Shown here: piece after piece, positions 1 through 40,000 of the stretch
Position numbering within the stretch: position 1 is the stretch's first letter
Layout of the letters: each line of letters begins with the position of its first letter
Assembly (NCBI GenBank): GCA_963842175.1
Contig: CAWJFM010000023.1
Location: 1,396,751-1,436,750 of the forward strand
Reading direction: 5' to 3'
Length of the DNA: 40,000 nucleotides
Source: an uncultured Alphaproteobacteria bacterium
GTDB lineage: Bacteria; Pseudomonadota; Alphaproteobacteria; ATCC43930; CGMCC-115725
Position numbers and translations under genes: made by a program
Notes under the pieces: generated by a model
The model's input: only the letters and a program-made list of their open reading frames with translations
Told to the model about the DNA's origin: nothing
The model's database searches: none

Positions 1-801
1 CCAGCCGCGCTGGCCGACCAGCACCAATAACGGCGCGCCGTCGCCCAACTCCGTCGCCAATCGGCGCCACAGGTTGAGCAGCAGCAGATGGTTCTTGCGC
101 GCTTCTATCGTGCTGATATAGACGAAATACGGCCGGTCGAACGGCGGAGCGCCGTCGCTCGCAGCTCCCGGAAGATCGACGCCGAAGGGCGCGACGAGCA
201 CCGGCGGGGCACGTCCGGCGCGCTCCAGGTGGGGCTGCAAAGCCTTTCGCGTTACCGCCGAATTGACGATCAGCGCATCGGCCTGTTGGGCCGCGGTTTC
301 AATCCGTTTGAGATGGTTTTCCGCCTGGCCGGGCTTGGCGTATTCGGGAAACTCGATCGGAATGAGGTCGTGGACCAGGCAGACAAAGCGCGCTTTGCTG
401 CGCTCTTTCAGCCGGGCGATAAGGCTGCGCTTTTCGAGGTGATGGTGAGACACCAACAGATAAACCGCCTGCGACCTGCCGCTGCGCAGCTGCGCCGTCA
501 GCGAACGCTCGCGGCTGGCAAGCAGCGCGATGCGAGCCTGGCGCGCGATCTGCCGGACCAGCCGGCTTTGGCGCACCGGGTCGAGGTCGCCGCGCCACGC
601 GGCACCGATCGCGGCGACAAATCGTGCGGCCGCCCCGCGCGGCAGCAATCCCAGCCCGCCGCTCGCGCTCATCGCCGTGAAGCAGGTCGAGGTGCCGTTC
701 GCGACGAGATGCTCGGCATAGGCCAATTCGACACGATCGATCCCGGTCGGCGTCACCCGCCCGGCGCGCGACAAGAGGCGTGACAGGTCGAGGGCAATCA
801 T
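1..801 (-). CDS. glycosyltransferase (GT-B, family 1/4-like); 3' end runs off the window
   Basis: Absent from the ORF track because there is no stop inside the window. My translation from the ATG (complement of 799-801) is in frame to base 1: MIALDLSRLLSRAGRVTPTGIDRVELAYAEHL...FVCLVHDLIPIEFPEY...ALIVNSAVTRKAL...FVYISTIEARKNHLLLLNLWRRL...LVLVGQRGW. This is the typical GT1 layout in EPS clusters. The + ORF 88-783 is its Arg-rich antisense shadow. Confidence 0.7.
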   Translation of the reverse strand, partial: MIALDLSRLLSRAGRVTPTGIDRVELAYAEHLVANGTSTCFTAMSASGGLGLLPRGAAARFVAAIGAAWRGDLDPVRQSRLVRQIARQARIALLASRERSLTAQLRSGRSQAVYLLVSHHHLEKRSLIARLKERSKARFVCLVHDLIPIEFPEYAKPGQAENHLKRIETAAQQADALIVNSAVTRKALQPHLERAGRAPPVLVAPFGVDLPGAASDGAPPFDRPYFVYISTIEARKNHLLLLNLWRRLATELGDGAPLLVLVGQRGW

Positions 802-814
802 GACGAGTGGCTGA

Positions 815-1969
815 TCAGGGTACGGCCTGCTTCACGACAACACCGGTAATGACCGGCCCCGTCAGCGTATTCAGCAAGGTGAAGAACTTCTGCAGTTCGT
901 TCAAGTCGGCATTGGCAACGTAGATGATGTCCTTGTCCTCCATCGGAAAGCGTTGCGCCAGGAAATAGGATTTGGCATCGCGCAGATCGAGCTGGTAGAC
1001 AACCGGCGTGGTGCCGTCGGGTCCGGTATTCAGCTGCGGTCGGCCGAGCGCATTGACGACTCTCGGCGGCTCGAACCGGAACAGGAACACCCCTGCCGGA
1101 TCAGACCGCAAGTCCTGCAGCCCGCCGGCCTTGGCCAGCGCTTCGACGAGCGTCATCTTCTCCGAGGTGAACGGGATCTGCGCGTTCGCTCCGGTCGCCC
1201 CGAACGCGGTGAAGGACTGCGGCAGGCGGACCAGCGTCAGGACGTCTCCCGGCTGGGCGTAGATATTCTCGGCGGGGTCCGCGACCAGCGCTTCCATCGG
1301 AATGGTCGCTGTCACGCCGTCGCGCGACAGCCGCACGAAGGTTTCGTACACCGGGGCTTTTGAACCGCCGACCGCGGCGATCAGGTCGAGCAGCCGATCG
1401 CCTTTCAGCGTCAACGGCACCCGTGCGCCGTTGACGACCTCGCCGGTGACCGTCACGCTGTTGCTCAGGCTCCTGGTCACCGTCACGATGACCTGCGGCT
1501 CTATCGCTTTTTCGGCAAGGCGCTGCTCGATTGTCCGCTGCACCTCGACGGGCAGACGCCCGGCGACCGGAACGCGGTCGGCGAATGGGACGCTGATGCC
1601 ACCATCGCCGCCGACGACCTGTTCCGGAATGGTGACGCTGCGCGAGCCCGCCGACACGTGGTCGGTCGGCGACGAGCTGAACAGCCCGCCCCCCGCGGCT
1701 TCCCAGATCGAGACAACGACAGAGTCGCCGATACCGATCTTTGGTTGTGGCGGTTTGCCGTATTTTTTGAAGCGCGCGTGGAAGCTTTCGCGCGGTTCGG
1801 CGAGCAGGGCCGAAACCACGTTATCGTCAATGTCGACCAGATCAAAACGGGTCTGGTTGTTCTCGACCTCTTGGCCCCTGACCTCGCTCGCGGTCGGCCC
1901 TGCGGTCGGCAGGGCCGAGCAGCCGGCCACGAGGCTGGCGAGCAAGCTCATAACGGCGACTGCCTTCAT
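815..1969 (-). CDS. polysaccharide export outer-membrane lipoprotein (Wza/GumB/ExoF-like, Poly_export + SLBB)
   Basis: ORF 815-2113 trimmed to the internal ATG at 1969, which gives the signal/lipobox MKAVAVMSLLASLVAGC. Family-typical IGIGDSVVVSIWE and PGDVLTLV segments. Adjacent to a glycosyltransferase. Confidence 0.8.
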   Translation of the reverse strand: MKAVAVMSLLASLVAGCSALPTAGPTASEVRGQEVENNQTRFDLVDIDDNVVSALLAEPRESFHARFKKYGKPPQPKIGIGDSVVVSIWEAAGGGLFSSSPTDHVSAGSRSVTIPEQVVGGDGGISVPFADRVPVAGRLPVEVQRTIEQRLAEKAIEPQVIVTVTRSLSNSVTVTGEVVNGARVPLTLKGDRLLDLIAAVGGSKAPVYETFVRLSRDGVTATIPMEALVADPAENIYAQPGDVLTLVRLPQSFTAFGATGANAQIPFTSEKMTLVEALAKAGGLQDLRSDPAGVFLFRFEPPRVVNALGRPQLNTGPDGTTPVVYQLDLRDAKSYFLAQRFPMEDKDIIYVANADLNELQKFFTLLNTLTGPVITGVVVKQAVP

Positions 1970-2180
1970 CGCCCCCGACTCTGGTCGCGCGAGTTTGAGG
2001 ATGACCCCTCTGACCCGATCGCCGCGGCGGCATTTGTCACGAGAGAATGCCTGACCGACCGCCGCGGCCGGTCTGGAGTTTCGCTCGCGATAGTGAAGAT
2101 CCGCCCGCTGCACAAGCCCGGACGCGGCCGCGCTCAGCCGTTCCCAACCGGCAATACCCTGCCGGGTCGCTCGCGGCTAG

Positions 2181-2642
2181 TCAAACCACTTGTACCGCCG
2201 TCGCAATCATGCGCGCGGCATAGACCCCCATCCAGCCGATCGGATCCAGCCACCCCTTCTCGTTGCGCGGCGGCTGGATCGCGCGGATATGGGCATCGGT
2301 TATCTCGGAGAGGTCGTTGAGCAGCTGCGGCGGGTCTCCCTCGGTCGACCAGAAGAAGCGGGTGATCCCGTCGGCCTCGTGCTTTGCGATGAGGCAGTTC
2401 GGCGCTCCGCCGGCGCGGTTGTAGAGACCGACCGCCGAGTAGCCTTCTTGGTGGCTGACGATCATCACCCCTTCGGTTCCGGGAAAGGCATATTTCATCG
2501 CCGAGAACCAGCGGCACAGAGCGGCCAGCTCCTTCTCGGTGAATTCATAATCGCCCGGTCCCGCACTAAATCCGCCCGTCGCCGCCGTCTCGCACCTTCG
2601 AACCATCAGCGGAAAGGGTATGACATTCGTCGTCTCAGACAC
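2181..2642 (-). CDS. hypothetical protein
   Basis: 153-aa ORF with ordinary amino-acid composition, unlike the overlapping Arg/Pro-rich frames. GTG start at 2642; alternative ATG at 2606. No family recognised. Confidence 0.5.
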   Translation of the reverse strand: MSETTNVIPFPLMVRRCETAATGGFSAGPGDYEFTEKELAALCRWFSAMKYAFPGTEGVMIVSHQEGYSAVGLYNRAGGAPNCLIAKHEADGITRFFWSTEGDPPQLLNDLSEITDAHIRAIQPPRNEKGWLDPIGWMGVYAARMIATAVQVV

Positions 2643-2948
2643 TTTGCCCCCAATTCAAACCCCGGGCGAGGCGCGCGTGGTCCCCACGTCGCACGCTCTC
2701 GGCCGACACCAGCCGCTCCACCCCGCCTCCGGAAAGAGACCCGAACCAAGTGTGTAGTTGCCAACTACTTTCGGATTTTCGGATCGATACGGTTCCGGTG
2801 CCGGGCGCGCCTCGAAGAATACAATCGAGCGTCTGATTCGGAGTCAATTGAGCCCGGGCTAAATGCCGGTTTTTCGCGCCAATTGTGGTTTTTCGGCAAC
2901 AGTGGCAAAAAGGTGACAAGATGTGAAACCGTTGGTTTGGTTTACCCG

Positions 2949-3548
2949 CTAACGTGGCGGGTCCGGCGCCGGAGCGACCGGTTCGACGGCTACGGTCACG
3001 ATGCCGGCACGCTTCATGTCAAGCACCTCCGCCACCTTCGGCGAGACATCGATCAACAGCGAATGGCTGACCGGGCCCCGATCGTTAATCCGGGCGACCA
3101 CCGAATGGCCGTTGCTCAAATTCGTCACCCGCACCAGCGAATGCAGCGGCAACGAGCGGTGCGCGGCGGTCGCGTGAACCGCGTCGAGCCGCTCGCCGTC
3201 CGCCGTCCGCCGTCCGAGATGGCGGCCGCCATACCAGGCGGCGGCACCTATTTCGCGCCGGCCGATCACCTGCAGCGGGCCGATATACTCGTCGGGCGGC
3301 GGAAGCCGCGCGGCCTGCCGCCGCCCAGGCAAGGCGTGCCGCGGCAGCGAGCGCGCGACCACCTTGTTATGCACCTGGTGCTGCCTGCCGGTGCGTTTGC
3401 CGGCCGCCGTGTTGGCCTTGACCGACTTTGATTTGATGCTTGGCACCGGATGGTCCCGGCGCGCATCGGCTTCTTTGGCCATGGCGGTCGCCGACACAAA
3501 CAGCAGCGCGAGAGACAGCCCGATGGTCCGTCGCATCCTCATCCGCAT
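2949..3548 (-). CDS. rlpA: RlpA-family septal-ring lytic transglycosylase (DPBB domain)
   Basis: GAAAWYGGRHLGRRTADGERLDAVHATAAHRSLPLHSLVRVTNLSNGHSVVARINDRGP matches the RlpA double-psi beta-barrel signature. Signal peptide MRMRMRRTIGLSLALLFVSATAMA from the ATG at 3548. Confidence 0.75.
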   Translation of the reverse strand: MRMRMRRTIGLSLALLFVSATAMAKEADARRDHPVPSIKSKSVKANTAAGKRTGRQHQVHNKVVARSLPRHALPGRRQAARLPPPDEYIGPLQVIGRREIGAAAWYGGRHLGRRTADGERLDAVHATAAHRSLPLHSLVRVTNLSNGHSVVARINDRGPVSHSLLIDVSPKVAEVLDMKRAGIVTVAVEPVAPAPDPPR

Positions 3549-4130
3549 ACGTCTCCATGTGGTGGGCAGGATTTGGCCGGGCGCGGTGAGCACCCAGGAT
3601 GCGCCGTCTCTCGCGGACGGAGGGGCGATTGCGGGTTGGATTGCCGTCCCGGATCATTGACAGGGGGGCGTCCGGGTGGGACAGGGGAAGCGCAGTGCAA
3701 TCCTAGTCAGCTACTCGCTGGCGTGTCAACCTGTACGCGCATGAAATGCCGTGCCAGGCCCAAGTCAGGCGGTGACCTTTCGGTGTCATGCGCGATTCAA
3801 CAGTTCGCGAATTTGGAAAATAATAATGCTGGCTTATTCTTTGTTCGGGAGTAGACGATCAAATCGTCTATCAATTCTCAAAGTTCTACAACAGGAAATC
3901 GGGGAAGCCAGCGATCGGTCTAACAATTTGTTGCGCGCCGGATCGATTTGAGTGGCATATCTTGGGGTTTGCACCGGGAAACCCGAGCGGCGCGGCCGCG
4001 CGCGCAATGCGAGCTCCGCCAGCTGGGGAGGCTTTACCCCTGGTGTCGAGAGATGCTTTTGCGCGATAACGAACAAAGTCGCGACCGCGCGGCATCGGTT
4101 TGGCAGTATCGGATTGGCAGGGGACTGGCA

Positions 4131-4829
4131 ATGGCAACACGCGAACGCGCATTGATCGTCGGGGCGGGGGCGGGTTTGAGCGCGGCGCTCGCCCGGCGCT
4201 GCGCCGGCGAGGGCATGGATGTGGTGCTGGCGGCGCGCGACACGCAGAAGCTCGGCGCGCTCGCGCGCGAAACCAAGGCCGCCGTGGTTGCCTGCGATGC
4301 GAGCCGCGCGGACGAGGTCGAGAAGCTGTTCGCCGCGGTCGATGCCGGCGGGGACCGGCTCGATCTCGTCGTCTACAATGCGAGCGGGCGGGCGCGCGGG
4401 CCGGTCCACGAACTCGATCCGGCGGCGGTCGAGAGCGCCATCAAGGTGACCGCCTTTGGCGGTTTTCTCGTCGCCCGGCAGGCGGCAACGCGGATGCTGC
4501 GCCACGGCCATGGCACGATCCTCTTCACCGGCGCCAGCGCCAGCGTCAAGGGCTATCCCCGCTCCTCCTCGTTCGCGATGGGGAAGTTCGCCCTGCGCGG
4601 CCTCGCGCAGAGTCTCGCGCGCGAGTTGCAGCCGCACAACATCCATGTCGGCCATATCGTCATCGACGGCGGCATCGCGAAGGCGGGCGACCCGCGCGCC
4701 AACGAGCGCGGCCCCGACGGGCTGCTCCTCCCCGAGGCGATCGCCGAGACCTACCTGCAGCTGCACCGCCAGCAGCGCAGCGCCTGGGCGTGGGAGATCG
4801 AGCTGCGCCCCTGGGTCGAGACTTTCTGA
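4131..4829 (+). CDS. short-chain dehydrogenase/reductase (SDR) family oxidoreductase
   Basis: ORF 3948-4829 trimmed to the ATG at 4131. ALIVGAGAGLSAALARR is a Rossmann GxxxGxG-type motif. YNASG, then SSFAMGKFALRGL (YxxxK-like region). Confidence 0.8.
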   Translation: MATRERALIVGAGAGLSAALARRCAGEGMDVVLAARDTQKLGALARETKAAVVACDASRADEVEKLFAAVDAGGDRLDLVVYNASGRARGPVHELDPAAVESAIKVTAFGGFLVARQAATRMLRHGHGTILFTGASASVKGYPRSSSFAMGKFALRGLAQSLARELQPHNIHVGHIVIDGGIAKAGDPRANERGPDGLLLPEAIAETYLQLHRQQRSAWAWEIELRPWVETF

Positions 4830-4903
4830 GCAAGTGGATGGCGAGCTTGGGCTGATCGATGCCCGATCACGTCAGCGGCGATTTGCTAGTGGCGAACCGG
4901 CAC

Positions 4904-5134
4904 TTATTCCGGAGTCGGCGTGATGCGGACGACTTGACCGCCGGCGCGCGCAACATCGCGTTTGGCTGACTCCACCGCCTGATCGAAGGAAGGCGCCTCC
5001 CGCGCAAAATCCAAATACACCACGTCGTCAACAACCGCGATCAGCGCGTCGTCGCAGCCCGCCCCATGCAAGAGGTCTTCATAATCCCGGTTCAGATCGA
5101 TCCCCGAAACTTGGATCGTGAACAGGTAGCTCAT
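4904..5134 (-). CDS. hypothetical small protein
   Basis: ORF 4904-5158. The likely start MSYLFTIQVSG at 5134 forms an ATGA overlap with a shifted frame of the upstream ORF. No family recognised. Confidence 0.4.
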   Translation of the reverse strand: MSYLFTIQVSGIDLNRDYEDLLHGAGCDDALIAVVDDVVYLDFAREAPSFDQAVESAKRDVARAGGQVVRITPTPE

Positions 5135-5384
5135 GGACCGCTCCTCTTGTGAGGGCAACGTTCACTCGACGGACGATGCTGCGGGCATGGTTGCGAGGGT
5201 CGCGCGGCGTCGAGTACACCGACAGCTTGCAATCCCCAGGCTGCCCGCCGGGACAGAATAGCCGCCCCCAGGCGTGGGCACTGTTCCCGGGCGCGACATA
5301 GCGCCATTGCATGGACTCGGCGAAGCTCACGGCAGCCTCAATGTCCTTGTCCGGGTGAACCGGCCGCGCCATCCTTGCCGCCAA
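5079..5384 (-). CDS. hypothetical protein; 3' end uncertain
   Basis: ORF 5079-5384 (MARPVHPDKDIEAAVSFAESMQWRYVAPGNSAHAWGRLFC...). A 1-nt shift near 5140 would end it on a TGA overlapping the next ATG, so the tail may be frame-shifted. Confidence 0.35.
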   Translation of the reverse strand: MAARMARPVHPDKDIEAAVSFAESMQWRYVAPGNSAHAWGRLFCPGGQPGDCKLSVYSTPRDPRNHARSIVRRVNVALTRGAVHELPVHDPSFGDRSEPGL

Positions 5385-5495
5385 CCGTTAAGAATCAACG
5401 CGGTCTGTGGACTTCTGTTCCGGTCAGGGAACCTGCGCCTCGGGATTCTAGCGGTCAAGCAGTTAAAACTGGGGCGCTAGTCGGCCGAGCCCACG

Positions 5496-5524
5496 TTGAC
5501 TTTGCGGGCTGCGCTTGTTATATG
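5496..5524 (+). promoter_or_regulatory. candidate sigma70-type promoter upstream of leuA
   Basis: TTGACT (5496-5501), a 17-nt spacer, then TATATG (5519-5524), about 290 nt upstream of the leuA ATG. Confidence 0.35.
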
Positions 5525-5607
5525 CACAGACCATGACCAAAGCGCGTGGCGAGCTGCGACTTACCAAGGCGACGTCCTGAAGGGCGTCGTCCTCCGCTCG
5601 TTCACTC

Positions 5608-5628
5608 GTCCCCTCGGGGACCCATTTT
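5608..5628 (+). terminator. hairpin plus short T-run in the leuA leader (possible attenuator or sRNA 3' end)
   Basis: GTCCCC-TC-GGGGAC (5608-5621) followed by CCATTTTG. Lies between the candidate promoter and the leuA start. Confidence 0.3.
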
Positions 5629-5709
5629 GCGCTTGGTGAGTTTCATGGCTTCGATGGTTCGAATTTACCGCTGCGTCGCGTTGCGAGCGGCTTGCCCGCG
5701 GCGACTTAG

Positions 5710-7557
<1,848 letters not shown>

Positions 7558-7613
7558 TAAGCTGATCTGCCGGCGTCGCTGAGCCGGCAACGCACGGCAA
7601 TCGAGGGACGGCC

Positions 7614-8774
7614 GTGGACTCGACCGAATCCACCCCCGGCGGCGCGAGCGAACCGCGCGAGCCGAGCAATCCGTCGCCGCTTCCCGACGCTCCCGAAGCA
7701 TCGCCCGGAAGCGTGGGAACCCTGCCCGCAGGCGGGACCGATCCCGGTGCGGCCGCGTCGGATGAGCAAGCGCCGGAAGCCCGCGCGCATGACAGCGCGC
7801 CGCGGCGGCGGCGCCGGCGACGCCGGCGCAAGCCGATCGAGGCGACGGTTTCCGGCGAGACCGCCGCTGGTCCGGCACAGCCTGAAGCAAGCGCGCCGCC
7901 GGCGCCCGCCGGCGACGGCGAGGCCGGCGCCGAAGCCCGCCCGGAGGATGCGGCGGCGCCGCGGCCGATCCTGCGGCTGCGCAATCGTCGACGCCGCCAT
8001 CGTCGGCCGCATGTCGCGGCCCCTTCGCCAAGCACCGACGGCACGCCGGACAGCGCCGCAGAGCCGCTCGCAAGCGACAGCGCGACGCCGGCCGCCGCGA
8101 GCGCTGGTACACCCCCTGAGGGGGTAGTTCCGGGCAGCCGCGGCTTGCGTCCGCGCCGCCGGCGACGGGCCGTGCCGCTGGCCGGATCTCGACCGATGCA
8201 GACGCCGGGCGAACCCGCGGTAAGCCAGAGTCACGAAGCGCCGGGCGCCGGGCCCGGCAGCCGGCCGACGCGGTCTCGCAACCGCCGCCGGCGACATGCA
8301 ACGCCACCGGGTGCGGCGGCCGGGGATACCGGCGAGCGCCGCCCGCGCGAAGCGGGCATGCCCGATCGGACGGGCTCGAGCTCGGCTCCGCACAACCGCC
8401 GCAGTGAAGGGCCGCGCTCCGATCGACGCGATGGGCGGCACGACCGGCCGCCGGGACGCGGTCGCGACGCGGCGCCGCGACGCGTCGAGCGCAGCCTCTA
8501 TTCGTTCGACTCGGTCGTCGATCGCGGCTTCGACGATGTCGAGGAGGAGGCCGGGACCCGCCGGGTTCATTGGACGATCGTCAAACGCACCACCGCCGAC
8601 CAAGTGAGCCGCAAGCCGATCTCGGCCCTCTATGTGCTGCAGCGCGACGGGCTCGACAGCGAGTTTCCCAATCTCGGCGCCGCCCGCAACGCGGTGAACA
8701 AGACCATCGTCCATCCGGAAAAGCTGACCCGCTCGAAGGCCGAATACGCCGCCGAGAAGAACGAGAAGAGATAG
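7614..8774 (+). CDS. conserved hypothetical protein: long Arg/Pro/Ala-rich disordered N-terminus and a folded C-terminal ~90 aa
   Basis: GTG start at 7614. N-terminal ~290 aa is low complexity with runs such as RRRRRRRRK and RNRRRRH. The C-terminus RVHWTIVKRTTADQVSRKPISALYVLQRDGLDSEFPNLGAARNAVNKTIVHPEKLTRSKAEYAAEKNEK looks like a real domain. Its stop abuts the nudC ATG. Confidence 0.6.
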   Translation: MDSTESTPGGASEPREPSNPSPLPDAPEASPGSVGTLPAGGTDPGAAASDEQAPEARAHDSAPRRRRRRRRRKPIEATVSGETAAGPAQPEASAPPAPAGDGEAGAEARPEDAAAPRPILRLRNRRRRHRRPHVAAPSPSTDGTPDSAAEPLASDSATPAAASAGTPPEGVVPGSRGLRPRRRRRAVPLAGSRPMQTPGEPAVSQSHEAPGAGPGSRPTRSRNRRRRHATPPGAAAGDTGERRPREAGMPDRTGSSSAPHNRRSEGPRSDRRDGRHDRPPGRGRDAAPRRVERSLYSFDSVVDRGFDDVEEEAGTRRVHWTIVKRTTADQVSRKPISALYVLQRDGLDSEFPNLGAARNAVNKTIVHPEKLTRSKAEYAAEKNEKR

Positions 8775-9705
8775 ATGGAAGAAATCTACTGCTTTGCCGG
8801 CAACCCGCTCGACCGCGCCAGCGAGCGCCGCCGCGACACCGCCTGGATCCGCTCGCTGCTCGACGATCCGGCGGCGCGCATCCTGCCGTTGCGCGACCTG
8901 CGTCCGTTGACCCGCGGTTCCGAGTCGCCGGTCCTCGATTGGCAGCCGGTCGCGCCCTGGCGCGATCTGATCGAGCGCGGCGCGACGCTGGTCTTTCTCG
9001 GTCTCGACGACGAGCGCCCGTACTTCGCGGTCGATGCCAGCGGCGCCGACAGCGCGCTGTTCCGACGACGGGCGAGCCGTTCGATGCCCGCACCCTCGCG
9101 CCGCTGCTGCCCACAGGCGAGGCGGCGATCCTCGGCGGAGGCGCGCTCGCTGGTCGATTGGCACGCCCGCCACCGCTTTTGCGCGCAGTGCGGCTCGCCG
9201 ACCCGGGTCGCATCGGCCGGCTGGGTGCGGCGCTGCCCCGAATGCAAGGCCTCGCATTACCCGCGCTCCGACCCGGTGACGATCATGCTCGCCGTCCGCG
9301 GCGAGCGCGCCCTCCTCGGCCGCAACCGCCGCCGCCCGGGCAACCGCTTCTCGTGCCTCGCCGGGTTCATGGAGCCGGGCGAGACCCTCGAAGAATGCGT
9401 CCGGCGCGAAGTCCACGAGGAATCGGGGGTGCGGGTCGGGCGGGTGCGCTATCTCGCCTGCCAGCCCTGGCCGTTTCCGTCGAGCCTGATGATGGGATTT
9501 TTGTGCGAGGGTTTGACCGAGGAGATCACCGTCGATCCCGAGGAGCTGGCCGAGGCGCGCTGGTTCGACGCGCGAGGAGATCCGCGCCATGGTCGCGCGC
9601 GCCGCGACGGGTCCCGACGACCCGACCCAGATCTCGGTGCCGGGGCCGGTGGCGATCGCGCATCAGCTCTGCCGGCGCTGGTCCTACGGGCTCGACGACG
9701 TATAA
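8775..9705 (+). CDS. nudC: NADH pyrophosphatase (NUDIX hydrolase with zinc ribbon); three frame breaks
   Basis: CAQCGSPTRVASAGWVRRCPECKASHYPRSDP (zinc ribbon) and GFMEPGETLEECVRREVHEESGV (Nudix box). The frame leaves at about 9060 and returns at about 9135; GEPFDARTLAPLLPTGEAAILGG is in another frame. A third shift near 9570 yields EEIRAMVARAATGPDD...RRWSYGLDDV and a stop at 9703-9705. Confidence 0.85.
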
Positions 9706-9714
9706 GCCCGGCGG

Positions 9715-10558
9715 ATGGCGGAGGGGGAACGGGTCGCCCTCGTTACCGGCGCGAGCGCCGGGATCGGGCTCTACACCGCGCTAGGGCTGATCCGCGCCGG
9801 GTTCCGGGTGGTGATGACGGGCCGCGACGGCGCGCGCCTCGAGCGGGCCCGCCGGATGGTGGCCGAGCGCTCGGGCGCGACCTCGGTCGAAGCGGAACTT
9901 GCCGATTTCGCCAGCCTCGCCGCGGTGCGCCGCCTCGCCGAGCAGGTCCTCGCGACGCACGGCCGGCTCGATCTCCTCGTCAACAATGCCGGGCTGATCT
10001 CACCGCGGTTTCAGCTGTCGGCGGACGGTTACGAGCTGACCTTTGCGGTCAACCACCTGGCGCCGTTCCTGTTGACCAATCTCTTGCTCGACCGGCTGCG
10101 CGCCTCGGCGCCCGCGCGGATCGTGACGGTCGCCTCGCAGGCGCATCGCGGCGCGCGGCTCGATCTCGCGGCACTCGCGGGACGCGAGGATTGGAGCCCG
10201 CTCAAGGCCTATGGCCGCTCCAAGCTGTGCAACATCCTGTTCACCCGCGCCTTGGCGCGGCGGCTCGAAGGCAGCGGGGTGGTCGCGGCGTGCCTCCACC
10301 CCGGGGTTGTCGCGACCGCGATCGGCGACCGCGCGCGGCGGCATCGCCGGGTTCGGCTGGCGCCTCGTCAAGCCGTTTCTGGTGACGCCGGAGAAGGGCG
10401 CCGCGACCTCGCTGTTCCTGGCAACGACCCCCGACCCGGCGCCGTTCCACGGCGCCTACGTGATCGGCAAACGGATCGCCGAGCCCGACCCGACCGCGCT
10501 CGACGACGAACTGGGCGAAAGGCTGTGGGCCGAAAGCACTCGGCTGGTTGGGCTGTAG
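9715..10558 (+). CDS. SDR family oxidoreductase (retinol-dehydrogenase-like); one frame break near 10330
   Basis: VALVTGASAGIGLYTA, LVNNAG and YGRSKLCNILFTRALARRL (YxxxK). After HPGVVATAIGDR the sequence continues in ORF 10211-10558 as GGIAGFGWRLVKPFLVTPEKGAATSLFLATTP...ESTRLVGL. Confidence 0.8.
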
Positions 10559-10886
10559 CGGCGGATGCATCAATACCTTCCCCGCCGTTAGGCGTAGGAA
10601 GTCTCGGGGCGTCCGGCACAGCAGGACGGAACAGGCCCCAACATCCGCCTTCGGCTCCACGACGCATCACTAACGCGGGTGGTGCGCTCCATCAATGACC
10701 GGGGGTCAGTTCAATCTGTGGGAAGTTGCGCCCAAGAAAGACGGATCAGCGTTGAGGCCGCTTTTTTGCCGGTGCTTTCTTGCGGGCGCCGGAGCCAACT
10801 GGTTCCTGGCTGCCCGCGAGATTTGAGCCAATTGCGCCCCTGGTAGCGGCGAAGGCGTGCGGCGGCGGCTTATTCGCCGAGCGCCA

Positions 10887-11186
10887 CTACCATCGATGCT
10901 TTTGTGCAAGCTGGTGATATTCGCGGCCCATTACGCCAGTCATAGCTGCGTTCGCATCCACCCCTGTGTATTGAGCGGCCATGACCAACGGGTCTTCGTG
11001 GAGCAGCGCTGCCGGTTTATCGTATTCTCTCACCAAATCGCGGAACCAATCACGAAAGGATTGTTGTACATCGTAGGGCCGATGGAAGACATGCTCAATT
11101 ATCAGGACAGCGCGGTCACAGAACTCCTCAAGTGCTCTTTTCACTTCCTGCTCAGATGCCGGATCAAAATAATACAGATCGGTCAT
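10887..11186 (-). CDS. hypothetical protein (lower-GC accessory gene)
   Basis: 99-aa ORF with balanced composition in a region of visibly lower GC. No family recognised. Confidence 0.45.
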   Translation of the reverse strand: MTDLYYFDPASEQEVKRALEEFCDRAVLIIEHVFHRPYDVQQSFRDWFRDLVREYDKPAALLHEDPLVMAAQYTGVDANAAMTGVMGREYHQLAQKHRW

Positions 11187-11252
11187 ATCGTCGGCCTCCC
11201 GCGCAACGTGACGCGTGCCTGACCCAAGCTCGCTATAGCATACGGAGTATTC

Positions 11253-11276
11253 TCGGTATTCGGGCGCAGATGGGAT
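11253..11276. repeat. left arm of a 24-bp perfect inverted repeat
   Basis: CTCGGTATTCGGGCGCAGATGGGA is the exact reverse complement of 12128-12151. Weaker similarity extends about 9 nt outward. Confidence 0.9.
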
Positions 11277-11279
11277 CAG

Positions 11280-11561
11280 TCACTTGCCCCTGCAGTAAGG
11301 GACTCCCACCCACAGCACGACTAACTCTATACCATTACGCCGTGAGTTGCATTGAGTAAGTAGCGTCGAGCCGAGGCGATATAGGGCAGCTACTGCGGCG
11401 GCCGCCGCAGTAGCTGGGAAAGCAGCGGGAATCAAGGCGGATACCGCCGCTACGACACCGCTCATCGCGGACCCCGTATTCAGGAGCGTCGCGATTTGCA
11501 TTATTTCAGGATCATCAAACTCAATTGTGGCGCCAAACCACGTGAGCTGCGCGGTCGCCAT
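11280..11561 (-). CDS. hypothetical protein
   Basis: 93-aa ORF inside the inverted-repeat-bracketed segment, with an Ala-rich hydrophobic middle (VVAAVSALIPAAFPATAAAAAVAAL). No family recognised. Confidence 0.4.
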   Translation of the reverse strand: MATAQLTWFGATIEFDDPEIMQIATLLNTGSAMSGVVAAVSALIPAAFPATAAAAAVAALYRLGSTLLTQCNSRRNGIELVVLWVGVPYCRGK

Positions 11562-11600
11562 CCGTCTCCCCCCGACGCCGACCCCTTTTGAAGAGGCAGG

Positions 11601-11993
11601 TTAGTTTTTTGGGATCGATTTCACGTCCGAAGCTTTGATTTCTCCGCTTCTAATCTTCTTGTTAGTCTCTTCGAGCGATCGAGTTAGATCAGCGAAGACG
11701 ACAGGATCGACATACTGACTCCAGCCATCAGACACGTCCAAACTGAAAGTTCCGTCCTTAGCGGGCCGTAAGTGGGCCTGAAAATGGCGTATCGCCATTT
11801 CGTATTGTTCGGCCCGTCCATGTTCGCTCATCACAACACACCCATCAATGCCGTTACAACGGCTCGCACCCCCATCCTCATTCCGTTTCCCCCGAAACTC
11901 CAAGTGTCGCTTGATGACCGTAAGCAAACGGTAAAAATGACGAATCGTCCCTCCCCAGCCAACACCTAGAAAAGATGTTGCCTCGTACAGCAA
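11601..11993 (-). CDS. hypothetical protein (likely true start ATG at 11831, 76 aa)
   Basis: ORF 11601-11993. The part from MSEHGRAEQYEMAIRHFQAHL... has clean composition. Lies inside the inverted-repeat-bracketed segment. Confidence 0.4.
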   Translation of the reverse strand: MLYEATSFLGVGWGGTIRHFYRLLTVIKRHLEFRGKRNEDGGASRCNGIDGCVVMSEHGRAEQYEMAIRHFQAHLRPAKDGTFSLDVSDGWSQYVDPVVFADLTRSLEETNKKIRSGEIKASDVKSIPKN

Positions 11994-12127
11994 CTCTATA
12001 AGTAGATGGTTGTGTACAGCAACAGTACACAGGCATGCTGACGAACCTTGCCTCGGCTGTCAACAGGCAATCATCAGAAATGTGATAGAGCGGTGGCAGC
12101 GTTCAAGGCCCGCGCGGCTCGCGCTGG

Positions 12128-12151
12128 TCCCATCTGCGCCCGAATACCGAG
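12128..12151. repeat. right arm of a 24-bp perfect inverted repeat
   Basis: TCCCATCTGCGCCCGAATACCGAG is the reverse complement of 11253-11276. It is followed by the small palindrome CCGAG-TATT-CTCGG. Confidence 0.9.
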
Positions 12152-12238
12152 TATTCTCGGCTCCAGAAATCCTCTGCCGAGGGCATGATTTTAGACATCG
12201 CGTAAGTGTTGCGCTAGCTTGGTCCCATCAAGCCCGCC

Positions 12239-12616
12239 CTATTGGGCTGGGGTCGTCAGCGTGGTGATCTGGCCGGCGAGTTGCCCCAGCCAGATCGCCG
12301 TCGTCAGCGGGTCGCCCGAGGACGGCCCAGAGCCAGACCCGCAGGCGGCGTCGCCGAAGCTCTCGATCGCGGTCACCTTGGCGCTGGCCGTACTCGCCAC
12401 CAGGCCGGCGCCGGTCACGGCGTCCGCCGCCGCCTTGCGCTTTTCGTATTCGCTGCAACCGGTCGCGATGAAGGGCTGGGCGGCCGTGGTGATCTTGTCG
12501 GCGACGCTATAGACCGAGGCCGCCGCGCCGAGTCCGCTCAGCACCGCCGGCGCCGCGGCGCAACCGAGCAGCGCCGGCGCGGCCGCCGCGAGGAGGCAGA
12601 TAGCGCGCAGCATCAC
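12239..12616 (-). CDS. lipoprotein (possible spanin-like or moron product)
   Basis: Signal plus lipobox MLRAICLLAAAAPALLGC. The start overlaps the stop of the upstream lipoprotein gene (GTGATG). Two further Cys 38 residues apart, the second in GDAAC. Confidence 0.55.
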   Translation of the reverse strand: MMLRAICLLAAAAPALLGCAAAPAVLSGLGAAASVYSVADKITTAAQPFIATGCSEYEKRKAAADAVTGAGLVASTASAKVTAIESFGDAACGSGSGPSSGDPLTTAIWLGQLAGQITTLTTPAQ

Positions 12617-12927
12617 AGCACCGGCAGGGTCCAGGTGCAGCCGTCGCCCAAGGCCGCGGATACATCGGCGGAATCGGCGGCGGCCGCGGTGTGGCCCGTC
12701 GAAGTCAGCATGTCGGTCAGCGTGTTGGCGAGCGCCTGGCCGGCGCAGGCGGCGGCCTGCGCCTTGGTCAGGATCGAGCTGCTCGACGAGCTGATCGTCG
12801 CGACCGCCGTCCCGGTCTTACCGACCGCGGTCTGTGCGTCGCCGACCGTCGTCAGATCCTGCACGGCCTGACAGCCGGCGAGCGCGACAACGGCGGTTAT
12901 CGGAAAAGCAATCCGCATCTTGCGCAT
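12613..12927 (-). CDS. lipoprotein, probable paralogue of 12239-12616
   Basis: ORF 12613-13260 trimmed to the ATG at 12927. MRKMRIAFPITAVVALAGC lipobox. Two further Cys 36 residues apart, the second in GDGC. Confidence 0.55.
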   Translation of the reverse strand: MRKMRIAFPITAVVALAGCQAVQDLTTVGDAQTAVGKTGTAVATISSSSSSILTKAQAAACAGQALANTLTDMLTSTGHTAAAADSADVSAALGDGCTWTLPVL

Positions 12928-13145
12928 CAGTTTGACCCTTTCGGTTGAGAAGCGGCGCCCTCTGGCACCAGGATGGCGATCAGGCCGCCGATCGCCGCGA
13001 CGACACTGAGGGCGGCATTGACGACATCGGGGCTCGCGCTGAGATGCAGGGCAGCGAGGACAAAGGCGGCAGCGCCGCCCCAGCTCGATGCCTCCTTCAT
13101 GCGCGCCCCGAGATAAGCGACGGTATTCATTCGGATTTTCCTCAT
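12927..13145 (-). CDS. small membrane protein, holin-like
   Basis: 72 aa with two hydrophobic stretches (WGGAAAFVLAALHL, VVAAIGGLIAILV). Lies directly downstream of the endolysin. Call rests on position and topology only. Confidence 0.4.
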   Translation of the reverse strand: MRKIRMNTVAYLGARMKEASSWGGAAAFVLAALHLSASPDVVNAALSVVAAIGGLIAILVPEGAASQPKGSN

Positions 13146-13153
13146 CGGAACGC

Positions 13154-13176
13154 AAAAAAAGCCGCCCGCGGGCGGC
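13154..13176 (-). terminator. rho-independent terminator after the endolysin gene
   Basis: On the minus strand: GCCGCCCGCGGGCGGC, a perfect 16-nt palindrome (13161-13176), followed by TTTTTTT (13154-13160). Confidence 0.6.
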
Positions 13177-13202
13177 TCGGACGGGAAGCGAGGCGAGCGG
13201 CG

Positions 13203-13909
13203 TCAGCCGGCCGGCGCGGCCCCGGCTATTGCCGCCGGCAGCGCGCCGGTGGCGAACCACGCCCGGAGATCGGCAAGCGTCCCGACCCAGACCGAGCGGT
13301 CGACCGGGGTCGCGATGCCGGCGACCCGCCCGGTCGGGGTGTATTGGTGAAAATCATAGGGCCGTGACCCGCCGTTCCACGCGGCCGGACGGCCCGGCGG
13401 CAGACGCGGCGGGCTGCTGGACCAGGCTGGCGTAATTCCCCGAACTCATGCCGCGCGGATATTCCGGCAGCATCAGCGGCCAGCGCGACAGATCCGGGCT
13501 CGGCTTCTTGCAGCTGCGCGAACCCGTAGTAGCCGACGGGATCGCGCGCGGTGCGGTCGGCGACGGCCCGGCCGATCGTGACCATGGCCGCGACCGTCGC
13601 CGCGGTTTCCCAATCGAGCATCGCCGGCTGCGCGGCTGCGAGATCCGTCGCGGCGAGGAAATGCGCGGCCTGCCGGTCGGGGTCTGATGTATCGAGAAAG
13701 TGATAGGGCACGACCAGCACCCCGGCACTGATGGCGGCGCGCCGGTTCCGCTCGAAGGCCGGATCGACGAAGCCCGCACCCTGCGTCGCCTTGATGAAGG
13801 CGAGCGCGATACCGGCATCAGCCACCGCCGGCCAGTCGATCGCGCCATTGTGGTGCGACACGTCGATGACGCCGTCGAAGACGATTGCGGGGAGCTCATA
13901 GACAGCCAT
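13203..13909 (-). CDS. GH25 muramidase (endolysin); at least two frame breaks
   Basis: GVIDVSHHNGAIDWPAVADAGIALAFIKATQG...VPYHFL is the GH25 N-terminal signature. The rest is spread over three frames: ...DLSRWPLMLPEYP..., then WNGGSRPYDFHQYTPTGRVAGIATPVDRSVWVGTLADLRAWF, with a stop at 13203-13205. Confidence 0.8.
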
Positions 13910-13911
13910 GG

Positions 13912-14226
13912 CTATTTCCGGTCCTGCTTCTGGACGAGCTCGGTGCGCAGATCGGCGATCGCCTGCATGACGCGGTCGAGCGCGGCCCGCATCTCGGCCT
14001 GAAACTGGTGATCTTCGGTGCGGCGCTCGTCGAGGACGCGCTCGGCAAAAGTGAGGCGCGCCTCGTGCCCGGCCAGCGCCACCTCGAACTCGGCGCGCTG
14101 CACATCCAGTTCGCGGCGCAAGCTCAGATATCCGCCGACGATCCCGCCCCCGACCGTGGTGACGACAACGAGCGCCTGCAGCAGATGGCCGAGATTGATG
14201 TCAGGCGTAAAGTGCGGGTGAATCAT
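13912..14226 (-). CDS. single-pass membrane protein with coiled-coil C-terminus (holin or i-spanin-like)
   Basis: ORF 13912-14538 trimmed to the ATG at 14226. TM segment LLQALVVVTTVGGGIVGGYL, then a charged helical tail RRELDVQRAEFEVALAGHEARL...ADLRTELVQKQDRK. Immediately upstream of the endolysin. Confidence 0.45.
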   Translation of the reverse strand: MIHPHFTPDINLGHLLQALVVVTTVGGGIVGGYLSLRRELDVQRAEFEVALAGHEARLTFAERVLDERRTEDHQFQAEMRAALDRVMQAIADLRTELVQKQDRK

Positions 14227-14341
14227 CGCGCCGAGCCAAGCCGATAGTCCGCCGGAGGCATCCGGCGCCGCATTCTGCGTTGCGTTTGCCCCAGGTGACG
14301 TCACCGCGTGCAGGTCAAGGTCCATGCAAGGTCGGCGTGCG

Positions 14342-15193
14342 TCAGCATGCAGTGCTTGTGTAGAAATTGCCGCCGTTCCAGCAGACGGCATGACCGCCGA
14401 GACTGGTATCGATGTAGAGCACCGTCTCGCTGATATGACCGCTGCTGTCGGTCTGAAGGATGGTGTTGGCCCCGGAATTGCCGATCGGTGTCCCCGTCGC
14501 CAGCGCGGTGCCGCCGGTGCCGCTCCATCGCACGACATAACCGTCGGTTGAGCTACCCGGCCCGGTCACGAGATTGGCGATGACCGAACTCGACAGATGG
14601 CCGCTTGAGTCCGTCTCCATCACCGTATTGGCGCCGGAATTGCCAACCGGATAACCGGTCGCCAGCACACACCCGTTGGTGCTGCCCCACGATGCGACAT
14701 AACCGGCGGTCGTGCTGCCAGGACCGGTGATGCAGAAGCTCCCCGTGATGCCGATCGCCGAGGCAGTTGCCGGCGTCGCTCCGACAACCCGGAAATTGCC
14801 GGAATTGTCGAATTCGAGGGCCAGCATTTCGTAATTGCCGGCCGCGGTGGTGACCGATGTGACGGAATGCCCGCTCGGAAAGAGGATATTCCCGCCGCCC
14901 GTGGCGTTGGTCTGCACCGTTACCTGGTGGGCGTTATCGTTGACGACCTTGATCGTCCAGCCCGATGGCAAAACCCCGGATGTCGTTGCATTGGCCGGTA
15001 ATGTGATCGTCAGCGTGCCGCCGGCGTTGTAGGCCGAAAACACTGACCCCGAATCGTTCGGCACTGCGGTGTAGCTGGCGGCCGACGGATAGCGCCAATA
15101 ATCGTTGGCGCTGATCAGCTGCGCCCGCGCGGGAGGGCAGCCGAGGCCGGCAAGCAGCAGGGCGCAGACGAGGGCAGCCGAGCGCAGCATCAT
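14342..15193 (-). CDS. tail-fibre-like repeat protein with N-terminal signal peptide
   Basis: 283 aa. ATGA overlap with the upstream tail gene. MMLRSAALVCALLLAGLGCPPARAQ signal. Two tandem ~54-aa repeats (TGPGSTTAGYVASWGSTNGCVLATGYPVGNSGANTVMETDSSGHLSSSV / TGPGSSTDGYVVRWSGTGGTALATGTPIGNSGANTILQTDSSGHISETV) at 14408-14731. Confidence 0.55.
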   Translation of the reverse strand: MMLRSAALVCALLLAGLGCPPARAQLISANDYWRYPSAASYTAVPNDSGSVFSAYNAGGTLTITLPANATTSGVLPSGWTIKVVNDNAHQVTVQTNATGGGNILFPSGHSVTSVTTAAGNYEMLALEFDNSGNFRVVGATPATASAIGITGSFCITGPGSTTAGYVASWGSTNGCVLATGYPVGNSGANTVMETDSSGHLSSSVIANLVTGPGSSTDGYVVRWSGTGGTALATGTPIGNSGANTILQTDSSGHISETVLYIDTSLGGHAVCWNGGNFYTSTAC

Positions 15194-15813
15194 GGCGGTG
15201 CACTCCCGACGAGGCTCCAGAACACCGAGGCGAGCGTCGCGTCGGGCGACGCCGGCGCGACGATCGTCAGCACGTCGCCGATCGCGAAGGCGGTCGCCGC
15301 CGACATCGTAAAGCTCGCGGTCGTCGCGCTGGCCGCGAACGCCATCGTCCCGACGGCGCTGCCGTTCTTTTCGATCGAGTAGGTCGCCGTCCCCGTCGCC
15401 GCGGTCCCCGCAGCGCCCTGGCTGCCGCTGAGCCCGGCCGGAAAGGTCGTCGCCTGGCCGAAAACATAACGCTGCACGACCTGTGACGGCGTGGTCGGCC
15501 CGCTATAGGAGGCCGCGACCACCATCGCCGCGGCGCCGGCGCCGGTCAGCGTGTAGGTGACGGCGCCGACCTCGGCGAGGCTCTGCAGGGCCTGGCCGAA
15601 GGTGTTGAACGATAAGAGCTTCACAAAGATCGTCGAACCGATCAGGTTTGCCGGATAGCTGTAGCGGAACAACGACGGGTCATTCGGGCCGAAGCGCGCG
15701 AATTGGGCGCCGCTCGAATGGCTGCCGATCGGCGTCCCGTAAACGCCGCGGCGCAGCAGCGTCGTCAGGTTGTAGCGGTAGGCGGCGGTGAGGTTCGCGG
15801 TCTCATAGCTGAC
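15190..15813 (-). CDS. 3' portion of a tail (host-specificity-type) protein gene split by the 13.2-kb insertion
   Basis: In frame from 15813: VSYETANLTAAYRYNLTTLLRRGVYGTPIGSHSSGAQFARFGPNDPSLFRYSYPANL...SLVGSAPP. Joins seamlessly to 29025-29690 once the insertion and one repeat copy are removed. Confidence 0.8.
   Translation of the reverse strand, partial: VSYETANLTAAYRYNLTTLLRRGVYGTPIGSHSSGAQFARFGPNDPSLFRYSYPANLIGSTIFVKLLSFNTFGQALQSLAEVGAVTYTLTGAGAAAMVVAASYSGPTTPSQVVQRYVFGQATTFPAGLSGSQGAAGTAATGTATYSIEKNGSAVGTMAFAASATTASFTMSAATAFAIGDVLTIVAPASPDATLASVFWSLVGSAPP
15799..15813. repeat. target-site duplication, left copy
   Basis: GGTCTCATAGCTGAC is identical to 29025-29039 and directly abuts the left terminal inverted repeat. 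Confidence 0.85.
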
Positions 15814-15887
15814 CCCCTGGGAGCACGTCCGTCCGAACGGCAGGGTAGAGTGGTGCGGTGGTCAACAAAACTAATTGACGTGTCGCT
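15814..15887. repeat. left terminal inverted repeat
   Basis: CCCCTGGGAGCACGTCCGTCCGAACGGCAGGGTAGAG... matches the reverse complement of 28951-29024 at 67 of 74 positions. The first 37 nt are perfect. Confidence 0.9.
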
Positions 15888-15920
15888 CCCAAATCGGCTT
15901 TGTCTACCGTATTGTCACTG

Positions 15921-16213
15921 CCCGGCCTCCGGTGTCCCGGCCAGCCCCGCTGCGCTCGTCGGGCCGCGCTGGTGCTCGCTGAGGCAGTTCCAGCTCGCCC
16001 CGGCCTTGGTTAGCTCGGCCGGCGCCCGTGCACCCCAGCGGGCGCTCGCTGAGGCGGTTTCCGGCCCGGCCTGGACTCGGGTAGCTCGTCCCCGCCGTTC
16101 CGTGGCCTCGCGGGCTTCGCTGGCGGTCGCTGAGGCGTTTCCGGCCGCGCCCGGCCTCAGATAGGTCGGTCGCCCGCTCGCTGCGCTTGCTGGGCCGCGC
16201 TGGCGCTCGGGGG
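15921..16213. repeat. left subterminal array of about 4 degenerate 65-85-bp tandem units
   Basis: Each unit starts CCCGGCCT and ends with a CGCTGG-GCTCGCTGAGGCGGTTTCCGG-like core (15961-15990, 16040-16064, 16117-16145, partial at 16195-16213). The same core occurs inverted at the right end and once internally at 17322-17353. Confidence 0.75.
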
Positions 16214-16424
16214 AAATGGATGGGTGGGGGTGTGCTGTTTCGTGACGCACCCGGACACCTCGGTGGGGTGCGGCACGCAGCAACCGCCGGGTCGATCACA
16301 GCTTGGCGATGCCCCGATTTACCATTGCCTGAGCCATTCAAAGGCACGACTTTGGCCACGACGTTGCCGGCAATTCTGGCGAATATCGGATTAACTATAA
16401 AGAGCCGAAGCCAGGGAGGGATAA

Positions 16425-16628
16425 ATGGGCGAGTGGGTAGTCATGGCAATCTTAATGGTCAACGGCTCTAATTTACGAGTTGAAGTGGACAAGGCCGCGA
16501 GCCTTCAAGAATGCAAAATGAAGGCTATGCAGGCATATGCTCATTTGCCAAATGGACCGATCTTTTGTCAGCACGTTGATCAAGTCGAGTTAATCGACGT
16601 TTACGGAAACGCCCGACCAATACAATAA
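16425..16628 (+). CDS. hypothetical small protein
   Basis: 67-aa ORF with the GGGAGGG RBS 5-11 nt upstream of the ATG. Low-GC codon usage. Confidence 0.4.
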   Translation: MGEWVVMAILMVNGSNLRVEVDKAASLQECKMKAMQAYAHLPNGPIFCQHVDQVELIDVYGNARPIQ

Positions 16629-16649
16629 ATCCAGAGTTGTTTGGATCAG

Positions 16650-17234
16650 ATGAGCGCTATGCCTAAAACATCCATGCAAGCCATGATGATCGTGGCCGTG
16701 CTCGCGATCGTTCCGGCGGCTTTGGCAGCAAGTGTCGCCACGCGCGTTGTGCTCTACGCGCCTTATGGAATCGACGGACGCCTTCGATCGGGATTTACCG
16801 CTAGCCTACCGGTCCACGGCTCGTGTTGGACTTCATCGCTTGCCTCAACTCGGCCGGACGCATGGCGGTGCATGACTGGAAACTTCATCCACGACCCATG
16901 TTTTAGCAATCCCGCAAAGACCCAGGTGGCCTGCCCATCCGATCCGTTTAGAAAAGCGGTACTGGTGATCGACCTCGACAAGGCATTGCCCGCGCATTAC
17001 GGACAGTCAGGACAAAGCCCGTGGGCGCTCCGATTAGCCAATGGTGCGATCTGCGGCTTCGTAACCGGTGCCACGGGCGTCGTTGCCGGAATGCGATTGA
17101 ACTATGGATGCACAGGTAAAGGCTGGGTGATCGGAGAGGTAGACCGGTCGACTCGACCCTGGCGCGTCTTTTATACCCCTGATACTCAAAGCGGGGATTA
17201 CGTTCAAGTTGACGTGTCCGAAGCGGTCCTTTGA
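16650..17234 (+). CDS. secreted hypothetical protein
   Basis: ORF 16641-17234, ATG at 16650. Signal peptide MQAMMIVAVLAIVPAALAASVA. Cys-rich mature part. No family recognised. Confidence 0.55.
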   Translation: MSAMPKTSMQAMMIVAVLAIVPAALAASVATRVVLYAPYGIDGRLRSGFTASLPVHGSCWTSSLASTRPDAWRCMTGNFIHDPCFSNPAKTQVACPSDPFRKAVLVIDLDKALPAHYGQSGQSPWALRLANGAICGFVTGATGVVAGMRLNYGCTGKGWVIGEVDRSTRPWRVFYTPDTQSGDYVQVDVSEAVL

Positions 17235-17560
17235 TTTGAGTGGGCTTTGACGCTGCACAGGGAGCAAAAGACGGGACGCACGGCTATGGTAACAGTATAA
17301 ACAAACCTATCGGCTAGACTTGGCCGCGCTCGCGGTCGCTGAGGCGGTTCGGGCGAACCGTTTTCCGGTCATCGGCTTTCCGAGCACGAACTTAGCCAGC
17401 AACGCGGCATTGGACCCCGGCTTGGGTCGGCTCTGAGCAACTTCGATTCTTCAATGTTGACCGCGGCACTCTGTGGGAAAACTTTAGATGGGTTTGCCAA
17501 GCCGTGGTTATTGACAGGGGGGCTTTGTCCTCCGCATTCGAATGATTTTCATAAGGCGCC

Positions 17561-17740
17561 TCACCGGAACTTAATCCCGGTCATCAAGGAAAAGATCAAC
17601 GCGACGACTCCGATCACGATACAGAAGATCCCGAAGGCTACTGCGCCTTCGTTGGCTTTCCTCTGCTCGTCGAGTGTAAGCCGGTTGCGCCGGTAAATTT
17701 GCCGGTATGGGTGTTTTTGACGGTCGGTCGTTTTCGGCAT
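17561..17740 (-). CDS. small membrane protein
   Basis: C-terminal 59 aa of ORF 17561-18319, from the ATG at 17740: MPKTTDRQKHPYRQIYRRNRLTLDEQRKANEGAVAFGIFCIVIGVVALIFSLMTGIKFR. The rest of that ORF is antisense to the recombinase gene. Confidence 0.4.
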   Translation of the reverse strand: MPKTTDRQKHPYRQIYRRNRLTLDEQRKANEGAVAFGIFCIVIGVVALIFSLMTGIKFR

Positions 17741-17818
17741 GGTGCTACTTCGCTTTAGGGACCCCCTCGCGGAGGTTCCAAAACCGTTAGAAATCCTAAG
17801 CTTTGGTGGGCGATCCGC

Positions 17819-18371
17819 ATGTCTTTCACCAGATATGCACGGGTATCGACGGACGGCCAAAGCGTCGACGCGCAGATCACGGCGTTGACCGTCGCCGGCG
17901 CTGAAAAAGTTTCCCGCGAAGTGGCGAGCGGAACCAAGACCGACCGGGCGCAGCTCTTCCGATTGCTCGACCGGCTCGACGACGGCGACGTGCTGATGGT
18001 GACGCGGCTCGACCGGCTCGCGCGCTCGACCCGCGATCTTCTCAATGCCCTCGCGGCGATCACCGGCAAGGGAGCCGGTTTCCACTCGCTCGGCGACGCA
18101 TCGGCGAACACGACACCGCCGCACGGCTGGTTGATGCTCACCGTGCTTGGCGGCCTTGCCGAGTTCGAGCGCGAATTGATCCGCACGCGCACCGGCGAAG
18201 GACGGGCACGGCCGAAGGCTCGCGGTGTCAAACTCGGCCGGCGGCCGAAACTTACCCCGCACCAGAAGCGCGAGGGCTTTGGCGCGGCGCGAAAAGGGCA
18301 AGGAGACACTTGCCGACATCGGCCGCAGCTACAACGTGAGCGCATGGACGATTTCAAGGCTGACAGCTTGA
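17819..18371 (+). CDS. small serine recombinase (resolvase/invertase family); one frame break near 18275
   Basis: YARVSTDGQSVDAQ (catalytic Ser motif), VTRLDRLARSTRDLL and LAEFERELIRTRTGEGRARPKARG. Dropping one G of GAGGGC restores the C-terminal HTH ALARREKGKETLADIGRSYNVSAWTISRLTA, with a stop at 18369-18371. Confidence 0.85.
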
Positions 18372-18410
18372 CCTCGCGCACGTTTGGACGCTGAGGAGGA
18401 AACGCAAACG

Positions 18411-19250
18411 ATGGGCCGCCCCTTCGATTCGTGGCAGGATTACCAGTTATTCTCCCGCGCCGTCCGGAAACACAGAAGATATATCAGGACTCCGTCAGAA
18501 CAGGCCTTTTTAGAGGCAGTACGCGTCACAGTGAAAGACCGTATAATAACTCGTCCGGCGGGATACACGTTTTGGCGCGCGCAGCGCGGATACTGTGTGG
18601 GGTCAACCGCAATGGACAACGTCGACATTATCGACGCAGTTCCGTATCCGTCGGAACGAATGAAACCTCGTACCAATCAAGCCTCCGAAGGCGGAGCTAA
18701 TCCAAAAGACATTCCATGTCTCTATGGCGCGACTTCTCCTGATACCGCTGTGGCGGAAGTAAGGCCATGGAAGGGAGAACTTGTTTCAATTGGCAAATTT
18801 ACTCTATGTCGTAACGTGAAAATAGTAGAATGTTTAAAATATCATGATGAAGACCCCCATGATGTCTTTCTGAATACGCTCTACCCTCTTATGACATCAG
18901 CTACGGGAGAGATTGTTGCGGGCGAGCCGGAACCCCCTTCAGACGAAGCTGTAATAAAAAACGTGTGGACGCATATAGATAAGGCATTCTCTGAACCAGT
19001 AACACACAGCGATGACCACGTAGACTACGTACCGACACAGAATTTAGCAGAATTATTCAAGACAGAGGATTACGATGGCGTGTGTTATCACAGTCAGCTT
19101 TCAGATATGGGTGTTAATTTGGCGTTTTTTGACCTAGAGATAGCAACAGTAGCAGGCCGCCATTTGCGCCAAGTGACTGACGTAAAAATAGAATCCAAAA
19201 TGCGCGAAGGCCGCGGGATTGATCCCCATTCCGGCAAGCCAAATAATTAG
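18411..19250 (+). CDS. RES-domain protein
   Basis: FWRAQ, GGANPKDIPCLYGATSPDTAVAEVRPWKG and YVPTQNLAELFKTEDYDGVCYHSQLSDMGVNLAFFD fit the RES family pattern. The usually conserved Arg of the GRxN motif reads Gly here. Markedly AT-richer than its neighbours. Confidence 0.65.
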   Translation: MGRPFDSWQDYQLFSRAVRKHRRYIRTPSEQAFLEAVRVTVKDRIITRPAGYTFWRAQRGYCVGSTAMDNVDIIDAVPYPSERMKPRTNQASEGGANPKDIPCLYGATSPDTAVAEVRPWKGELVSIGKFTLCRNVKIVECLKYHDEDPHDVFLNTLYPLMTSATGEIVAGEPEPPSDEAVIKNVWTHIDKAFSEPVTHSDDHVDYVPTQNLAELFKTEDYDGVCYHSQLSDMGVNLAFFDLEIATVAGRHLRQVTDVKIESKMREGRGIDPHSGKPNN

Positions 19251-19299
19251 AGATTTGGCGACGACTGGCGCGACGCGTAGGGTGTCCGTTGTCCTAGTC

Positions 19300-19625
19300 A
19301 TGGCGATCTTAACCACCGCTTTGCTGATCACGTCATCGGAAGCAGCGCAGCCGGGTAACTATAATCTGATCGGCGCCGGAACCATTTCATGCGGGAGGCT
19401 GGACAGCGTTGCGGCGTCGAGGGCAGGCAGACTTTGCCGAACAGTGGATTTTGGGCTTCCTCTCCGGAGTTGGCTATGAGGCAGGAGGGGATAACCCTCT
19501 GAACCCCCTGAATGGCGTTGATGCGGCTGCCCGTCTGGGCTTGGATGGATAACTACTGCCGAGCCAATCCTCTAAATACCGTCGCAGCCGCTGGTGCGGC
19601 ATTCGCTGCAACACATCCTCGCTGA
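19300..19625 (+). CDS. small secreted protein, spread over three frames
   Basis: MAILTTALLITSSEAAQ signal, then ...ISCG..., FAEQWILGFLSGVGYEAGGDNPLNPLNGVDAAA, and WAWMDNYCRANPLNTVAAAGAAFAATHPR in successive frames. Stop at 19623-19625. Confidence 0.4.
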
Positions 19626-19703
19626 CTTTCCAGAATCCCGCGTTATCCGCCGCGCCAGTCTGCCGACTTTCCAGAAGTGACCTTATCGGCCATCCGGAGC
19701 GGG

Positions 19704-20135
19704 TCAAAACGGAACGTCGTCGTCGTCGAGATCGGCCGCGGCGGCGCCGCCACCGCTGAGCTAAGCCGCGCTGGCATCGTCTCGCCGACCGTCGAGCATG
19801 ACAAGCTTGCCGCGGTGCTGCGACAGCACGATCTCGGTTGCGCTGCGCTGCGGGCCTTCCTGATCCTTCCATTGGCGGGTCCGTAGCTGCCCCTCGATGT
19901 ATACTTTGGAGCCTTTGCGCAGATATCTGAAGGCGACTTCGGCGAGCTGTTCGCTAAAGATAGTGATGTGATGCCATTCGGCACGCTCGCGCCGCTCGCC
20001 GCTAGTCCGATCGTGCCAACTCTCCGATGTCACGAGGTTAAATGAAATGACAACGCCGCCCGCCTGTGTCGCCCGCATCTCGGGATCGTGTCCGAGGTTA
20101 CCGATCAGGATTACTTTGTTGATGTTACCGGCCAT
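19704..20135 (-). CDS. ssb: single-stranded DNA-binding protein with an in-frame TAG at 19761-19763
   Basis: MAGNINKVILIGNLGHDPEMR...WHHITIFSEQLAEVAFRYLRKGSKVYIEGQLRTRQW is an OB-fold SSB. After the TAG the same frame continues LSGGGAAAADLDDDDVPF then stop, the canonical acidic SSB tip. Confidence 0.85.
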
Positions 20136-20138
20136 GAG

Positions 20139-22397
20139 TCATTCTTCATGCGGTAAAAAATCGATATGATCGGGCATACCTTCAAGCCAAACGTCTTCGC
20201 CCATCAGCTCCAATTCGCCGCTGTCATTAATCACCGTGATAAGCTTGTCGAAATCAGCCGGTTTATATCCTTCACTTTCGGCAAAGAGAGACCCGACGCG
20301 GGGAGACGTGGTCAGACTTCCATCGTCATTGACGACAACACGCATCCGGTGCCGCTTGCTATCCCATTCAAAGGTTTCGTGGCGTGTTTCGTCCTTCCAT
20401 TGACCTGCAAGCCAGGACTTGCCGCGGGCAAGTGCCAGCCGGTTCCCGTAAAATACAGGGATGGTTACAGGAACCGAGGGGAGCTTCCGTTCTTTCAGAA
20501 GGAGTTCTTTGGCGCCAGGTCGGCATAAAAGCTCGAACCATTCCTCGAACGTTCGAATAAATTGCGGGGCTGCCTTACCAATCACAGAACGTTTGACACC
20601 GCGCGATTTGATACGATCGGTCAATTCAGAAGCCGAGTCATCCGAATGACGCAGCAAGGTCGGTGAAAAATACACTCCGGGCTGAGCGATAAAGAGATCG
20701 GGCCATTGCTTCAATTCCCATTGCCCCAGCCCCTTACCGATATCGAGCGCGAGGGGTCGGGTGCTGAACACAGCATCGGTTGCGATCATCACCACCGCCT
20801 CGGGGTCTTGCCCGACTGCTTCCATGATCCGCGCTCGCGTTATTGCGGTGATCAAGCCGGCCTCTACCACGTCGTGATAAGGCCCGTGTCCGCTGCGCTG
20901 GGCGCGTTTGCCGTAAAGTGAGTTCAGCGCGAGCTTGAGGGGATAGCCTTTGGTCGAGGCGCCCAATCGTTGCCGTTCCACGTAAACCTCGGTGATCCAG
21001 TCATACGGCCGGCAATCGCAGCAGCGCTTGGCGATCCAAACATCGTGAACGGTGATGATGTCAGCTTGCAGGTGCTGGCAAGCCGCTTCGATTTCCGGTG
21101 ACCAATACCACCCGGTTCCGCGCAACGGCCAGAACAAGCCGCCCTTCTGCCGAAAAGGAAAGCCGCACCACAAGCTATCGGGCGGATGCGAGAACGTCAC
21201 CTTGGCAAGATAAAGTTCGCCGTTGGTCGGCAACCGCCGACGTCGGCTGTGAACCCATCGCGTATGTTGCGGGCATGGCATTTGCAGCATTCCCGCGGGA
21301 TAGGCGCTTTTGAGATCGTTTTCGAACAAGGGACCGGTGAGGAAACCGATCCGCGAAACCTCGAAGCGCCCGCCATAGTACGCAAGGTTCGCGGCGATTT
21401 CTAATTCACGATCTCGCTCGGGCCGGCGCGGCGACGGATTGTTGGAAGGCTTACTTTCCGCCGCCTCCCGCTGTTCTCTGGCAGTCAATGGCCGCTTCAA
21501 CGCACCGTGTTGTTTGAGCATTGCTGCAGCAAGCCAACCAGCTCCGGCCCATCGTTCCGGGCGAATTCCGGCGGCATAGCATACCTCGCGGAATTCGGTC
21601 ATGAGCACAGCGAGATAACGGCATTCCAAAGTGCAATATTCAATCATCTGGTCGGTTAATTCGGTAAATTCGTTCCTGATATCCTTATTCGCCTTAATGA
21701 TAGCGCGCTCGGCCTCATTACCGATGTTCCAATCCGTAATAGCTTTCACGAAAGTGCATTGAAAAAACCCAAGCGTTTCATAAACCGTTCGGCTTGATCC
21801 TTTCAAGACCCTCGGCTTCGGCCCGCTCCGATCGATCCGAGCGACGCGCAGGTATTGTCCTTGCTGATAGGTGATCGCGTATTCTCTCCAGAATACCGGG
21901 ATCGGCCCGTTCTTGCCCTGTCGTGGATTGATGATTTCCCGCAGCTTTTGGCCAGGAATACCCCGCAGGATTTGGGTTGCGTCGTAACCAATACCATATC
22001 CTACGAGAATAGGTTCTTTGGGAAGGCTCAGCAGAAATTCAAAACAATCTACAATGGACAACGCTTTGCCCTTATTGTGACGAATGTGCTTTGTCTCTCC
22101 CGATGCGTCCGCGGCGACCATCAATAAATAATGCTGCCGCCCGAGATAGTCCGTTCCGCCGCCTTCTCCGTCTATTGCCAGGAACGGGCGGAGTTCCCCG
22201 TTGGCGCGTGCTTCCCGCTTTCGCTCGCGTTCGCGTCCGAACTGTTCGGGAGTTTGTCGCTGGCGAGCGTCGCGCTTGCGGCGGCGTTCTTGCTCGCGCC
22301 GCGCTTCGACCTCCAGCGCATATTCCGGCCCCAGCGCCTTGATCCTCTCGCGGACGTACTCGACCGCAGCCGCAGCGTCGGATGGTAAGGTTGTCAT
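20139..22397 (-). CDS. family-B DNA polymerase (752 aa)
   Basis: Start at MTTLPSD (ATGA overlap with the upstream ORF). ExoI FLAIDGEGG, ExoII GYGIGYD, ExoIII YCTLECRYL. Motif A FENDLKSAYP, motif B KLALNSLYGK, motif C VMIATDAVF. KSRG lies where KxY normally sits. No frame break in 2.26 kb. Confidence 0.8.
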   Translation of the reverse strand: MTTLPSDAAAAVEYVRERIKALGPEYALEVEARREQERRRKRDARQRQTPEQFGRERERKREARANGELRPFLAIDGEGGGTDYLGRQHYLLMVAADASGETKHIRHNKGKALSIVDCFEFLLSLPKEPILVGYGIGYDATQILRGIPGQKLREIINPRQGKNGPIPVFWREYAITYQQGQYLRVARIDRSGPKPRVLKGSSRTVYETLGFFQCTFVKAITDWNIGNEAERAIIKANKDIRNEFTELTDQMIEYCTLECRYLAVLMTEFREVCYAAGIRPERWAGAGWLAAAMLKQHGALKRPLTAREQREAAESKPSNNPSPRRPERDRELEIAANLAYYGGRFEVSRIGFLTGPLFENDLKSAYPAGMLQMPCPQHTRWVHSRRRRLPTNGELYLAKVTFSHPPDSLWCGFPFRQKGGLFWPLRGTGWYWSPEIEAACQHLQADIITVHDVWIAKRCCDCRPYDWITEVYVERQRLGASTKGYPLKLALNSLYGKRAQRSGHGPYHDVVEAGLITAITRARIMEAVGQDPEAVVMIATDAVFSTRPLALDIGKGLGQWELKQWPDLFIAQPGVYFSPTLLRHSDDSASELTDRIKSRGVKRSVIGKAAPQFIRTFEEWFELLCRPGAKELLLKERKLPSVPVTIPVFYGNRLALARGKSWLAGQWKDETRHETFEWDSKRHRMRVVVNDDGSLTTSPRVGSLFAESEGYKPADFDKLITVINDSGELELMGEDVWLEGMPDHIDFLPHEE

Positions 22398-22810
22398 GCT
22401 GCCGCCCTGCGACGGATGCCGGCGCGTGTCGAGTAGTAGAGGCGCCACAGCGAGCCGCGATAAAACGGCCACTCGGCGAAGGGATCGGGAGCGCTCGGCG
22501 GCACGTAGTCGGGATAGCGTTGAACCGCTGCCCGGAACCGATCTTGTTCGTTGATCGACAGCGCGTTGAACAGGCTGCGGTCGCGGTCGCTGAGCGCGAC
22601 CCGGAACTCTTCCCGTGTTTCAATTGCCCGGATGCCGCGCCGCGCTGCCGCTGCCCGCCGCTGCGCCCGGCGGCGCGCCTCGGGATTTTTCGCACGGGCC
22701 GCTCGCGCTTCGGCGAGCGCTCGGCGCCTGCTCAGCTCGGCCCGGTGCTGCCGCTCGTAGGAAGGAGTGCCGGGCCGGTACGGATTGCGTCGCGGGCGCC
22801 GCTCAGCCAT
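22394..22810 (-). CDS. basic hypothetical protein translationally coupled to PolB
   Basis: MAERRPRRNPYRPGTPSYERQHRAELSRRRALAEARAARAKNPEARRR...FAEWPFYRGSLWRLYYSTRAG. Its stop overlaps the polB ATG. Confidence 0.5.
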   Translation of the reverse strand: MAERRPRRNPYRPGTPSYERQHRAELSRRRALAEARAARAKNPEARRRAQRRAAAARRGIRAIETREEFRVALSDRDRSLFNALSINEQDRFRAAVQRYPDYVPPSAPDPFAEWPFYRGSLWRLYYSTRAGIRRRAAA

Positions 22811-23166
22811 GGCGTGCCGCCACATGAAAATGGCGAGCCTCCCGCCAGCGCGGGCGCGAGCCTAAAACGAAAAAGTCCGGGTCCGGCGAGAACAAAATCG
22901 GATCGAACCGCGGTCGGAATTCGTCGGCATCGAGCGCCACAGCGAGCCGCGCATACGCGGCAGTCATTGGCCGCGCTCCCACCGCGGGACCTCGGCATTG
23001 CCTCGCTCCGCCCGCCATGGTAAAGCGTTCACCATGAAGTTCCCCCCTCCGCGGCAGCCGCCGTGGTTGTATGGACTGGGCGACCGATATCATGTGCGGA
23101 AAAATGCCGCAAGAAATATCGGGAGCATGCCTTCTTTTCAAACAGAATCAGTGCTATAAGAGGCGC

Positions 23167-23793
23167 ATGAACACCAAGCGCCAGGCCTTGGACGCCACCT
23201 CAGCCCTCAAATCCGGCGACCTCTCGAAGGCCGTTAGGCTTGCGGCCAAAGCCGCCAAAACCGCCAAAACCGCCGAAGATGGTCTACTACCTCTGCTCAA
23301 CGAGGCCATGCAGGCAGGGATAGCCCTCGGGCAGGCGAGCGGCAAAAGCGAGGCTCCGCCGCCGGAAGCATTGGGATTTTTGCGCTTTTTAGCGGCAGCG
23401 CCGGTTGCCGCGGAGGGCTTTCGGACACTGCGGGAAAGCCTCGGAATCTCGCAGGCTGAGATTGCCGAAATGTGCGGCGTCTCCCGCGCGGCTGTGTCCG
23501 ACTGGGAGCGTGGCAAAGCGTCTCTGCCGCCAGCCGCCGTTCATGCCCTTCTCGGGTTAACGATGGCCCGCCTTGGTCGGGCCGAGCCGGCGCCGCTGCT
23601 CGGCAGCGATATAGCCAGGATTCGCAAAGCACTCCGGATGCGGCAAACCGATTTAGCCGCTGCACTCGGAGTCAGCGAGATCGCGGTCAGGAAATGGGAG
23701 CAGCGTGGCGATCAGCCGCTTGCTTCATCGACGGTTCGCCGCATCCAGCCCCGGCTCGACGAACTACAGGCGCAAGCGTCAGCAGCGTCTTGA
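23167..23793 (+). CDS. DNA-binding protein with two XRE/Cro-type HTH domains
   Basis: ORF 23071-23793 trimmed to the ATG at 23167. LRESLGISQAEIAEMCGVSRAAVSDWERGK and IRKALRMRQTDLAAALGVSEIAVRKWEQRG. Divergent from the polB operon and immediately upstream of the Cas1-like gene. Confidence 0.7.
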   Translation: MNTKRQALDATSALKSGDLSKAVRLAAKAAKTAKTAEDGLLPLLNEAMQAGIALGQASGKSEAPPPEALGFLRFLAAAPVAAEGFRTLRESLGISQAEIAEMCGVSRAAVSDWERGKASLPPAAVHALLGLTMARLGRAEPAPLLGSDIARIRKALRMRQTDLAAALGVSEIAVRKWEQRGDQPLASSTVRRIQPRLDELQAQASAAS

Positions 23794-23833
23794 TCTGATC
23801 ACTCGGTTCAAATTCGAGCCGCTCGGATCGGGA

Positions 23834-23864
23834 TTGATTTTAATCGCCGTCGAATTGGTATAGT
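23834..23864 (+). promoter_or_regulatory. candidate promoter for the Cas1-like gene
   Basis: TTGATT (23834-23839) and an extended -10 TGgTATAGT (23856-23864). The spacer is 19 nt, longer than optimal. Lies in an AT-richer gap. Confidence 0.25.
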
Positions 23865-24100
23865 ATTGAATTTGCTCCGCAAAGGGGCGCACCGGAGCAG
23901 GCGCTGGAACGCCTGCCCCGGCACTTGATCAACGATGCGATAGGAGCGCACCGTGACCCTGCTGATACGTGTTCCCAAACCTCAGAGGCGTCAACCGGGT
24001 CGTTGCCCGCTCTTAGACGGACAGACCGTCCCGACTGCGGGCATTCTGTTCAATCGCTGCATCGTCCACCCGAGCCAAACGGAAAACCGGAGGCTCCCTC

Positions 24101-25744
24101 ATGCACGCCGATGACACGAACTACACCGTCATTAAGAATGGCGTGGTTGTCGTGAGCGGCACCGGCCCGGCGATCCGCGTCGACGGCAACAAGCTGGTCA
24201 TCCGCGACGGCCCGAAGGAAACCCCGCCGCTCGCGCTGACGCGGGCGGAAGCCTCGCGAAGGCTGCGACATATCATCGTCACCGGGCAGGCCGGCGGCTT
24301 CATCACCTTCGACGCGCACCGATGGCTGCGCGACACGGGTGTTGCGTTCTCTCAAGTCGATTGGGATGGGAGCGTCATCATTGCTTCCGGATCGCGACGA
24401 CCCGACCGGCCGGCGCTGCGCCGGGTGCAAACGCTCATATGCAGCGGAGTCATTCCACAAACAGCGGTCGCCATCACGCGCGAAATCCTGCGCGTCAAGC
24501 TGGCCGGCCAAGCTGAGGTTGCCCGGCTGCTAGGGCGGGCGGAGGCGAGCGCGGCCATCGCCGGCCTCACTGCGGACATCGCTCGCGAGGCGGCCGGCCC
24601 AAAGGTGCTGGCGATCGAAGCGAAGGCGGCCTCGATTTACTGGCGCGAGTGGGCAACGGTGCCGGTGCGGTTCGCCCGCGACAACCCGCAGCGGCTCGAT
24701 CATAAGGGACGATGGCGGCCCGGCCGAGCCGCGGCATGGCATACATTCGGAAGCCGGGTGTCGGCGTTGACCGGTAAGCCGCGGCGGGCGACTACGGCCG
24801 GCAACGCGATTCTCAATTTCCTGCTAGGGATCGCAAAAATCGAGATGACCGTTGCCTTGTACGCGGTCGGACTCGACGCAGGGATTGGACTATTTCATGC
24901 CGATGAGGACGGCCGCCCCTCGCTGGCGCTGGATGCGCAAGAGGCAGTCCGTCCGTATATCGACGCATGGTGTCTCTCGTTCCTGGCAGCGACGGCTTTC
25001 GCCAATCGTGATTTCCACGAAACCGCAGAAGGTGAGGTTCGGCTTACCCATCCGCTCACGGCGCACCTTGCACATATGGCCGCGCTGTGGCGGCCGGCGT
25101 GCGAGCGGGTAGCGGCATGGCTGGCGCAGGCGTTCGCCGGTACGGTTGACCTTCCCGCCGACAAACCCGGCGCTGACGATCTGCCGCGGATCGCTGCCGC
25201 TGTCGCCGGGCCGCGGAAGCGAGGCGCGCGGCAACTGGCGCCCTTACCTCGACTGTTGCCGGTGCCCACCGGGCGGGACTTGAGTAGCCTGCCGGCACTG
25301 CGCGGCGGCTTGCGCGACAACCCCGTACCGCAGGCGTGTTTCGAATGCGGCCGAGCGCTGACGCGGAAGCAACGCCGTTTCTGTTCGACCGCTTGTACAG
25401 CCGCCTTTTCTACGGCCTCGGGGCGGATCGCAGCGATGCGTGAATTGTCTGCGGGATCAACCGACCGTTCCGAAACCCTTCGCGCCGCCAATGCCGCACG
25501 ACGCGAATGGGCAGCCCATCACGCCGCGGATCGGGTCGCCTTCGATCGCTGGTATTCGGCTGCGATAGAGCCGCGCCTTACCTCGCTCCGCACCGCCGAT
25601 ATTCGGCGCTCCCTTGCGGTGTCCTGGAGTTATGCTACCCTCATCAAGCAGGGGCGGCGAACGCCACACCCGCGACATTTTCCGGCCTTAGCGAAGCTCG
25701 CCGGGGTTGAGGCGCCGAGCATCGGCGCGGCGGGTAGCGGATGA
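24101..25744 (+). CDS. cas1: Cas1-like integrase (putative casposase) with a C-terminal Cys4 and HTH-like extension
   Basis: GGAGG RBS. HIIVTGQAGGFITFDAHRWLRDTGVAFSQVDWDG (N-terminal domain). AIEAKAASIYW (E173), TAGNAILNFLLG (N235), GLDAGIGLFHADEDGRPSLALDAQEAVRPYID (H266, D278/E281) match the Cas1 catalytic-domain pattern by eye. CFECG...RFCSTAC at residues 413-432. No frame break in 1.64 kb. Confidence 0.8.
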   Translation: MHADDTNYTVIKNGVVVVSGTGPAIRVDGNKLVIRDGPKETPPLALTRAEASRRLRHIIVTGQAGGFITFDAHRWLRDTGVAFSQVDWDGSVIIASGSRRPDRPALRRVQTLICSGVIPQTAVAITREILRVKLAGQAEVARLLGRAEASAAIAGLTADIAREAAGPKVLAIEAKAASIYWREWATVPVRFARDNPQRLDHKGRWRPGRAAAWHTFGSRVSALTGKPRRATTAGNAILNFLLGIAKIEMTVALYAVGLDAGIGLFHADEDGRPSLALDAQEAVRPYIDAWCLSFLAATAFANRDFHETAEGEVRLTHPLTAHLAHMAALWRPACERVAAWLAQAFAGTVDLPADKPGADDLPRIAAAVAGPRKRGARQLAPLPRLLPVPTGRDLSSLPALRGGLRDNPVPQACFECGRALTRKQRRFCSTACTAAFSTASGRIAAMRELSAGSTDRSETLRAANAARREWAAHHAADRVAFDRWYSAAIEPRLTSLRTADIRRSLAVSWSYATLIKQGRRTPHPRHFPALAKLAGVEAPSIGAAGSG

Positions 25745-25957
25745 CCCCCGTGCGCAGCGACATTGGGGGCGGCATTCATTGCGGCCTTCTCCGCGCTGGC
25801 CTGCGCTGTTGGGCAGCGCCAATCCATACTGTTCCCCGGTGCAGATCGTCCGCGTATCGGCTTCAAATGTTGCTGGCCTCCTGCAAATTCCCGAAGGCGC
25901 CCGGTCGAAGCGGCCCCGCGCTGGCGCGCCTTCAAATTTAGAGCGAGGCGGGCTTAA

Positions 25958-26648
25958 CTACAGGCTGGCACTTGCAGCCATCTGTGCCGCTCTGACGATC
26001 CGGTCTTGCTCCGCTTTCTCCTGATGCCAAACTTCTCGCTCCTGAGCGTAGGCTTCGAAATCTTGTCGGATTTTCTTCTCAGCCTGTGCGGCACCCTCCA
26101 AAACGGACTTACAACCCGAGGCAAGGTCAGTTTCGACCTGAAATGACACTCCGAGGGAGCTGCCACCGCTGCAAATGGCCGAGGTCGCATGGAGGAGCGG
26201 CAAGAAATTGTTGGCCCAATACTGATGGTTGTTCCGGAGAGTTGTCACCTGCATGTGGAGGTTGCTCGCTTGCAGCCCCATCTGGATTAGCTGAACCGAA
26301 AATTGCACCCGCGTGGCGCCAGTTTGTCCGGGAGCAGGTGAATAGAAAGTGCGTTCCCTTTCCAGACCGTTTCTCATCGCCGCGGTGATATCTCGATACC
26401 TTTGTTCGATCCTCTCCAACTGGCGAACGCGCTCGGCAACCGCAGAACTCAATACCTGCGTTGTCCGATAGAACCTGATTGATGTGTTCCCTCAGGCTCT
26501 GTTGCGCGGCTTGCTGCGCCTGCCGCGCTCGCTGTGCTGCCGCCTGTGCAGCTTTTTGCTGCTGTTCAGCTTGCCGAGCTGCGGCAATGCGAACCGCTTT
26601 CCGTTCCGTTACCGGACGGTGGGATTTCCGAGCAACATCGAAATACAT
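25958..26648 (-). CDS. coiled-coil hypothetical protein (one gene with a frame break near 26460, or two genes)
   Basis: MYFDVARKSHRPVTERKAVRIAAARQAEQQQKAAQAAAQRARQAQQAAQQSLREHINQ (from the ATG at 26648) runs into VLSSAVAERVRQLERIEQRYRDITAAMRNG... of ORF 25958-26452 after a 1-nt shift. Confidence 0.4.
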
Positions 26649-26869
26649 CTACCCGGTGTGAGCTGGACATGTTGGGCTGCGGCAATCGCGTCTATCGCCG
26701 AGTCCGGAAGCACGGCCACAATCGCAGCTCCAATTCCACCTTGGCGCATCGCCTCCTGTCGAATTTCGTCGCGCACGATCCCGCATGGGCTGAGTGTGCC
26801 GAATTTCAGTAGCACGACGCCAGCCGCGATTGCTACCAGAGCAATGCATATGAAGCCGGCTTCGCGCAT
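26609..26869 (-). CDS. membrane hypothetical protein
   Basis: ORF 26609-26881 from the ATG at 26869: MREAGFICIALVAIAAGVVLLKFGTLSPCGIVRDEIRQEAMRQGG... The tail overlaps the next gene by 40 nt. Confidence 0.4.
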   Translation of the reverse strand: MREAGFICIALVAIAAGVVLLKFGTLSPCGIVRDEIRQEAMRQGGIGAAIVAVLPDSAIDAIAAAQHVQLTPGRCISMLLGNPTVR

Positions 26870-26986
26870 CGCAGCCCCCAAAGGTCGGTGTGCGCCAAGT
26901 AGGCGTTAATGGTGAATATAAACCTAATACGGTTTATCATAGCGCTGTTGCTGGCGGTTTTCGAATGGCTGGCGATGGTGATCGGC

Positions 26987-27064
26987 ATGATCACCTCTCG
27001 GCAGATCAGAGCCGCTCACGCGCTTCTCGGCTGGTCTCAACAGCAGCTTGCCGACAAGGCATCT
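26987..27064 (+). pseudogene. 5' fragment of an XRE-type HTH gene
   Basis: MITSRQIRAAHALLGWSQQQLADKAS is a typical XRE N-terminus. Downstream, the + frame becomes the antisense of the minus-strand fragment. Confidence 0.45.
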
Positions 27065-27074
27065 CGTCAAAAAA

Positions 27075-27227
27075 TTAGGGGCGGGCGAGCCGCACCCCTT
27101 CTCCCTTCACGTCGGCCGCGAGAAATTCGATGCCGGCTTCCGTCAGTGCTTTGTGGACCGCCATCAACGTGCTCATCCTCGGGTCCACCTCCCCTCGCTC
27201 TAATCGCGCGAGCGCGTTGAGAGAAAT
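27075..27227 (-). pseudogene. 3' fragment of an XRE-type HTH gene, on the opposite strand to its 5' fragment
   Basis: ISLNALARLERGEVDPRMSTLMAVHKALTEAGIEFLAADVKGEGVRLARP then stop. No start codon or first helix upstream. Joining it to 26987-27064 gives a complete in-frame HTH protein. Confidence 0.5.
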
Positions 27228-27274
27228 GATTGGGCAGCCGGCGCTACCCTCGCGCGAAATACGAGAGGGAGGCA

Positions 27275-27537
27275 ATGCCGCATCGACGACGCATTTTGGC
27301 GACACTCGCCGCCCTTGGGTTGCTTCTGGCAACAATAGGCGGCGCGGCAGCTCAGTAACCGGGGGTTGGATTGCGGCTACTACGTCAACCGAAGCGGAGA
27401 AACGCCTCCGCGCCCATGGAAGCGTCAGGGAGGAACAACCGCCACGCGGCGCCACGGCAACATGCCGCGATGGGGAGTACAGCTACAGCCGGCATGATAG
27501 CGGCACGTGCTCCGGACAGGGCGGCGTGCAAAGCTGA
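27275..27537 (+). CDS. DUF3761-like secreted protein, spread over three frames
   Basis: GAGGGAGG RBS. MPHRRRILATLAALGLLLATIGGAAAQ signal, then GYYVNRSGE..., then PPRGATATCRDGEYSYSRHDSGTCSGQGGVQS (the C-DG-YS-S...GTCS-GGV signature). Confidence 0.6.
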
Positions 27538-27753
27538 CTCTGCTGAATGTCAAGCCGAGTGGGTGCGCCATGCAATTCTTCGCCGCCGCTTCGATCATAA
27601 TCGCCGGCATCGTCGGCACGATACTCGCGGTGTTTGATCGTTCTCGCGATGCGCCAAGGCTGGCGCGAGGGCGACGTGGTTGAAGTTCACTCGGCCCTGA
27701 CGGGATGCAGGTCATCGATCTCCAAGAGCGGCAGCACCGCGCAGAGTTCGCCG

Positions 27754-27948
27754 ATGATCACTGATCTCGACATTTACCGTGCTGCGAATTTGCTGATCGA
27801 GCGGCACGGCCCGAATGCGCTCATTGAGGCGGCCCGGCTAATCGATCGGATGCTAGAGCGCGGCGACCGCGATGGGCAACTTGTGTGGCTACGGATCAAG
27901 CGGGCGATCGAGGCGTTGCAAGCACCGCCGAGCGGGACGAGGCATTAA
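27754..27948 (+). CDS. hypothetical small protein
   Basis: ORF 27634-27948 trimmed to the ATG at 27754: MITDLDIYRAANLLIERHGPNALIEAARLIDRMLERGDRDGQLVWLRIKRAIEALQ. Confidence 0.5.
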   Translation: MITDLDIYRAANLLIERHGPNALIEAARLIDRMLERGDRDGQLVWLRIKRAIEALQAPPSGTRH

Positions 27949-28241
27949 TGACGAACGACCTGGAGATCATACATATTCTTTGGCGCGGACCATTAACATT
28001 GGCAGATGCAAGCACTGCCAATACAGGTGGCGACTACGGCGTGTATCAAATCTATGGCACACATGAAACAGGAGGACCTGATACGCTGCTCTATGTAGGT
28101 CAGGCTGATCGGGGAACGTTCGATGGCCGCATCCTGTATCATTATTCAGAATGGGGCCGGTGGAACCCCGATGATCTCAAAATTTACCTCGGACAAATGG
28201 CGGGGGTCAGGCCGATAACCAACGACGCTTGGGGCAATTAA
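27948..28241 (+). CDS. hypothetical protein
   Basis: ORF 27885-28241 trimmed to the ATG at 27948 (TAATG overlap with the upstream stop): MTNDLEIIHILWRGPLTLADAS... Lower GC. Confidence 0.45.
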   Translation: MTNDLEIIHILWRGPLTLADASTANTGGDYGVYQIYGTHETGGPDTLLYVGQADRGTFDGRILYHYSEWGRWNPDDLKIYLGQMAGVRPITNDAWGN

Positions 28242-28444
28242 CAGTTCGCGCATTCGATCGCTTCGATATCAAGAGAAACCCATCTTAATCGTAAATCACG
28301 GACGCAGACATCGCCTACCAGAATGCATCTCGACCCTTACCGAATTCATCAACACCGATGGTCGGCTAAAGCCATTTAGCCCGGATAATTCACGAAGTCG
28401 CATAAGGAGGGCGGCGGGAGCAGCATAAGCCGTTGGATTTGTGT

Positions 28445-28700
28445 ATGATTATGGTTGTTCAGGCCAGATCAACCGAAGCAACGGAGTTCGCGCCCGCCAT
28501 GGCGGAAGGTACGGGGATTCTGCCGGGTTTGCCAGCCGTCGCCGGCAAGCCGGTGTATGTCGGTTTCGATGGAGGACGGCTCACCTCAGATGCCGGTATC
28601 CTGTTGCTGTCAGCCGTCGAGCAGCGGCTTCGGATCGCCGAGCGCCTGGCCGCCTGCCTCGAAGACCCGCGCGACCCGGACAGGGTGCGACACGAGCTTG
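28445..28700 (+). pseudogene. N-terminal remnant of an IS1380/IS4-type DDE transposase
   Basis: KPVYVGFDGGRLTSDAGILLLSAVEQRLRIAERLAACLEDPRDPDRVRHEL resembles the N-terminus of DDE_Tnp_1_4-type transposases. The similarity stops after about 85 aa, where the ORF runs into the subterminal repeats. Confidence 0.5.
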
Positions 28701-28708
28701 CCGACGGC

Positions 28709-28940
28709 GAGGCCCGGCGAGCGCATGAGTGGCCGGCTGAGGCCGCCGAGGGGGGGCAAGCCAGAACCGCCTCAGCGGGCGCCAGCGAGGCCCGGCCAGC
28801 GCAGCGGGCGGCTGGCCGAGCTGTCCGGAGGCCGGGTAAGCCGGAACCGCCTCAGCGACCGCGAGCGAGGCCGGGCGAGCGCATCGAGCTACGCGAGGCC
28901 GGGCGACGCGAGGCCGGGCGACGCGAGGCCGGGCGACGCC
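28709..28940. repeat. right subterminal repeats, inverted relative to the left array, plus 3 perfect 15-bp tandem copies
   Basis: GAACCGCCTCAGCG cores at 28765-28778 and 28845-28858 are the reverse complement of the left-end CGCTGAGGCGGTT core. ACGCGAGGCCGGGCG occurs three times in tandem at 28891-28935. Confidence 0.75.
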
Positions 28941-28950
28941 AGGAAGTGGT

Positions 28951-29024
28951 AGTGACGCATCAATAGGTTTTGTTGACCACGGCACCGCTCTACCCTGCCG
29001 TTCGGACGGACGTGCTCCCAGGGG
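28951..29024. repeat. right terminal inverted repeat
   Basis: Its reverse complement matches 15814-15887 at 67 of 74 positions. The terminal 37 nt are perfect. Confidence 0.9.
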
Positions 29025-29039
29025 GGTCTCATAGCTGAC
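29025..29039. repeat. target-site duplication, right copy
   Basis: GGTCTCATAGCTGAC is identical to 15799-15813. Confidence 0.85.
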
Positions 29040-29690
29040 CAGCTCGCCGTCGCAATAGCACAGCGTCACGAAATCGTTGGCATTGGCGCTGGTGCCGGAG
29101 AGCAGCTGGCCCTGGCTCATCGCCAGGTCGACGCTGAGCGTGTCGCTGGTGTCGGGGTCGGCGTGGCTCGGCAGGCTTGCGGTCAGCACGCCCTGGCGGC
29201 CGCCGCGGTAGATCTGGCCGGCCAACGCATAGGTGTTGCCGTCGGTCGAGACCCAGATCTGGGCGCCCCCCCAATTCGGATTGTAGAACGCGATCGTGTC
29301 GCCGCTGCCCACTCCGCCGCCGGTCACAGCGGCGCTCAACACCGGCGCGGTTGGCGAGGGGGTCTGCACCGTGGTCCCAGCCGGGATCGCCCCCGGGCTG
29401 GTCAGATCCTCGACGACGACGCCGGCGACGACCGAGGGCGGCAGCGGCCCAGTGAAATGCAACGTCGCGCCCGAAGCGGTCGCCGCACTGGTCGCGACCT
29501 GGACATCGCCGCCACTCGCGATCAGCCAGACTTCGAGGTCGCCGCCCGACAATGCCGGCGGCGGCTCGAAGATGATCGGCGCGTTGGCGTTGCCGGGGTC
29601 GACCAGCATGTTCGGGCCGCTGCCGGCCGTCGCCAGCCGCGTGTAGCGCTGCGGCGTGTTGACGCCGATCGGGGTGATGGTGCCGGGCAT
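29025..29690 (-). CDS. 5' portion of the tail protein gene split by the insertion
   Basis: ATG at 29690: MPGTITPIGVNTPQRYTRLATAG...NANDFVTLCYCDGELVSYET. The track ORF 28581-29690 then reads through into the TIR. Confidence 0.8.
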
Positions 29691-29778
29691 CAGGTGTCAG
29701 GAACCAGGAGCCAGGAAGGAATGCGGCGCCCCCACCTTCTTCTTCCTGATCCCTGATCCCTGTCTCCTGGTCCCTGTC

Positions 29779-31153
29779 TCACGGCGTCACTCCCGGGATC
29801 TCTTCGGCGGTGACGGTCAGTTCGCCGTTGTCGTCTTCGTCGATCTGGGTGATCCGCACCGCCGCGCCGGAGAGGCCGAGGGTCGCGTCGGTCAGCAGCA
29901 CGATGTCCATCGGCTCCAGCAGCGAATAGCGCCAGCCGAGCTTCCACTTGTAGGTGTTGCGGACATAGGCCTTGCGCTGCAATTGCAGCTGCGCCGAGAC
30001 CTGGGCGCTGGTCGAGTTGGTGAATTCGTGCGCCTGCACCGAGGGCTCGGTGCGCAAGCCCGTACTGGTCGATCAGGCCCTGGTCCCACACCGCGATGAT
30101 CTGCGGGTTGTAGTTGTTGTAGCTGTCCATGTACTCGACGCTGAGCCAGTTGGTCGCCGCCGAGGGATCGCTGCGGGTCAGCATGACCGGATCGCTGCCC
30201 GGAGCCATCGCCGCCGAAATCGAGGAAATCCGCGTCGGCGAGGCTGTATTGCCAGGTCAGATTCGGGGTCCAGCTGGCGCCGTTGGTCGCTAGCGCCAGG
30301 TCGCCATAGGGGATGATCTTGAGGAGGCTGCCCGACCACACCACCGCCGCGACGGCGAGCTGGGCCATTTCCTCGAGCCAGCGCGCGCAGGGCTGCTGGC
30401 GGTCCAGCAGCAGCGACATCGCGAGCTGCGACGGCCTGGCAGTAATTGGCGAAATCGGCGATCGAGCCGGCGCTGTCGAGGTTGGCCGCCGGGAAACCCG
30501 GCGCCGTAGCGCGGGTTGGTCAACAGATCGATGACGATCTCGGCCGGGTTGGCGTCGCCCGGGAAATGCGGGCCCGACCGTGCCGGTCTCGAACCCGTGA
30601 TCTCGAACGAGATGTTGGGCAAGGCCGGGGTCGAGCCCAATTGCAGCGGCGTCCCGGTGACGTAGGAGGTGCCGGAATAGCCGAGGACCGGGCTGTTGGG
30701 GTCCGCTGACTGCGAACACCGGGTCGGGGGCCTGGCCGTCGTTGCCGCCGTAGATGTTGACCGGCGTCCGGTCGATGCCGGCGACCGAGCCGTCGGCCCA
30801 CACCCGGTTCTCCCGAGCCGAGCCGTTGAGAAAGCCGTTCGGCGCGCCGGTGAAGTTGACCGGCCCCTGGCAGATGCCGAAGGCGACATCGACCGAATAA
30901 TTGGCGCCCGAGCCTTTCTTGCCGCCGAGCTGCCGAGCCCCTTGCCGCCCTTGCTGCTGCTGCCGAAGCCTTGTTCGCCCCAGAATTCGAGGAGGTTGAT
31001 CGAGACCCGCTGGCAGCCGTAGACGAGCGGCACCGGGCTGCCGGCCTGGCTGGTGTTGTAGCGCAGGCTCGCGATCGTCGCCGGCTTGAAGGCGTTGGAG
31101 AACGGCGTCGGACCGCCGCCCTTGCCGCCGGGGAAATCGCCGCCGTCAGGCAT
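29779..31153 (-). CDS. phage tail / host-specificity protein (GTA g15 N-terminal-like); about six frame breaks
   Basis: Sensible sequence hops between frames: MPDGGDFPGGKGGGPTPFSNAFKPATIASLRYNTSQAGSPVPLVYGCQRVSINLLEFWG; WADGSVAGIDRTPVNIYGGNDGQAPDPV; SPVLGYSGTSYVTGTPLQLGSTPALPNISFEITG...ANPAEIVIDLLTNPRYGAGFP; LLDRQQPCARWLEEMAQLAVAAVVWSGSLLKIIPYGD; SDPVMLTRSDPSAATNWLSVEYMDSYNNYNPQ; KWKLGWRYSLLEPMDIVLLTDATLGLSGAAVRITQIDEDDNGELTVTAEEI. Confidence 0.7.
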
Positions 31154-31334
31154 CGGATTGCGGTCCCATCCAGTCGCCGCGGCCCGGACAATTCTCAGGG
31201 CATCGCGCCGCCGAGCGCAGGCAGTCGAACAAGCGCCGGGCCGGGTTGAGCGGGCAGACCGGCACCGCAGTGGCGCGGATCTCCTCGAGCCGCGCCCGGA
31301 TAAAATCGAACGAATCGGCCACAGGGCTGCTCAT
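31146..31334 (-). CDS. small hypothetical protein
   Basis: 62-aa ORF (MSSPVADSFDFIRARLEEIRATAVPVCPLNPARRLFDC...) between the peptidase and tail-protein genes, overlapping the latter by 8 nt. Confidence 0.35.
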   Translation of the reverse strand: MSSPVADSFDFIRARLEEIRATAVPVCPLNPARRLFDCLRSAARCPENCPGRGDWMGPQSDA

Positions 31335-31337
31335 GCC

Positions 31338-31815
31338 TCACTCCGGGAACGGCGTGAAGAACCGCACGGCGCGCCCTTTCAGCGGGTGCAGCGTCGCGTC
31401 GCCCCAGACGACGCCGATCGCCCAATAGGCGTGAATGAGCCGCGGCCATTCGACGACGATCGCGCCGTGCGAAAAGGTCCGGCCAAAGCGGAACAGCGCG
31501 ATGTCGCCGGGAAGCGGCGGTCCCGCGATCTCGCGCGCATAGCGGAGCAGCCCTTCCAGGTACCGCTCGGCGCTCGCGGTGCATGTGCCAGTCCGGCACA
31601 TAGAACGGCGGCTCGACATGCGGCGCGAGCCCGGCCCGTTCGTACACCTCGGCCAGCAGCATCAGGCAGTCGACGCCGGCGCCCTTGACCCGCGCGGCGT
31701 GGTGGAACGGCGTCCCGATCCACGATTCCGCCTCCTTAACCACGGAGACACGGAGGTCACGGAGATGTGTCGCGGCCTCGTGCGCCTCCGCGTCGCTAGG
31801 AGAGGTCATTGACAT
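31338..31815 (-). CDS. NlpC/P60 cell-wall peptidase (GTA g14-like); one frame break near 31575
   Basis: EAESWIGTPFHHAARVKGAGVDCLMLLAEVYERAG (catalytic Cys context), then after a shift ERYLEGLLRYAREIAGPPLPGDIALFRFGRTFSHGAIVV (His region) from ORF 31338-31619. Confidence 0.75.
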
Positions 31816-31903
31816 TCCCCGTCATTCCCCGTCAGCCGAGATCCCTCCGCGACCACCGTGTCTCCGTGGTTTCATTTTGTTCAGCCGCGCTTCTGGCCCT
31901 CGC

Positions 31904-32392
31904 TCAGCTCGCGGTCGTGCCCGGACCCGAGGCCGAGCGCGGCGCGATCGGCGGCAGCGAGCGGAAGTGGTCGACGCTCGACGCCCACACCCCATCGGCG
32001 TATTTGAGATAGCCCTTCATCAGCGCGTCGGCGTTCTCGACCATCGTGGTGAGCAGCTTCAGCGAAACCGTCCCGATCTGGTCGCGCTGCGCCATCATCC
32101 GGTGCTGGTCGTCGCCGGGGTCGGTGATGGTGCGCGTGACATAATCGCTGTCGGTGCTGTTGGCGGTGCTGTTCGCATCGACCGTCTTGTTGACGGCCTC
32201 GGTCAGCGACTTCATTCCGTCGGCGATCTGCGTCTGGAACGCCTGGGTGGCGCCGGCCTGGCTGGTCAGCGTCTGCACGGTGCCCTGCAAGGCCGCCACC
32301 GCGGCGGCGAGCTGTTCGAGGGTGACGACGGCCCCGGTATTGCCGCCGGCGGACGCGCCGGCCGATTGAGTCACGGGAACGGGATCGGACAT
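31904..32392 (-). CDS. hypothetical phage protein
   Basis: AGGAGA RBS and ATG at 32392: MSDPVPVTQSAGASAGGNTGAVVTLEQLAAAVAALQGTVQTL...HFRSLPPIAPRSASGPGTTAS. It is the clean terminal segment of the artefactual read-through ORF 31904-34123. Confidence 0.55.
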   Translation of the reverse strand: MSDPVPVTQSAGASAGGNTGAVVTLEQLAAAVAALQGTVQTLTSQAGATQAFQTQIADGMKSLTEAVNKTVDANSTANSTDSDYVTRTITDPGDDQHRMMAQRDQIGTVSLKLLTTMVENADALMKGYLKYADGVWASSVDHFRSLPPIAPRSASGPGTTAS

Positions 32393-32490
32393 GATGAATT
32401 CTCCTAGGTTTCGCGTCGGGCAGCAGGTTTCTGCGCGCCGCCGGCGCCCGACGGAGGACTGGCGGCAGGAAAAGCGATAGGCTTGCGGAC

Positions 32491-32619
32491 TTAGCGGCGG
32501 CGGCGCCGCGGCGGGTCGTTCGGCAGACCGAGCGCGAAGGCGACGGCCGCGGCGATCAGCGCGACCACCACGGCGGTGATCGCATTCGCGACATGCGGGT
32601 CGAAGGCGAGCGGAGCCAT
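32491..32619 (-). CDS. small membrane protein (42 aa)
   Basis: Below the track's apparent size cutoff. ATG at 32619, 4 nt after the upstream stop: MAPLAFDPHVANAITAVVVALIAAAVAFALGLPNDPPRRRRRR. Confidence 0.3.
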   Translation of the reverse strand: MAPLAFDPHVANAITAVVVALIAAAVAFALGLPNDPPRRRRR

Positions 32620-32622
32620 CCG

Positions 32623-33598
32623 CTACACCGCGAATTCGGGCGGCGGGATGTAGGGAAACCCGCCGTACCGCGCGAGATTGTTCAAATAATTCTGGCAGGT
32701 CGTCGTCGTGTGGTCGCAACCCGGCAGGATCGTGAAGGTGTCGCCGGGCGCGACCGGGAACAGCCAGGCCTTGAAGAGGCCGACCCATTCGGGCGTGATG
32801 ATCCCGGCGGTGGCGACGGTGCGGCTGTAGCCGGCATTGGCGCCGGCAAGCCCGGTGATCGTGCCCTCGGTATAAAGGCTGAAGGGCCCCGACACGCCGG
32901 GGATCGGCGCGGTCGCGATGATCGCGGCCTGGGTCGAGCCGGCCGCGGCGGTCACCGTGATCTGCCCGAACCCGGTCGCGGCGCCGAGCGCGTTCTGGCC
33001 GGCCACGCGGTTGTAGCCGCACATCGCATCGCCGAAGATATGGCGTGCAGCCGGCGCCATAGAGCCGCCGCGGCATCTGCTGGACCGCCAGGAGGTTCAT
33101 CAGCGACTTCACCTTCATCGCGATCTTCGAGCGCCCGACATCGCAATCGGCGACCCGGCCGTAGAACCACAAGAGGCACCCGAGGCTGGTGTCGAGACCG
33201 CCCGAGCCGGCGGCCTGCGGCGGCGCGAACAGCCGGTCCAGCTCGACGGTCGCGCCGTCGAAGATCCCCATCCGCACCGCGTCGGCGATCGGAAAGGTGC
33301 CGATCAGGTCATCGGCGCCGGCCAGGATGTCGATGTCGAGCTCGGCCGGCGCGACCCCGATCTTGGTGGTGACCTTGGAGCGCCCGAAGCGCGGCCCCAG
33401 CGCAAAGGTCTGCGCGGCGCCGGAATTGAGGCTGCCGGCGGGGAACCCGGCGGCGGGGATGGTCAGCGCCGTGTTGCCGCCCGACCAGCGGACGATCTCG
33501 CCCGAGGTCAGCGCGATCGTGTAGAGATCGACCTGCACGGTTTCGAGATTGGCGGGGCTGTCGAGAAACGCCGCCAGCGCGGCCGAGCAGGGCCTCAT
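32623..33598 (-). CDS. distal tail protein, DUF2163 + BR0599-type domain (GTA g13-like); one frame break near 33050
   Basis: MRPCSAALAAFLDSPANLETVQVDLYTIALTSGEIVRWSGGNTAL...RLYGAGCT, then HIFGDAMCGYN...TILPGCDHTTTTCQNYLNNLARYGGFPYIPPPEF (ORF 32623-33060). ATGA overlap with the upstream gene. Confidence 0.75.
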
Positions 33599-34223
33599 AG
33601 CAGCACCGATTGCAGTTTCACCTGTTTCAGCGACCACAGCTGATACATGAAGTTCTCGAACTCGGCGGTGTCCTCGGCAAAGCGCACCAGGAAGTAATAG
33701 GTGAAGTCGGCGGTGATGACGACGCCGCTCCCCGGCGCGCTGCCAAAGGTGACGATGCCGGTCGCGGGATTGACGCTGTAGCCGGCCGGGGATTGCGCCA
33801 CCCCGTTGAAATAGACCGCGCTGACGCTGGCCGGCGCGACGATCGGCTCGAAAAACCCGCCGAAACTGCGATATAGCTGAAAGGCCGTCGTCGTGCCGTC
33901 GCCGGTGCCGAAATATTGCCCGGTGACGCCGTCGTCGCTCGGATCGTCGAACAGGAACGCGCCAAAGCTGCCCTGCTGCTGCAGAAAGAACCCGGCGAGC
34001 GTGCGCAACTCGACATACCCGGTGCCGAGCCCGGCGCCGCCGCGGGTGTCGTTGCTCGTCGCGCAGGAACTGGTAGGTCAGCGTCCACAGCCAGATCGGG
34101 TAGAGCTGGTCGACGACGCGCAACTCCCGCCCGGAGATCGCCTTCTGGGTGCGGGTCGCAGAATTTGGGCGCCTTCGAGACCGACCAGCCGAGGCCGGGC
34201 AGCGCGGGAAAGATTGCGGTCAC
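33595..34223 (-). CDS. distal tail protein, DUF2460/TIGR02217-like (GTA g12-like); at least two frame breaks
   Basis: GTG at 34223: MTAIFPALPGLGWSVSKAPKF, then RVVDQLYPIWLWTLTYQFLRDE, then LRTLAGFFLQQQGSFGAFLFDDP...FYFLVRFAEDTAEFENFMYQLWSLKQVKLQSV, in three frames. Confidence 0.75.
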
Positions 34224-34232
34224 TGAACCTCG

Positions 34233-35441
34233 TCAGATCGTGCGTGGGGTTAGCGCGTTCGAGCGCAGCATGTTGCGCACAACCCCGGGATTGCGGGCCA
34301 TCAGCCCCCTGAACCAGCGCTCGACCGCCGGGCCGTCGGAGGGTCCATGAAAATGCAGGTGCATGTCACCGCCGCCAGCTCCATTTGCGCCGCCCTGCGC
34401 GATCATGCTCTGGAGTCCTTCGCTGATCGGCGCCGGCAGCACCATTTCGCGCGCGTGCAACAGCGCCGGGGTCGCACCGGCAAAATTGGGCAGGGCCCAG
34501 CCGCGAGCGGCCGAGGGTACGATGCCGCCTTGGGCAAAGCCCAGAAATGCGCCGACCCCGCTAAAAAAGCTGCCGACCCCGCTGAAGAAACCGCCGGCGT
34601 TGGCACCGGCGCTGACGATGCCGCCGACCCCGGAGAGCGCGCTGAACCCCGTAGTGCCGGCGCTCGTCGTGCTCGCCGCGGCGATTGCCGCCGTGTTGGC
34701 GGCAGTGATGTCGCTGCTCGCCGAAATATCCGACATGAGCCCGAGCTGGGTCAGCAGAGTACTGACCTGTTCGGCAAGGTATCTGCTGACGACATCGCCG
34801 GCACCTTCGCCGGCCTTGCCGCCCAAGACGCCGCCGGCGACTTTCGACAGGGTCGAGCCGGCGAGGCTGACACCCTGGCCGACGATCGACTGATAGAGCT
34901 GCCTCCCGATGTTTTGCGTCGTCCCCTTGTGCAGCAATAGGTCGGTGACCGCCCGTTCGAAGCTGCTGCCGATCGTGTCGAACGCCTTCTCGTAGGGCTC
35001 GGCGATTTTCTCGGCGGATTTCTGCGCGGCCTCGGCGATGCGCGTCTGGTCTTGCGCGAGCTGCGCCGAGTAACGCGCGCTCAAATCGACGAGTTCGCCG
35101 TAGCTCGCCGATTTCTCGGAGAGGGTGGCGGCGTCGCTGGCCAGGACAGCTTCGAGCCGGGCGCGGTCCTGGGCGCTGCGCTGGGCAGTGTATTCGATGT
35201 CGAGACCGAGCGCCTGGTCCAGCGAGATCGCGTGCTGGGCAACCATTTGCTGCATGTTCGCCTTGAACGCGGCGACGGTGGCGGCACTGTTCTGCTGGAC
35301 CGCCACGCTGGCGTCGGCGAAGGCGCTCTTGAGTTGCGTCACCGGCGTAGTCGCACCGGCGATTGCCTGCTTCAGCGCGTTGAGCGCCGACAGCGCGTCG
35401 CCGATATCAGCGCCGAATTTGATCTGCACCGCGTCGGCCAC
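34233..35441 (-). CDS. tail tape-measure protein (short, 402 aa)
   Basis: Helical Ala/Gln-rich N-terminal two thirds and a Gly-rich hydrophobic segment GFFSGVGSFFSGVGAFLGFAQGG. Lies between the chaperone genes and the distal tail genes. GTG start with GAGGTGA RBS. Confidence 0.7.
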   Translation of the reverse strand: MADAVQIKFGADIGDALSALNALKQAIAGATTPVTQLKSAFADASVAVQQNSAATVAAFKANMQQMVAQHAISLDQALGLDIEYTAQRSAQDRARLEAVLASDAATLSEKSASYGELVDLSARYSAQLAQDQTRIAEAAQKSAEKIAEPYEKAFDTIGSSFERAVTDLLLHKGTTQNIGRQLYQSIVGQGVSLAGSTLSKVAGGVLGGKAGEGAGDVVSRYLAEQVSTLLTQLGLMSDISASSDITAANTAAIAAASTTSAGTTGFSALSGVGGIVSAGANAGGFFSGVGSFFSGVGAFLGFAQGGIVPSAARGWALPNFAGATPALLHAREMVLPAPISEGLQSMIAQGGANGAGGGDMHLHFHGPSDGPAVERWFRGLMARNPGVVRNMLRSNALTPRTI

Positions 35442-35461
35442 TGGTCACCTCAAAAGGAAAT

Positions 35462-35480
35462 CGGGGCGCCAGGCGCCCCG
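35462..35480 (-). terminator. GC hairpin between the inserted secreted-protein gene and the tape-measure gene
   Basis: CGGGGCGCC-N-GGCGCCCCG, a perfect 9-bp stem. On the minus strand it is followed by ATTTCCTTTT, so the T-tract is weak. Confidence 0.4.
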
Positions 35481-35522
35481 AAAAAGCCCGCTGCAGCGGA
35501 GGCTGGCAAATGCGTCGTGCGA

Positions 35523-36188
35523 CTACTGCAGTTCGATCGACGAAAACTGCGTGCGTTTTCTCGCGGCGGCCGGATCCTTGCCGCCCCGCCACTGGAGGAG
35601 GTTGGTGTAGGCAAGGGTGACACCGCCGCAATACGGCACGCCCTGGGCATGCGACACGATCCGGTGCAGCCCACCGAGACCGCTCGAGGGATCCTCCTGT
35701 TGATGCGTGATCCGGGGCTTCACCGAATTTTCGAAAAACCGGTAAAGATCGAGCCTGGCGATCCCAGGGCAACGGCGGCCGATGAGGCGCCATACGATGT
35801 CATAGAGCCGGCTCTGGTCGTAGACCTCTTCGGTCCGCGCCGCGATCAGGTTGCGCAGCAGGTTCGATTCGGCGCTCTGCACTGTATCGTCCGGCCGCAG
35901 ATGCAACAGGATGACGAAGGCGTCGAACTGCCCCGGAAGTTTGGCGTAGACCGTGACAAGTCCGCCGCCAATCGGCCTGCCGTTGACGTCGACCTGATGA
36001 CGGCGCGCCATCGAAGCCGCAAGAAAGCCTTCGTCGAGCGTCATCGTCGCGCGCAGCCAGCGGATGCATTCCTCGGCGCTGACGCCGATGCACCCCGGCC
36101 CGTCAGCAGGCTGAGCGGCGACCGCCGGCATCAGACGGGCGCCGGCCGCCAGCCAAATGAGCAGGCCACAGAGCGGGAGCCAGCGCAT
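35523..36188 (-). CDS. secreted hypothetical protein (moron-like insert in the tail module)
   Basis: ORF 35523-36296 trimmed to the ATG at 36188. Signal MRWLPLCGLLIWLAAGARLMPAVAAQ. No resemblance to tail components. Followed by a hairpin. Confidence 0.55.
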   Translation of the reverse strand: MRWLPLCGLLIWLAAGARLMPAVAAQPADGPGCIGVSAEECIRWLRATMTLDEGFLAASMARRHQVDVNGRPIGGGLVTVYAKLPGQFDAFVILLHLRPDDTVQSAESNLLRNLIAARTEEVYDQSRLYDIVWRLIGRRCPGIARLDLYRFFENSVKPRITHQQEDPSSGLGGLHRIVSHAQGVPYCGGVTLAYTNLLQWRGGKDPAAARKRTQFSSIELQ

Positions 36189-36255
36189 CGCCCTTCCTTC
36201 GCGCCGATATTTCTGCACCGCGATTATGCGCCTTGTCTGCCGCCCCACAATGGCG

Positions 36256-36544
36256 TCAGCGGCTTGCCGGGATTTGGGTGCGGCGCGCGATGGCAAGGGC
36301 CGATGCCCGGTTGCGGGCGCGCAGGGCGTCGAGGTCGAGCGGCGCCGGCATGCCGAGATCCCCGCCCCGCGCTACGGCGAGCCCGGGCGGCGCAGCGGCG
36401 GCGATCTCCGCCGACCGGTGGCGCGTCGGTCGGTGCCGGGCGGGGCATCCAGCCGAGCATGCGCGCGATCGTCTGCAGCATCAGATGCGCCGGCGGACAC
36501 CCTTCCCAATACCCGAAAATCTCCCCGGCCTCGGCGAGCGTCAT
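36256..36544 (-). CDS. second tail-assembly protein or frameshift extension of the chaperone; one frame break
   Basis: MTLAEAGEIFGYWEGCPPAHLMLQTIARMLGW, then after a shift GGDLGMPAPLDLDALRARNRASALAIARRTQIPASR with a stop at 36256-36258. The same frame is also open upstream to about 36615 (EQLGAVYGALATGCCYSYRVIDG). Confidence 0.4.
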
Positions 36545-36924
36545 GCCGTCGATGACCCGGTAGGAATAGCAGCAGCCGGTGGCGAGGGCGCCGTAAACGG
36601 CGCCGAGCTGTTCCCGGAGATTTCGTCCGGGCTCGCCACCGGCGGCGCTTCCCCCGCCGGGGTCAGCCCGGCGACCCGCAGAACAGCCGCTACCGTCGCG
36701 TTGAGTTCTTCGATCGTCGCTTCGAGATCGAGCACCGCGTCGGCGGTGAGGTCGGGATTTGCCGGCGCAAGCCCGGCCGCCACCACCTTGGCGGCGGCCT
36801 CGATCAGCGCGCCGCCCGCTTTGCCGGACATCTCGTCGAGCGCATCGAAGAGATGGCGCAATTGGCCGAGCTTCAAGGGGCGGATCTCGAAGCGCCGCCC
36901 GCCCAGCGTGACAGTCTCGTTCAT
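36541..36924 (-). CDS. tail assembly chaperone (GTA g10-like position)
   Basis: ATG at 36924: MNETVTLGGRRFEIRPLKLGQLRHLFDALDEMSGKAGGALIEAAAKVVAAGLAPANPDLTADAVLDLEATIEELNATVAAVLRVAGL. Sits between the tube and tape-measure genes. Confidence 0.5.
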   Translation of the reverse strand: MNETVTLGGRRFEIRPLKLGQLRHLFDALDEMSGKAGGALIEAAAKVVAAGLAPANPDLTADAVLDLEATIEELNATVAAVLRVAGLTPAGEAPPVASPDEISGNSSAPFTAPSPPAAAIPTGSSTA

Positions 36925-36929
36925 CGCGT

Positions 36930-37700
36930 CTACTCGTTGACGCTCAAGCGTGCCGATCGTGCCGGTCGCATCGGCGAAGGCGCTGAAATCGAATTCCTGG
37001 ATCTCGTAATCGTCGATCTTGGTCGGCAGCGACAGCTTGGTCGCGGTGCAGGCGTTGAGCACGAGCGAGAGGCCGGCCGGAACACCCTGCGTCGTCTTGC
37101 TCGTGTAGAAGGTTGCCTTGAAGGTCGGCGTCGACGCCCATGAACTGGTTGGTCAGCACCAGCTTCTTGCCGGACGCCGTGACATTGTAGAGATAGCTGA
37201 CCAAGAGCGGCGCGCTCGCATCGGCCGAGCTGAAGGTGTAGATGCCGGTCGACAGATTGACCGAATACTGCCCCGCCGACGACGGCGTGGTGACGCGGCG
37301 TGAAGCGGCCGCCGGCATTGTTGCCGGTGGCGTAATAGACGCCGAGGTCGTCGACATAGCTGGCGGCGTTGGCGACCGTCACGGTGAGCGGCGTCGTCGC
37401 CGGAACCGTCGCCGCCTCGTTCTCGGAAACGGTCAGCTGGCCTGCCGCCGGAATCTGCCCGAAAAACAGATCGCCGTAGATCGCGCCGAAGATGCGGGCG
37501 AATTTGGCCTTGCCGGTGATCTTGCCCTGGCCGCGCGCGATATCGACCGGGAATTGGAACTGGCCCCACAATTCCTTGGTCTGCCAGTCCCAGTCGATCT
37601 GCACGTCCTGCAGGATGCCGAACTGGTCGGGGCCGATGCCCGAGCCGGTCACATCCGTGCGGTTGCCCCACAGCGCTCCGGCGCCGAATGCGAGCTGCAT
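36930..37700 (-). CDS. putative major tail (tube) protein; several frame breaks
   Basis: AGGGAG RBS and ATG at 37700: MQLAFGAGALWGNRTDVTGSGIGPDQFGILQDVQIDWDWQTKELWGQFQFPVDIARGQGKITGKAKF... Then QYSVNLSTGIYTFSSADASAPLLVSYLYNVTASGKKLVLTNQFMG, then LNACTATKLSLPTKIDDYEIQEFDFSAFADATGTIGTL, in other frames. Confidence 0.6.
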   Translation of the reverse strand: MQLAFGAGALWGNRTDVTGSGIGPDQFGILQDVQIDWDWQTKELWGQFQFPVDIARGQGKITGKAKFARIFGAIYGDLFFGQIPAAGQLTVSENEAATVPATTPLTVTVANAASYVDDLGVYYATGNNAGGRFTPRHHAVVGGAVFGQSVDRHLHLQLGRCERAALGQLSLQCHGVRQEAGADQPVHGRRRRPSRQPSTRARRRRVFRPASRSCSTPAPRPSCRCRPRSTITRSRNSISAPSPMRPARSARLSVNE

Positions 37701-37906
37701 GTCATAGCACTCCCTGAGGTTAACAGGCGCCGCTTCAGTTCTTCCTTGGCGGCAAAAGCGTGGTTCCAGGCCGGCGTCAGTTGCGCCACCGGCGATCCGG
37801 GAAAATGATCGGCCCACCAGCGTTCCACGATGTCGGCGAGCGATCCCGGCGCGGCCGGAGCGCCCGGTGGCGGCCCCGCAACGCCAGGGCCGGCAGCTTC
37901 TTCCAT
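37649..37906 (-). CDS. hypothetical phage protein
   Basis: AGGAG RBS and ATG at 37906: MEEAAGPGVAGPPPGAPAAPGSLADIVERWWADHFPGSPVAQLTPAWNHAFAAKEELKRRLL. The last ~20 aa overlap the tube gene and may be out of frame. Confidence 0.4.
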   Translation of the reverse strand: MEEAAGPGVAGPPPGAPAAPGSLADIVERWWADHFPGSPVAQLTPAWNHAFAAKEELKRRLLTSGSAMTCSSHSAPERCGATARM

Positions 37907-37918
37907 GATCAGCTCCTG

Positions 37919-38354
37919 CTAAAGGCAGAGGATTTCAACCGGGATGATCGCGACCGCCTGGTCGCGCAGCACCCCTTCTTCGGTTTCGATTTTGCCGGCG
38001 ATGTAGGCGTGCTGGACCATTGCCGGCAGGCCGAGGTCCTGCAGTCCGGGAACCGGCAATGGTGCGAGCGCCGCCTCGACGCCATCGACCAGCGGATTGA
38101 GCACCATCGCCGGCGCCACATACGGGTCGCTCGCATGCGCGTAGACGTAAAGCTCGACGGCCAGCGTCCACACCGTCGGCGCGCCGAGCGTCGGCACCGT
38201 TGCGAGTTCGGATCTTCTGCAGCATGAACAGCGCCGGCTGCTCGGCCGGGGTCAGTTCGCTCCAGTGGCGCCAGCGCCGCTCAGCGGTGACGAAATTGGC
38301 TGCCCCGGCGACCAGCGCGAACAGCGCGGCGTAGATCGGCTCGCGCGTGATCAT
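37919..38354 (-). CDS. tail-completion / head-tail joining protein (DUF3168-like); one frame break near 38210
   Basis: MITREPIYAALFALVAGAANFVTAERRWRHWSELTPAEQPALFMLQK, then (one extra A) SELATVPTLGAPTVWTLAVELYVYAHASDPYVAPAMVLNPLVDGVEAAL... Confidence 0.5.
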
Positions 38355-38379
38355 CGGACGGACGCCTGGCGGACGGCCG

Positions 38380-39018
38380 TCATAGGGCCGCCGCCACGAT
38401 CGCGGGATCGGTCGCGGTGGCGGCGAGGAGGCGGGCAAAGCCCGACACCGGCGCCGTGGCGCGGTATTGCGAAAGCAGCAGCTTTACGTCGTCGCTCATG
38501 TCCTGCTGAGAAAAGCTGACGGTTTCGCTCCCGCCCAAGGCCCGCGACACCTCGCCGATGCGGGTGCGCTCGCGATAGCGCTGGCATACCAGCTCGATGC
38601 AGGCCTGCGCGATGTCGGGCGGTGTCGCCGCGTAGCCGGCGGTATAGGTGACGATCACGTTCTGCGCGCGCCGGGTAAAGACATAGCCGCGCAAGGCCAG
38701 CTCGGTCGGGCTGAACACGTAGCCCGAGCCATATCCGCCACCGCTTGGCGCCGGCGGTATCTCCAGGCCGTCGATCGACAATGACAGCACCGCGGTGACG
38801 GGGAAATTGGCAAAGGCGAGGCGTTGCCCGCCGGTGCCGTCGCGAACTTCCTGCCAATCGGCGGGCGCGATCTGGCGGTTGAGCCAGCTCTGGATGAACT
38901 GGCTCGCCGCGGTGATCAGCCGCGTCAACAGGGTGTCGTCGGTATCCGGAAACGCGGTCTGCCCGGTCTGCAGCCAAGCCTTGACATCGGCCAGGGCGCA
39001 CAGGTCGCCAAACGCCAT
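38380..39018 (-). CDS. head-tail connector (gp6-like) protein
   Basis: ATG at 39018: MAFGDLCALADVKAWLQTGQTAFPDTDDTLLTRLITAASQFIQSWLNRQI...NVIVTYTAGYAATPPDIAQACIELVCQRYRER...DVKLLLSQYR is the typical gp6-like connector pattern. Confidence 0.6.
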   Translation of the reverse strand: MAFGDLCALADVKAWLQTGQTAFPDTDDTLLTRLITAASQFIQSWLNRQIAPADWQEVRDGTGGQRLAFANFPVTAVLSLSIDGLEIPPAPSGGGYGSGYVFSPTELALRGYVFTRRAQNVIVTYTAGYAATPPDIAQACIELVCQRYRERTRIGEVSRALGGSETVSFSQQDMSDDVKLLLSQYRATAPVSGFARLLAATATDPAIVAAAL

Positions 39019-39169
39019 TTGCCGAACTCCGAATCGATGGAGAAAGAAAAAACGCTGTACCGCAAAGGACGCAGAGGATGCGCAAAGGACGCGGTGACGA
39101 CTCAGCGGCGGAAACCGCCTTCGCGTCCTCCGCGAGACCTTTGCGCCCTCGGCGTTGACGCGTTTTCTT

Positions 39170-40000
39170 TTATCCGTTGCCGATATTGGTGATGACGCCC
39201 ATCGCAAACGGGGCATAGACCGCCAGCACCTCTTCGGCGTAGACGCCGACCTGGCGCTGGCGCGTCACCACCGGCCAGTCGATCTGGTAGTAGTCCTGCC
39301 GGGTCTTGACCTCGGCGACGTTCGGCACCTCGTTCGACTGGTACTGGATCGGCAGGTTCTCGGCCCAGCCGATGATCGTGCCGGGGGGCACGCGCGGGTG
39401 GATGCGGACCGGAATGCGCAGCCCGCCGTTCAGCGCGAACGGGTTGAAATAGAACGACACCGCGCCGGCCGCCGCCAGATCGTAGGCGTTGCCGTCGCCG
39501 CTGACCTCGTAGCGCAGCAGCGGCCCCGAGGCGTTGGACAGCACCTTGTTGGTGATGTTCTTCAGCTCCTGCACATTGACGTAGAGCACTGTCGGCGACA
39601 CCTGGTAGAGGTTCCACATGGTCTGGAACATCGTGTCGATCTCGACGACCGAGCCGCGGCCCGAGGCGGTCAAGGGCGTGCCGGTGCCGGCGGTGCCGGT
39701 CGCCATGATATTGACGTAGGCGTTCGAGCCGGATTGCAGCGCGGTCGTCAGGAGCCCGTTATAGGCATAGCTCGGGATTGGCCGAATTGTCGGCGGTGAT
39801 CGCCGTCGCCGCCTGCTGGCCGCTGGCCAGCGGCGCCGCGAAGCTGGCGCTGTTGATCGTGGTGATCGCCTGCAACGTCTCCGAGCCGGCGGTGCCGACA
39901 TACCAGGCGTAGGCGACCGCGCCCGGCGTCGCGGCAACGCTGGCGAACAGCGTCTGGCCCAGGGTCACCGCCTGGGTCGCGTTCGCGCTCTTGTTGGAGG
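39170..40000 (-). CDS. putative major capsid protein; 5' end beyond the window; one frame break near 39775
   Basis: TLGQTLFASVAATPGAVAYAWYVGTAGSETLQAITTINSASFAAPLASGQQAATAITADNSANP (ORF 39759-39968) continues as YAYNGLLTTALQSGSNAYVNIMATGTAGTG...IQYQSNEVPNVAEVKTRQDYYQIDWPVVTRQRQVGVYAEEVLAVYAPFAMGVITNIGNG. Call rests on position just upstream of the connector. Confidence 0.5.

What the first reader, a model, noticed from the sequence alone, without database searches (positions are those of the whole stretch)
15190..29690. The element splits a prophage tail gene; removing it restores the ORF exactly
Deleting 15814-29024 plus one copy of the 15-bp repeat joins ...DFVTLCYCDGELVSYET to ANLTAAYRYNLTTLLRRGVYG... 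in frame. This gives a ~425-aa tail protein with no other defect.

That argues for a recent, precise transposition event that inactivates the prophage tail. As far as I recall, described casposons sit next to tRNA genes or the 3' end of a conserved gene such as EF-2. A target inside a phage structural gene is therefore unusual. It raises the question of what the casposase recognises here.
Basis: partly seen in the sequence, partly recalled or inferred. Interest (0 to 1): 0.8.

Follow-up and report, generated by a model that had tools for sequence, protein, structure and literature searches.

The report
Casposon splits a phage tail gene
A complete 13.2-kb self-replicating transposon that uses a CRISPR-type Cas1 enzyme (a casposon) sits exactly inside a conserved phage tail gene of a soil alphaproteobacterium, and its relatives also land in varied places, which is not how described casposons behave.

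Summary
Window 15814-29024 (13,211 bp) has 57-nt terminal inverted repeats (55/57; 79 nt at 90%). It is flanked by a perfect 15-bp direct repeat, GGTCTCATAGCTGAC.

The element encodes a Cas1 casposase, a family B DNA polymerase and an SSB. Removing it plus one repeat copy gives a 424-codon minus-strand ORF. The duplicated 15 bp are exactly codons 218-222 (VSYET).

Uninterrupted homologues of 423-425 aa (70-76% identity) run straight through the junction, with T222 and A223 invariant. A related genome carries the same tail cluster at the same chromosomal position with an empty site matching 13/15. A separately built contig (99.925% identical) has both junctions, so a chimera is unlikely.

The target is the C-terminal part of a J-like host-specificity (tip attachment) tail protein.

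Relatives with the same repeat tips (Cas1 53-82% identical) sit in unrelated sites. These include a kpsE-like gene, a tyrosine-recombinase gene, next to a phage terminase gene, intergenic DNA, and in tandem with another casposon. None abuts a tRNA 3' end or an EF-2 gene.

The likeliest reading is weak target selectivity, with insertions surviving in dispensable DNA.

Caveats: the assembly shows about one frameshift per kb, host genes included, so prophage integrity cannot be judged. "Recent" is plausible but undated.

The parts
29025..29690 (-). 5' part of the tail gene (codons 1-222; the last five codons are the right TSD copy). As assembled, it reads on into the casposon as a 369-aa chimeric ORF (28581-29690).
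   Evidence: P0027 is this truncated product in the public database.
15190..15798 (-). 3' part of the tail gene (codons 223-424 plus the stop).
   Evidence: It matches L001 residues 218-420 at 75% identity.
15799..15813 (.). Left copy of the 15-bp target-site duplication GGTCTCATAGCTGAC.
29025..29039 (.). Right copy of the 15-bp target-site duplication.
15814..15891 (+). Left terminal inverted repeat. The core is 15814-15870; the tip is CCCCTGGGAGCACGTCCGTCCG.
   Evidence: The tip is conserved in relatives.
28947..29024 (-). Right terminal inverted repeat (core 28968-29024).
15946..16220 (.). Left subterminal array of roughly 70-80-bp repeats with the core GCTCGCTGAGGCGGTT. A further copy lies at 17312-17359.
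28700..28945 (.). Right subterminal repeats (80 bp x 2.3 and 15 bp x 5.7), inverted relative to the left array.
24101..25744 (+). Casposase (Cas1 homologue, 547 aa) with a C-terminal Cys4 cluster. E248, H266, D278 and E281 are invariant in relatives.
   Evidence: (PF01867, 3e-27); the best solved structure is the M. mazei casposase 6OPM.
20139..22472 (-). Family B DNA polymerase (752-777 aa depending on the start codon). The exonuclease motifs and motifs A, B and C are conserved in the clade.
   Evidence: (PF03175, 7.5e-11).
19761..20135 (-). Single-strand DNA-binding protein.
   Evidence: PF00436, 5e-33. Conserved in relatives.
22394..22825 (-). Conserved 143-aa protein of unknown function just upstream of PolB. 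It is part of the clade's core.
   Evidence: No family hit.
23071..23793 (+). Protein with two Xre-type HTH domains, upstream of the casposase gene.
17819..19250 (+). Cargo: a serine recombinase (resolvase, 17819-18394) and a RES-domain protein (18384-19250).
28535..28705 (+). N-terminal remnant of an IS1380-type (DDE_Tnp_1_4) transposase inside the casposon.
29690..34123 (-). Upstream tail genes of the prophage-like cluster: a Phage-tail_3 / phrog_1101 protein (apparently broken into 30290-31153 and 29690-30208) and a baseplate hub (31904-34123).
13226..13909 (-). GH25 endolysin at the end of the prophage-like cluster.

Best explanation
A complete bacterial casposon integrated into codons 218-222 of a phage tail gene. 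The gene encodes the C-terminal module of a J-like host-specificity (tip attachment) protein and belongs to a prophage or prophage-derived cluster in a high-GC soil alphaproteobacterium.

Integration was carried out by the element's own Cas1-family casposase. The enzyme joined the two TIR ends to staggered cuts 15 bp apart, and gap repair produced the 15-bp duplication. The mechanism is inferred from characterised casposases; the footprint is shown here.

The gene is now split into a 222-codon 5' part and a 202-codon 3' part, so no full-length tail protein can be made.

This casposon clade does not use the tRNA or EF-2 3'-end sites of studied casposons. Its members sit at unrelated sequences, so target choice is probably weakly sequence-dependent. 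Insertions would then persist where they are tolerated: prophages, other mobile elements, accessory genes and intergenic DNA.
For: **Structure**
- TIR of 55/57 nt, perfect 15-bp TSD, 13,211 bp.
- Cas1 (PF01867, 3e-27), PolB (PF03175) and SSB.
- The best solved-structure match is the M. mazei casposase 6OPM, ahead of CRISPR Cas1 proteins. The E/H/D/E positions are invariant among 13 relatives.
- PolB motifs are conserved.

**Exact restoration**
- A 424-aa ORF is restored. Homologues P0001-P0004 (423-425 aa, 70-76% identity, 99% coverage) are continuous across the junction.
- The syntenic empty site in L001 reads GTCAGCTACCAGACC, a 13/15 match. Both gene halves are equally similar to L001: 79.1% and 79.8%.

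**Target identity**
- PF23666 Rcc01698_C covers residues 166-255. PHROG tail families match.
- Isolated phages carry the homologous domain inside 'tip attachment' or 'host specificity' proteins.
- Neighbours are a hub protein, Phage-tail_3 and a GH25 endolysin.
- IMG/VR relatives have a portal and a prohead protease upstream.

**Not an artefact**
- ENA contig_206307 is 99.925% identical over 15.9 kb and has identical junctions.

**Foreign origin**
- Element GC is 0.55-0.61 in most 1-kb windows (0.65-0.67 across 22001-23000 and the Cas1 gene region, 24001-26000), against 0.67-0.70 in the flanks.

**Target heterogeneity in relatives with the same TIR tip**
- L005 and L007 have 14-15-bp TSDs at unrelated sequences.
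- The L074 end abuts residues 244-360 of a KpsE-family protein.
- The L003 end abuts the catalytic half of a tyrosine recombinase.
- The L080/L088 end lies near the 3' end of a small ORF next to a terminase large-subunit gene.
- L006, L071 and L072 are intergenic.
- No tRNA abuts any end.
Against: - Timing is not established. No empty-site allele closer than 76% protein identity was found.
- The prophage may already have been defective. At least 11 apparent frameshifts, and what looks like an in-frame stop at 30290, lie in neighbouring phage genes. Similar frameshifts in the host adh_short and NUDIX genes point to assembly errors instead.
- Weak target selectivity rests on only about 10 insertion sites, several seen from one side only.
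- The tandem casposon ends in L053/L054 show that a site can be reused, which argues for some target recognition.
- The second contig comes from the same sequencing project, so it is not fully independent evidence.
Confidence: 0.85

Rival explanations
1. The insertion is old, and the prophage was already a dead remnant. The event would then have no functional consequence and would not be 'recent'.
For: Neighbouring phage genes are broken relative to L001, with at least 11 frame changes. The Phage-tail_3 gene is split into 287-aa and 172-aa ORFs. The cluster sits at the same chromosomal position in L001, with host-like divergence, which suggests long residence.
Against: Host housekeeping genes show the same density of single-base frameshifts, about 1 per kb, inside otherwise identical sequence. 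That points to assembly error rather than decay. The split tail gene has no stop or frameshift in 1275 nt, the TSD is perfect, and the two halves are equally conserved. Element GC is still mostly below that of the host.
Confidence: 0.25
2. The casposase recognises this conserved tail-gene sequence, or phage DNA more generally. The insertion would then be targeted rather than a tolerated accident.
For: The site lies in the most conserved stretch of the gene, with 33/36 nt identical to L001 just upstream. A second relative sits in a phage packaging module. Tandem casposon ends show that sites are reused.
Against: No other relative is in this gene. The TSDs and flanks of about 10 sites share no motif. 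The terminase-linked case came from a search of a viral-only database, so it cannot show enrichment. That phage is unrelated to this one.
Confidence: 0.1
3. The element was moved by another enzyme it carries (the serine recombinase or the IS1380-type transposase), not by Cas1.
For: A resolvase gene and a transposase remnant lie inside the element.
Against: Several relatives with the same TIR tip and 14-15-bp TSDs (L003, L071, L072, L074) have no resolvase among their called genes; the core shared by the relatives compared is SSB, PolB, a 138-143-aa protein and Cas1. The transposase is a 57-residue remnant. A 14-15-bp duplication is the known casposase footprint (PMC4046053, PMC9939771). From general knowledge, serine recombinases and IS1380 elements do not leave such a footprint.
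Confidence: 0.03
4. The junctions are assembly chimeras, or the two halves are naturally separate genes.
For: The assembly is error-prone, with frameshifts in host genes.
Against: Matching TIRs, a perfect TSD and in-frame restoration cannot arise from misjoining. A second contig has the same junctions. All homologues are continuous across the site.
Confidence: 0.02

Closest known systems
Family 3 (bacterial) casposons, e.g. HenMar-C1, HypCY54-C1, CitBat-C1, NitAL212-C1, AceAut-C1 (PMC4046053, PMC4779613)
   Same: The host is bacterial and probably alphaproteobacterial. The element has Cas1 plus PolB between TIRs, with a TSD of about 15 bp. The Cas1 has a C-terminal zinc-binding Cys cluster, as described for AceAut-C1. 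It carries variable cargo that includes a serine resolvase, as in HypCY54-C1. IS elements parasitise the casposon.
   Different: Described family 3 elements are all intergenic; this one and some relatives are inside genes. No HNH endonuclease gene was found here. An SSB gene is part of the conserved core. The PolB matches Pfam PF03175 (the organellar/viral, protein-primed type), whereas family 2 and 3 PolBs are described as RNA-primed type. No protein from the named family 3 hosts appeared among the best 120 hits listed (242 in all). Clade membership was not tested by phylogeny.
Family 2 casposons AciBoo-C1 and MetMaz-C1 (biochemically studied; PMC5137440, PMC6614799, PMC6977970)
   Same: The casposase fold and catalytic region match: 6OPM is the best solved-structure hit. 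The TSD is 14-15 bp, the TIR termini are essential features, and tandem arrays occur in relatives.
   Different: Those enzymes need a leader-like motif and insert at the 3' end of tRNA-Pro or tRNA-Leu without damaging the gene. Here there is no tRNA and the target gene is destroyed. Those hosts are archaeal.
Family 1 thaumarchaeal casposons (PMC8464041, PMC6563490)
   Same: Protein-primed-type PolB by Pfam family; TIR and TSD architecture.
   Different: Their Cas1 lacks extra domains, their target is the 3' end of aEF-2, and their hosts are archaeal.
Ordinary low-specificity bacterial transposons that disrupt prophage genes
   Same: The outcome is the same: a mobile element lands in a dispensable prophage gene, and excision in silico restores the ORF.
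   Different: The integrase is a Cas1 homologue, the TSD is 15 bp, and the element carries its own DNA polymerase.

Membership tests
Casposon superfamily | Encodes a Cas1-family integrase (casposase) with its catalytic residues | tested here: met
   PF01867 at 3e-27. TIGR00287 match. The best solved structure is the casposase 6OPM at 2.5e-13. E248, H266, D278 and E281 are invariant in 13 relatives.
Casposon superfamily | Encodes a family B DNA polymerase (self-synthesising) | tested here: met
   PF03175 at 7.5e-11. The Exo I-III motifs and motifs A, B and C are conserved in five clade members.
Casposon superfamily | Terminal inverted repeats | tested here: met
   55/57 nt, or 79 nt at 90%. The tip is conserved in relatives.
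Casposon superfamily | Target-site duplication of about 14-15 bp | tested here: met
   A perfect 15 bp. Relatives L005 and L007 have 14-15 bp.
Casposon superfamily | Cas1 not linked to Cas2 or a CRISPR array | tested here: met
   No Cas2 hit among the roughly 17 element ORFs scanned. No Rfam family, including CRISPR repeat families, matched in the window. The only tandem arrays are the subterminal repeats.
Family 3 casposons | Bacterial host | tested here: met
   The flanking genes are bacterial (leuA-like, NUDIX, SDR). The closest tail-gene and casposase relatives come from Stellaceae and Alphaproteobacteria MAGs.
Family 3 casposons | Cas1 falls in the family 3 clade | not testable with these tools
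   Reference family 3 sequences could not be retrieved. None of the named hosts appears among the best 120 casposase hits listed.
Family 3 casposons | RNA-primed-type PolB (PMC4779613) | tested here: inconclusive
   The only Pfam hit is PF03175, the organellar/viral protein-primed family. There is no PDB sequence hit. Motif C reads IATDAV.
Family 3 casposons | HNH endonuclease gene (in three of the four original members) | tested here: not met
   No HNH hit in the Pfam or NCBIfam scans of element ORFs.
Family 3 casposons | Intergenic insertion (all described members) | tested here: not met
   The insertion is at codons 218-222 of a 424-codon gene.
Site-specific casposons (families 1, 2, 4) | Target at the 3' end of a tRNA gene or of aEF-2, leaving the gene intact | tested here: not met
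   There is no tRNA in the window. Relatives have no abutting tRNA. The target gene is split.
Prophage tail host-specificity (J-like / RcGTA g15-like) protein | Rcc01698_C domain, tail-module synteny and uninterrupted homologues | tested here: met
   PF23666 at 4.5e-13 and phrog_1101 at 1.6e-24. Synteny with the hub, Phage-tail_3 and the endolysin. Phage 'tip attachment' or 'host specificity' proteins match residues 136-307.

The most novel reading that the evidence does not exclude
This is an undescribed clade of bacterial casposons, abundant in soil Alphaproteobacteria. Its core is SSB, a PF03175-type PolB, a 138-143-aa protein and Cas1 with a zinc-binding cluster; no HNH gene was found in the window's element. 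Its casposase would integrate with little or no sequence-specific target recognition. It would therefore act as an insertional mutagen that accumulates in prophages and other mobile elements. That would be the first natural counter-example to the leader-plus-repeat-like site specificity thought to link casposases to CRISPR spacer integration.
Probability: 0.3. Interest if true: 0.7.

Novelty: new variant of a known kind. Interest (0 to 1): 0.55.

Why it matters
Casposons are studied mainly as the likely ancestors of the CRISPR adaptation machinery. That argument leans on their site-specific, gene-sparing integration next to a leader-like motif. The published bacterial examples are few and all described as intergenic, and I found no experimental study of one in the papers I searched.

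This window gives a clean natural before-and-after pair: an interrupted gene, an empty orthologous site and a perfect 15-bp footprint. It shows a bacterial casposon moving into the middle of a gene. A set of relatives with the same ends sits at unrelated sites.

If the weak selectivity holds up, this clade is a natural system for asking how Cas1-family integrases gain or lose target recognition. The finding is also a concrete case of one mobile element disabling part of another, namely a prophage's host-recognition module.

Tried and rejected
- **Structure prediction.** The restored tail protein, modelled from the 12-sequence alignment, gave mean pLDDT 47.6, and below 50 across residues 150-304. 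This is too poor for a fold search, so none was run.
- **Extending the window upstream.** I tried an exact-protein look-up of the 212-aa head-completion protein, to look for an integrase or terminase in the source genome. It was not on record. The prophage-versus-GTA question therefore stayed open, and IMG/VR relatives were used instead.
- **Genome-collection scan with the casposase alignment.** It returned only 5 loci. The metagenome scan returned 47, mostly too short to contain element ends.
- **TIR-pattern scan of IMG/VR.** It gave 20 contigs, of which only L080 and L088 are real casposon ends. One recurrent hit lies inside a terminase gene and is a chance match.
- **L006.** Its right end is obscured by an IS630-type transposase gene abutting its ~1-kb repeat.
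- **L003.** Its left end is absent.
- **L101.** Its 123-bp terminal inverted match lies in coding sequence at the contig ends and was not accepted as a TIR.
- **L005.** Pfam and NCBIfam gave nothing for the ORF spanning its insertion site, so I do not count it as intragenic.
- **PolB typing.** No PDB sequence hit for the PolB.
- **Shared target motif.** Apparent similarities are not in register: GAGGTTC near the sites of W and L005, and short palindromes at TSD edges. I regard them as chance in GC-rich DNA.

Full report
**1. Observation**

The left junction reads ...GCG GGTCTCATAGCTGAC | CCCCTGGGAGCACGTCCGTCCG..., and the right junction reads ...CGGACGGACGTGCTCCCAGGGG | GGTCTCATAGCTGAC CAGCTC....

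A script found the longest shared flank word (15 nt, or 16 with one ambiguous C) at 15799-15813 and 29025-29039. It also found 55/57 identical positions between the two termini. extends the inverted repeat to 79 nt at 90%. The 15-mer occurs only at these two places, with 0 expected by chance.

Removing 15814-29024 and one repeat copy gives a 1275-nt minus-strand ORF of 424 aa. It has the quoted peptide junction and no other defect. The duplicated 15 bp are exactly codons 218-222 (VSYET), in phase 0.

**2. What the element is**

The 13,211-bp insert encodes:
- a 547-aa Cas1 homologue (PF01867, 3e-27);
- a family B polymerase (PF03175, 7.5e-11);
- an SSB;
- a serine resolvase, a RES-domain protein and a double-HTH protein;
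- a DUF3761 protein and a 57-residue remnant of an IS1380-type transposase.

The best solved-structure match of the Cas1 is the Methanosarcina mazei casposase 6OPM (2.5e-13), ahead of CRISPR Cas1 proteins. In an alignment of 13 relatives, the E/H/D/E positions of the catalytic region and a C-terminal CxxC...CxxxC cluster are conserved. The PolB exonuclease and polymerase motifs are conserved in five clade members, with an unusual motif C, IATDAV.

Comparison with relatives shows a conserved core of SSB, PolB, a 138-143-aa protein and Cas1. No HNH endonuclease was detected. No tRNA and no Rfam family, including CRISPR repeat families, was found in the window. Both ends carry arrays of roughly 80-bp subterminal repeats in inverted orientation.

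Element GC is 0.55-0.61 in most 1-kb windows; it reaches 0.65-0.67 across 22001-23000 and the Cas1 gene region (24001-26000). The flanks are at 0.67-0.70.

Cas1, PolB, TIRs and a 15-bp TSD are the defining features of a casposon (PMC4046053).

**3. What the target is**

The restored protein carries the Rcc01698_C domain (PF23666, residues 166-255) and matches PHROG tail families. Isolated Pseudomonas, Brevundimonas and Acinetobacter phages have the homologous stretch (residues about 136-307). Where the matching gene is annotated, it is called a 'tip attachment', 'host specificity' or 'tail' protein. Neighbours on the same strand are a baseplate hub, a Phage-tail_3 protein and a GH25 endolysin.

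The database holds 435 homologues. The four closest full-length ones (423-425 aa, 70-76% identity, 99% coverage) and the common 347-aa forms are all continuous across the insertion point. T222 and A223 are invariant, and the surrounding CDGELVSY.TA.LTAAY block is among the best conserved.

One homologue lies on a 274-kb contig (L001). There the 424-aa gene is intact within the same tail and lysis gene order. That cluster is followed by the same host genes as in the window: an SDR, NUDIX and a leuA-like gene. At the insertion point L001 reads GTCAGCTACCAGACC, a 13/15 match. The two halves of the window gene are 79.1% and 79.8% identical to it.

IMG/VR relatives of the cluster have a portal and a prohead protease upstream. 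The region is therefore a caudovirus-type structural module. The Pfam families involved (DUF2460, Gp84_N/BR0599, Phage-tail_3, Rcc01698_C) also occur in RcGTA-like gene transfer agents, by my own knowledge of those clusters. In addition, the cluster's divergence from L001 (79-94% nt) is similar to that of the adjacent host genes (84-87%). A long-resident or domesticated element therefore cannot be excluded. I could not extend the window to look for an integrase.

**4. Is it an artefact?**

The exact casposase protein is also found on ENA contig_206307 (33 kb). That contig aligns to window 14101-30017 at 99.925%, with 10 substitutions and 2 single-base indels. Both junctions, TSDs and TIRs are identical. 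A Logan contig covers 6.6 kb of the interior. A misjoin would not produce matched TIRs, a perfect duplication and in-frame restoration in any case.

**5.

Relative to L001, many neighbouring phage genes change frame once or twice, at least 11 events in about 10 kb. The host SDR and NUDIX genes also change frame once each, at single inserted bases inside otherwise identical (CG)-rich sequence.

The record names (contig_N in ENA analyses; relatives are 'MFD...bin' MAGs) fit long-read metagenome assemblies. This is an inference. I therefore read these frameshifts as consensus errors. The consequence is that the prophage's integrity apart from this insertion cannot be judged.

The casposon core genes (4.6 kb) show no frameshift. 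At one event per kb, a Poisson model puts the chance of that at about 0.01. Lower GC or higher read depth could explain it, but I could not test either.

**6. What the casposase recognises**

Casposase relatives (53-82% identity, 242 proteins) were traced to contigs. Their ends share the tip C4-10(A/T)GGGAG(C/A)A...CGTCCGTCCG. The insertion sites differ:

| Locus | Site |
|---|---|
| L005 | 15-kb element, TSD GAGGTTCTTCGGGGC |
| L007 | 15.8-kb element, TSD ATTTCCGGCGAACG; a tRNA-Leu lies about 440 bp away but does not abut |
| L074/L075 | End abuts a reading frame that matches the BexC/CtrB/KpsE family from profile position 244 of 362, so inside a kpsE-like gene |
| L003 (closest relative) | End abuts the catalytic half of a tyrosine recombinase next to an IS91 transposase |
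| L080/L088 | End lies near the 3' end of a small ORF directly after a terminase large-subunit gene. Homologues of that ORF run about 13-60 residues further |
| L006 | About 70 bp upstream of an ArsR-like gene |
| L071 | About 130 bp after hypF |
| L072 | About 145 bp upstream of a DUF2125 gene |
| L053/L054 | Two different casposon ends abut across an 11-17-nt spacer, a tandem pair sharing one target |

I see no shared motif in or beside the TSDs. The sample is small, and the tandem pair shows that sites can be reused.

The most economical reading is weak sequence selectivity, followed by survival of insertions in dispensable DNA. A specific affinity for this tail-gene sequence is not supported.

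**7. Comparison with what is known**

[quoted passage not shown] The studied casposases require a leader-like motif (PMC5137440, PMC6614799, PMC6977970), although the A. boonei enzyme integrates randomly when its site is absent (reviewed in PMC9939771).

The present element works like a casposon and meets every superfamily criterion. Its placement in family 3 is not established:
- the host and the Cas1 zinc cluster fit;
- no HNH gene was found;
- the PolB falls in the protein-primed Pfam family rather than the RNA-primed type stated for family 3;
- SSB is a core gene;
- the insertion is intragenic.

I found no paper describing casposons inside prophage genes.

**8. Verdict**

The observation and its main interpretation hold. 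The finding is a new variant of a known kind. It is a well-documented, gene-disrupting insertion by a bacterial casposon from a clade that I could not match to any described family. The evidence suggests, but does not prove, that this clade lacks the site specificity of studied casposons.

Interest is moderate (0.55). It is valuable to the casposon and CRISPR-origin field and directly testable. Mechanistically it is an extension of known behaviour rather than a new principle.

Noticed in passing
L053:1830-2010 and L054:2160-2340: Two different casposon termini abut tail-to-head and are separated only by GGGCCGCGCTCGCCCCC, which is TSD-sized once the ambiguous G/C runs are allowed for. This is a tandem pair that reused one target, as reported for Methanosarcina arrays.
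   Followed up: partly
window 9569-9571 and 10329-10337; also about 11 sites between 13400 and 38350: Single-base frameshifts relative to the L001 orthologues occur in host genes (NUDIX, SDR) and in most prophage genes, at about 1 per kb. The 4.6 kb of casposon core genes have none. The likely cause is long-read consensus error. The contrast with the casposon is unexplained.
   Followed up: partly
window 12950-40000 versus L001:1-16000: The same phage-like structural and lysis cluster sits at the orthologous chromosomal position (next to SDR, NUDIX and leuA-like genes) in a genome about 15% divergent. The phage genes are about as divergent as the host genes. This suggests vertical inheritance or domestication (a GTA-like element), or reuse of the same attachment site.
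   Followed up: partly
window 10700-12950: A variable stretch lies between the cluster's last conserved gene and the host SDR gene. It includes a low-GC island (0.53 at 11001-12000) and has no counterpart in L001.
   Followed up: no
window 15946-16220, 17312-17359 and 28700-28945: Arrays of roughly 70-80-bp subterminal repeats with the core GCTCGCTGAGGCGGTT lie inside both casposon ends in inverted orientation, plus a 15-bp x 5.7 array at the right end. They are candidate binding sites for the casposase or the HTH protein. The long TIRs of L007 contain similar internal repeats.
   Followed up: partly
window 17819-19250: The casposon carries a serine resolvase overlapping a RES-domain gene. From its sequence, the resolvase C-terminus appears to be out of frame after ...KLTPHQKRE.
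   Followed up: no
window 29690-31153: The upstream Phage-tail_3 gene (456 aa in L001) is represented by two ORFs of 287 and 172 aa in different frames. Its first ~365 residues are only 50% identical to L001, against 86% for the last 93. This suggests a recombination boundary near 30058, close to where contig_206307 ends and diverges.
   Followed up: no
L006:17383-17500 and L003:15480-16724, 20775-21635: Other mobile elements cluster with casposon relatives. An IS630-type transposase gene abuts the ~1-kb terminal repeat of the L006 element on its right side. IS91 and IS1380-type transposases and a reverse transcriptase flank the L003 element.
   Followed up: no
TIR tips in L005, L007, L012, L053, L071, L072, L074, L080: The C-run at the very tip varies from 4 to 10 residues among relatives, and between two contigs carrying the same end (L080 and L088). 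It is unclear whether this is real variation or homopolymer error. It affects where the TSD boundaries are called.
   Followed up: no
window 22394-22825: A 143-aa basic protein overlaps the PolB start. It is conserved across the clade and has no family hit. It could be a replication accessory such as a terminal protein, which is speculation.
   Followed up: no

Follow-up and report, generated by a model that had tools for sequence, protein, structure and literature searches.

The DNA window analysed here, 40,000 nucleotides from a soil alphaproteobacterial genome, contains a discrete element of 13,211 bp (positions 15814-29024). We consider it likely that this region is an integrated and apparently intact casposon, a self-synthesizing transposon moved by a Cas1-family integrase, probably protein-primed, with a replication module swapped into a family-3 lineage. 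The integrase belongs to a known family and the replication module differs, which supports an undescribed family-3-derived lineage as far as a non-exhaustive literature search extends.

Boundaries, insertion site and related elements

The element is bounded by terminal inverted repeats (TIRs) of 74 bp, the left at 15814-15887 (plus strand) and its inverted copy at 28951-29024 (minus strand). The two arms are identical at 67 of 74 positions and the outer 37 nt are perfect; a repeat finder scored the pair as 79 nt with 90% complementarity. On either side lies a perfect 15-bp target-site duplication (TSD), GGTCTCATAGCTGAC, present in identical copies at 15799-15813 and 29025-29039, so that the repeats reported in the preliminary description stand. 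Runs of C and G make the junctions ambiguous: the duplication measures 15 bp with CCCC termini and 13 bp with CCCCC termini, and the identical stretch reaches up to 16 bp. The left arm opens with CCCCTGGGAGCACGTCCGTCCG, the family's conserved terminus. The terminal 12-mer CCCCWGGGAGCA was found at the element's two ends only, and 100 shuffles yielded no occurrence. Per kb, the GC content of the element is 55-66% (mostly 55-62%), compared with 67-70% in the immediate flanks.

Inside the TIRs are subterminal repeats. Those on the left (15946-16220, plus strand), recovered as a family by the repeat finder, share the core CGCTGAGGCGGTT at a spacing of about 70-81 bp, with an additional copy at 17337. 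The right-hand set (28700-28943, minus strand) mirrors them, with an 80-bp-period array and a 15-bp array that Tandem Repeats Finder (TRF) placed at 28707-28889 and 28861-28943; these arrays form several inverted-repeat pairs and include minus-strand copies of the motif at 28765 and 28845. The motif occurs 12 times, against 2.6 expected, and all copies with at most one mismatch lie inside the element and point inward.

The casposon has split the tail gene of a prophage, the 3' part of which lies at 15190-15813 and the 5' part at 29040-29690, both on the minus strand. Removal of the element and one TSD copy in silico restores a continuous minus-strand ORF of 424 aa, and its matches to phage tail families (phrog_1101, phrog_7049) span the junction. 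Uninterrupted homologues exist, one of them on IMG/VR contig L017, with 79-80% nucleotide identity to the sequence on either side of the element. The two flanks align to 2998-3666 and 3652-4256 of that contig; the alignments have exactly the 15 bp of target in common, and the contig carries this target once. Relative to this homologue the 13.2 kb behave as a discrete presence/absence unit. The host prophage is probably defective.

Related elements were found in MAGs of Alphaproteobacteria and in soil metagenomes, and at least seven, including L006, L007, L009, L010, L016 and L038, have the terminus CCCC(C)WGGGAGCA in common. L007 has TIRs of 189 bp and a TSD of 14-15 bp, and L010 has TIRs of 547 bp and a TSD of 15 bp. 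A further relative, L008, has long TIRs with different termini and showed no TSD. The terminus is conserved although Cas1 identity between these elements is only about 55%, and they occupy different sites, each flanked by a separate TSD, which argues for repeated transposition within the lineage. The genes for Cas1, PolB and orf143 are common to all related elements; the others vary.

The casposase and the remaining genes

The predicted casposase (24101-25744, plus strand) is a protein of 547 aa that had been recognized as Cas1-like by eye, and the profile search agrees (PF01867, 95.8 bits). It comprises a Cas1 domain (about residues 1-345), a zinc motif of four Cys (C413, C416, C428, C432) and, at the C-terminus, a helical domain resembling an HTH (about 455-534). 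The active site is intact on proper alignment: across 21 homologues the catalytic residues E173, H266, D278 and E281 (E/H/D/E) are invariant, and the four Cys invariant or nearly so. The best PDB match by sequence is the Methanosarcina mazei casposase 6OPM (E 2.5e-13, versus 1.8e-8 for the best CRISPR Cas1), which is also the best match by fold. In blastp comparisons AceAut-C1 ranks first (38% identity, 165 bits), followed by StrAlb, SacSpi, NitAL212, HenMar and family 2, with family 1 and CRISPR Cas1 interleaved at the bottom. A neighbour-joining tree, built from a small set of trimmed reference sequences, places the casposase as sister to AceAut-C1 (bootstrap 75), and both in a clade with StrAlb and SacSpi (bootstrap 98). 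By these sequence relationships the 547-aa protein is a casposase of bacterial casposon family 3. AceAut-C1 has a zinc-binding motif C-terminal to Cas1, as does the casposase described here; its Cas1 has also been described with a C-terminal HTH, and the element with a 602-bp TIR and a 15-bp TSD (PMC4046053). The element is single-copy in this genome, and the identical Cas1 turned up otherwise only in further assemblies from this sample, each time at this locus.

Several genes of the element are cargo and are absent from its relatives. These encode a small serine recombinase of the resolvase type (17819-18394, plus strand; PF00239, 124 bits), a RES-domain protein (18411-19250, plus strand; PF08808, 53.8 bits) without a match in PADLOC, and a DUF3761 protein (27130-27537, plus strand; PF12587, 47 bits). 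The last belongs to the right-hand cargo (25958-28241), which also holds orf139 (25958-26377, minus strand) and several small plus-strand ORFs; it is not conserved in relatives, and apart from the DUF3761 protein it gave no family match. Three small ORFs on the left (16425-16628 and 16650-17234, plus strand; 17561-17740, minus strand), mapped to the window from the gene calls of L001, are likewise absent from relatives and gave only sub-threshold Pfam or PHROG matches (E 0.05-0.16). A gene divergent from the polymerase operon (23071-23793, plus strand; called start 23167) encodes a double HTH_3 protein matching PF01381 in two stretches (67 bits), a likely regulator; conservation is confined to its last 63 aa and to a single relative. 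The Pfam matches agree with the preliminary gene content of SSB (below), small serine recombinase and RES protein; the scan of about 25 ORFs likewise found no HNH domain, none having been noticed before.

A phage-like replication module

The polymerase operon runs orf54, orf143, PolB, SSB on the minus strand. As stated in the preliminary description, PolB (20139-22397) is a family-B polymerase of 752 aa; PF03175 (42 bits) is its sole Pfam family match. By its AF2 model (pLDDT 80) and its sequence, PolB is of the phi29/tectivirus structural type. The top nine PDB matches of the model are all phi29 DNA polymerase (E 1.5e-15, TM 0.64, versus 5e-10 and 0.33 for archaeal PolB). In BFVD the best matches are the tectiviruses WheeHeim and Toil, followed by His1 and ABV2, and the PolB of WheeHeim, a Streptomyces tectivirus, superimposes with a TM of 0.81. 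Between motif A and the finger helices the model has a beta-rich insertion (about 375-460), lying where, judging from position, phi29 has TPR1. With tblastn we identified tectiviruses of Microbacterium, Rhodococcus and Streptomyces (26-28% identity, best E 2e-43); sequence matches to PolBs of tectiviruses go as far as E 2e-56. Two signatures, DGEG in ExoI and YxxxE in ExoIII, are common to this PolB and those of actinobacterial tectiviruses only. Polymerases of these viruses appear to be the closest relatives of PolB, a grouping that rests mainly on E-values and the two signatures, with bootstraps of only 34-67 in a neighbour-joining tree of a small reference set; the PolB of family-1 casposons groups instead with His1 and His2 (bootstrap 99). 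In a literature search that was not exhaustive, casposons with such a phage-like PolB were found described from archaea only, and none from bacteria.

Upstream of polB, orf143 (22394-22825) encodes an Arg-rich protein of 143 aa, and its stop overlaps the polB start (ATGA). In every related locus it immediately precedes polB, with 48-62% identity and invariant Y104, Y130, Y131 and T133. It had no match in Pfam, PHROG or PADLOC and no detectable similarity to known terminal proteins or tectiviral upstream ORFs. With only 143 aa, it would be a small terminal protein. The first gene of the operon, orf54 (22803-22967, 54 aa), is kept in L007/L014/L015 and L010 and had no Pfam or PHROG match. The last, SSB (19761-20135; PF00436, 113.7 bits), also adjoins polB in L003 and L005. 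The casposon's small ORF, PolB and SSB resemble the order SSB, gp12, PolB in WheeHeim, and its small ORF and PolB resemble Toil, where gp08 overlaps PolB. A gene overlapping the polB start holds the classical terminal-protein position (PMC4046053), which makes orf143 a candidate terminal protein on position only. PolB is probably protein-primed.

Alternative readings and a model for the lineage

A casposon whose polymerase resembles the piPolB of pipolins, starting de novo without a terminal protein and with orf143 as an accessory DNA-binding protein, is the strongest of the alternatives, though unlikely. Motif C of PolB is ATD, the first Asp being lost (invariant A539), and an invariant K597-S-R-G600 stands in place of the piPolB KTRG (PMC5695915); orf143 does not resemble terminal proteins, and depositors labelled the Microbacterium tectivirus homologues "DNA primase/polymerase". 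However, a whole clade of His1/His2, actinobacterial tectiviruses and family-1 casposon PolB shares the xTD and K[STCQ]RG variants, and its members have linear genomes with TIRs and are classed as protein-primed (PMC4046053). No extended KH-X8-KTRG pattern turned up (piPolBs being compared by description), and the position of the conserved orf143, overlapping the polB start, also speaks for a terminal protein. We give still less weight to a decayed or domesticated relic in which Cas1 and PolB no longer serve mobility. The element is single-copy inside a probably defective prophage, and in MAG relatives (L003, L008, L010, L011, L016) PolB or Cas1 is broken up or one end is missing; the fragmentation could reflect decay or long-read assembly error. 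Here, however, none of Cas1, PolB, orf143 and SSB is truncated and all catalytic motifs are present, the TSD and outer TIRs are perfect, and the conservation of the terminus across divergent, separately inserted elements argues against a relic.

It is improbable that this is an ordinary family-3 casposon whose polymerase differs only through sequence divergence and Pfam model bias, with no new replication module. The Cas1 is clearly of family 3, with the AceAut-C1 architecture, and the A. boonei casposon PolB was placed by Kazlauskas et al. in PolB_CDTDS, a group related to both main PolBs and pPolBs (PMC7544198). The family-3 PolBs of AceAut-C1 and StrAlb-C1, however, are described with a C-terminal HTH, Pol delta as top HHpred match and an HNH alongside (PMC4046053). 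Against these published descriptions the present element is set apart by its phi29/tectivirus-type PolB and lack of HNH; motif C is ATD and not CDTDS, the phi29 fold match is five orders of magnitude above archaeal PolBs, and the tectivirus similarity is strong (family-2/3 PolBs being compared by description). An integrated tectivirus-like virus or linear plasmid, or insertion by the serine recombinase instead of Cas1, is very improbable indeed. PolB and the SSB/small-ORF arrangement are tectivirus-like and a resolvase gene is present, but the ORFs scanned with PHROGs and Pfam yielded neither a double-jelly-roll capsid protein nor a packaging ATPase, and no relatives were found in IMG/VR or plasmids. 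Serine recombinases are not known to make 15-bp duplications or to need TIRs, and every related element lacks the resolvase but has Cas1.

Biochemical work on family-1 and family-2 casposases has established their integration chemistry, and our model for the intact casposon follows it. By analogy, the casposase would bind the conserved ends CCCC(C)WGGGAGCA...CGTCCGTCCG and link their 3'-OH groups to phosphates of the target at a stagger of about 15 bp, gap repair then producing the duplication. The element's own strand-displacing PolB would copy it starting at the TIR ends, most likely primed by a terminal protein, for which orf143 is the positional candidate. The terminal C run would permit sliding-back, and SSB would coat the displaced strand. 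The earlier suggestion of a new lineage is supported for this replication module, with a PolB of the phi29/tectivirus and not the family-2/3 type and no HNH, but not for Cas1, which falls inside family 3 as sister to AceAut-C1. The lineage may have arisen through a module swap, in which tectivirus-like replication genes took the place of the PolB-HTH and HNH usual for a family-3 casposon.

Termini and insertion site of the element

The element occupies 15814-29024 of the window (13,211 bp) and is bounded by terminal inverted repeats (TIRs) at 15814-15887 and 28951-29024, as the preliminary description had read them, with 67 of 74 positions identical and the outer 37 nt perfect; a repeat search gave the pair a length of 79 nt, with 90% of positions complementary. 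The 15-bp target-site duplication (TSD) described there, GGTCTCATAGCTGAC, does bracket the TIRs, at 15799-15813 and 29025-29039. Because of runs of C and G at the junctions, the limit between TIR and TSD is ambiguous: the TSD measures 15 bp with CCCC ends or 13 bp with CCCCC ends, identity extending to as much as 16 bp. Such overlaps are common in casposons, according to the original casposon paper (PMC4046053). The terminal 12-mer is confined to the two ends of the element and was contained in none of 100 shuffled sequences. Calculated per kb, the GC content of the element is 55-66% (mostly 55-62%), versus 67-70% in the immediate flanks. A single 1-kb segment at 11001-12000 has a GC content of 53%, within a host flank that is otherwise at 63-73%.

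Deletion of 15814-29039 re-forms a single minus-strand ORF of 424 amino acids, which matches phage tail families across the junction (phrog_1101 at residues 138-308, the junction falling after residue 217). Searching metagenome and viral contigs for the exact, wobble-degenerate junction of an empty site gave no match; the empty site was reached through a homologue search with the restored tail protein. Uninterrupted homologues are encoded in 12 IMG/VR contigs, the best with 75% identity over residues 1-421. One IMG/VR contig with such a homologue, L017, aligns at the nucleotide level to the two flanks of the element over its positions 2998-3666 and 3652-4256, and the overlap between these alignments is exactly the 15-bp target, in one copy. 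This empty-site homologue upholds the earlier proposal that the 13.2 kb between the duplications is a discrete unit of presence or absence.

Structural and lysis genes of a phage surround the insertion as a module spanning 13226-15813 and 29040-39937 on the minus strand, with ordinary chromosomal genes left of about 12 kb. The module includes an endolysin (13226-13909), a baseplate hub protein (31904-34123; PF09931) and a head-tail connector (38380-39216), all on the minus strand, and represents either a prophage or a cluster resembling a gene-transfer agent. To the right of the insertion the tail-protein region consists of several separate ORFs (29690-30208, 30290-31153), a break-up that suggests frameshifts or errors of assembly. 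Small indels past about 26.4 kb distinguish the window from L001, the ENA assembly of the same locus, and because they shift the called genes the small ORFs of the right arm (about 26400-29000) are uncertain.

Inward-pointing subterminal repeats with the core CGCTGAGGCGGTT occur at both ends of the element at a spacing of 70-81 bp (15946-16220, 17337-17349 and 28700-28943). The core motif has 12 matches, versus 2.6 expected; it is peculiar to this element and missing in its relatives. A 15-bp array, GCGACGCGAGGCCGG, is repeated 5.7 times at 28861-28943. The subterminal repeats are possible protein-binding sites. A separate 9-bp tandem repeat, GCCAAAACC, is present in 3.3 copies at 23245-23274, in the 5' part of a double-HTH gene, near the divergent promoter region that separates the polymerase and Cas1 operons.

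The casposase and related elements

The assignment by eye of the 547-aa product of 24101-25744 (plus strand) to the Cas1-type integrases is supported by a Pfam match to PF01867 at 95.8 bits, and its catalytic residues are intact: E173, H266, D278 and E281 are invariant across 21 homologues and align with the E/H/D/E of 6OPM, the casposase of Methanosarcina mazei. 6OPM is the best solved relative by sequence (E 2.5e-13, versus 1.8e-8 for the best CRISPR Cas1) as well as the best fold match of the AlphaFold model (pLDDT 72). Beyond the Cas1 domain are a disordered linker, a four-cysteine motif (C413, C416, C428, C432) and a helical C-terminal domain bearing an invariant PHPRH motif.

Cas1 reference sequences were taken from Additional file 2 of Krupovic et al. 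2014 (PMC4046053). By blastp the closest was AceAut-C1 (38%, 165 bits), followed by StrAlb-C1, SacSpi, NitAL212-C1, HenMar-C1 and then family 2 (23-26%), with family-1 Cas1 (about 20%) and CRISPR Cas1 interleaved at the bottom of the ranking. In a neighbor-joining tree the clade of the window protein is sister to AceAut-C1 (bootstrap 75), with a bootstrap of 98 for its clade with StrAlb and SacSpi and 68 for the whole of family 3. The blastp ranking, the tree and the best PDB match thus group this Cas1 with casposases rather than with CRISPR-associated Cas1, and its placement in family 3 makes the element a family-3 casposon by integrase. The Cas1 of AceAut-C1 is the one for which both C-terminal additions are described, a zinc-binding motif in the gene table (Cas1-Zf) and a C-terminal HTH in the main text of PMC4046053. 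Other features held in common with AceAut-C1 and family 3 are a zinc-binding motif C-terminal to Cas1, bacterial hosts and C/G-rich termini (PMC4046053, PMC4779613); the length of the TSD (15 bp here, 15 in AceAut-C1 and 14 in NitAL212-C1); long TIRs, of 189-590 bp in relatives of the window element versus 602 bp in AceAut-C1; and a serine resolvase, also present in HypCY54-C1.

Cas1 and PolB homologues, hundreds of each, were identified on the same contigs in soil metagenomes and MAGs. All nine genome loci belong to Alphaproteobacteria or proteobacterium MAGs, one PolB homologue is named Rhizomicrobium sp., and the host flank of the window element carries bacterial genes. At E <= 1e-30 a full HMMER scan yielded 470 clusters, formed at 50% identity, and many of these are full-length matches at 33-40% identity; the clustered Cas1 proteins are about 500-550 aa long and far outnumber the handful of described family-3 casposases. 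A Cas1 search of IMG/VR viral contigs returned zero relatives.

Among the related elements, L007 is a 15,065-bp element with perfect 189-bp TIRs and a TSD of 14-15 bp, and L010, of about 15.8 kb, has a 547-bp TIR and a 15-bp TSD. The terminus (C)CCCC[AT]GGGAGCA..CGTCCGTCCG is common to seven elements whose Cas1 proteins are only about 55% identical. Three TSD sequences have no common motif, so that target choice looks loose. The closest relative, L003 (82% Cas1 identity), has a partial right TIR beside an integrase and IS91, and looks truncated. A further related element of 16.9 kb, L008 (435-17383), has TIRs of about 590-980 bp with a divergent terminus, CACGATGCGAGC...; a TSD was undetectable at these positions, and either the real ends are located elsewhere or this copy has been rearranged, both being possibilities only.

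When all proteins of the element were compared with these relatives by tblastn, Cas1, PolB and the 143-aa gene orf143 were always present, and orf54 (22803-22967, minus strand) and SSB were sometimes present. The resolvase (17819-18394), the RES protein (18411-19250), the DUF3761 protein (27130-27537) and the remaining ORFs were never found, and are therefore considered cargo. The cargo of related casposons is defence-like or otherwise mobile, and includes GmrSD/ScoMcrA-like proteins, methyltransferases, radical SAM proteins and a reverse transcriptase. For example, L014, which is the L007 element, encodes a GmrSD_N/ScoMcrA_N protein, methyltransferases, a radical SAM protein and Lon_C at 4063-5946, and L003 encodes a reverse transcriptase and an RHH protein at 2386-3864. 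A PADLOC scan of the window cargo gave generic HTH matches only and no defence match.

The polymerase module

The 752-aa family-B polymerase recognized earlier inside the element (PolB; 20139-22397, minus strand) carries Exo I-III and motifs A, B and C, and PF03175 is its only Pfam match. The nine best PDB matches of its AlphaFold model (pLDDT 80) are all phi29 polymerase (E 1.5e-15, TM 0.64), with archaeal PolBs at E 5e-10 and TM 0.33. Compared with viral models, the best fold matches are the tectiviruses WheeHeim (E 9e-40, TM 0.81) and Toil; His1 and ABV2 come next. Sequence searches of PDB, with the single sequence or a 26-sequence profile, gave nothing useful. By tblastn, PolB matched tectiviruses of Microbacterium, Rhodococcus and Streptomyces at 26-28% identity (best E 2e-43); the only remaining matches were His1, His2, ABV and two Caulobacter records, and there were zero matches to plasmids. 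Comparison with tectivirus PolBs gave E values down to 2e-56. The PolB of the Nitrosopumilus family-1 casposon is further removed, at 25% identity (E 1e-27), and clusters with those of His1 and His2 (bootstrap 99). The window PolB family sits with the actinobacterial tectiviruses at weak bootstrap, and these two groups are the only ones among the sequences compared to have DGEG in ExoI and YxxxE in ExoIII. Motif C is xTD throughout the clade (ATD in the window, with A539 invariant), and a K-x-R-G motif is likewise clade-wide.

The Arg-rich orf143 (22394-22825, minus strand) overlaps the start of polB by 4 nt, and the SSB gene (19761-20135, minus strand) lies 3' of polB. A comparable layout is seen in WheeHeim (SSB, gp12, PolB) and Toil (gp08 overlapping PolB); hhalign detected no similarity between the orf143 family and the ORFs upstream of polB in these two phages. 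Residues 1-70 of PolB form a helical Arg/Glu-rich extension of QTPEQRERERxRKRxAR-like repeats, whose copy number differs between homologues (family alignment A2); the extension is missing from the Toil and His2 PolBs, and WheeHeim and SCoupsA have just short Arg-rich stretches. In its Arg-richness orf143 is like the PolB N-terminus.

The module sets the element apart from published family-3 casposons, which are few, all bacterial, and all equipped with an RNA-primed-like PolB and an HNH nuclease; in these elements, AceAut-C1 and StrAlb-C1 among them, the polymerase is a PolB-HTH with Pol delta as top HHpred match (PMC4046053). PolBs of the family-2/3 type are nearest to RNA-primed PolBs and frequently bear a C-terminal HTH. 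The window PolB is instead of the phi29/tectivirus type and lacks a C-terminal HTH, a distinction drawn from the published descriptions of family-2 and family-3 PolBs. As the preliminary description remarked, no HNH nuclease is found among the approximately 25 ORFs at Pfam E <= 0.01-1, a threshold that could miss a very divergent HNH. SSB and the 143-aa gene upstream of polB are present. The described family-3 elements are intergenic; this one, by contrast, has inserted within a prophage gene that encodes a protein. Thaumarchaeal family-1 casposons such as NitAR-C1 of Nitrosopumilus resemble the window element in their broad clade of protein-primed-type polymerases (pPolBs), in the xTD motif C and KxRG, and in a small conserved gene upstream of polB, proposed there to encode a terminal protein (PMC4046053). 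They differ in a Cas1 that is only about 20% identical, belongs to another clade and is without the zinc and HTH extensions, in a PolB that groups with His1/His2, in their archaeal hosts, and in their target, the aEF-2 gene.

Alternative readings, replication and significance

The actinobacterial tectiviruses (WheeHeim, Toil and Microbacterium phages such as SCoupsA) have the closest PolBs, with the same DGEG/YxxxE signatures, a small ORF abutting or overlapping polB, an adjacent SSB gene, and linear DNA with TIR ends. Unlike them, the window element is without capsid, packaging ATPase and lysis genes, is integrated with a TSD by Cas1 in an alphaproteobacterial host, and has an upstream ORF without detectable homology to theirs. 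No ORF of the element had a PHROG or Pfam match to a double-jelly-roll capsid protein or packaging ATPase, and the element was rejected as a provirus on this ground. The window was found to contain no CRISPR-like repeat array, and the ORFs scanned matched neither cas2 nor any Cas family besides Cas1; on these grounds the element is not part of a CRISPR-Cas locus, and its reading as a remnant of CRISPR adaptation was rejected. Insertion by the serine recombinase was discarded since the element has a TSD and TIRs and the recombinase gene is not conserved.

Primer-independent synthesis by PolB, as in pipolins, is a live rival to protein priming. Pipolins (PMC5695915) are likewise self-replicating integrated elements of bacteria with a phi29-like PolB, and relatives of the window element have comparable defence-like cargo. 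Both polymerases have another residue at the first Asp position of motif C, and K-x-R-G in place of KxY; judged by the published description, ATD and KSRG of the window protein resemble SxTTDG and KH-X8-KTRG of piPolB (PMC5695915). These variants do not establish membership in the piPolBs, because protein-primed viral PolBs have them too. Pipolins also carry a tyrosine integrase and direct repeats rather than Cas1, TIRs and a TSD, and no tyrosine recombinase was found in the element. Given that the element is a casposon, protein priming by orf143 is the reading we favour, with confidence about evenly balanced, on the grounds of clade membership, gene position and the homopolymeric CCCC terminus. 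The sliding-back mechanism of PRD1 and phi29 needs a homopolymeric terminus. By its position, orf143 is the candidate terminal protein.

The anatomy of the element, its conserved core genes and its intact catalytic motifs are directly evident, as are independent insertions in the lineage, each with a 14-15-bp duplication. In the mechanism we propose, the casposase would recognize the conserved ends, with a possible contribution from the inward-pointing CGCTGAGGCGGTT repeats, and would carry out staggered strand transfer about 15 bp apart, by analogy with other casposases, for which the cited reports describe such transfer (PMC5137440, PMC6977970, PMC8464041). Replication by PolB would begin at the TIR ends and proceed by strand displacement, assisted by SSB, with orf143 as the putative protein primer.

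The literature distinguishes casposon families 1-4 and a proposed hot-spring family 5 near I-A Cas1 proteins. In the literature searched, pPolBs are described for thaumarchaeal family 1 only and bacterial casposons have RNA-primed-type PolBs. None of the papers covered describes a bacterial casposon whose PolB is of the protein-primed type, in a search that missed many subscription papers; one group mentions an unpublished casposon survey. Self-replication of casposons is predicted, and no experimental demonstration was found in the casposon literature searched. A few dozen casposons have been described, mostly archaeal, and the CRISPR adaptation machinery is presumed to descend from casposons.

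The element is a casposon of a family-3-derived lineage with a tectivirus-like replication module, of specialist interest and not categorically new. That it is the first recognized member of an abundant, undescribed lineage of soil Alphaproteobacteria, combining a family-3 casposase with a tectivirus-type protein-primed module (candidate terminal protein, pPolB and SSB), we hold with roughly even confidence. Its insertion into a prophage calls to mind a published suggestion, that casposons could be carried from cell to cell by other mobile elements; here, however, the tail gene is destroyed, and the search of viral contigs gave no relatives. The Cas1-zinc-HTH casposases, at 470 clusters, are far more diverse than described. 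A family-3 casposase can pair with a phage-type, protein-primed-type polymerase module, and such elements form a coherent family with common termini, 14-15-bp duplications and a cargo that varies; in soil metagenomes their Cas1 and PolB variants number in the hundreds. If the reading as a new lineage with a protein-primed module is correct, replication modules would have been exchanged between casposons and tectivirus-like replicons, and the pPolBs of archaeal family-1 casposons and of this bacterial lineage would stem from separate acquisitions. In that case the Cas1 integrase might have to handle a transposition intermediate in the form of linear DNA capped by terminal protein. The element offers a compact bacterial system for studying casposon replication and end recognition.

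Follow-up and report, generated by a model that had tools for sequence, protein, structure and literature searches.

The stretch of DNA that was analyzed here (the window, 40,000 nucleotides) holds a mobile element whose parts are collected in Table 1. The element carries a Cas1-family integrase and a family B polymerase and is bounded by TIRs with a target duplication, which in casposons measures about 14-15 bp; by these features it is recognized as a casposon. The polymerase gene (20139-22472) is of the DNA_pol_B_2 type (PF03175, E 7.5e-11) and adjoins the SSB gene, and the cargo includes a two-HTH protein (23071-23793), a resolvase, a RES-domain protein and a DUF3761 protein. The two tips of the casposon are complementary to each other at 90% over an inverted repeat of 79 nt, and the outermost 1-2 bases of the 16-bp duplication can be assigned equally well to the TIR. 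When the element is removed in silico together with one 16-bp copy, a 426-codon open frame runs across the joint on the minus strand. The insertion into the host gene, which belongs to a prophage, is recent and clean: both copies of the 16-bp duplication are identical, and without the element the host frame is open again. Such a pristine insertion would mean that the end architecture, with the unequal and diverged arrays described below, belonged to the mobile element itself. A terminus profile matched just the two ends in the element's own assembly, where no solo TIRs were found, and an Rfam scan of the end regions found no CRISPR families.

Table 1. Positions of the casposon, its end arrays and neighbouring features in the window, with repeat positions at the ends of related casposons (loci named L; units of the left and right arrays are L1 to L4 and R1 to R3).
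Feature	Position	Strand	Length	Remarks
Casposon	15815-29024		13.2 kb	Cas1, PolB and SSB genes; ~75-nt TIRs; 16-bp target duplication
Left target-site duplication copy	15799-15814		16 bp	Exact 16-mer repeated at 29025-29040
Right target-site duplication copy	29025-29040		16 bp	
Left TIR	15815-15888	+		Terminal motif CCC(T/A)GGGAGCA..CGTCCGTCCG, common to related casposons
Spacer between left TIR and first unit			32 nt	
Unit L1	15921-15998	+	78 nt	Core 15977-15989
Unit L2	15999-16064	+	66 nt	Core 16047-16059
Unit L3	16065-16149	+	85 nt	Core variant 16128-16140
Unit L4	16150-16212	+		Truncated; ends in GGCCGCGCTGGCGCTCG, right before expected core position
Low-G+C segment	16213-17321	+	1.1 kb	54-57% G+C; holds ORF 16641-17234
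Orphan half-unit	17322-17354	+		Begins GGCCGCGCTCGCGGTCG, then full core
Casposase	24101-25744	+		Cas1 domain (PF01867, E 3e-27) with C-terminal Cys4 and HTH-like tail; candidate binder
IS1380-family transposase remnant	28562-28705	+		Profile positions 3-49 of 419; abuts and truncates R3
Unit R3	28706-28756	-		Truncated, without core; nhmmer E 0.0092
Unit R2	28757-28836	-	80 nt	Core 28765-28777
Unit R1	28837-28903	-	67 nt	Core 28845-28857
Three perfect 15-bp tandem copies	28891-28935	-		Triplication of first 15 nt of R1
Right TIR	28951-29024	-		
L009 terminal-motif copies	1413, 1928, 2922	+		
L009 terminal-motif copies	16664, 16681, 17196	-		
L032 terminal-motif copies	1640/1501			
L041 terminal-motif copies	512/384			
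L051 terminal-motif copies	409/563			
L069 terminal-motif copies	2299/2434			
L071 terminal-motif copies	4950/4502			
L008 repeat	1590/1705			
L009 repeats	1722/1841, 1760/1878			
L050 repeat	right end, about 210-400 nt from tip			

Inside the TIRs lie two arrays of units of 66-85 nt that are arranged head to tail, four on the left and three on the right in mirror orientation, and at either end the units have the same orientation with respect to the terminus. Each array closes with a truncated unit (L4 and R3). All left units have CCCGGCCT at their start; L1 and L2 finish with GCTCGCTGAGGC(A/G)GTT, with GGTCGCTGAGGCGTTT instead in L3, and the core that closes L1 to L3 can be written as CGCTGAGGC(A/G)(G/T)TT. 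The initial annotation had described about four tandem units on the left, which are present, although the core of the third is a variant and the fourth stops short of its core. On the right it had reported the inverted core twice and three 15-bp copies; both are there, but the truncated third unit was overlooked. Its view that the two arrays share a core holds, and the left and right ends align with each other over about 250 nt. We conclude that the arrays form the inner part of the casposon ends, a conclusion supported by the data, and that these ends are about 325-400 bp long, close to the 300-400 bp first proposed for the functional ends.

An orphan core that had been placed at 17322-17353 is real, with an nhmmer E value of 0.0024 against a unit profile built without it. 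The half-unit to which it belongs forms inverted repeats with R1 and R2 (85-89% identical), and the 17-mer at its start is identical to the end of L4 in 15 of 17 positions. If L4 and the half-unit are overlapped by this 17-mer, they make one normal unit of 76 nt. The low-G+C segment that lies between them has no counterpart in five relatives by tblastx, and its ORF has no Pfam, NCBIfam or PHROG match. This segment may be cargo that split a fourth complete unit, judging by this one example. Directly inside the left array, at 16229-16288, there is also an imperfect palindrome of ~58 nt, to which an Rfam hairpin model is matched on both strands at the level of noise (E 0.2-0.5).

The right array has been altered in other ways. 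The 15-bp triplication in R1 is a sign of recent slippage. The remnant of an IS1380-family transposase stops exactly at the start of the truncated R3, so that an IS must at one time have occupied the right array or its edge, most of it being lost before the casposon inserted at its present site; because this insertion is itself pristine, the remnant must have come along with the casposon. No second copy of the remnant was found in the genome assembly, and the unit sequence has no similarity to the IS1380 fragment. By slippage, by IS insertion and by the capture of cargo inside an array, such arrays may grow and decay.

Within a unit, a conserved block of ~50 nt is followed by a more variable linker of ~30 nt. 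The constrained parts are a core of ~17 nt (GCTGAGGCGGTTCCGGC) and an adjacent 9-nt box (CCCGGCCTC), and the linkers are homologous to one another, with common TAGCTCGG and GCTGCGCT blocks. Units are 66-88% identical to each other, and the left array is only about 75% like the right one. The cores follow each other at spacings of 70, 81 and 80 nt. From the first core to the tip of the element the distance is 163 nt on the left (15977) and 168 nt on the right (28857), with different intervening sequence; at the right end both the spacer and the first unit are shorter, which the 15-bp triplication makes up for. If up to two mismatches are allowed, the 13-mer core is present 12 times in the window compared with 2.6 +/- 1.6 times in shuffles, and all six copies with at most one mismatch lie in the element, in inward orientation. 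For CCCGGCCTC there are 10 occurrences in the window where 1.1 are expected. A chance origin of the repeats is thus excluded.

Several other identities for the units were tried and rejected. The fold energies are no better than those of shuffled sequences (z +0.74 and +1.09) and Rfam returned noise only, which does not point to a structured RNA; this lack of a hairpin excess fits sites that are bound as duplex and not units that work as hairpin elements. Neither sigma-70-like promoters nor intrinsic terminators were found in the arrays. The units are also not copies of the terminus, as no local alignment between a unit and the terminal region exceeded z 2.5. The ORFs that cross the arrays have no family match except for the IS1380 remnant. 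Three of these ORFs had been dismissed as spurious, which agrees with the lack of a family match for 15703-16164 and 15904-16359. The third, 28433-28966, is not purely spurious, because its codons 44-91 encode the N-terminal ~50 residues of an IS1380-family transposase (PF13701, NF033539).

Homologues of the casposase were found by the hundreds in metagenomes (more than 240 proteins), and the ends could be recovered for a dozen of them. Among 243 other genomes of the order, 11 contain homologues that are 35-63% identical, eight of these genomes belonging to one genus; a sample of 400 genomes from the class contained none. The clade is patchily distributed among reference genomes and abundant in metagenomes. 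Units were found in three casposons, the one in the window and two relatives (L045 and L053), and the left end is seen in the window only. In L045, whose Cas1 is 82% identical, the right end has the same terminus type followed by two units about 79 nt apart, one with a near-identical core and one with a variant. In L053 (Cas1 ~59% identical) the same terminus type is followed by one good and one degenerate unit. A four-way alignment shows that the terminus, unit 1 and unit 2 are collinear. The alignments of units between elements reach z values of 4.2-10.9, which none of 1000 shuffles attains, with the exception of the degenerate second unit of L053.

Unit 1 of the window has an identity of 0.68 to that of L053, and for L045 and L053 the value is 0.79. 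For comparison, the third positions of identical four-fold codons of cas1 are identical at 0.41 and 0.42 in the same two pairs. Inside the unit, the pairwise identity averages 0.81 over the tight core, 0.70 over the 5' box and 0.49 over the linker. The identity above that of synonymous sites, the uneven conservation within the unit and the equal distance of the first core from the tips argue for selection on the core. All three casposons with units encode Cas1, its tail included, as well as PolB and SSB, and have a small ORF upstream of PolB; the 2xHTH protein is absent from both L045 and L053. An alignment of the casposases shows the invariant Cys and a conserved tail, and the recognition-helix region differs between the window and L053 despite their common units.

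Other relatives do not share the units. L054 (Cas1 61% identical) and L069, from the genus of the window (57%), have a terminus of the window type and no units, and therefore the units cannot be indispensable for such ends. No recognizable casposon terminus was found in L047, L055 and L056, and the contigs of L046 and L048 do not reach an end. L047 has the resolvase, SSB, PolB and Cas1 in common with the window at 77-84% nucleotide identity. On its 13.8-kb contig this module is flanked on both sides by a duplication of at least 1.5 kb in inverted orientation (arms 235-1760 and 12360-13762), whose copies include a gene with an fn3 domain and the 5' part of the resolvase gene. The module may be a segment that inverts or a linear element with long TIRs, or the arrangement may be an assembly artefact. 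In L045 there is an extra insertion of ~80 nt between the TIR and the first unit (14700-14790, minus strand), in which GTCAC(T/G) is repeated about six times; at the corresponding place the window has a single copy.

The arrangement can be compared with several known systems. The ends of phage Mu contain the MuA sites L1-L3 and R1-R3, and Tn7 has three TnsB sites on the left and four on the right. As at these ends, several subterminal copies of a motif lie inside the cleavage site of the casposon, inverted at both ends and unequal in number and spacing. However, the Mu and Tn7 sites are about 22 bp long and closely spaced, whereas the casposon cores are about 80 nt apart, and their transposases are DDE enzymes with defined site-binding domains, whereas here the enzyme is a Cas1 homologue and a putative binder. 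Plasmid iterons measure 17-22 bp, are usually spaced by about 22 bp in helical phase and are found next to the rep gene of a single origin. The units share with them that they are direct repeats which a protein of the element might bind. They differ in their size of 66-85 nt and in their mirrored arrangement at two ends, and the scanned ORFs included no Rep-type initiator gene; the suggestion that this is a replication-initiator array thus has nothing specific in its favour. The ends of eukaryotic hAT, CACTA and pogo-related elements, such as Ac/Ds (PMC3260210), Emigrant/Lemi1 (PMC1636448) and Kat1 (PMC4763223), also have short TIRs followed by a few hundred bp of iterated motifs. The subterminal motifs of such elements are bound by the transposase and needed for efficient transposition, which for the casposon can serve as an analogy at most. 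The eukaryotic motifs are 6-12 bp long and much denser, and their enzymes and hosts are unrelated to those of the casposon.

Among casposons, the element resembles the published families 1-4 in its Cas1, PolB and TIRs and in its target duplication of 14-16 bp (Krupovic et al., 2014; PMC4046053). The published TIRs range from 25 to 602 nt, some with internal palindromes, and an HNH endonuclease gene is stated for all casposons of families 2 and 3 (PMC4046053). Unlike these, the good inverted repeat here extends for ~75 nt only and the rest is a degenerate array of unequal copy number; moreover, a DNA_pol_B_2-type polymerase is encoded, and a Pfam scan of 20 ORFs, with small or overlapping ones covered in part, showed no HNH family. 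In the casposon literature that could be searched, the length and the palindromes of the ends are described, and iterated subterminal units with a conserved core, or iterons, are not.

The first point to be weighed is whether the units belong to the casposon at all. GC-rich, short and tandem as they are, and with an IS1380 remnant touching the right array, they could be a REP/BIME- or MITE-like repeat that is scattered over the genome, or the leftovers of another mobile element at both ends. Searches at several scales do not agree with this. In the 4.59-Mb assembly, which is about 66% complete, the exact 12-mer core occurs four times, each time in the element; BLAST with the left end returned the two ends only, and nhmmer with a profile of the seven units found these units and the orphan half-unit, the next match having an E value of 0.84. 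In 244 genomes of the order there were short GC-rich chance matches only. A 20-mer scan of metagenomes gave four single chance matches, of which the one that was checked is coding DNA. In IMG/VR the shared TIR motif had no match, and a search for two cores at unit spacing had one, within a phage terminase-like gene; the phage and plasmid collections contained no unit. With no copy elsewhere in the assembly, in the genomes of the order or in phage and plasmid records, the units are not REP-like, and their lack of hairpin potential and of resemblance to the IS fragment points the same way; the finding of a generic scattered repeat, which the initial annotation had named as refuting its view, did not materialize. 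The idea of a dispersed or leftover repeat is very improbable and can be regarded as largely refuted already. A CRISPR-like record, in which Cas1-mediated insertions beside a repeat would give a conserved repeat and a variable spacer, is suggested by the integrase being a Cas1 homologue, by a unit length of 66-85 nt that is near that of a CRISPR repeat plus spacer, and by the division of each unit into a conserved block and a variable linker. Yet units of different casposons are orthologous, the two ends carry mirrored arrays, Rfam gives no match to a CRISPR repeat or any other family, and the units are 66-88% alike where a CRISPR array has near-identical repeats with unrelated spacers; since even the linkers are mutually homologous, they are duplicates and not acquired spacers. 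This origin is close to refuted, and we consider it extremely improbable.

What remains is the question of function. The explanation that we favour, with a confidence that stays somewhat below even, is that the arrays are accessory docking sites for a protein of the element, most likely for the zinc-finger/HTH tail of the casposase, a binder that we infer from the sequence. Docking sites are the most likely function because the units, while absent from the rest of the genome, are found again in two related casposons. The earlier proposal of a transposase-binding type of array stands to the extent that the same motif is found inverted in both ends and is conserved in two relatives, with the binder as its putative part. 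In such a mechanism the TIR of ~75 nt would carry the cleavage and joining site of the Cas1-type integrase, and the cores would be double-stranded docking sites for several copies of an element-encoded protein, most probably the casposase by way of its C-terminal tail. A multi-subunit complex would then assemble on each end, marking it as a casposon end, and would help to pair both ends for excision and integration, as the subterminal MuA and TnsB sites do. Copy number may drift through slippage, and cargo or IS insertions may interrupt an array. The tail of the casposase is a better candidate than the 2xHTH protein because the latter is missing from both relatives that share the units. It was reported that in the one system tested the HTH domain of a casposase is essential for integration, and no DNA target of the domain was found (PMC6977970). 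Against docking by the tail, the isolated HTH domain of M. mazei showed no detectable DNA binding (PMC6977970), and family 2 casposases integrate substrates with the terminal TIR nucleotides alone in vitro (PMC6614799, PMC9939771). The degeneracy of the units, the likeness of the arrays at just ~75%, the variable copy number and the ongoing slippage also weigh against docking, as do L054 and L069, which lack units, L047, which lacks termini, and the difference in the recognition helix between the window and L053.

One alternative, which we regard as unlikely, is that the units are an accessory origin for protein-primed replication of the excised linear element and bind PolB, its terminal protein, SSB or a small DNA-binding protein by which the ends are opened. 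Analogues of such an origin are the auxiliary sites in the inverted terminal repeats of adenovirus and the p6 nucleoprotein arrays at the ends of phi29. The DNA_pol_B_2-type polymerase beside an SSB gene fits this, as do the presence of PolB, SSB and the small ORF in all three unit-bearing casposons and the mirrored arrays, which are like the origins of linear replicons; in L008 and L009 the TIRs of 189 nt and 547 nt are 99-100% identical, which is typical of replicons that homogenize their ends. In the window, however, the arrays are only ~75% alike and differ in copy number, and therefore the ends are not homogenized. To our knowledge, the known protein-primed origins require just the terminal tens of bases, which also speaks against a role for the units, as does their absence from L054 and L069, and protein-primed replication is hypothetical for casposons. 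Alternatively, the arrays could be a tolerated GC-rich minisatellite that arose by slippage in long, decaying inverted repeats and has no sequence-specific function. The perfect 15-bp triplication as a trace of recent slippage, the copy numbers of 4, 3, 2 and 2 with their degenerate units, the relatives that have the same terminus without units, and the interruption of both arrays, one by the IS1380 remnant and one by the 1.1-kb cargo segment, are all compatible with such a neutral tract. We give it a low probability, as it does not explain why unit 1 is kept in position though synonymous sites are saturated (0.68-0.79 compared with 0.41-0.42), why the core is far better conserved than the linker (0.81 compared with 0.49), or why the first cores lie equally far from the tips (163 and 168 nt) across different intervening sequence.

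The CRISPR adaptation machinery is presumed to descend from casposons, and this gives the docking sites their wider interest. An element-specific and iterated conserved core, about 165 nt inside each tip, is a concrete candidate for what the tail of a casposase may recognize on its own DNA beyond the last terminal bases. Even if the arrays are neutral, they are still a record of how the ends of casposons grow and decay.

Subterminal repeats are also found at other casposon ends of the clade. The best subterminal direct repeat scores at least 16 in 6 of 12 casposon ends and in 6 of 108 control segments from the same loci, and the repeated sequences are specific to each lineage. In six casposons (L009, L032, L041, L051, L069 and L071) an inward second copy of the terminal motif lies in the same orientation 128-515 nt inside the tip. 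Both the frequency of subterminal repeats in the clade and these iterated terminal motifs count in favour of docking sites. This doubling of the terminal motif may come from recurrent insertion beside an existing end or may be a built-in double terminus. In L008, L009 and L050 unrelated types of repeat are all spaced by 115-119 nt, which, next to the 70-81 nt of the lineage of the window, may reflect a constraint on spacing. It is possible, though we are inclined to doubt it, that multi-site ends are general to this large clade of bacterial casposons, most of it metagenomic, and that their motifs are the target of the HTH/zinc-finger tail of the casposase; the motif would be the core in the lineage of the window and, in sister lineages, the copies of the terminal motif or the lineage repeats, at a spacing of about 115-135 nt. 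Casposition would then be a multi-subunit process like the transposition of Mu and Tn7, and this layer would have been lost when Cas1 was recruited to CRISPR adaptation. As a separate observation, L009 resembles a casposon nested in an outer pair of 547-nt TIRs with its own 14-bp target duplication.

Follow-up and report, generated by a model that had tools for sequence, protein, structure and literature searches.

The p138-polB-ssb module described here lies within a complete casposon of 13,212 bp (positions 15814-29025), found in a 40,000-nucleotide stretch of DNA from an uncultured Alphaproteobacteria bacterium (GCA_963842175.1, CAWJFM010000023.1:1396751-1436750; hereafter the window, with positions counted from its first letter). 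The element can be read, with reasonable likelihood, as a capsid-less bacterial casposon in which a family-3-like Cas1 casposase is joined to a p138/PolB/SSB cassette of tectiviral origin and which replicates by protein priming. It encodes a Cas1 casposase, ends in terminal inverted repeats (TIRs) of about 400 bp and is flanked by a 14-bp target-site duplication (TSD), GTCTCATAGCTGAC, the left copy of which (15800-15813) recurs as an exact direct repeat at 29026-29039, these being the only two exact copies (limits ambiguous by ±1 bp; flanking C/G runs). The left TIR (15814-16209, plus strand) starts with CCCCTGGGAGCACGTCCGTCCG and contains internal sub-repeats of 70-81 bp, and the right TIR (28753-29025, minus strand) was located by inverted-repeat search. 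The outermost arms, 15813-15891 and 28947-29025, are 90% identical over 79 nt, and further arms pair 15946-16001 with 28753-28808 and 16113-16209 with 28776-28872. When the element and one TSD copy are removed, the empty site reads as a 426-aa host ORF, Rcc01698_C; the casposon interrupts a host protein-coding gene. The features that define the casposon superfamily are found together here: a Cas1-family casposase with its catalytic site intact, a PolB, TIRs and a TSD of about 14-15 bp.

The casposase gene (24101-25744, plus strand) encodes 547 aa (Pfam Cas_Cas1, 3e-27) with a Zn-ribbon-like extension at the C-terminus. The top PDB match of the protein is the casposase of M. mazei (6opm, 2.5e-13), with which the catalytic E/H/D-E residues are aligned. 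By pairwise blastp scores, not by a tree, it is nearest to the family-3 casposases, with bit scores of 166 for AceAut (38% identity to AceAut-C1), 130 for StrAlb, 112 for SacSpi, 111 for NitAL212 and 89 for HenMar, compared with 67-80 for family 2, 37-44 for family 1 (18-20% identity) and at most 43 for CRISPR Cas1. Two cargo genes on the plus strand encode a serine recombinase of the resolvase/invertase type (17819-18394; Pfam Resolvase, 5.6e-36) and a toxin-like RES-domain protein (18384-19250; Pfam RES, 3e-14), and a double HTH regulator of generic XRE type (23071-23793, plus strand; Pfam HTH_3, 1.1e-18, in two stretches) is divergent from the p138-polB-ssb operon. A remnant of a DDE_Tnp_1_4 transposase, its 5' fragment (28433-28966, plus strand; Pfam 5.2e-14, covering only profile positions 3-59 of 435), lies in an ORF that extends into the sub-repeats of the right TIR.

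The replication module consists of three adjoining, tightly coupled minus-strand ORFs, as the initial annotation had described. The first, p138 (22394-22810), encodes a basic, all-helical protein with a pI of 11.6, a candidate terminal or accessory protein, which measures 138 aa from the second Met and 143 aa if the start is at 22825. Its TGA overlaps the ATG of polB (ATGA at 22397-22395), and polB itself (20139-22397) encodes a family-B DNA polymerase of 752 aa that falls in the tectiviral clade of protein-primed type, with the ATG of ssb at 20135, 3 nt past the polB stop; both junctions agree with the earlier description. The lower limit of the module, given earlier as 19704, has to be corrected: the ssb ORF (19761-20135; 124 aa, OB-fold single-strand DNA-binding protein, Pfam SSB 5.2e-33, TIGR00621 6e-40) ends at TAG 19761-19763. 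The interval 19704-19760 on the same strand, read by translation across this stop, holds 18 in-frame codons (LSGGGAAAADLDDDDVPF) and a TGA; it is the acidic tip of the SSB, severed from the ORF by a nonsense codon in the present copy, and its loss speaks against the reading of the element given above. Short SSBs are encoded at the matching position in sister loci L004/L005 and L021.

The numbers of homologs in the protein collection (522 for PolB, 187 for p138, 245 for Cas1), together with the Pfam match of the SSB, indicate that p138, polB, ssb and the Cas1 gene are real genes rather than chance ORFs. Wherever a locus has sufficient flanking sequence, Cas1 and PolB are found linked; p138 lies immediately upstream of polB in L001, L004, L015, L016, L019 and L021, and the compact arrangement of Cas1, p138, PolB and often SSB recurs where PolBs are 50-87% identical. 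Three more elements have perfect termini and their own 13-14-bp TSDs at unrelated sites, and the terminal motif of the present element, CCCCC(A/T)GGGAGCA, recurs in elements L001 and L016.

The motifs first reported for PolB are all present, namely AIDGEG (D76/E78), GYD (D139), DLKSAYP (D361), KLALNSLYGK (K488) and IATDAV (D541), and IKSRGVKR starts at I596, so that K597 lies 56 residues after D541, as had been estimated. To these can be added ExoIII Y254/E258, motif C A539-T-D541, G574-V-Y576 and K597-S-R-G600, as well as an N-terminal extension (residues 1-70) that is basic and helical, and a C-terminal region of 152 aa. In 27 aligned homologs no variation is seen at D76xE78, Y138-D139, D361xxSxYP, K488x3NSxYG or D541, and this family-B motif set is what would be expected of an active enzyme. 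PolB departs from the canon twice, with Glu for Asp in ExoIII (Y254x3E258) and Ala in place of motif C's first Asp, and the resulting ATD (A539) is likewise invariant in the 27 homologs and found in WheeHeim, His1 and the relatives from tectivirus contigs.

The placing of KSRG at the KxY position did not hold. Aligned with phi29, PRD1, Bam35, E. coli Pol II and KOD, PolB fills the KxY column with G574-V-Y576, 35 residues after motif C, the Lys of KxY being replaced by Gly. The KSRG column is occupied by K529-CAG in phi29, RMKG in Bam35, VFKG in Pol II, TTRG in KOD and KTRG in primer-independent PolBs (piPolBs), which suggests that K(T/S)RG is the strand following KxY (phi29 K529, archaeal 'TRG') and not KxY itself. 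The KTRG-type variant that the earlier description gave for piPolBs is confirmed and aligns with KSRG. Neither ATD nor K(S/T)RG is the special trait that it had seemed, one or both being present in Toil-like and uncultured proteobacterial tectiviruses, His1 and ABV2; both characterise this PolB clade as a lineage and are no mark of inactivity, and piPolB, with TTD, is a proficient polymerase (PMC5695915).

The search for TPR insertions, proposed at the outset, had a divided outcome. The spacing between motifs A and B is 127 aa, close to that of phi29, PRD1, Bam35, His1 and ABV2 (120-137) and not to that of E. coli Pol II (74), and a TPR1-sized insert is therefore present, modelled as beta-rich and assigned by size and fold match rather than by residue-level superposition. 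The spacing between motifs B and C (53-54 aa) equals that of Pol II (54), as against 75 in phi29, 90 in PRD1, 96 in Bam35 and 95 in His1, and PolB thus has no TPR2; WheeHeim (56) and ABV2 (50) lack it too. TPR2 is a hallmark of protein-primed PolBs (pPolBs), giving phi29 its processivity and strand displacement.

Both sequence and predicted structure group PolB with pPolBs. PF03175 is its sole Pfam family match, and its best phage matches are tectiviruses (tblastn, 2e-43). Its identity is 39% and 34% to the PolBs of uncultured tectivirus contigs carrying a PRD1 P3 capsid gene, and 27% to Toil-like phage polymerases; contigs of the closest outside relatives also encode the P5 spike and PRD1_DD. 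The best Foldseek match in the PDB is phi29 DNAP (2.5e-14, TM 0.61), archaeal PolBs reaching about 1e-9 (TM 0.33), and comparison with viral models gives 1.8e-35 for WheeHeim, 5.7e-33 for Toil, 5.6e-24 for His1 and 1.2e-18 for ABV2. The hhalign profile scores are 563 for the Toil group, 170 for His1/ABV2, 119 for piPolB and 101 for phi29/PRD1/Bam35. These comparisons show PolB nesting with tectivirus PolBs and, as modelled, folding like phi29 DNAP. We infer that it is protein-primed.

An RNA/DNA-primed polymerase of the kind assigned to family-2/3 casposons, for which the host primase would provide the primer and PolB would only elongate, is highly improbable. Such a polymerase would suit the family-3-type casposase, since family-3 PolBs have been described as RNA-primed and related to archaeal PolB3 (Krupovic, 2014, 2016; PMC4046053, PMC4779613), and it would suit a Pol II-like B-to-C spacing without TPR2. 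Set against this are the TPR1-sized insert, hhalign scores of only 33 (probability 7.7%) to E. coli Pol II and 39 (16%) to family-2 casposon PolBs (recovered from metagenomes beside M. mazei-type casposases; YMDTDS, about 890 aa), and TM values of about 0.33 to archaeal and herpesviral PolBs versus 0.61-0.79 to pPolBs. Nor did a Pfam scan of the element's ORFs find an HNH domain; three of the four described family-3 elements have both an HNH endonuclease and an HTH protein in common with family 2 (PMC4046053). The canonical Y/CxDTDS motif C of RNA-primed casposon PolBs is absent from PolB. The view that PolB stands apart from RNA-primed casposon PolBs is thus borne out by the family-2 scores, the comparison with family 3 being indirect, through published descriptions. 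As to the choice offered earlier between a protein-primed and a primer-independent clade, the first is favoured and the second is not.

Membership of the piPolBs was rejected, PolB having no TTD, no conserved KH lysine, no TPR2 and a profile score below that of tectiviral PolBs. Within the KH-x8-KTRG signature KSRG matches KTRG, but the conserved KH is absent upstream (consensus PGVYWSPS..VKSRG), an RH at that place being confined to the present copy and its closest relative; TTDG occurs in four of six reference piPolBs and VTDG in that of Fusobacterium, whereas PolB has IATDAV and not SxTTDG. A polymerase that merely works like a piPolB, starting de novo on element ends or ssDNA with p138 as a DNA-binding accessory, seems unlikely, even though the piPolBs of pipolins (Redrejo-Rodriguez, 2017) have likewise lost the first Asp of motif C (TTD, here ATD), carry the aligned K(T/S)RG and a TPR1-sized insert, and serve self-replicating mobile elements that, like the casposon here, have no primase gene. 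The same reading would account for a p138 unlike any known terminal protein (TP) and for the GenBank label 'DNA primase/polymerase' on the homologous gene of Microbacterium tectiviruses. However, tectiviral PolBs that adjoin PRD1-type capsid genes have ATD and KTRG as well, the profile score of 119 falls below both 563 (Toil-like) and 170 (His1/ABV2), and the KH lysine that is missing here is what piPolB needs to prime de novo (PMC5695915). The piPolBs examined are also larger (about 1000-1150 aa, B-to-C spacing 60-74) than the present family (about 750 aa, 53), and pipolins are circular with Y-integrases, whereas the present element has TIRs and a casposase and no Y-integrase among its ORFs scanned against Pfam.

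On protein priming, p138 would be the candidate TP, an identification that is speculative. The family (about 133 aa) holds the gene position of the TP in PRD1, Bam35 and phi29, its translational coupling to polB is conserved, and the protein is basic like the TPs of Bam35 and PRD1 (K+R 25%). R12, G14, P108, P110, F111, R118, L124, Y126 and R129 are among the residues invariant in 34 aligned members, and D109 is nearly so. A further point in favour is that in the divergent L018/L020 subfamily other, analogous basic ORFs overlap polB. On the other side, the model (pLDDT 80.6) has no PDB match, p138 is about half the length of known TPs, and its sequence shows no detectable similarity either to these or to what Toil, SCoupsA and WheeHeim encode upstream of polB. 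In the mechanism that we propose, the casposase would cut out and integrate the element, while p138 and PolB would be produced from one translationally coupled message and then form a complex. PolB would initiate at the TIR ends on a hydroxyl residue of p138, the foremost candidate being Y126, an invariant residue of the WRLYYSTR helix, and would copy the element by strand displacement, with SSB covering the displaced strand; an SSB gene accompanies the polymerase in Bam35, phi29 and, nearby, WheeHeim. The C-run at the terminus is found also in HenMar-C1, with its reported RNA-primed PolB, and is therefore no argument for sliding-back initiation. Observations that count against protein priming are the absence of TPR2, the change of the KxY Lys to Gly, the dissimilarity of p138 from known TPs and a motif C without its first Asp, as in primer-independent piPolBs.

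Among the closest known systems are Toil-like and uncultured PRD1-like tectiviruses, compared here through Rhodococcus phage Toil, Streptomyces WheeHeim/Forthebois, Microbacterium Badulia/SCoupsA and the metagenomic contigs L111 and L112. Their PolBs belong to the same clade (27-39% identity; TM 0.72/0.79 to WheeHeim), have lost the first Asp of motif C (ATD in WheeHeim and L111/L112, ETD in Toil and SCoupsA), show GxY for KxY and no TPR2-sized insert, and carry K(S/T/C)RG, except for the PolB of contig L111, in which no K.RG string could be located; basic N-termini are shared with the tectivirus-contig PolBs P0243 and P0310. A small ORF just upstream of polB is common to both, although the phage proteins have no detectable homology to p138. 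The viruses that encode these PolBs have a DJR capsid and, according to the source papers, mostly lack an integrase, whereas the present element is a capsid-less Cas1 transposon with a 14-bp TSD. Streptomyces Toil-like proviruses (PMC5894146) present the same chimera, a Toil-like DNAP with a family-3-type Cas1 in bacteria, but these 'family-3 casposons', re-read as viruses, are actinobacterial and encode a DJR capsid; the present family comes from Alphaproteobacteria, measures about 13-16 kb and carries no recognisable capsid or ATPase gene. This precedent, the tectiviral nearest relatives of PolB, frameshifts in some copies and the nonsense codon in ssb would fit a decayed tectivirus prophage that gained Cas1 without founding a transposon lineage, its replication genes being relics. 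That is very unlikely, given that neither a Pfam scan of the element's ORFs nor the gene calls on record for sister loci revealed a capsid (DJR) or packaging-ATPase domain, that the compact layout recurs in sister loci, where intact ORFs are found along with perfect TIR ends and, at different sites, fresh TSDs, and that PolB, p138 and Cas1 all have full-length homologs in the hundreds.

Among the family-3 casposons described (AceAut-C1, StrAlb-C1, NitAL212-C1 and HenMar-C1; Krupovic, 2014, 2016), AceAut-C1 shares the Zn-ribbon extension of the casposase, NitAL212-C1 the 14-bp TSD and HenMar-C1 the C-run, and all have TIRs and bacterial hosts. Most of them carry HNH, in contrast to p138 and SSB beside a tectiviral pPolB-type polymerase here, and their insertions are all intergenic according to the 2016 paper, whereas the target here is a protein-coding gene. 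Family-1 casposons of Thaumarchaeota also combine a protein-primed-type PolB with a small conserved upstream gene, a candidate TP, but have archaeal hosts and a distant casposase. Their PolBs, compared by description, have been placed in the literature as sister to those of His1/His2; His1, sharing ATD and KTRG, is the third-best structural match of the present PolB, which is closer to bacterial tectiviruses.

The combination of a capsid-less bacterial casposon with a tectivirus-type PolB was not found in the literature searched. It is conceivable, though we put this forward tentatively, that the element founds a fifth casposon family, which would be abundant, bacterial and capsid-less and would have a tectivirus-derived protein-primed PolB and a new miniature TP of 133-138 aa. 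Casposons are important because their integrase is regarded as ancestral to the enzyme of CRISPR adaptation, and the casposon sets in papers of 2023-2024 hold about 50 elements. The casposon here is a complete, recent insertion from a large family, with homologs mostly from metagenome assemblies, and would offer a bacterial system for testing protein-primed self-replication; the family is an exception to the published rule by which casposons of bacteria have RNA-primed PolBs. Module exchange ties the family-3 casposons to tectiviruses, a link seen once before, in Streptomyces in 2018, and extended here; if the reading is correct, there has been repeated recombination between casposases and the replication modules of tectiviruses, and TPR2-less PolBs with ATD/GxY/K(S/T)RG are a distinct functional class of pPolBs. 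This clade comprises about 2,200 clusters at 50% identity (E<=1e-30), and since motif C Asp loss and K(T/S)RG, supposed signatures of piPolBs, are spread over a far larger assemblage of PolBs, predictions of primer independence based on motifs should be tempered.

The element at 15814-29025 belongs to a bacterial casposon lineage in which a family-3-like casposase is paired with a tectiviral replication module. Its genes sit in a GC-poor island (roughly 16-24 kb, ~55-61% GC, against ~63-73% in most other DNA of the window), bounded by inverted repeats of ~400 bp that are built of 70-81-bp sub-repeats. The 3' terminus of the TIR reads 3'-GGGGGACCC..., and the direct repeat GTCTCATAGCTGAC flanks the element at 15800-15813 and 29026-29039. 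Removal of 15814-29039 in silico gives an unbroken 426-aa ORF with an Rcc01698_C domain (gene-transfer-agent tail proteins), and since the deletion restores the host ORF, the 13,212-bp element represents a true insertion. The interrupted Rcc01698-like gene (gene-transfer-agent/phage tail) lies on the minus strand, at 15190-15813 and 29040-29690 in the empty-site reconstruction. A Glyco_hydro_25 lysozyme gene is among its host neighbours, so the casposon may have inserted into a GTA or prophage cluster. Within the casposon, two genes are divergent from the p138-polB-ssb operon, one for a regulator with a double HTH and one for a Cas1 homolog of 547 aa; the cargo includes a transposase fragment and genes for a serine recombinase and a RES-domain protein.

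Among solved structures, the Cas1 homolog is best matched by 6opm, the casposase of Methanosarcina mazei, and the catalytic Glu, His and Asp/Glu align between the two. Against the sequences of the Cas1 alignment that accompanies Krupovic et al. 2014, the Cas1 homolog scored highest in blastp with family 3 (AceAut-C1, 38% and 166 bits; StrAlb, 130; SacSpi, 112; NitAL212, 111; HenMar, 89), followed by family 2 (67-80 bits), while family 1 gave 37-44 bits and CRISPR Cas1 43 bits or less. In the literature, family-3 PolBs are classed as RNA-primed, and of the four family-3 elements described, three have an HNH endonuclease and an HTH protein in common with family 2 (PMC4046053, PMC4779613). The Streptomyces "family-3 casposons" have been reinterpreted as Toil-like proviruses with Cas1 and a capsid gene (PMC5894146); they are the only published overlap of casposons with tectiviral polymerases and differ from the present element in having that capsid gene. 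The window and element features and ORFs scanned included no tRNA gene, no HNH, no capsid and no packaging ATPase, and it is improbable that the element is a decayed Cas1-bearing tectiviral prophage, a reading that concerns its nature and not its priming mode. Reviews and datasets to 2023-2024 still recognize four casposon families and ~50 elements (PMC9939771, PMC9966878, PMC11551731); open-access papers and preprints yielded no account of an alphaproteobacterial casposon that lacks a capsid and carries this polymerase with p138 and SSB.

The casposon has many relatives. In the protein collection, homologs numbered 522 for PolB, 245 for Cas1 and 187 for p138 (almost all of ~133 aa), and every related locus with enough flank has Cas1 in linkage with PolB. 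Eight loci have one layout in common, in which p138 lies immediately upstream of polB, some with a short SSB downstream; in two more divergent loci (PolB 34-46% identical) Cas1 lies downstream and a different Arg-rich basic ORF overlaps the polB start. At unrelated sites, three further elements occur with perfect TIR termini and 13-14-bp TSDs of their own; the terminal motif CCCCC(A/T)GGGAGCA is common to two of these elements. Host contigs recovered from genomes were alphaproteobacterial MAGs in eight of nine cases (one labelled only "proteobacterium"), the ninth being a short Burkholderiales fragment. The terminal C5 run was also considered as a sign of sliding-back protein priming, and was rejected because HenMar-C1 has a terminus of the same kind.

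All three minus-strand genes of the replication module are present as the initial annotation had described them: p138 (22394-22810, or starting at 22825 if translation begins at the first Met), whose TGA overlaps the polB ATG as ATGA; polB (20139-22397, 752 aa), in which every motif string quoted there was found; and ssb, which starts at 20135, 3 nt past the polB stop. The lower end of ssb needs correction from 19704 to 19761, where the ORF stops at an in-frame TAG; 19704 belongs to a TGA 18 codons further, and the intervening codons encode LSGGGAAAADLDDDDVPF. The TAG (19704-19763) follows codon 124, and the 18 codons beyond it retain a canonical acidic SSB tip (..DLDDDDVPF), severed in the window copy because the nonsense codon precedes them; the TAG reflects either a recent nonsense mutation or translational read-through at this site. 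SSBs of sister elements are short and without any acidic tip. In the cargo, the serine recombinase and RES toxin-like genes (17819-19250) adjoin ssb and overlap each other by 11 nt, and no cognate Xre antitoxin was identified beside the RES gene.

The PolB residues D76/E78, Y138-D139, Y254/E258, D361, S364, K488, Y495-G496, A539, D541 and K597-S-R-G600 are invariant in 27 homologs (48-85% identity). Its N-terminus (residues 1-70) is a basic three-helix extension with an RKRxAR..QTPEQRxRE repeat, present in one to four copies depending on the homolog. The PolBs of tectiviral relatives have basic N-termini too, and the divergent L018/L020 subfamily has a CxxC zinc-ribbon-like N-terminus in place of the basic helical extension.

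The placement of this polymerase is based on profile-profile scores, pairwise identity, fold scores and genomic context. Pfam gave PF03175 only (the organellar/viral protein-primed type), NCBIfam gave no match for PolB or p138, and tblastn found no relative of the window PolB among plasmids. Among phage genomes, tblastn matched only actinobacterial tectiviruses (Microbacterium phages, 2e-43; Toil, 6e-42; WheeHeim/Forthebois, 1e-27) and Acidianus bottle-shaped virus 2 (ABV2, 3e-7). No polymerase rose above noise when the PDB was searched by sequence, either with the single PolB or with the family profile, so the link to phi29 needed a predicted structure. The AlphaFold model (pLDDT 77, pTM 0.75) has phi29 DNAP as its best PDB match (E 2.5e-14, TM 0.61), followed by archaeal and herpesviral PolBs (~1e-9, TM 0.33); among viral models WheeHeim came top (1.8e-35, TM 0.72/0.79), then Toil, His1 and ABV2. 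Profile-profile scores against the PolB family were 563 for the Toil group of tectiviruses, 170 for His1 with ABV2, 119 for piPolB, 101 for phi29/PRD1/Bam35, 39 for family-2 casposon PolB (probability 16%) and 33 for E. coli Pol II (probability 7.7%). The piPolB references came from Staphylococcus, Limosilactobacillus, Fusobacterium and Helicobacter plasmids and were checked for TTDG and KH..KTRG, and those of family 2 (~890 aa, YMDTDS) came from metagenome contigs, adjoining M. mazei-type casposases. An exhaustive profile search placed the PolB family in a very large assemblage, of 6,983 clusters with the cutoff at E<=1e-3 and still 2,184 with the cutoff at E<=1e-30. Of the closest PolBs outside the family, two (39% and 34% identity to the window PolB) come from contigs that bear the gene for the double-jelly-roll capsid PRD1 P3, and one of these contigs also carries P5 spike and PRD1_DD.

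Because Pfam, phage matches, fold, profile scores and the capsid-gene contigs of relatives agree, the window PolB is of tectivirus lineage and of protein-primed type. Clustering with RNA-primed casposon PolBs is absent in the comparison made, which covered family 2; IMG/VR, queried with the StrAlb and M. mazei casposases for family-3/Streptomyces casposon loci, yielded none. Host-primed elongation by this polymerase is considered very improbable. As for the family-2 casposon PolB profile (loci L031-L110), it scored 94 with phi29/PRD1/Bam35, 93 with piPolB and 48 with E. coli Pol II, which fits a published remark that the A. boonei casposon PolB cluster (PolB_CDTDS) is related to the pPolB group as well as the main PolB group; judged from such profile scores, the simple label "RNA-primed" is an uneasy fit for the family-2 PolBs.

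The atypical motifs can be read against these relatives. Motif C is ATD in WheeHeim, His1 and both tectiviral contigs, ETD in Toil and SCoupsA and LTD in ABV2, with DTD retained in phi29, PRD1 and Bam35, and ATD is, on these alignments, a clade trait. The KxY column (KTY in phi29, KMY in Bam35, KLY in PRD1, KRY in Pol II) is occupied in the window PolB by G574-V-Y576 in a segment alignment from motif C onward, and by GVY in Toil and His1, GHY in SCoupsA, GLY in WheeHeim and GQY in ABV2; in these the Tyr is retained and Gly takes the place of Lys. KSRG belongs to a second conserved column ~20 residues further on, which reads KTRG in Toil, His1 and piPolB, KSRG in WheeHeim, KLRG in ABV2, K529-CAG in phi29, RMKG in Bam35 and VFKG in Pol II, and which, by the KOD/Pfu sequence, would correspond to "region V" of classical PolBs. 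The strand order of the model agrees (motif-C hairpin at 535-545, strands with GVY at 562-577, K597 just before the first thumb helix), and KSRG as a substitute for KxY is rejected on the alignments and this secondary-structure order; hhalign pairings in low-confidence regions were excluded from residue-level claims. The initial annotation was therefore wrong on KxY, and its statement that piPolBs carry KTRG was correct, the alignment of KSRG with KTRG being upheld; overall its observations were largely correct and its interpretation right in direction (protein-primed rather than RNA-primed). The family does not conserve the KH lysine specific to piPolBs. The window PolB is not a piPolB, and de novo priming of the piPolB kind is unlikely. 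Of the two TPR insertions sought, a TPR1-sized, beta-rich insert is present (motifs A and B lie 127 aa apart, where pPolBs have 120-137 and Pol II 74), and TPR2 is absent, as in WheeHeim and ABV2, by a B-to-C spacing of 53 aa (56 and 50 in those two, 54 in Pol II, 75-96 in phi29/PRD1/Bam35/His1, 60-74 in piPolB). The region after KSRG spans 152 aa, vs 43 aa in phi29.

For p138, a role as terminal protein (TP) is plausible but tentative. Its gene position matches that of the TP genes of PRD1, Bam35 and phi29, it is translationally coupled to polB, and its composition (pI 11.6, 25% K+R) can be set beside that of the Bam35 TP (pI 10.0, 25% K+R), although p138 is about half as large as known TPs. 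The protein is predicted to be all-helical (pLDDT 80.6), and invariant residues of its family include R12, G14, P108, P110, F111, R118, L124, Y126 and R129, with D109 nearly invariant. Pfam, NCBIfam and PHROG gave no match, Foldseek against the PDB nothing significant, and no known TP was alike; no convincing alignment was obtained with the polB-upstream proteins of Toil, SCoupsA and WheeHeim, themselves without PHROG annotation. The observed basis for a mechanism is an integrated TIR/TSD element with a casposase, a tectivirus-clade PolB and coupled p138-polB-ssb genes. The casposase would mobilise the element, p138 and PolB would form a complex, DNA synthesis would begin at the TIR 3' ends from a hydroxyl residue of p138, with Y126 the favoured candidate, and strand-displacement replication would follow with the SSB assisting. 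Near its C-terminus p138 has LWRLYYSTR, and LFWYH ends the proteins just upstream of polB in the Streptomyces tectivirus WheeHeim (gp12, L009:1304-1699) and in an uncultured PRD1-like contig (L112:1862-2386); from these sequences, putative miniature terminal proteins may have a priming or interaction motif of this kind in common.

Some further repeats were observed at the casposon ends and outside them. The TIR sub-repeats (15952-16220 and 28702-28943) contain GCGCTCGCTGAGGCGGTT, with one extra copy at 17312-17359, 1.1 kb inward from the left terminus; towards the right one, 28885-28943 is taken up by the 15-bp tandem CGGGCGACGCGAGGC. These repeats may be arrays to which the casposase or a regulator binds. 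The ORF at 28433-28966 (plus strand) matches only the first ~60 positions of the DDE_Tnp_1_4 profile before entering the right TIR sub-repeats and looks like an IS-element remnant within the casposon end. Outside the casposon, a 35-nt inverted-repeat pair (11245-11279 and 12124-12158, 91% complementary) encloses 0.9 kb in the lowest-GC kilobase of the window (53%), and a small IS or MITE-like element may have inserted there.

Follow-up and report, generated by a model that had tools for sequence, protein, structure and literature searches.

A Cas1-type casposase with a conserved C-terminal finger and XRE-type helix-turn-helix tail in a recently inserted bacterial casposon

The open reading frame 24101-25744 of the DNA stretch analyzed here (40,000 nucleotides, hereafter the window) is characterized as encoding the Cas1-type integrase, or casposase, of a recently inserted bacterial casposon; the integrase activity itself is predicted from sequence. 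Downstream of the Cas1 core the protein possesses a Cys4 finger and a helix-turn-helix (HTH) tail, which, judging by homologues and a structural model, are genuine and conserved parts of the enzyme that probably bind DNA. We judge the odds to be slightly better than even that, in this casposase of a recent 13.2-kb insertion, the C-terminal 150 residues serve as a flexibly tethered, presumably zinc- and DNA-binding arm for DNA targeting. The most likely function of such a module would be to anchor the integrase on the DNA of the element's ends. The features of the locus are collected in Table 1.

Table 1. Features of the casposon, its casposase and the interrupted host gene (window coordinates)
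Feature	Position	Strand	Basis or detail
Interrupted host gene, 3′ half (phage/GTA tail, Rcc01698-like)	15190..15813	-	
Target-site duplication, left copy, GGTCTCATAGCTGAC, 15 bp	15799..15813	.	exact repeat
Left TIR (high-identity part), tip CCCCTGGGAGCACGTCCGTCCG	15814..15891	.	alignment
Left subterminal direct repeats, period 70-81 bp	15952..16220	+	core CGCTGAGGCGGTT at 15977, 16047, 16128
Cargo: serine resolvase	17819..18394	+	PF00239 E=6e-36
Cargo: RES-domain protein	18411..19250	+	PF08808 E=3e-14
Single-strand DNA-binding protein	19761..20135	-	PF00436 E=5e-33
Family-B DNA polymerase (PolB), protein-primed (tectivirus-like) type, 752 aa	20139..22397	-	PF03175 E=7e-11
p143, conserved 143-aa protein upstream of PolB	22394..22825	-	kept in L003, L005, L006, L008
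Separate protein bearing two XRE HTH domains, directly upstream of casposase gene	23167..23793	+	HTH_3 E=7e-19, two stretches
Casposase gene: Cas1 core, linker, Cys4 finger, helical spacer, XRE-type HTH	24101..25744	+	547 aa, intact ORF
Cas1 core, residues 1-345	24101..25135	+	fold resembles casposase and Cas1 structures
Variable Pro/Arg-rich linker, residues 346-405, predicted disordered	25136..25315	+	pLDDT, identity
Cys4 treble-clef-like putative zinc finger, residues 406-440	25316..25420	+	invariant Cys, profile matches, model
Variable basic helical spacer, residues 441-495, ending in conserved W484	25421..25585	+	
Predicted XRE/Cro-cI-type HTH with PHPRH[FY] signature, residues 496-537	25586..25711	+	model, Foldseek, homologue Pfam matches
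Right subterminal direct repeats, period ~80 bp	28702..28889	-	core at 28765, 28845, inverted orientation
Right TIR (high-identity part)	28947..29024	.	79 nt, 90% complementary
Target-site duplication, right copy, 15 bp	29025..29039	.	exact repeat
Interrupted host gene, 5′ half	29025..29690	-	

The casposon (15814-29024) is bounded by long terminal inverted repeats (TIRs) and a perfect target-site duplication (TSD), exact copies of which start at 15799 and 29025 and are found nowhere else. In-silico excision of the element together with one TSD copy restores a host ORF of 426 codons, which matches Rcc01698_C (E=4.5e-13). The gene interrupted by this recent insertion is of the prophage/GTA tail type. 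Both the TIRs and the subterminal repeats, here of CGCTGAGGCGGTT, to which an earlier note on this DNA had referred, are present in the element, and the left TIR further contains a palindrome, GTCAA-N9-TTGAC, at 15861-15879.

Among the other genes, PolB matches phrog_11768 (E=8e-36) and shows 27% identity to the polymerases of Toil, WheeHeim and Microbacterium phages. It adjoins the casposase gene also in at least six related loci, L005, L006, L008, L012, L013 and L014 among them. No HTH was found in the window PolB; that of locus L010 carries a C-terminal HTH similar to the one on the casposase. The product of p143, a gene in the position equivalent to that of HNH, has no Pfam or PHROG match, and its candidacy as the missing HNH nuclease was rejected, the protein having neither cysteines nor an HNH-like pattern nor a profile match; no HNH match was obtained in the element ORFs scanned. 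The element's called genes include none of capsid size and no ATPase gene.

Pfam Cas_Cas1 matches approximately residues 52-318 of the casposase (E=3e-27). The core comprises an N-terminal β domain (residues 1-100) and a catalytic helical domain (101-345), for which the homologue alignment gives mean pairwise identities of 82% and 69%, respectively. Across 36 full-length homologues (51-82% identical), no substitution occurs at the catalytic residues E173, H266, D278 and E281, which line up with the motifs of the Methanosarcina mazei casposase 6opm, which is the best PDB relative both by sequence and by fold (Foldseek E=9e-14). This is congruent with the earlier note, which had recognized a casposase-type Cas1 homologue free of frame breaks; its placement of the core's end near residue 340 also agrees well with the model, in which the core helices stop near residue 348.

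Homologues of this protein are labeled "CRISPR-associated endonuclease Cas1" in their source databases and the PADLOC Cas1 models match the casposase, and one could therefore consider it a Cas1 of CRISPR adaptation, intact or in decay, to which an irrelevant extension has become fused. We give this explanation hardly any credence, and an adaptation role is refuted by the gene context: the gene lies with PolB inside an element that has TIRs and a TSD at its borders, neither a CRISPR array nor a tRNA or Rfam family was found in the window, nor were interspaced repeats beyond the element's own ends, and PADLOC matched no other Cas protein among the element proteins scanned. Moreover, the NCBIfam cas1 score (70) falls under the cut-off of 71.7, and the finger-HTH extension is conserved as a single ORF in more than 100 homologues.

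Within the extension, the finger and the HTH stand out as conserved islands of 48-52% identity, the adjoining linkers being about 30% identical. The first linker has a mean pairwise identity of 31%, a pI of 11.5 and pLDDT values below 50 at residues 351-375 and 390-405; the second, the spacer, folds into long helices in both models at 30% pairwise identity, and its Trp484 is invariant in the 36 full-length homologues. An AlphaFold2 model of residues 398-547 has a mean pLDDT of 82, and because the values are 83-89 at the finger and 90-95 at the HTH helices the extension is not disordered. A profile of the module matches 2,572 cluster representatives, the readable ones of which are Cas1 fusions or fragments thereof. 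The architectural variants are finger plus HTH, finger-only and double-HTH, the finger being kept in all of them. Two further classes did not survive inspection. Profile matches of 130-250 aa, which resemble stand-alone ZnF-HTH proteins, mostly start inside the last Cas1 helix and are therefore gene fragments; "core-only" casposases of about 370 aa are frameshifted or split copies, since the finger resumes in another frame directly after the stop.

The finger sequence, CFECGRALTRKQRRFCSTAC, begins at residue 413 and supplies C413, C416, C428 and C432, which in the translation are the sole cysteines of the approximately 200-residue extension. The first three are invariant in the full-length homologues, and C432 is replaced in three of the 36, always by His; across all retrieved proteins the fourth putative ligand is Cys 150 times and His six times. 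The ligands are arranged as a C-x2-C knuckle and a C-x3-C at the N-terminus of a helix, and the model likewise reveals a knuckle followed by a helix that starts at the third and fourth Cys. DUF2116 matches the finger in 20 of 24 members, the best match (E=7e-4) being sub-threshold, as are those to zf-FCS and PLATZ and a weak one to the YacG model (E=0.022); PDB profile matches include the MYM, L3MBTL2 and PHC1 (FCS) fingers at E=0.2-0.7. These matches and the model point to a treble clef of the YacG/FCS/MYM type, which would bind zinc. The Cys4 motif reported in the earlier note is therefore real as a metal-finger motif, and its label of "zinc ribbon" is imprecise, the matches and the knuckle-then-helix order indicating a treble clef.

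YacG, MYM and FCS fingers often make protein rather than DNA contacts. The finger could accordingly be a protein-interaction module, recruiting PolB, the terminal protein or a host factor, or driving casposase tetramerization in the stead of Cas2, in which case only the HTH would contact DNA. Its retention in every architectural variant, including those without an HTH, would fit such a role. On the other hand, small zinc fingers bind the ends in many transposases, conserved basic residues border this one (R-x-F-C; RKQRR), and no partner was identified in this analysis. Casposases must indeed tetramerize without Cas2 (PMC6977970), and nevertheless we regard a purely protein-binding finger as improbable.

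The conserved tail follows the pattern ...DIxxAxxxSxxYAxxIxxGxRxPHPRH[FY]xxLAxLAGV, in which G518, P522, H523, H526, L530 and A531 are invariant in the full-length homologues; the segment is strongly basic (pI 11.7). When compared with the PDB using Foldseek, nearly all of the best 50 matches of the HTH are XRE-type domains, with an rmsd of 2-3 Å across approximately 55 residues; the individual matches are weak (E 0.3-1.6; TM ~0.5 on target). No Pfam HTH match reaches threshold for the 547-aa window protein itself; HTH_3 or HTH_31 matches occur in 4-5 of 24 homologues (best E=4.5e-5), and the homologue P0021 has a precomputed PF13560 assignment. The XRE/Cro-cI domains of SinR, the 434 repressor and C.Esp1396I display the same helical fold and have the pattern ...S..Y...I..G.R.P....L..LA..LGV in common with the casposase tail. 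The latter differs from them in the invariant P-H-P-R-H-[FWY] after the recognition helix and in its fusion to an integrase, XRE domains being otherwise stand-alone regulators. The HTH-like tail surmised in the earlier note can thus be specified as a predicted XRE-type HTH on the grounds of its conservation, the Foldseek and homologue Pfam matches and the high pLDDT, and the linker is Pro/Arg-rich, as described there, and variable. That note had also reckoned with an extension that was unconserved, or disordered without metal site or HTH; the homologues, in excess of 100, and the confident model reveal the opposite.

The same note had known of no description of a zinc ribbon combined with an HTH. 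Such an arrangement has, however, been reported for AceAut-C1, where the C-terminus of Cas1 consists of a zinc-binding domain plus an HTH and the table entry reads "Cas1-Zf ... Zf motif (1lv3)" (Krupovic et al. 2014, PMC4046053). The AceAut-C1 casposase (Candidatus "Acetothermum autotrophicum," GI 374850936; family 3 casposon) has 521 residues, with a core to about residue 311 and an extension of about 200 residues. We take structure 1lv3 to be YacG. The two cores are 30% identical over 194 residues (E=7e-13) with signature blocks in common; the extensions are likened through the published description of AceAut-C1, and their homology is presumptive. AceAut-C1 has TIRs of 602 bp and a 15-bp TSD, and the window element likewise combines long TIRs with a TSD of 15 bp. 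They differ in that AceAut-C1 carries an HNH gene and its PolB bears an HTH and has Pol delta as best HHpred match, whereas the window PolB is of the PF03175/tectivirus-like type and has no HTH, and in their hosts, a thermophilic candidate phylum as opposed to an Alphaproteobacteria-like one. What is new here is the assignment of fold types, a YacG/FCS-like treble clef and an XRE HTH with PHPRH[FWY], together with the very wide occurrence of the module in metagenomes, its finger-only and double-HTH variants and a terminal sequence conserved across the family.

Family 2 casposases (M. mazei 6opm; A. boonei) also have a flexibly tethered C-terminal HTH and TSDs of 14-15 bp, as in the window. Their HTH of 60-70 residues was assigned to the FixJ/LuxR-like type (1x3u) and comes without a zinc finger, and the elements are archaeal, encode HNH and have a PolB described as RNA-primed, in all of which they are unlike the window element. 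Homology of the module to the M. mazei HTH was considered and rejected, since a search that admitted E-values as high as 10 gave no sequence match and the two were assigned to different HTH types. Deletion of the HTH abolishes integration by the M. mazei casposase, the one such enzyme studied structurally; the family-2 HTH alone shows no detectable DNA binding and is disordered in the crystal (PMC6977970). The Streptomyces Toil-like "caspoviruses" such as StrAlb-C1 (Yutin et al. 2018, PMC5894146) resemble the window element in being bacterial and encoding Cas1, and the StrAlb-C1 PolB clusters with Toil-like tectivirus polymerases, the window PolB having its nearest annotated relatives in Toil, WheeHeim and related phages. 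They encode a capsid protein and a Cas1 devoid of extra domains, whereas the window Cas1 has the finger and HTH. With family 1 (Thaumarchaeota) the element shares a PolB of protein-primed type; family 1 is archaeal and targets the aEF-2 gene, with a casposase to which PMC8464041 assigns no HTH. Of the features of family 3, the bacterial host is shared, and no HNH was found in the element ORFs scanned. The family also has a conserved small HTH protein in common with family 2, of which the XRE HTH protein of the window would be a candidate orthologue, and the window casposase may belong to the family-3 Cas1 clade, given the 30% identity and the signature blocks shared with the AceAut-C1 core. 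The family-3 criterion is an "RNA-primed" PolB nested within the family-2 PolBs (Krupovic 2014/2016), and it is not uniform because StrAlb-C1, a family-3 member, has a Toil-like PolB (PMC5894146).

Alignment of the ends reveals a family-wide terminal tip, CCCC[C][T/A]GGGAGCACGTC..CGTCCG, common to seven ends from five elements (relatives L004, L005, L013 and L014); L012 carries a variant, and further copies lie inward in L005, L014 and L004. L005 possesses perfect TIRs of 189 bp, a 14-bp TSD (AGGTTCTTCGGGGC) and the same tip, yet its casposase ends after the finger, and no HTH ORF was found downstream of it. Something besides the HTH must therefore be able to read the tip, and at least one lineage dispenses with the HTH. 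The CGCTGAGGCGGTT core is enriched at both ends of the window element in inverted orientation (12 matches versus 2.6 expected). We envisage a division of labor in which the Cas1 core would carry out strand transfer and make the 15-bp TSD, core and finger, common to all family members, would engage the terminal tip, and the HTH would add affinity or specificity for element-specific subterminal DNA, namely the CGCTGAGGCGGTT repeats and/or the GTCAA-N9-TTGAC palindrome, and help to bring both ends into a synaptic complex.

In favor of this proposal, the CGCTGAGGCGGTT core is common only to the window element and L012, the casposases of which have nearly identical HTH helices; the two proteins are 82% identical overall. 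A covariation of HTH helix and subterminal repeat was not upheld, as only these two close relatives share both and the comparison is underpowered; the sharing could reflect close relatedness alone, which speaks against a DNA-targeting arm. The subterminal repeats could equally well be read by the two-HTH XRE protein.

Classically, XRE/Cro-cI domains act as repressors, and the top structural matches of the tail are all repressors or controller proteins. The HTH might thus be mainly an autoregulator that represses the divergent casposase/PolB promoters, so that transposition stays rare, and acts outside the transpososome, with the finger assisting dimerization. HTH-less casposases in recently mobile-looking elements are in keeping with this, as the HTH is evidently not needed for chemistry in that lineage. 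We nonetheless think it unlikely: the casposase/PolB promoter region (22.8-24.1 kb) contains no copy of the CGCTGAGGCGGTT core, a dedicated two-HTH XRE protein is already encoded at that position, and a family-2 casposase loses all catalysis once its HTH is removed (PMC6977970). A C-terminal HTH on PolB has been noted for family 2 and AceAut-C1 as well as L010; autoregulation leaves the similar HTH on the last two unexplained, and its presence on both enzymes makes most sense if both go to the element ends.

Instead of binding the element's ends, the module might select the target site in the chromosome, a role on which Hickman et al. speculated for the family-2 HTH; that of M. mazei is essential for integration (PMC6977970), and strong target preferences of family-2 casposons are described in PMC5137440. 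The two clean insertions, however, have unrelated TSDs, that of the window in a phage tail gene and that of L005, and the aligned flanks display no apparent common motif beyond C-runs beside the tip. Target selection consequently appears improbable, if anything a shade more so than a finger confined to protein contacts, and anchoring on the element's own ends is preferred.

Cas1, the spacer integrase of CRISPR systems, presumably descends from casposases. A broader interpretation, offered tentatively and rather doubtful at present, is that the element has moved recently and represents a vast, hardly characterized clade of bacterial casposons in which the ZnF-HTH arm physically couples end recognition during integration with the start of end-primed replication. 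The clade would comprise hundreds to thousands of 50%-identity clusters from soil and other metagenomes, defined by a tectivirus-like protein-primed PolB, a Cas1-ZnF-XRE-HTH casposase and the family-wide conserved terminal sequence. If this is true, the arm would be the bacterial counterpart of the HTH that archaeal casposases require, arrived at by another solution. In that reading the arm is sometimes duplicated and sometimes also found on PolB. The family offers a tractable bacterial system, with an intact gene, clean TSD-flanked ends and a terminal sequence conserved over many elements, and its finger plus HTH, finger-only and double-HTH variants amount to natural deletion and duplication experiments. 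Bacterial casposons with protein-primed-type polymerases are far commoner in metagenomes than the handful known from isolates suggests. A scan of species-representative genomes revealed seven related loci, all of them in Alphaproteobacteria/proteobacterial MAGs.

The casposase gene (24101-25744, plus strand) is an intact ORF with a product of 547 amino acid residues. Pfam Cas_Cas1 matches residues ~52-318 (E=3e-27), and the generic NCBIfam cas1 model scores 70 bits, slightly under its cut-off of 71.7. The top solved relative by sequence is the M. mazei casposase structure 6opm (E=2.5e-13; Foldseek title "Casposase bound to integration product"), and Foldseek with the full-length AlphaFold model likewise ranks it first (E=9e-14), above CRISPR Cas1 proteins. 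The earlier note had reported an unbroken gene with a Cys4 sequence in a C-terminal extension, and both are exactly as described: CFECGRALTRKQRRFCSTAC starts at residue 413, and C413, C416, C428 and C432 are the only cysteines seen in the extension when the translation is read by eye.

Searching 5.8 billion proteins for homologues returned 245 matches; among the best 120 are dozens of ~550-residue proteins alignable over their whole length (51-82% identity). The extension is conserved in these homologues, as the earlier reading required. Across 36 full-length members the Cas1 catalytic residues E173, H266, D278 and E281 are invariant, as are C413, C416, L420, F427 and C428 of the finger and, further downstream, W484, G518, P522, H523, H526, L530 and A531. 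The sole replacement of C432 is His, found in three of these sequences (FCTDEH or FCTDAH), a change that preserves a metal ligand here. In all retrieved proteins this fourth position holds Cys in 150 cases and His in six. The two core domains average 82% and 69% pairwise identity, the finger 52% and the HTH 48%, against 31% for the linker and 30% for the helical spacer; these sharp differences mark the finger and HTH as islands under constraint.

Residues 398-547 were modeled using AlphaFold2 with 24 homologues supplied, and the mean pLDDT of 82 shows that the extension is not disordered. The finger is modeled as a short knuckle followed by a helix beginning at the third/fourth Cys (pLDDT 83-89); two long helices follow, and then three short ones at pLDDT 90-95. 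Confidence is low at residues 351-375, 390-405 and 442-461 of the full-length model, which suggests flexible tethers. Among the 24 module sequences Pfam gives sub-threshold matches to DUF2116 ("probable treble clef") in 20, PLATZ in 18 and zf-FCS in four; PDB profile matches, sub-threshold too, are to MYM-type and FCS fingers (2das, 2w0t, 2l8e), and NCBIfam gives a weak YacG match (E=0.022). The top 50 Foldseek matches of the C-terminal model in the PDB are almost exclusively XRE/Cro-cI domains, including SinR, 434 repressor and Cro, C.Esp1396I, DdrO, HipB and Aca11; singly these are weak (E=0.3-1.6; TM ~0.5 on target; rmsd 2-3 Å), yet all are of one kind, and HTH_3 and HTH_31 are matched in 4-5 of the 24 sequences (best E=4.5e-5). 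We conclude that the extension comprises a treble-clef-like Cys4 finger and an XRE-type HTH, and infer that it binds zinc and DNA. The structural interpretation in the earlier note was therefore largely right, its HTH-like tail being upheld and its "zinc ribbon" replaced by a different fold type. That the finger serves in protein interaction instead is quite improbable.

The same note took the combination of zinc finger and HTH to be undescribed, a claim that is unsupported given the precedent of AceAut-C1, a published casposon whose Cas1 was described in 2014 as bearing both a zinc-binding domain and an HTH at its C-terminus and is listed as "Cas1-Zf ... C-terminal Zf motif (1lv3), P=86" (Krupovic et al. 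2014, supplement, PMC4046053). That protein has 521 residues with its core ending near residue 311, and the element has a 602-bp TIR, a 15-bp TSD and a PolB with a 434-Cro-like HTH (supplement, PMC4046053). The core fragment of AceAut-C1 Cas1 and the window protein share 30% identity (E=7e-13) and have signature blocks in common, and the window element resembles AceAut-C1 in casposase architecture. Other published arrangements include NitAL212-C1 Cas1, with an N-terminal ZBD and a C-terminal HTH, and the family-2 casposases, whose C-terminal HTH is present on their PolBs too (Krupovic et al. 2014, PMC4046053); the latter HTHs are assigned to the FixJ/LuxR-like type (1x3u) and gave no match to the window module.

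The casposase lies in an element that, in gene content and termini, fits the casposon definition fully. In silico removal of the element and one repeat copy restores an ORF of 426 codons, which matches the Rcc01698-like C-terminal domain (E=4.5e-13). Together with the inverted repeats and the perfect direct repeat, this shows that the element truly inserted, and fairly recently, into a prophage/GTA tail gene, the surroundings of which (13226-13909, 29690-30208, 31904-34123) encode baseplate-hub, tail and GH25 lysozyme proteins. By comparison, intergenic insertion has been reported for all bacterial family-3 casposons, whereas this element sits in a coding gene. Selection of the target by the module is quite improbable.

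Boundaries of the window element and its insertion site
Feature	Position	Strand	Description
Inverted repeats	bracket 15814-29024		79 nt at 90%, then imperfect for ~400 bp
Target-site duplication	flanks 15814-29024		perfect 15-bp direct repeat GGTCTCATAGCTGAC
Interrupted host gene	15190-15813 and 29025-29690	minus	phage/GTA-type tail gene, Rcc01698-like

Gene calls were mapped onto the window from a near-identical metagenome contig and supplemented with Pfam scans. A divergent operon encodes a 752-residue PF03175 PolB, SSB and small conserved proteins (p143, p54), and a protein with two XRE HTH domains is encoded directly upstream of the casposase gene. The annotated proteins closest to PolB, which matches phrog_11768 (E=8e-36), are polymerases from Rhodococcus phage Toil, from the Streptomyces phages WheeHeim and Forthebois, and from Microbacterium phages of 15 kb (~27% identity over 65-78% of the protein, E down to 2e-43). 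Toil is a divergent tectivirus (PMC5894146), and Streptomyces family-3 elements possess Toil-like polymerases and a capsid gene (Yutin et al. 2018, PMC5894146); the window element is like one published casposon, StrAlb-C1, in polymerase type. Families 2 and 3 are described as having RNA-primed PolBs and, in all cases, HNH; by contrast no HNH nuclease was found in scans of the window element's proteins, and p143 lacks a Cys/His pattern. Motif C of PolB (20139-22397, minus strand) reads IATDAV, the first Asp of the usual DTD being replaced by Ala, and its N-terminus carries an Arg/Glu-rich stretch of ~70 residues, possibly a priming or terminal-protein-like region. In the cargo at 17819-19250 (plus strand) a serine resolvase gene precedes one for a RES-domain protein, a pair with no PADLOC match. 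RES domains are usually toxins partnered by Xre antitoxins.

An exhaustive search with the module profile yielded 2,572 cluster representatives at E≤1e-3, of which 666 reach E≤1e-10. A recognizable Cas1 core is present in 55 of the top 150, divergent fusions of 500-700 residues among them; most of the others start inside the last Cas1 helix and are thus fragments. P0165 (631 residues), with 13 tandem C-x2-C...C-x3-C units and no Cas1 core, is an unrelated poly-finger protein caught by the profile. Casposases with two HTHs occur (P0151, P0176, P0188, P0210 and that of locus L010), as do finger-only casposases of ~450 residues, such as that of locus L005, where no HTH ORF lies downstream. Core-only casposases of ~374 residues are only apparent, since a frameshift falls in the linker and the finger module continues in another frame (locus L011, 1100-1399; the 38.6-kb P0105 contig); an identical 374-residue ORF recurs on contigs of two different samples, and these short forms could reflect decay or programmed frameshifting.

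Seven related loci were found in species-representative genomes, and all belong to uncultured Alphaproteobacteria or to proteobacterial MAGs. L003, L005, L006 and L008 share the PolB-p143-casposase core, as do the contigs carrying P0002, P0030, P0032 and P0105; cargo differs between elements, and several copies are degraded or broken by IS elements. L005 has perfect 189-bp TIRs with a 14-bp TSD, AGGTTCTTCGGGGC, and the TIRs of L006 are ~1 kb. The tip CCCCC[T/A]GGGAGCACGTC[GTC]CGTCCG is common to seven ends of five elements, with divergence beyond it; in L012 the tip is a variant, and the right end is homologous to that of the window element. Extra copies of the tip, 150-490 bp inward of the element end, in L005 (1531-1552, 2022-2043), L014 (402-445, 556-600) and L004 (4473-4936) look like the pattern expected of multiple transposase-binding sites; the window element has no inward copies.

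The subterminal DNA of the window element carries repeats of 70-81-bp period with the core CGCTGAGGCGGTT, which occurs three times at the left end, twice in inverted orientation at the right end and once at 17337 (12 matches in the window with ≤2 mismatches, 2.6 expected). The extra unit at 17312-17349, 1.5 kb inside the left end between a 194-residue gene and the resolvase, could represent either a binding site inside the element or a scar left by cargo acquisition. L012 is the only other locus with this core; its casposase is 82% identical to the window protein with a nearly identical HTH helix. Each TIR also has an operator-like palindrome ~45 nt from the tip (GTCAA-N9-TTGAC at 15861-15879, mirrored in the right TIR; GGTTGA...TCAACC in L005 at ~1546-1574 and at the right end of L013), including in elements whose casposase has no HTH. 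Autoregulation as the main function of the HTH is unlikely.

Of the readings considered, the one with most support makes the extension a tethered arm that targets the transposase to DNA; recognition of the TIR or subterminal repeats, as the earlier note proposed, is plausible. The tip is conserved among casposases with and without HTH and is thus probably read by a shared part, namely the core, possibly with the finger, while the HTH would contribute binding to subterminal DNA specific to the element and assist synapsis of the ends. In favor of such an arm are the basic character of the module and the finding that the M. mazei enzyme cannot do without its HTH (PMC6977970). The HTH is also sometimes common to PolB, which must act at the element ends too: in L010 the C-terminal HTH of PolB (4551-7607; very divergent, weak PF03175 match) is visibly like the HTH units of the casposase (10001-11776). 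However, the L005 lineage does without the HTH, and the subterminal repeats could instead be read by the XRE protein that the element encodes separately.

The cargo of L010 (TIR_2, HEPN_AbiU2, trypsin-like and N6-methyltransferase genes) appears defence-related. In L005, 11439-13322, downstream of the casposase, encodes a 627-residue protein with a QRPFVWE motif, which we take to be DUF262/GmrSD-like and which would likewise be a candidate for defence cargo. Neither a CRISPR array nor a tRNA or Rfam family lies within the window. Outside the casposon, a 35-nt inverted repeat pair (11245-11279 and 12124-12158; 91% complementary, 844 nt apart) may represent a small IS- or MITE-like element.
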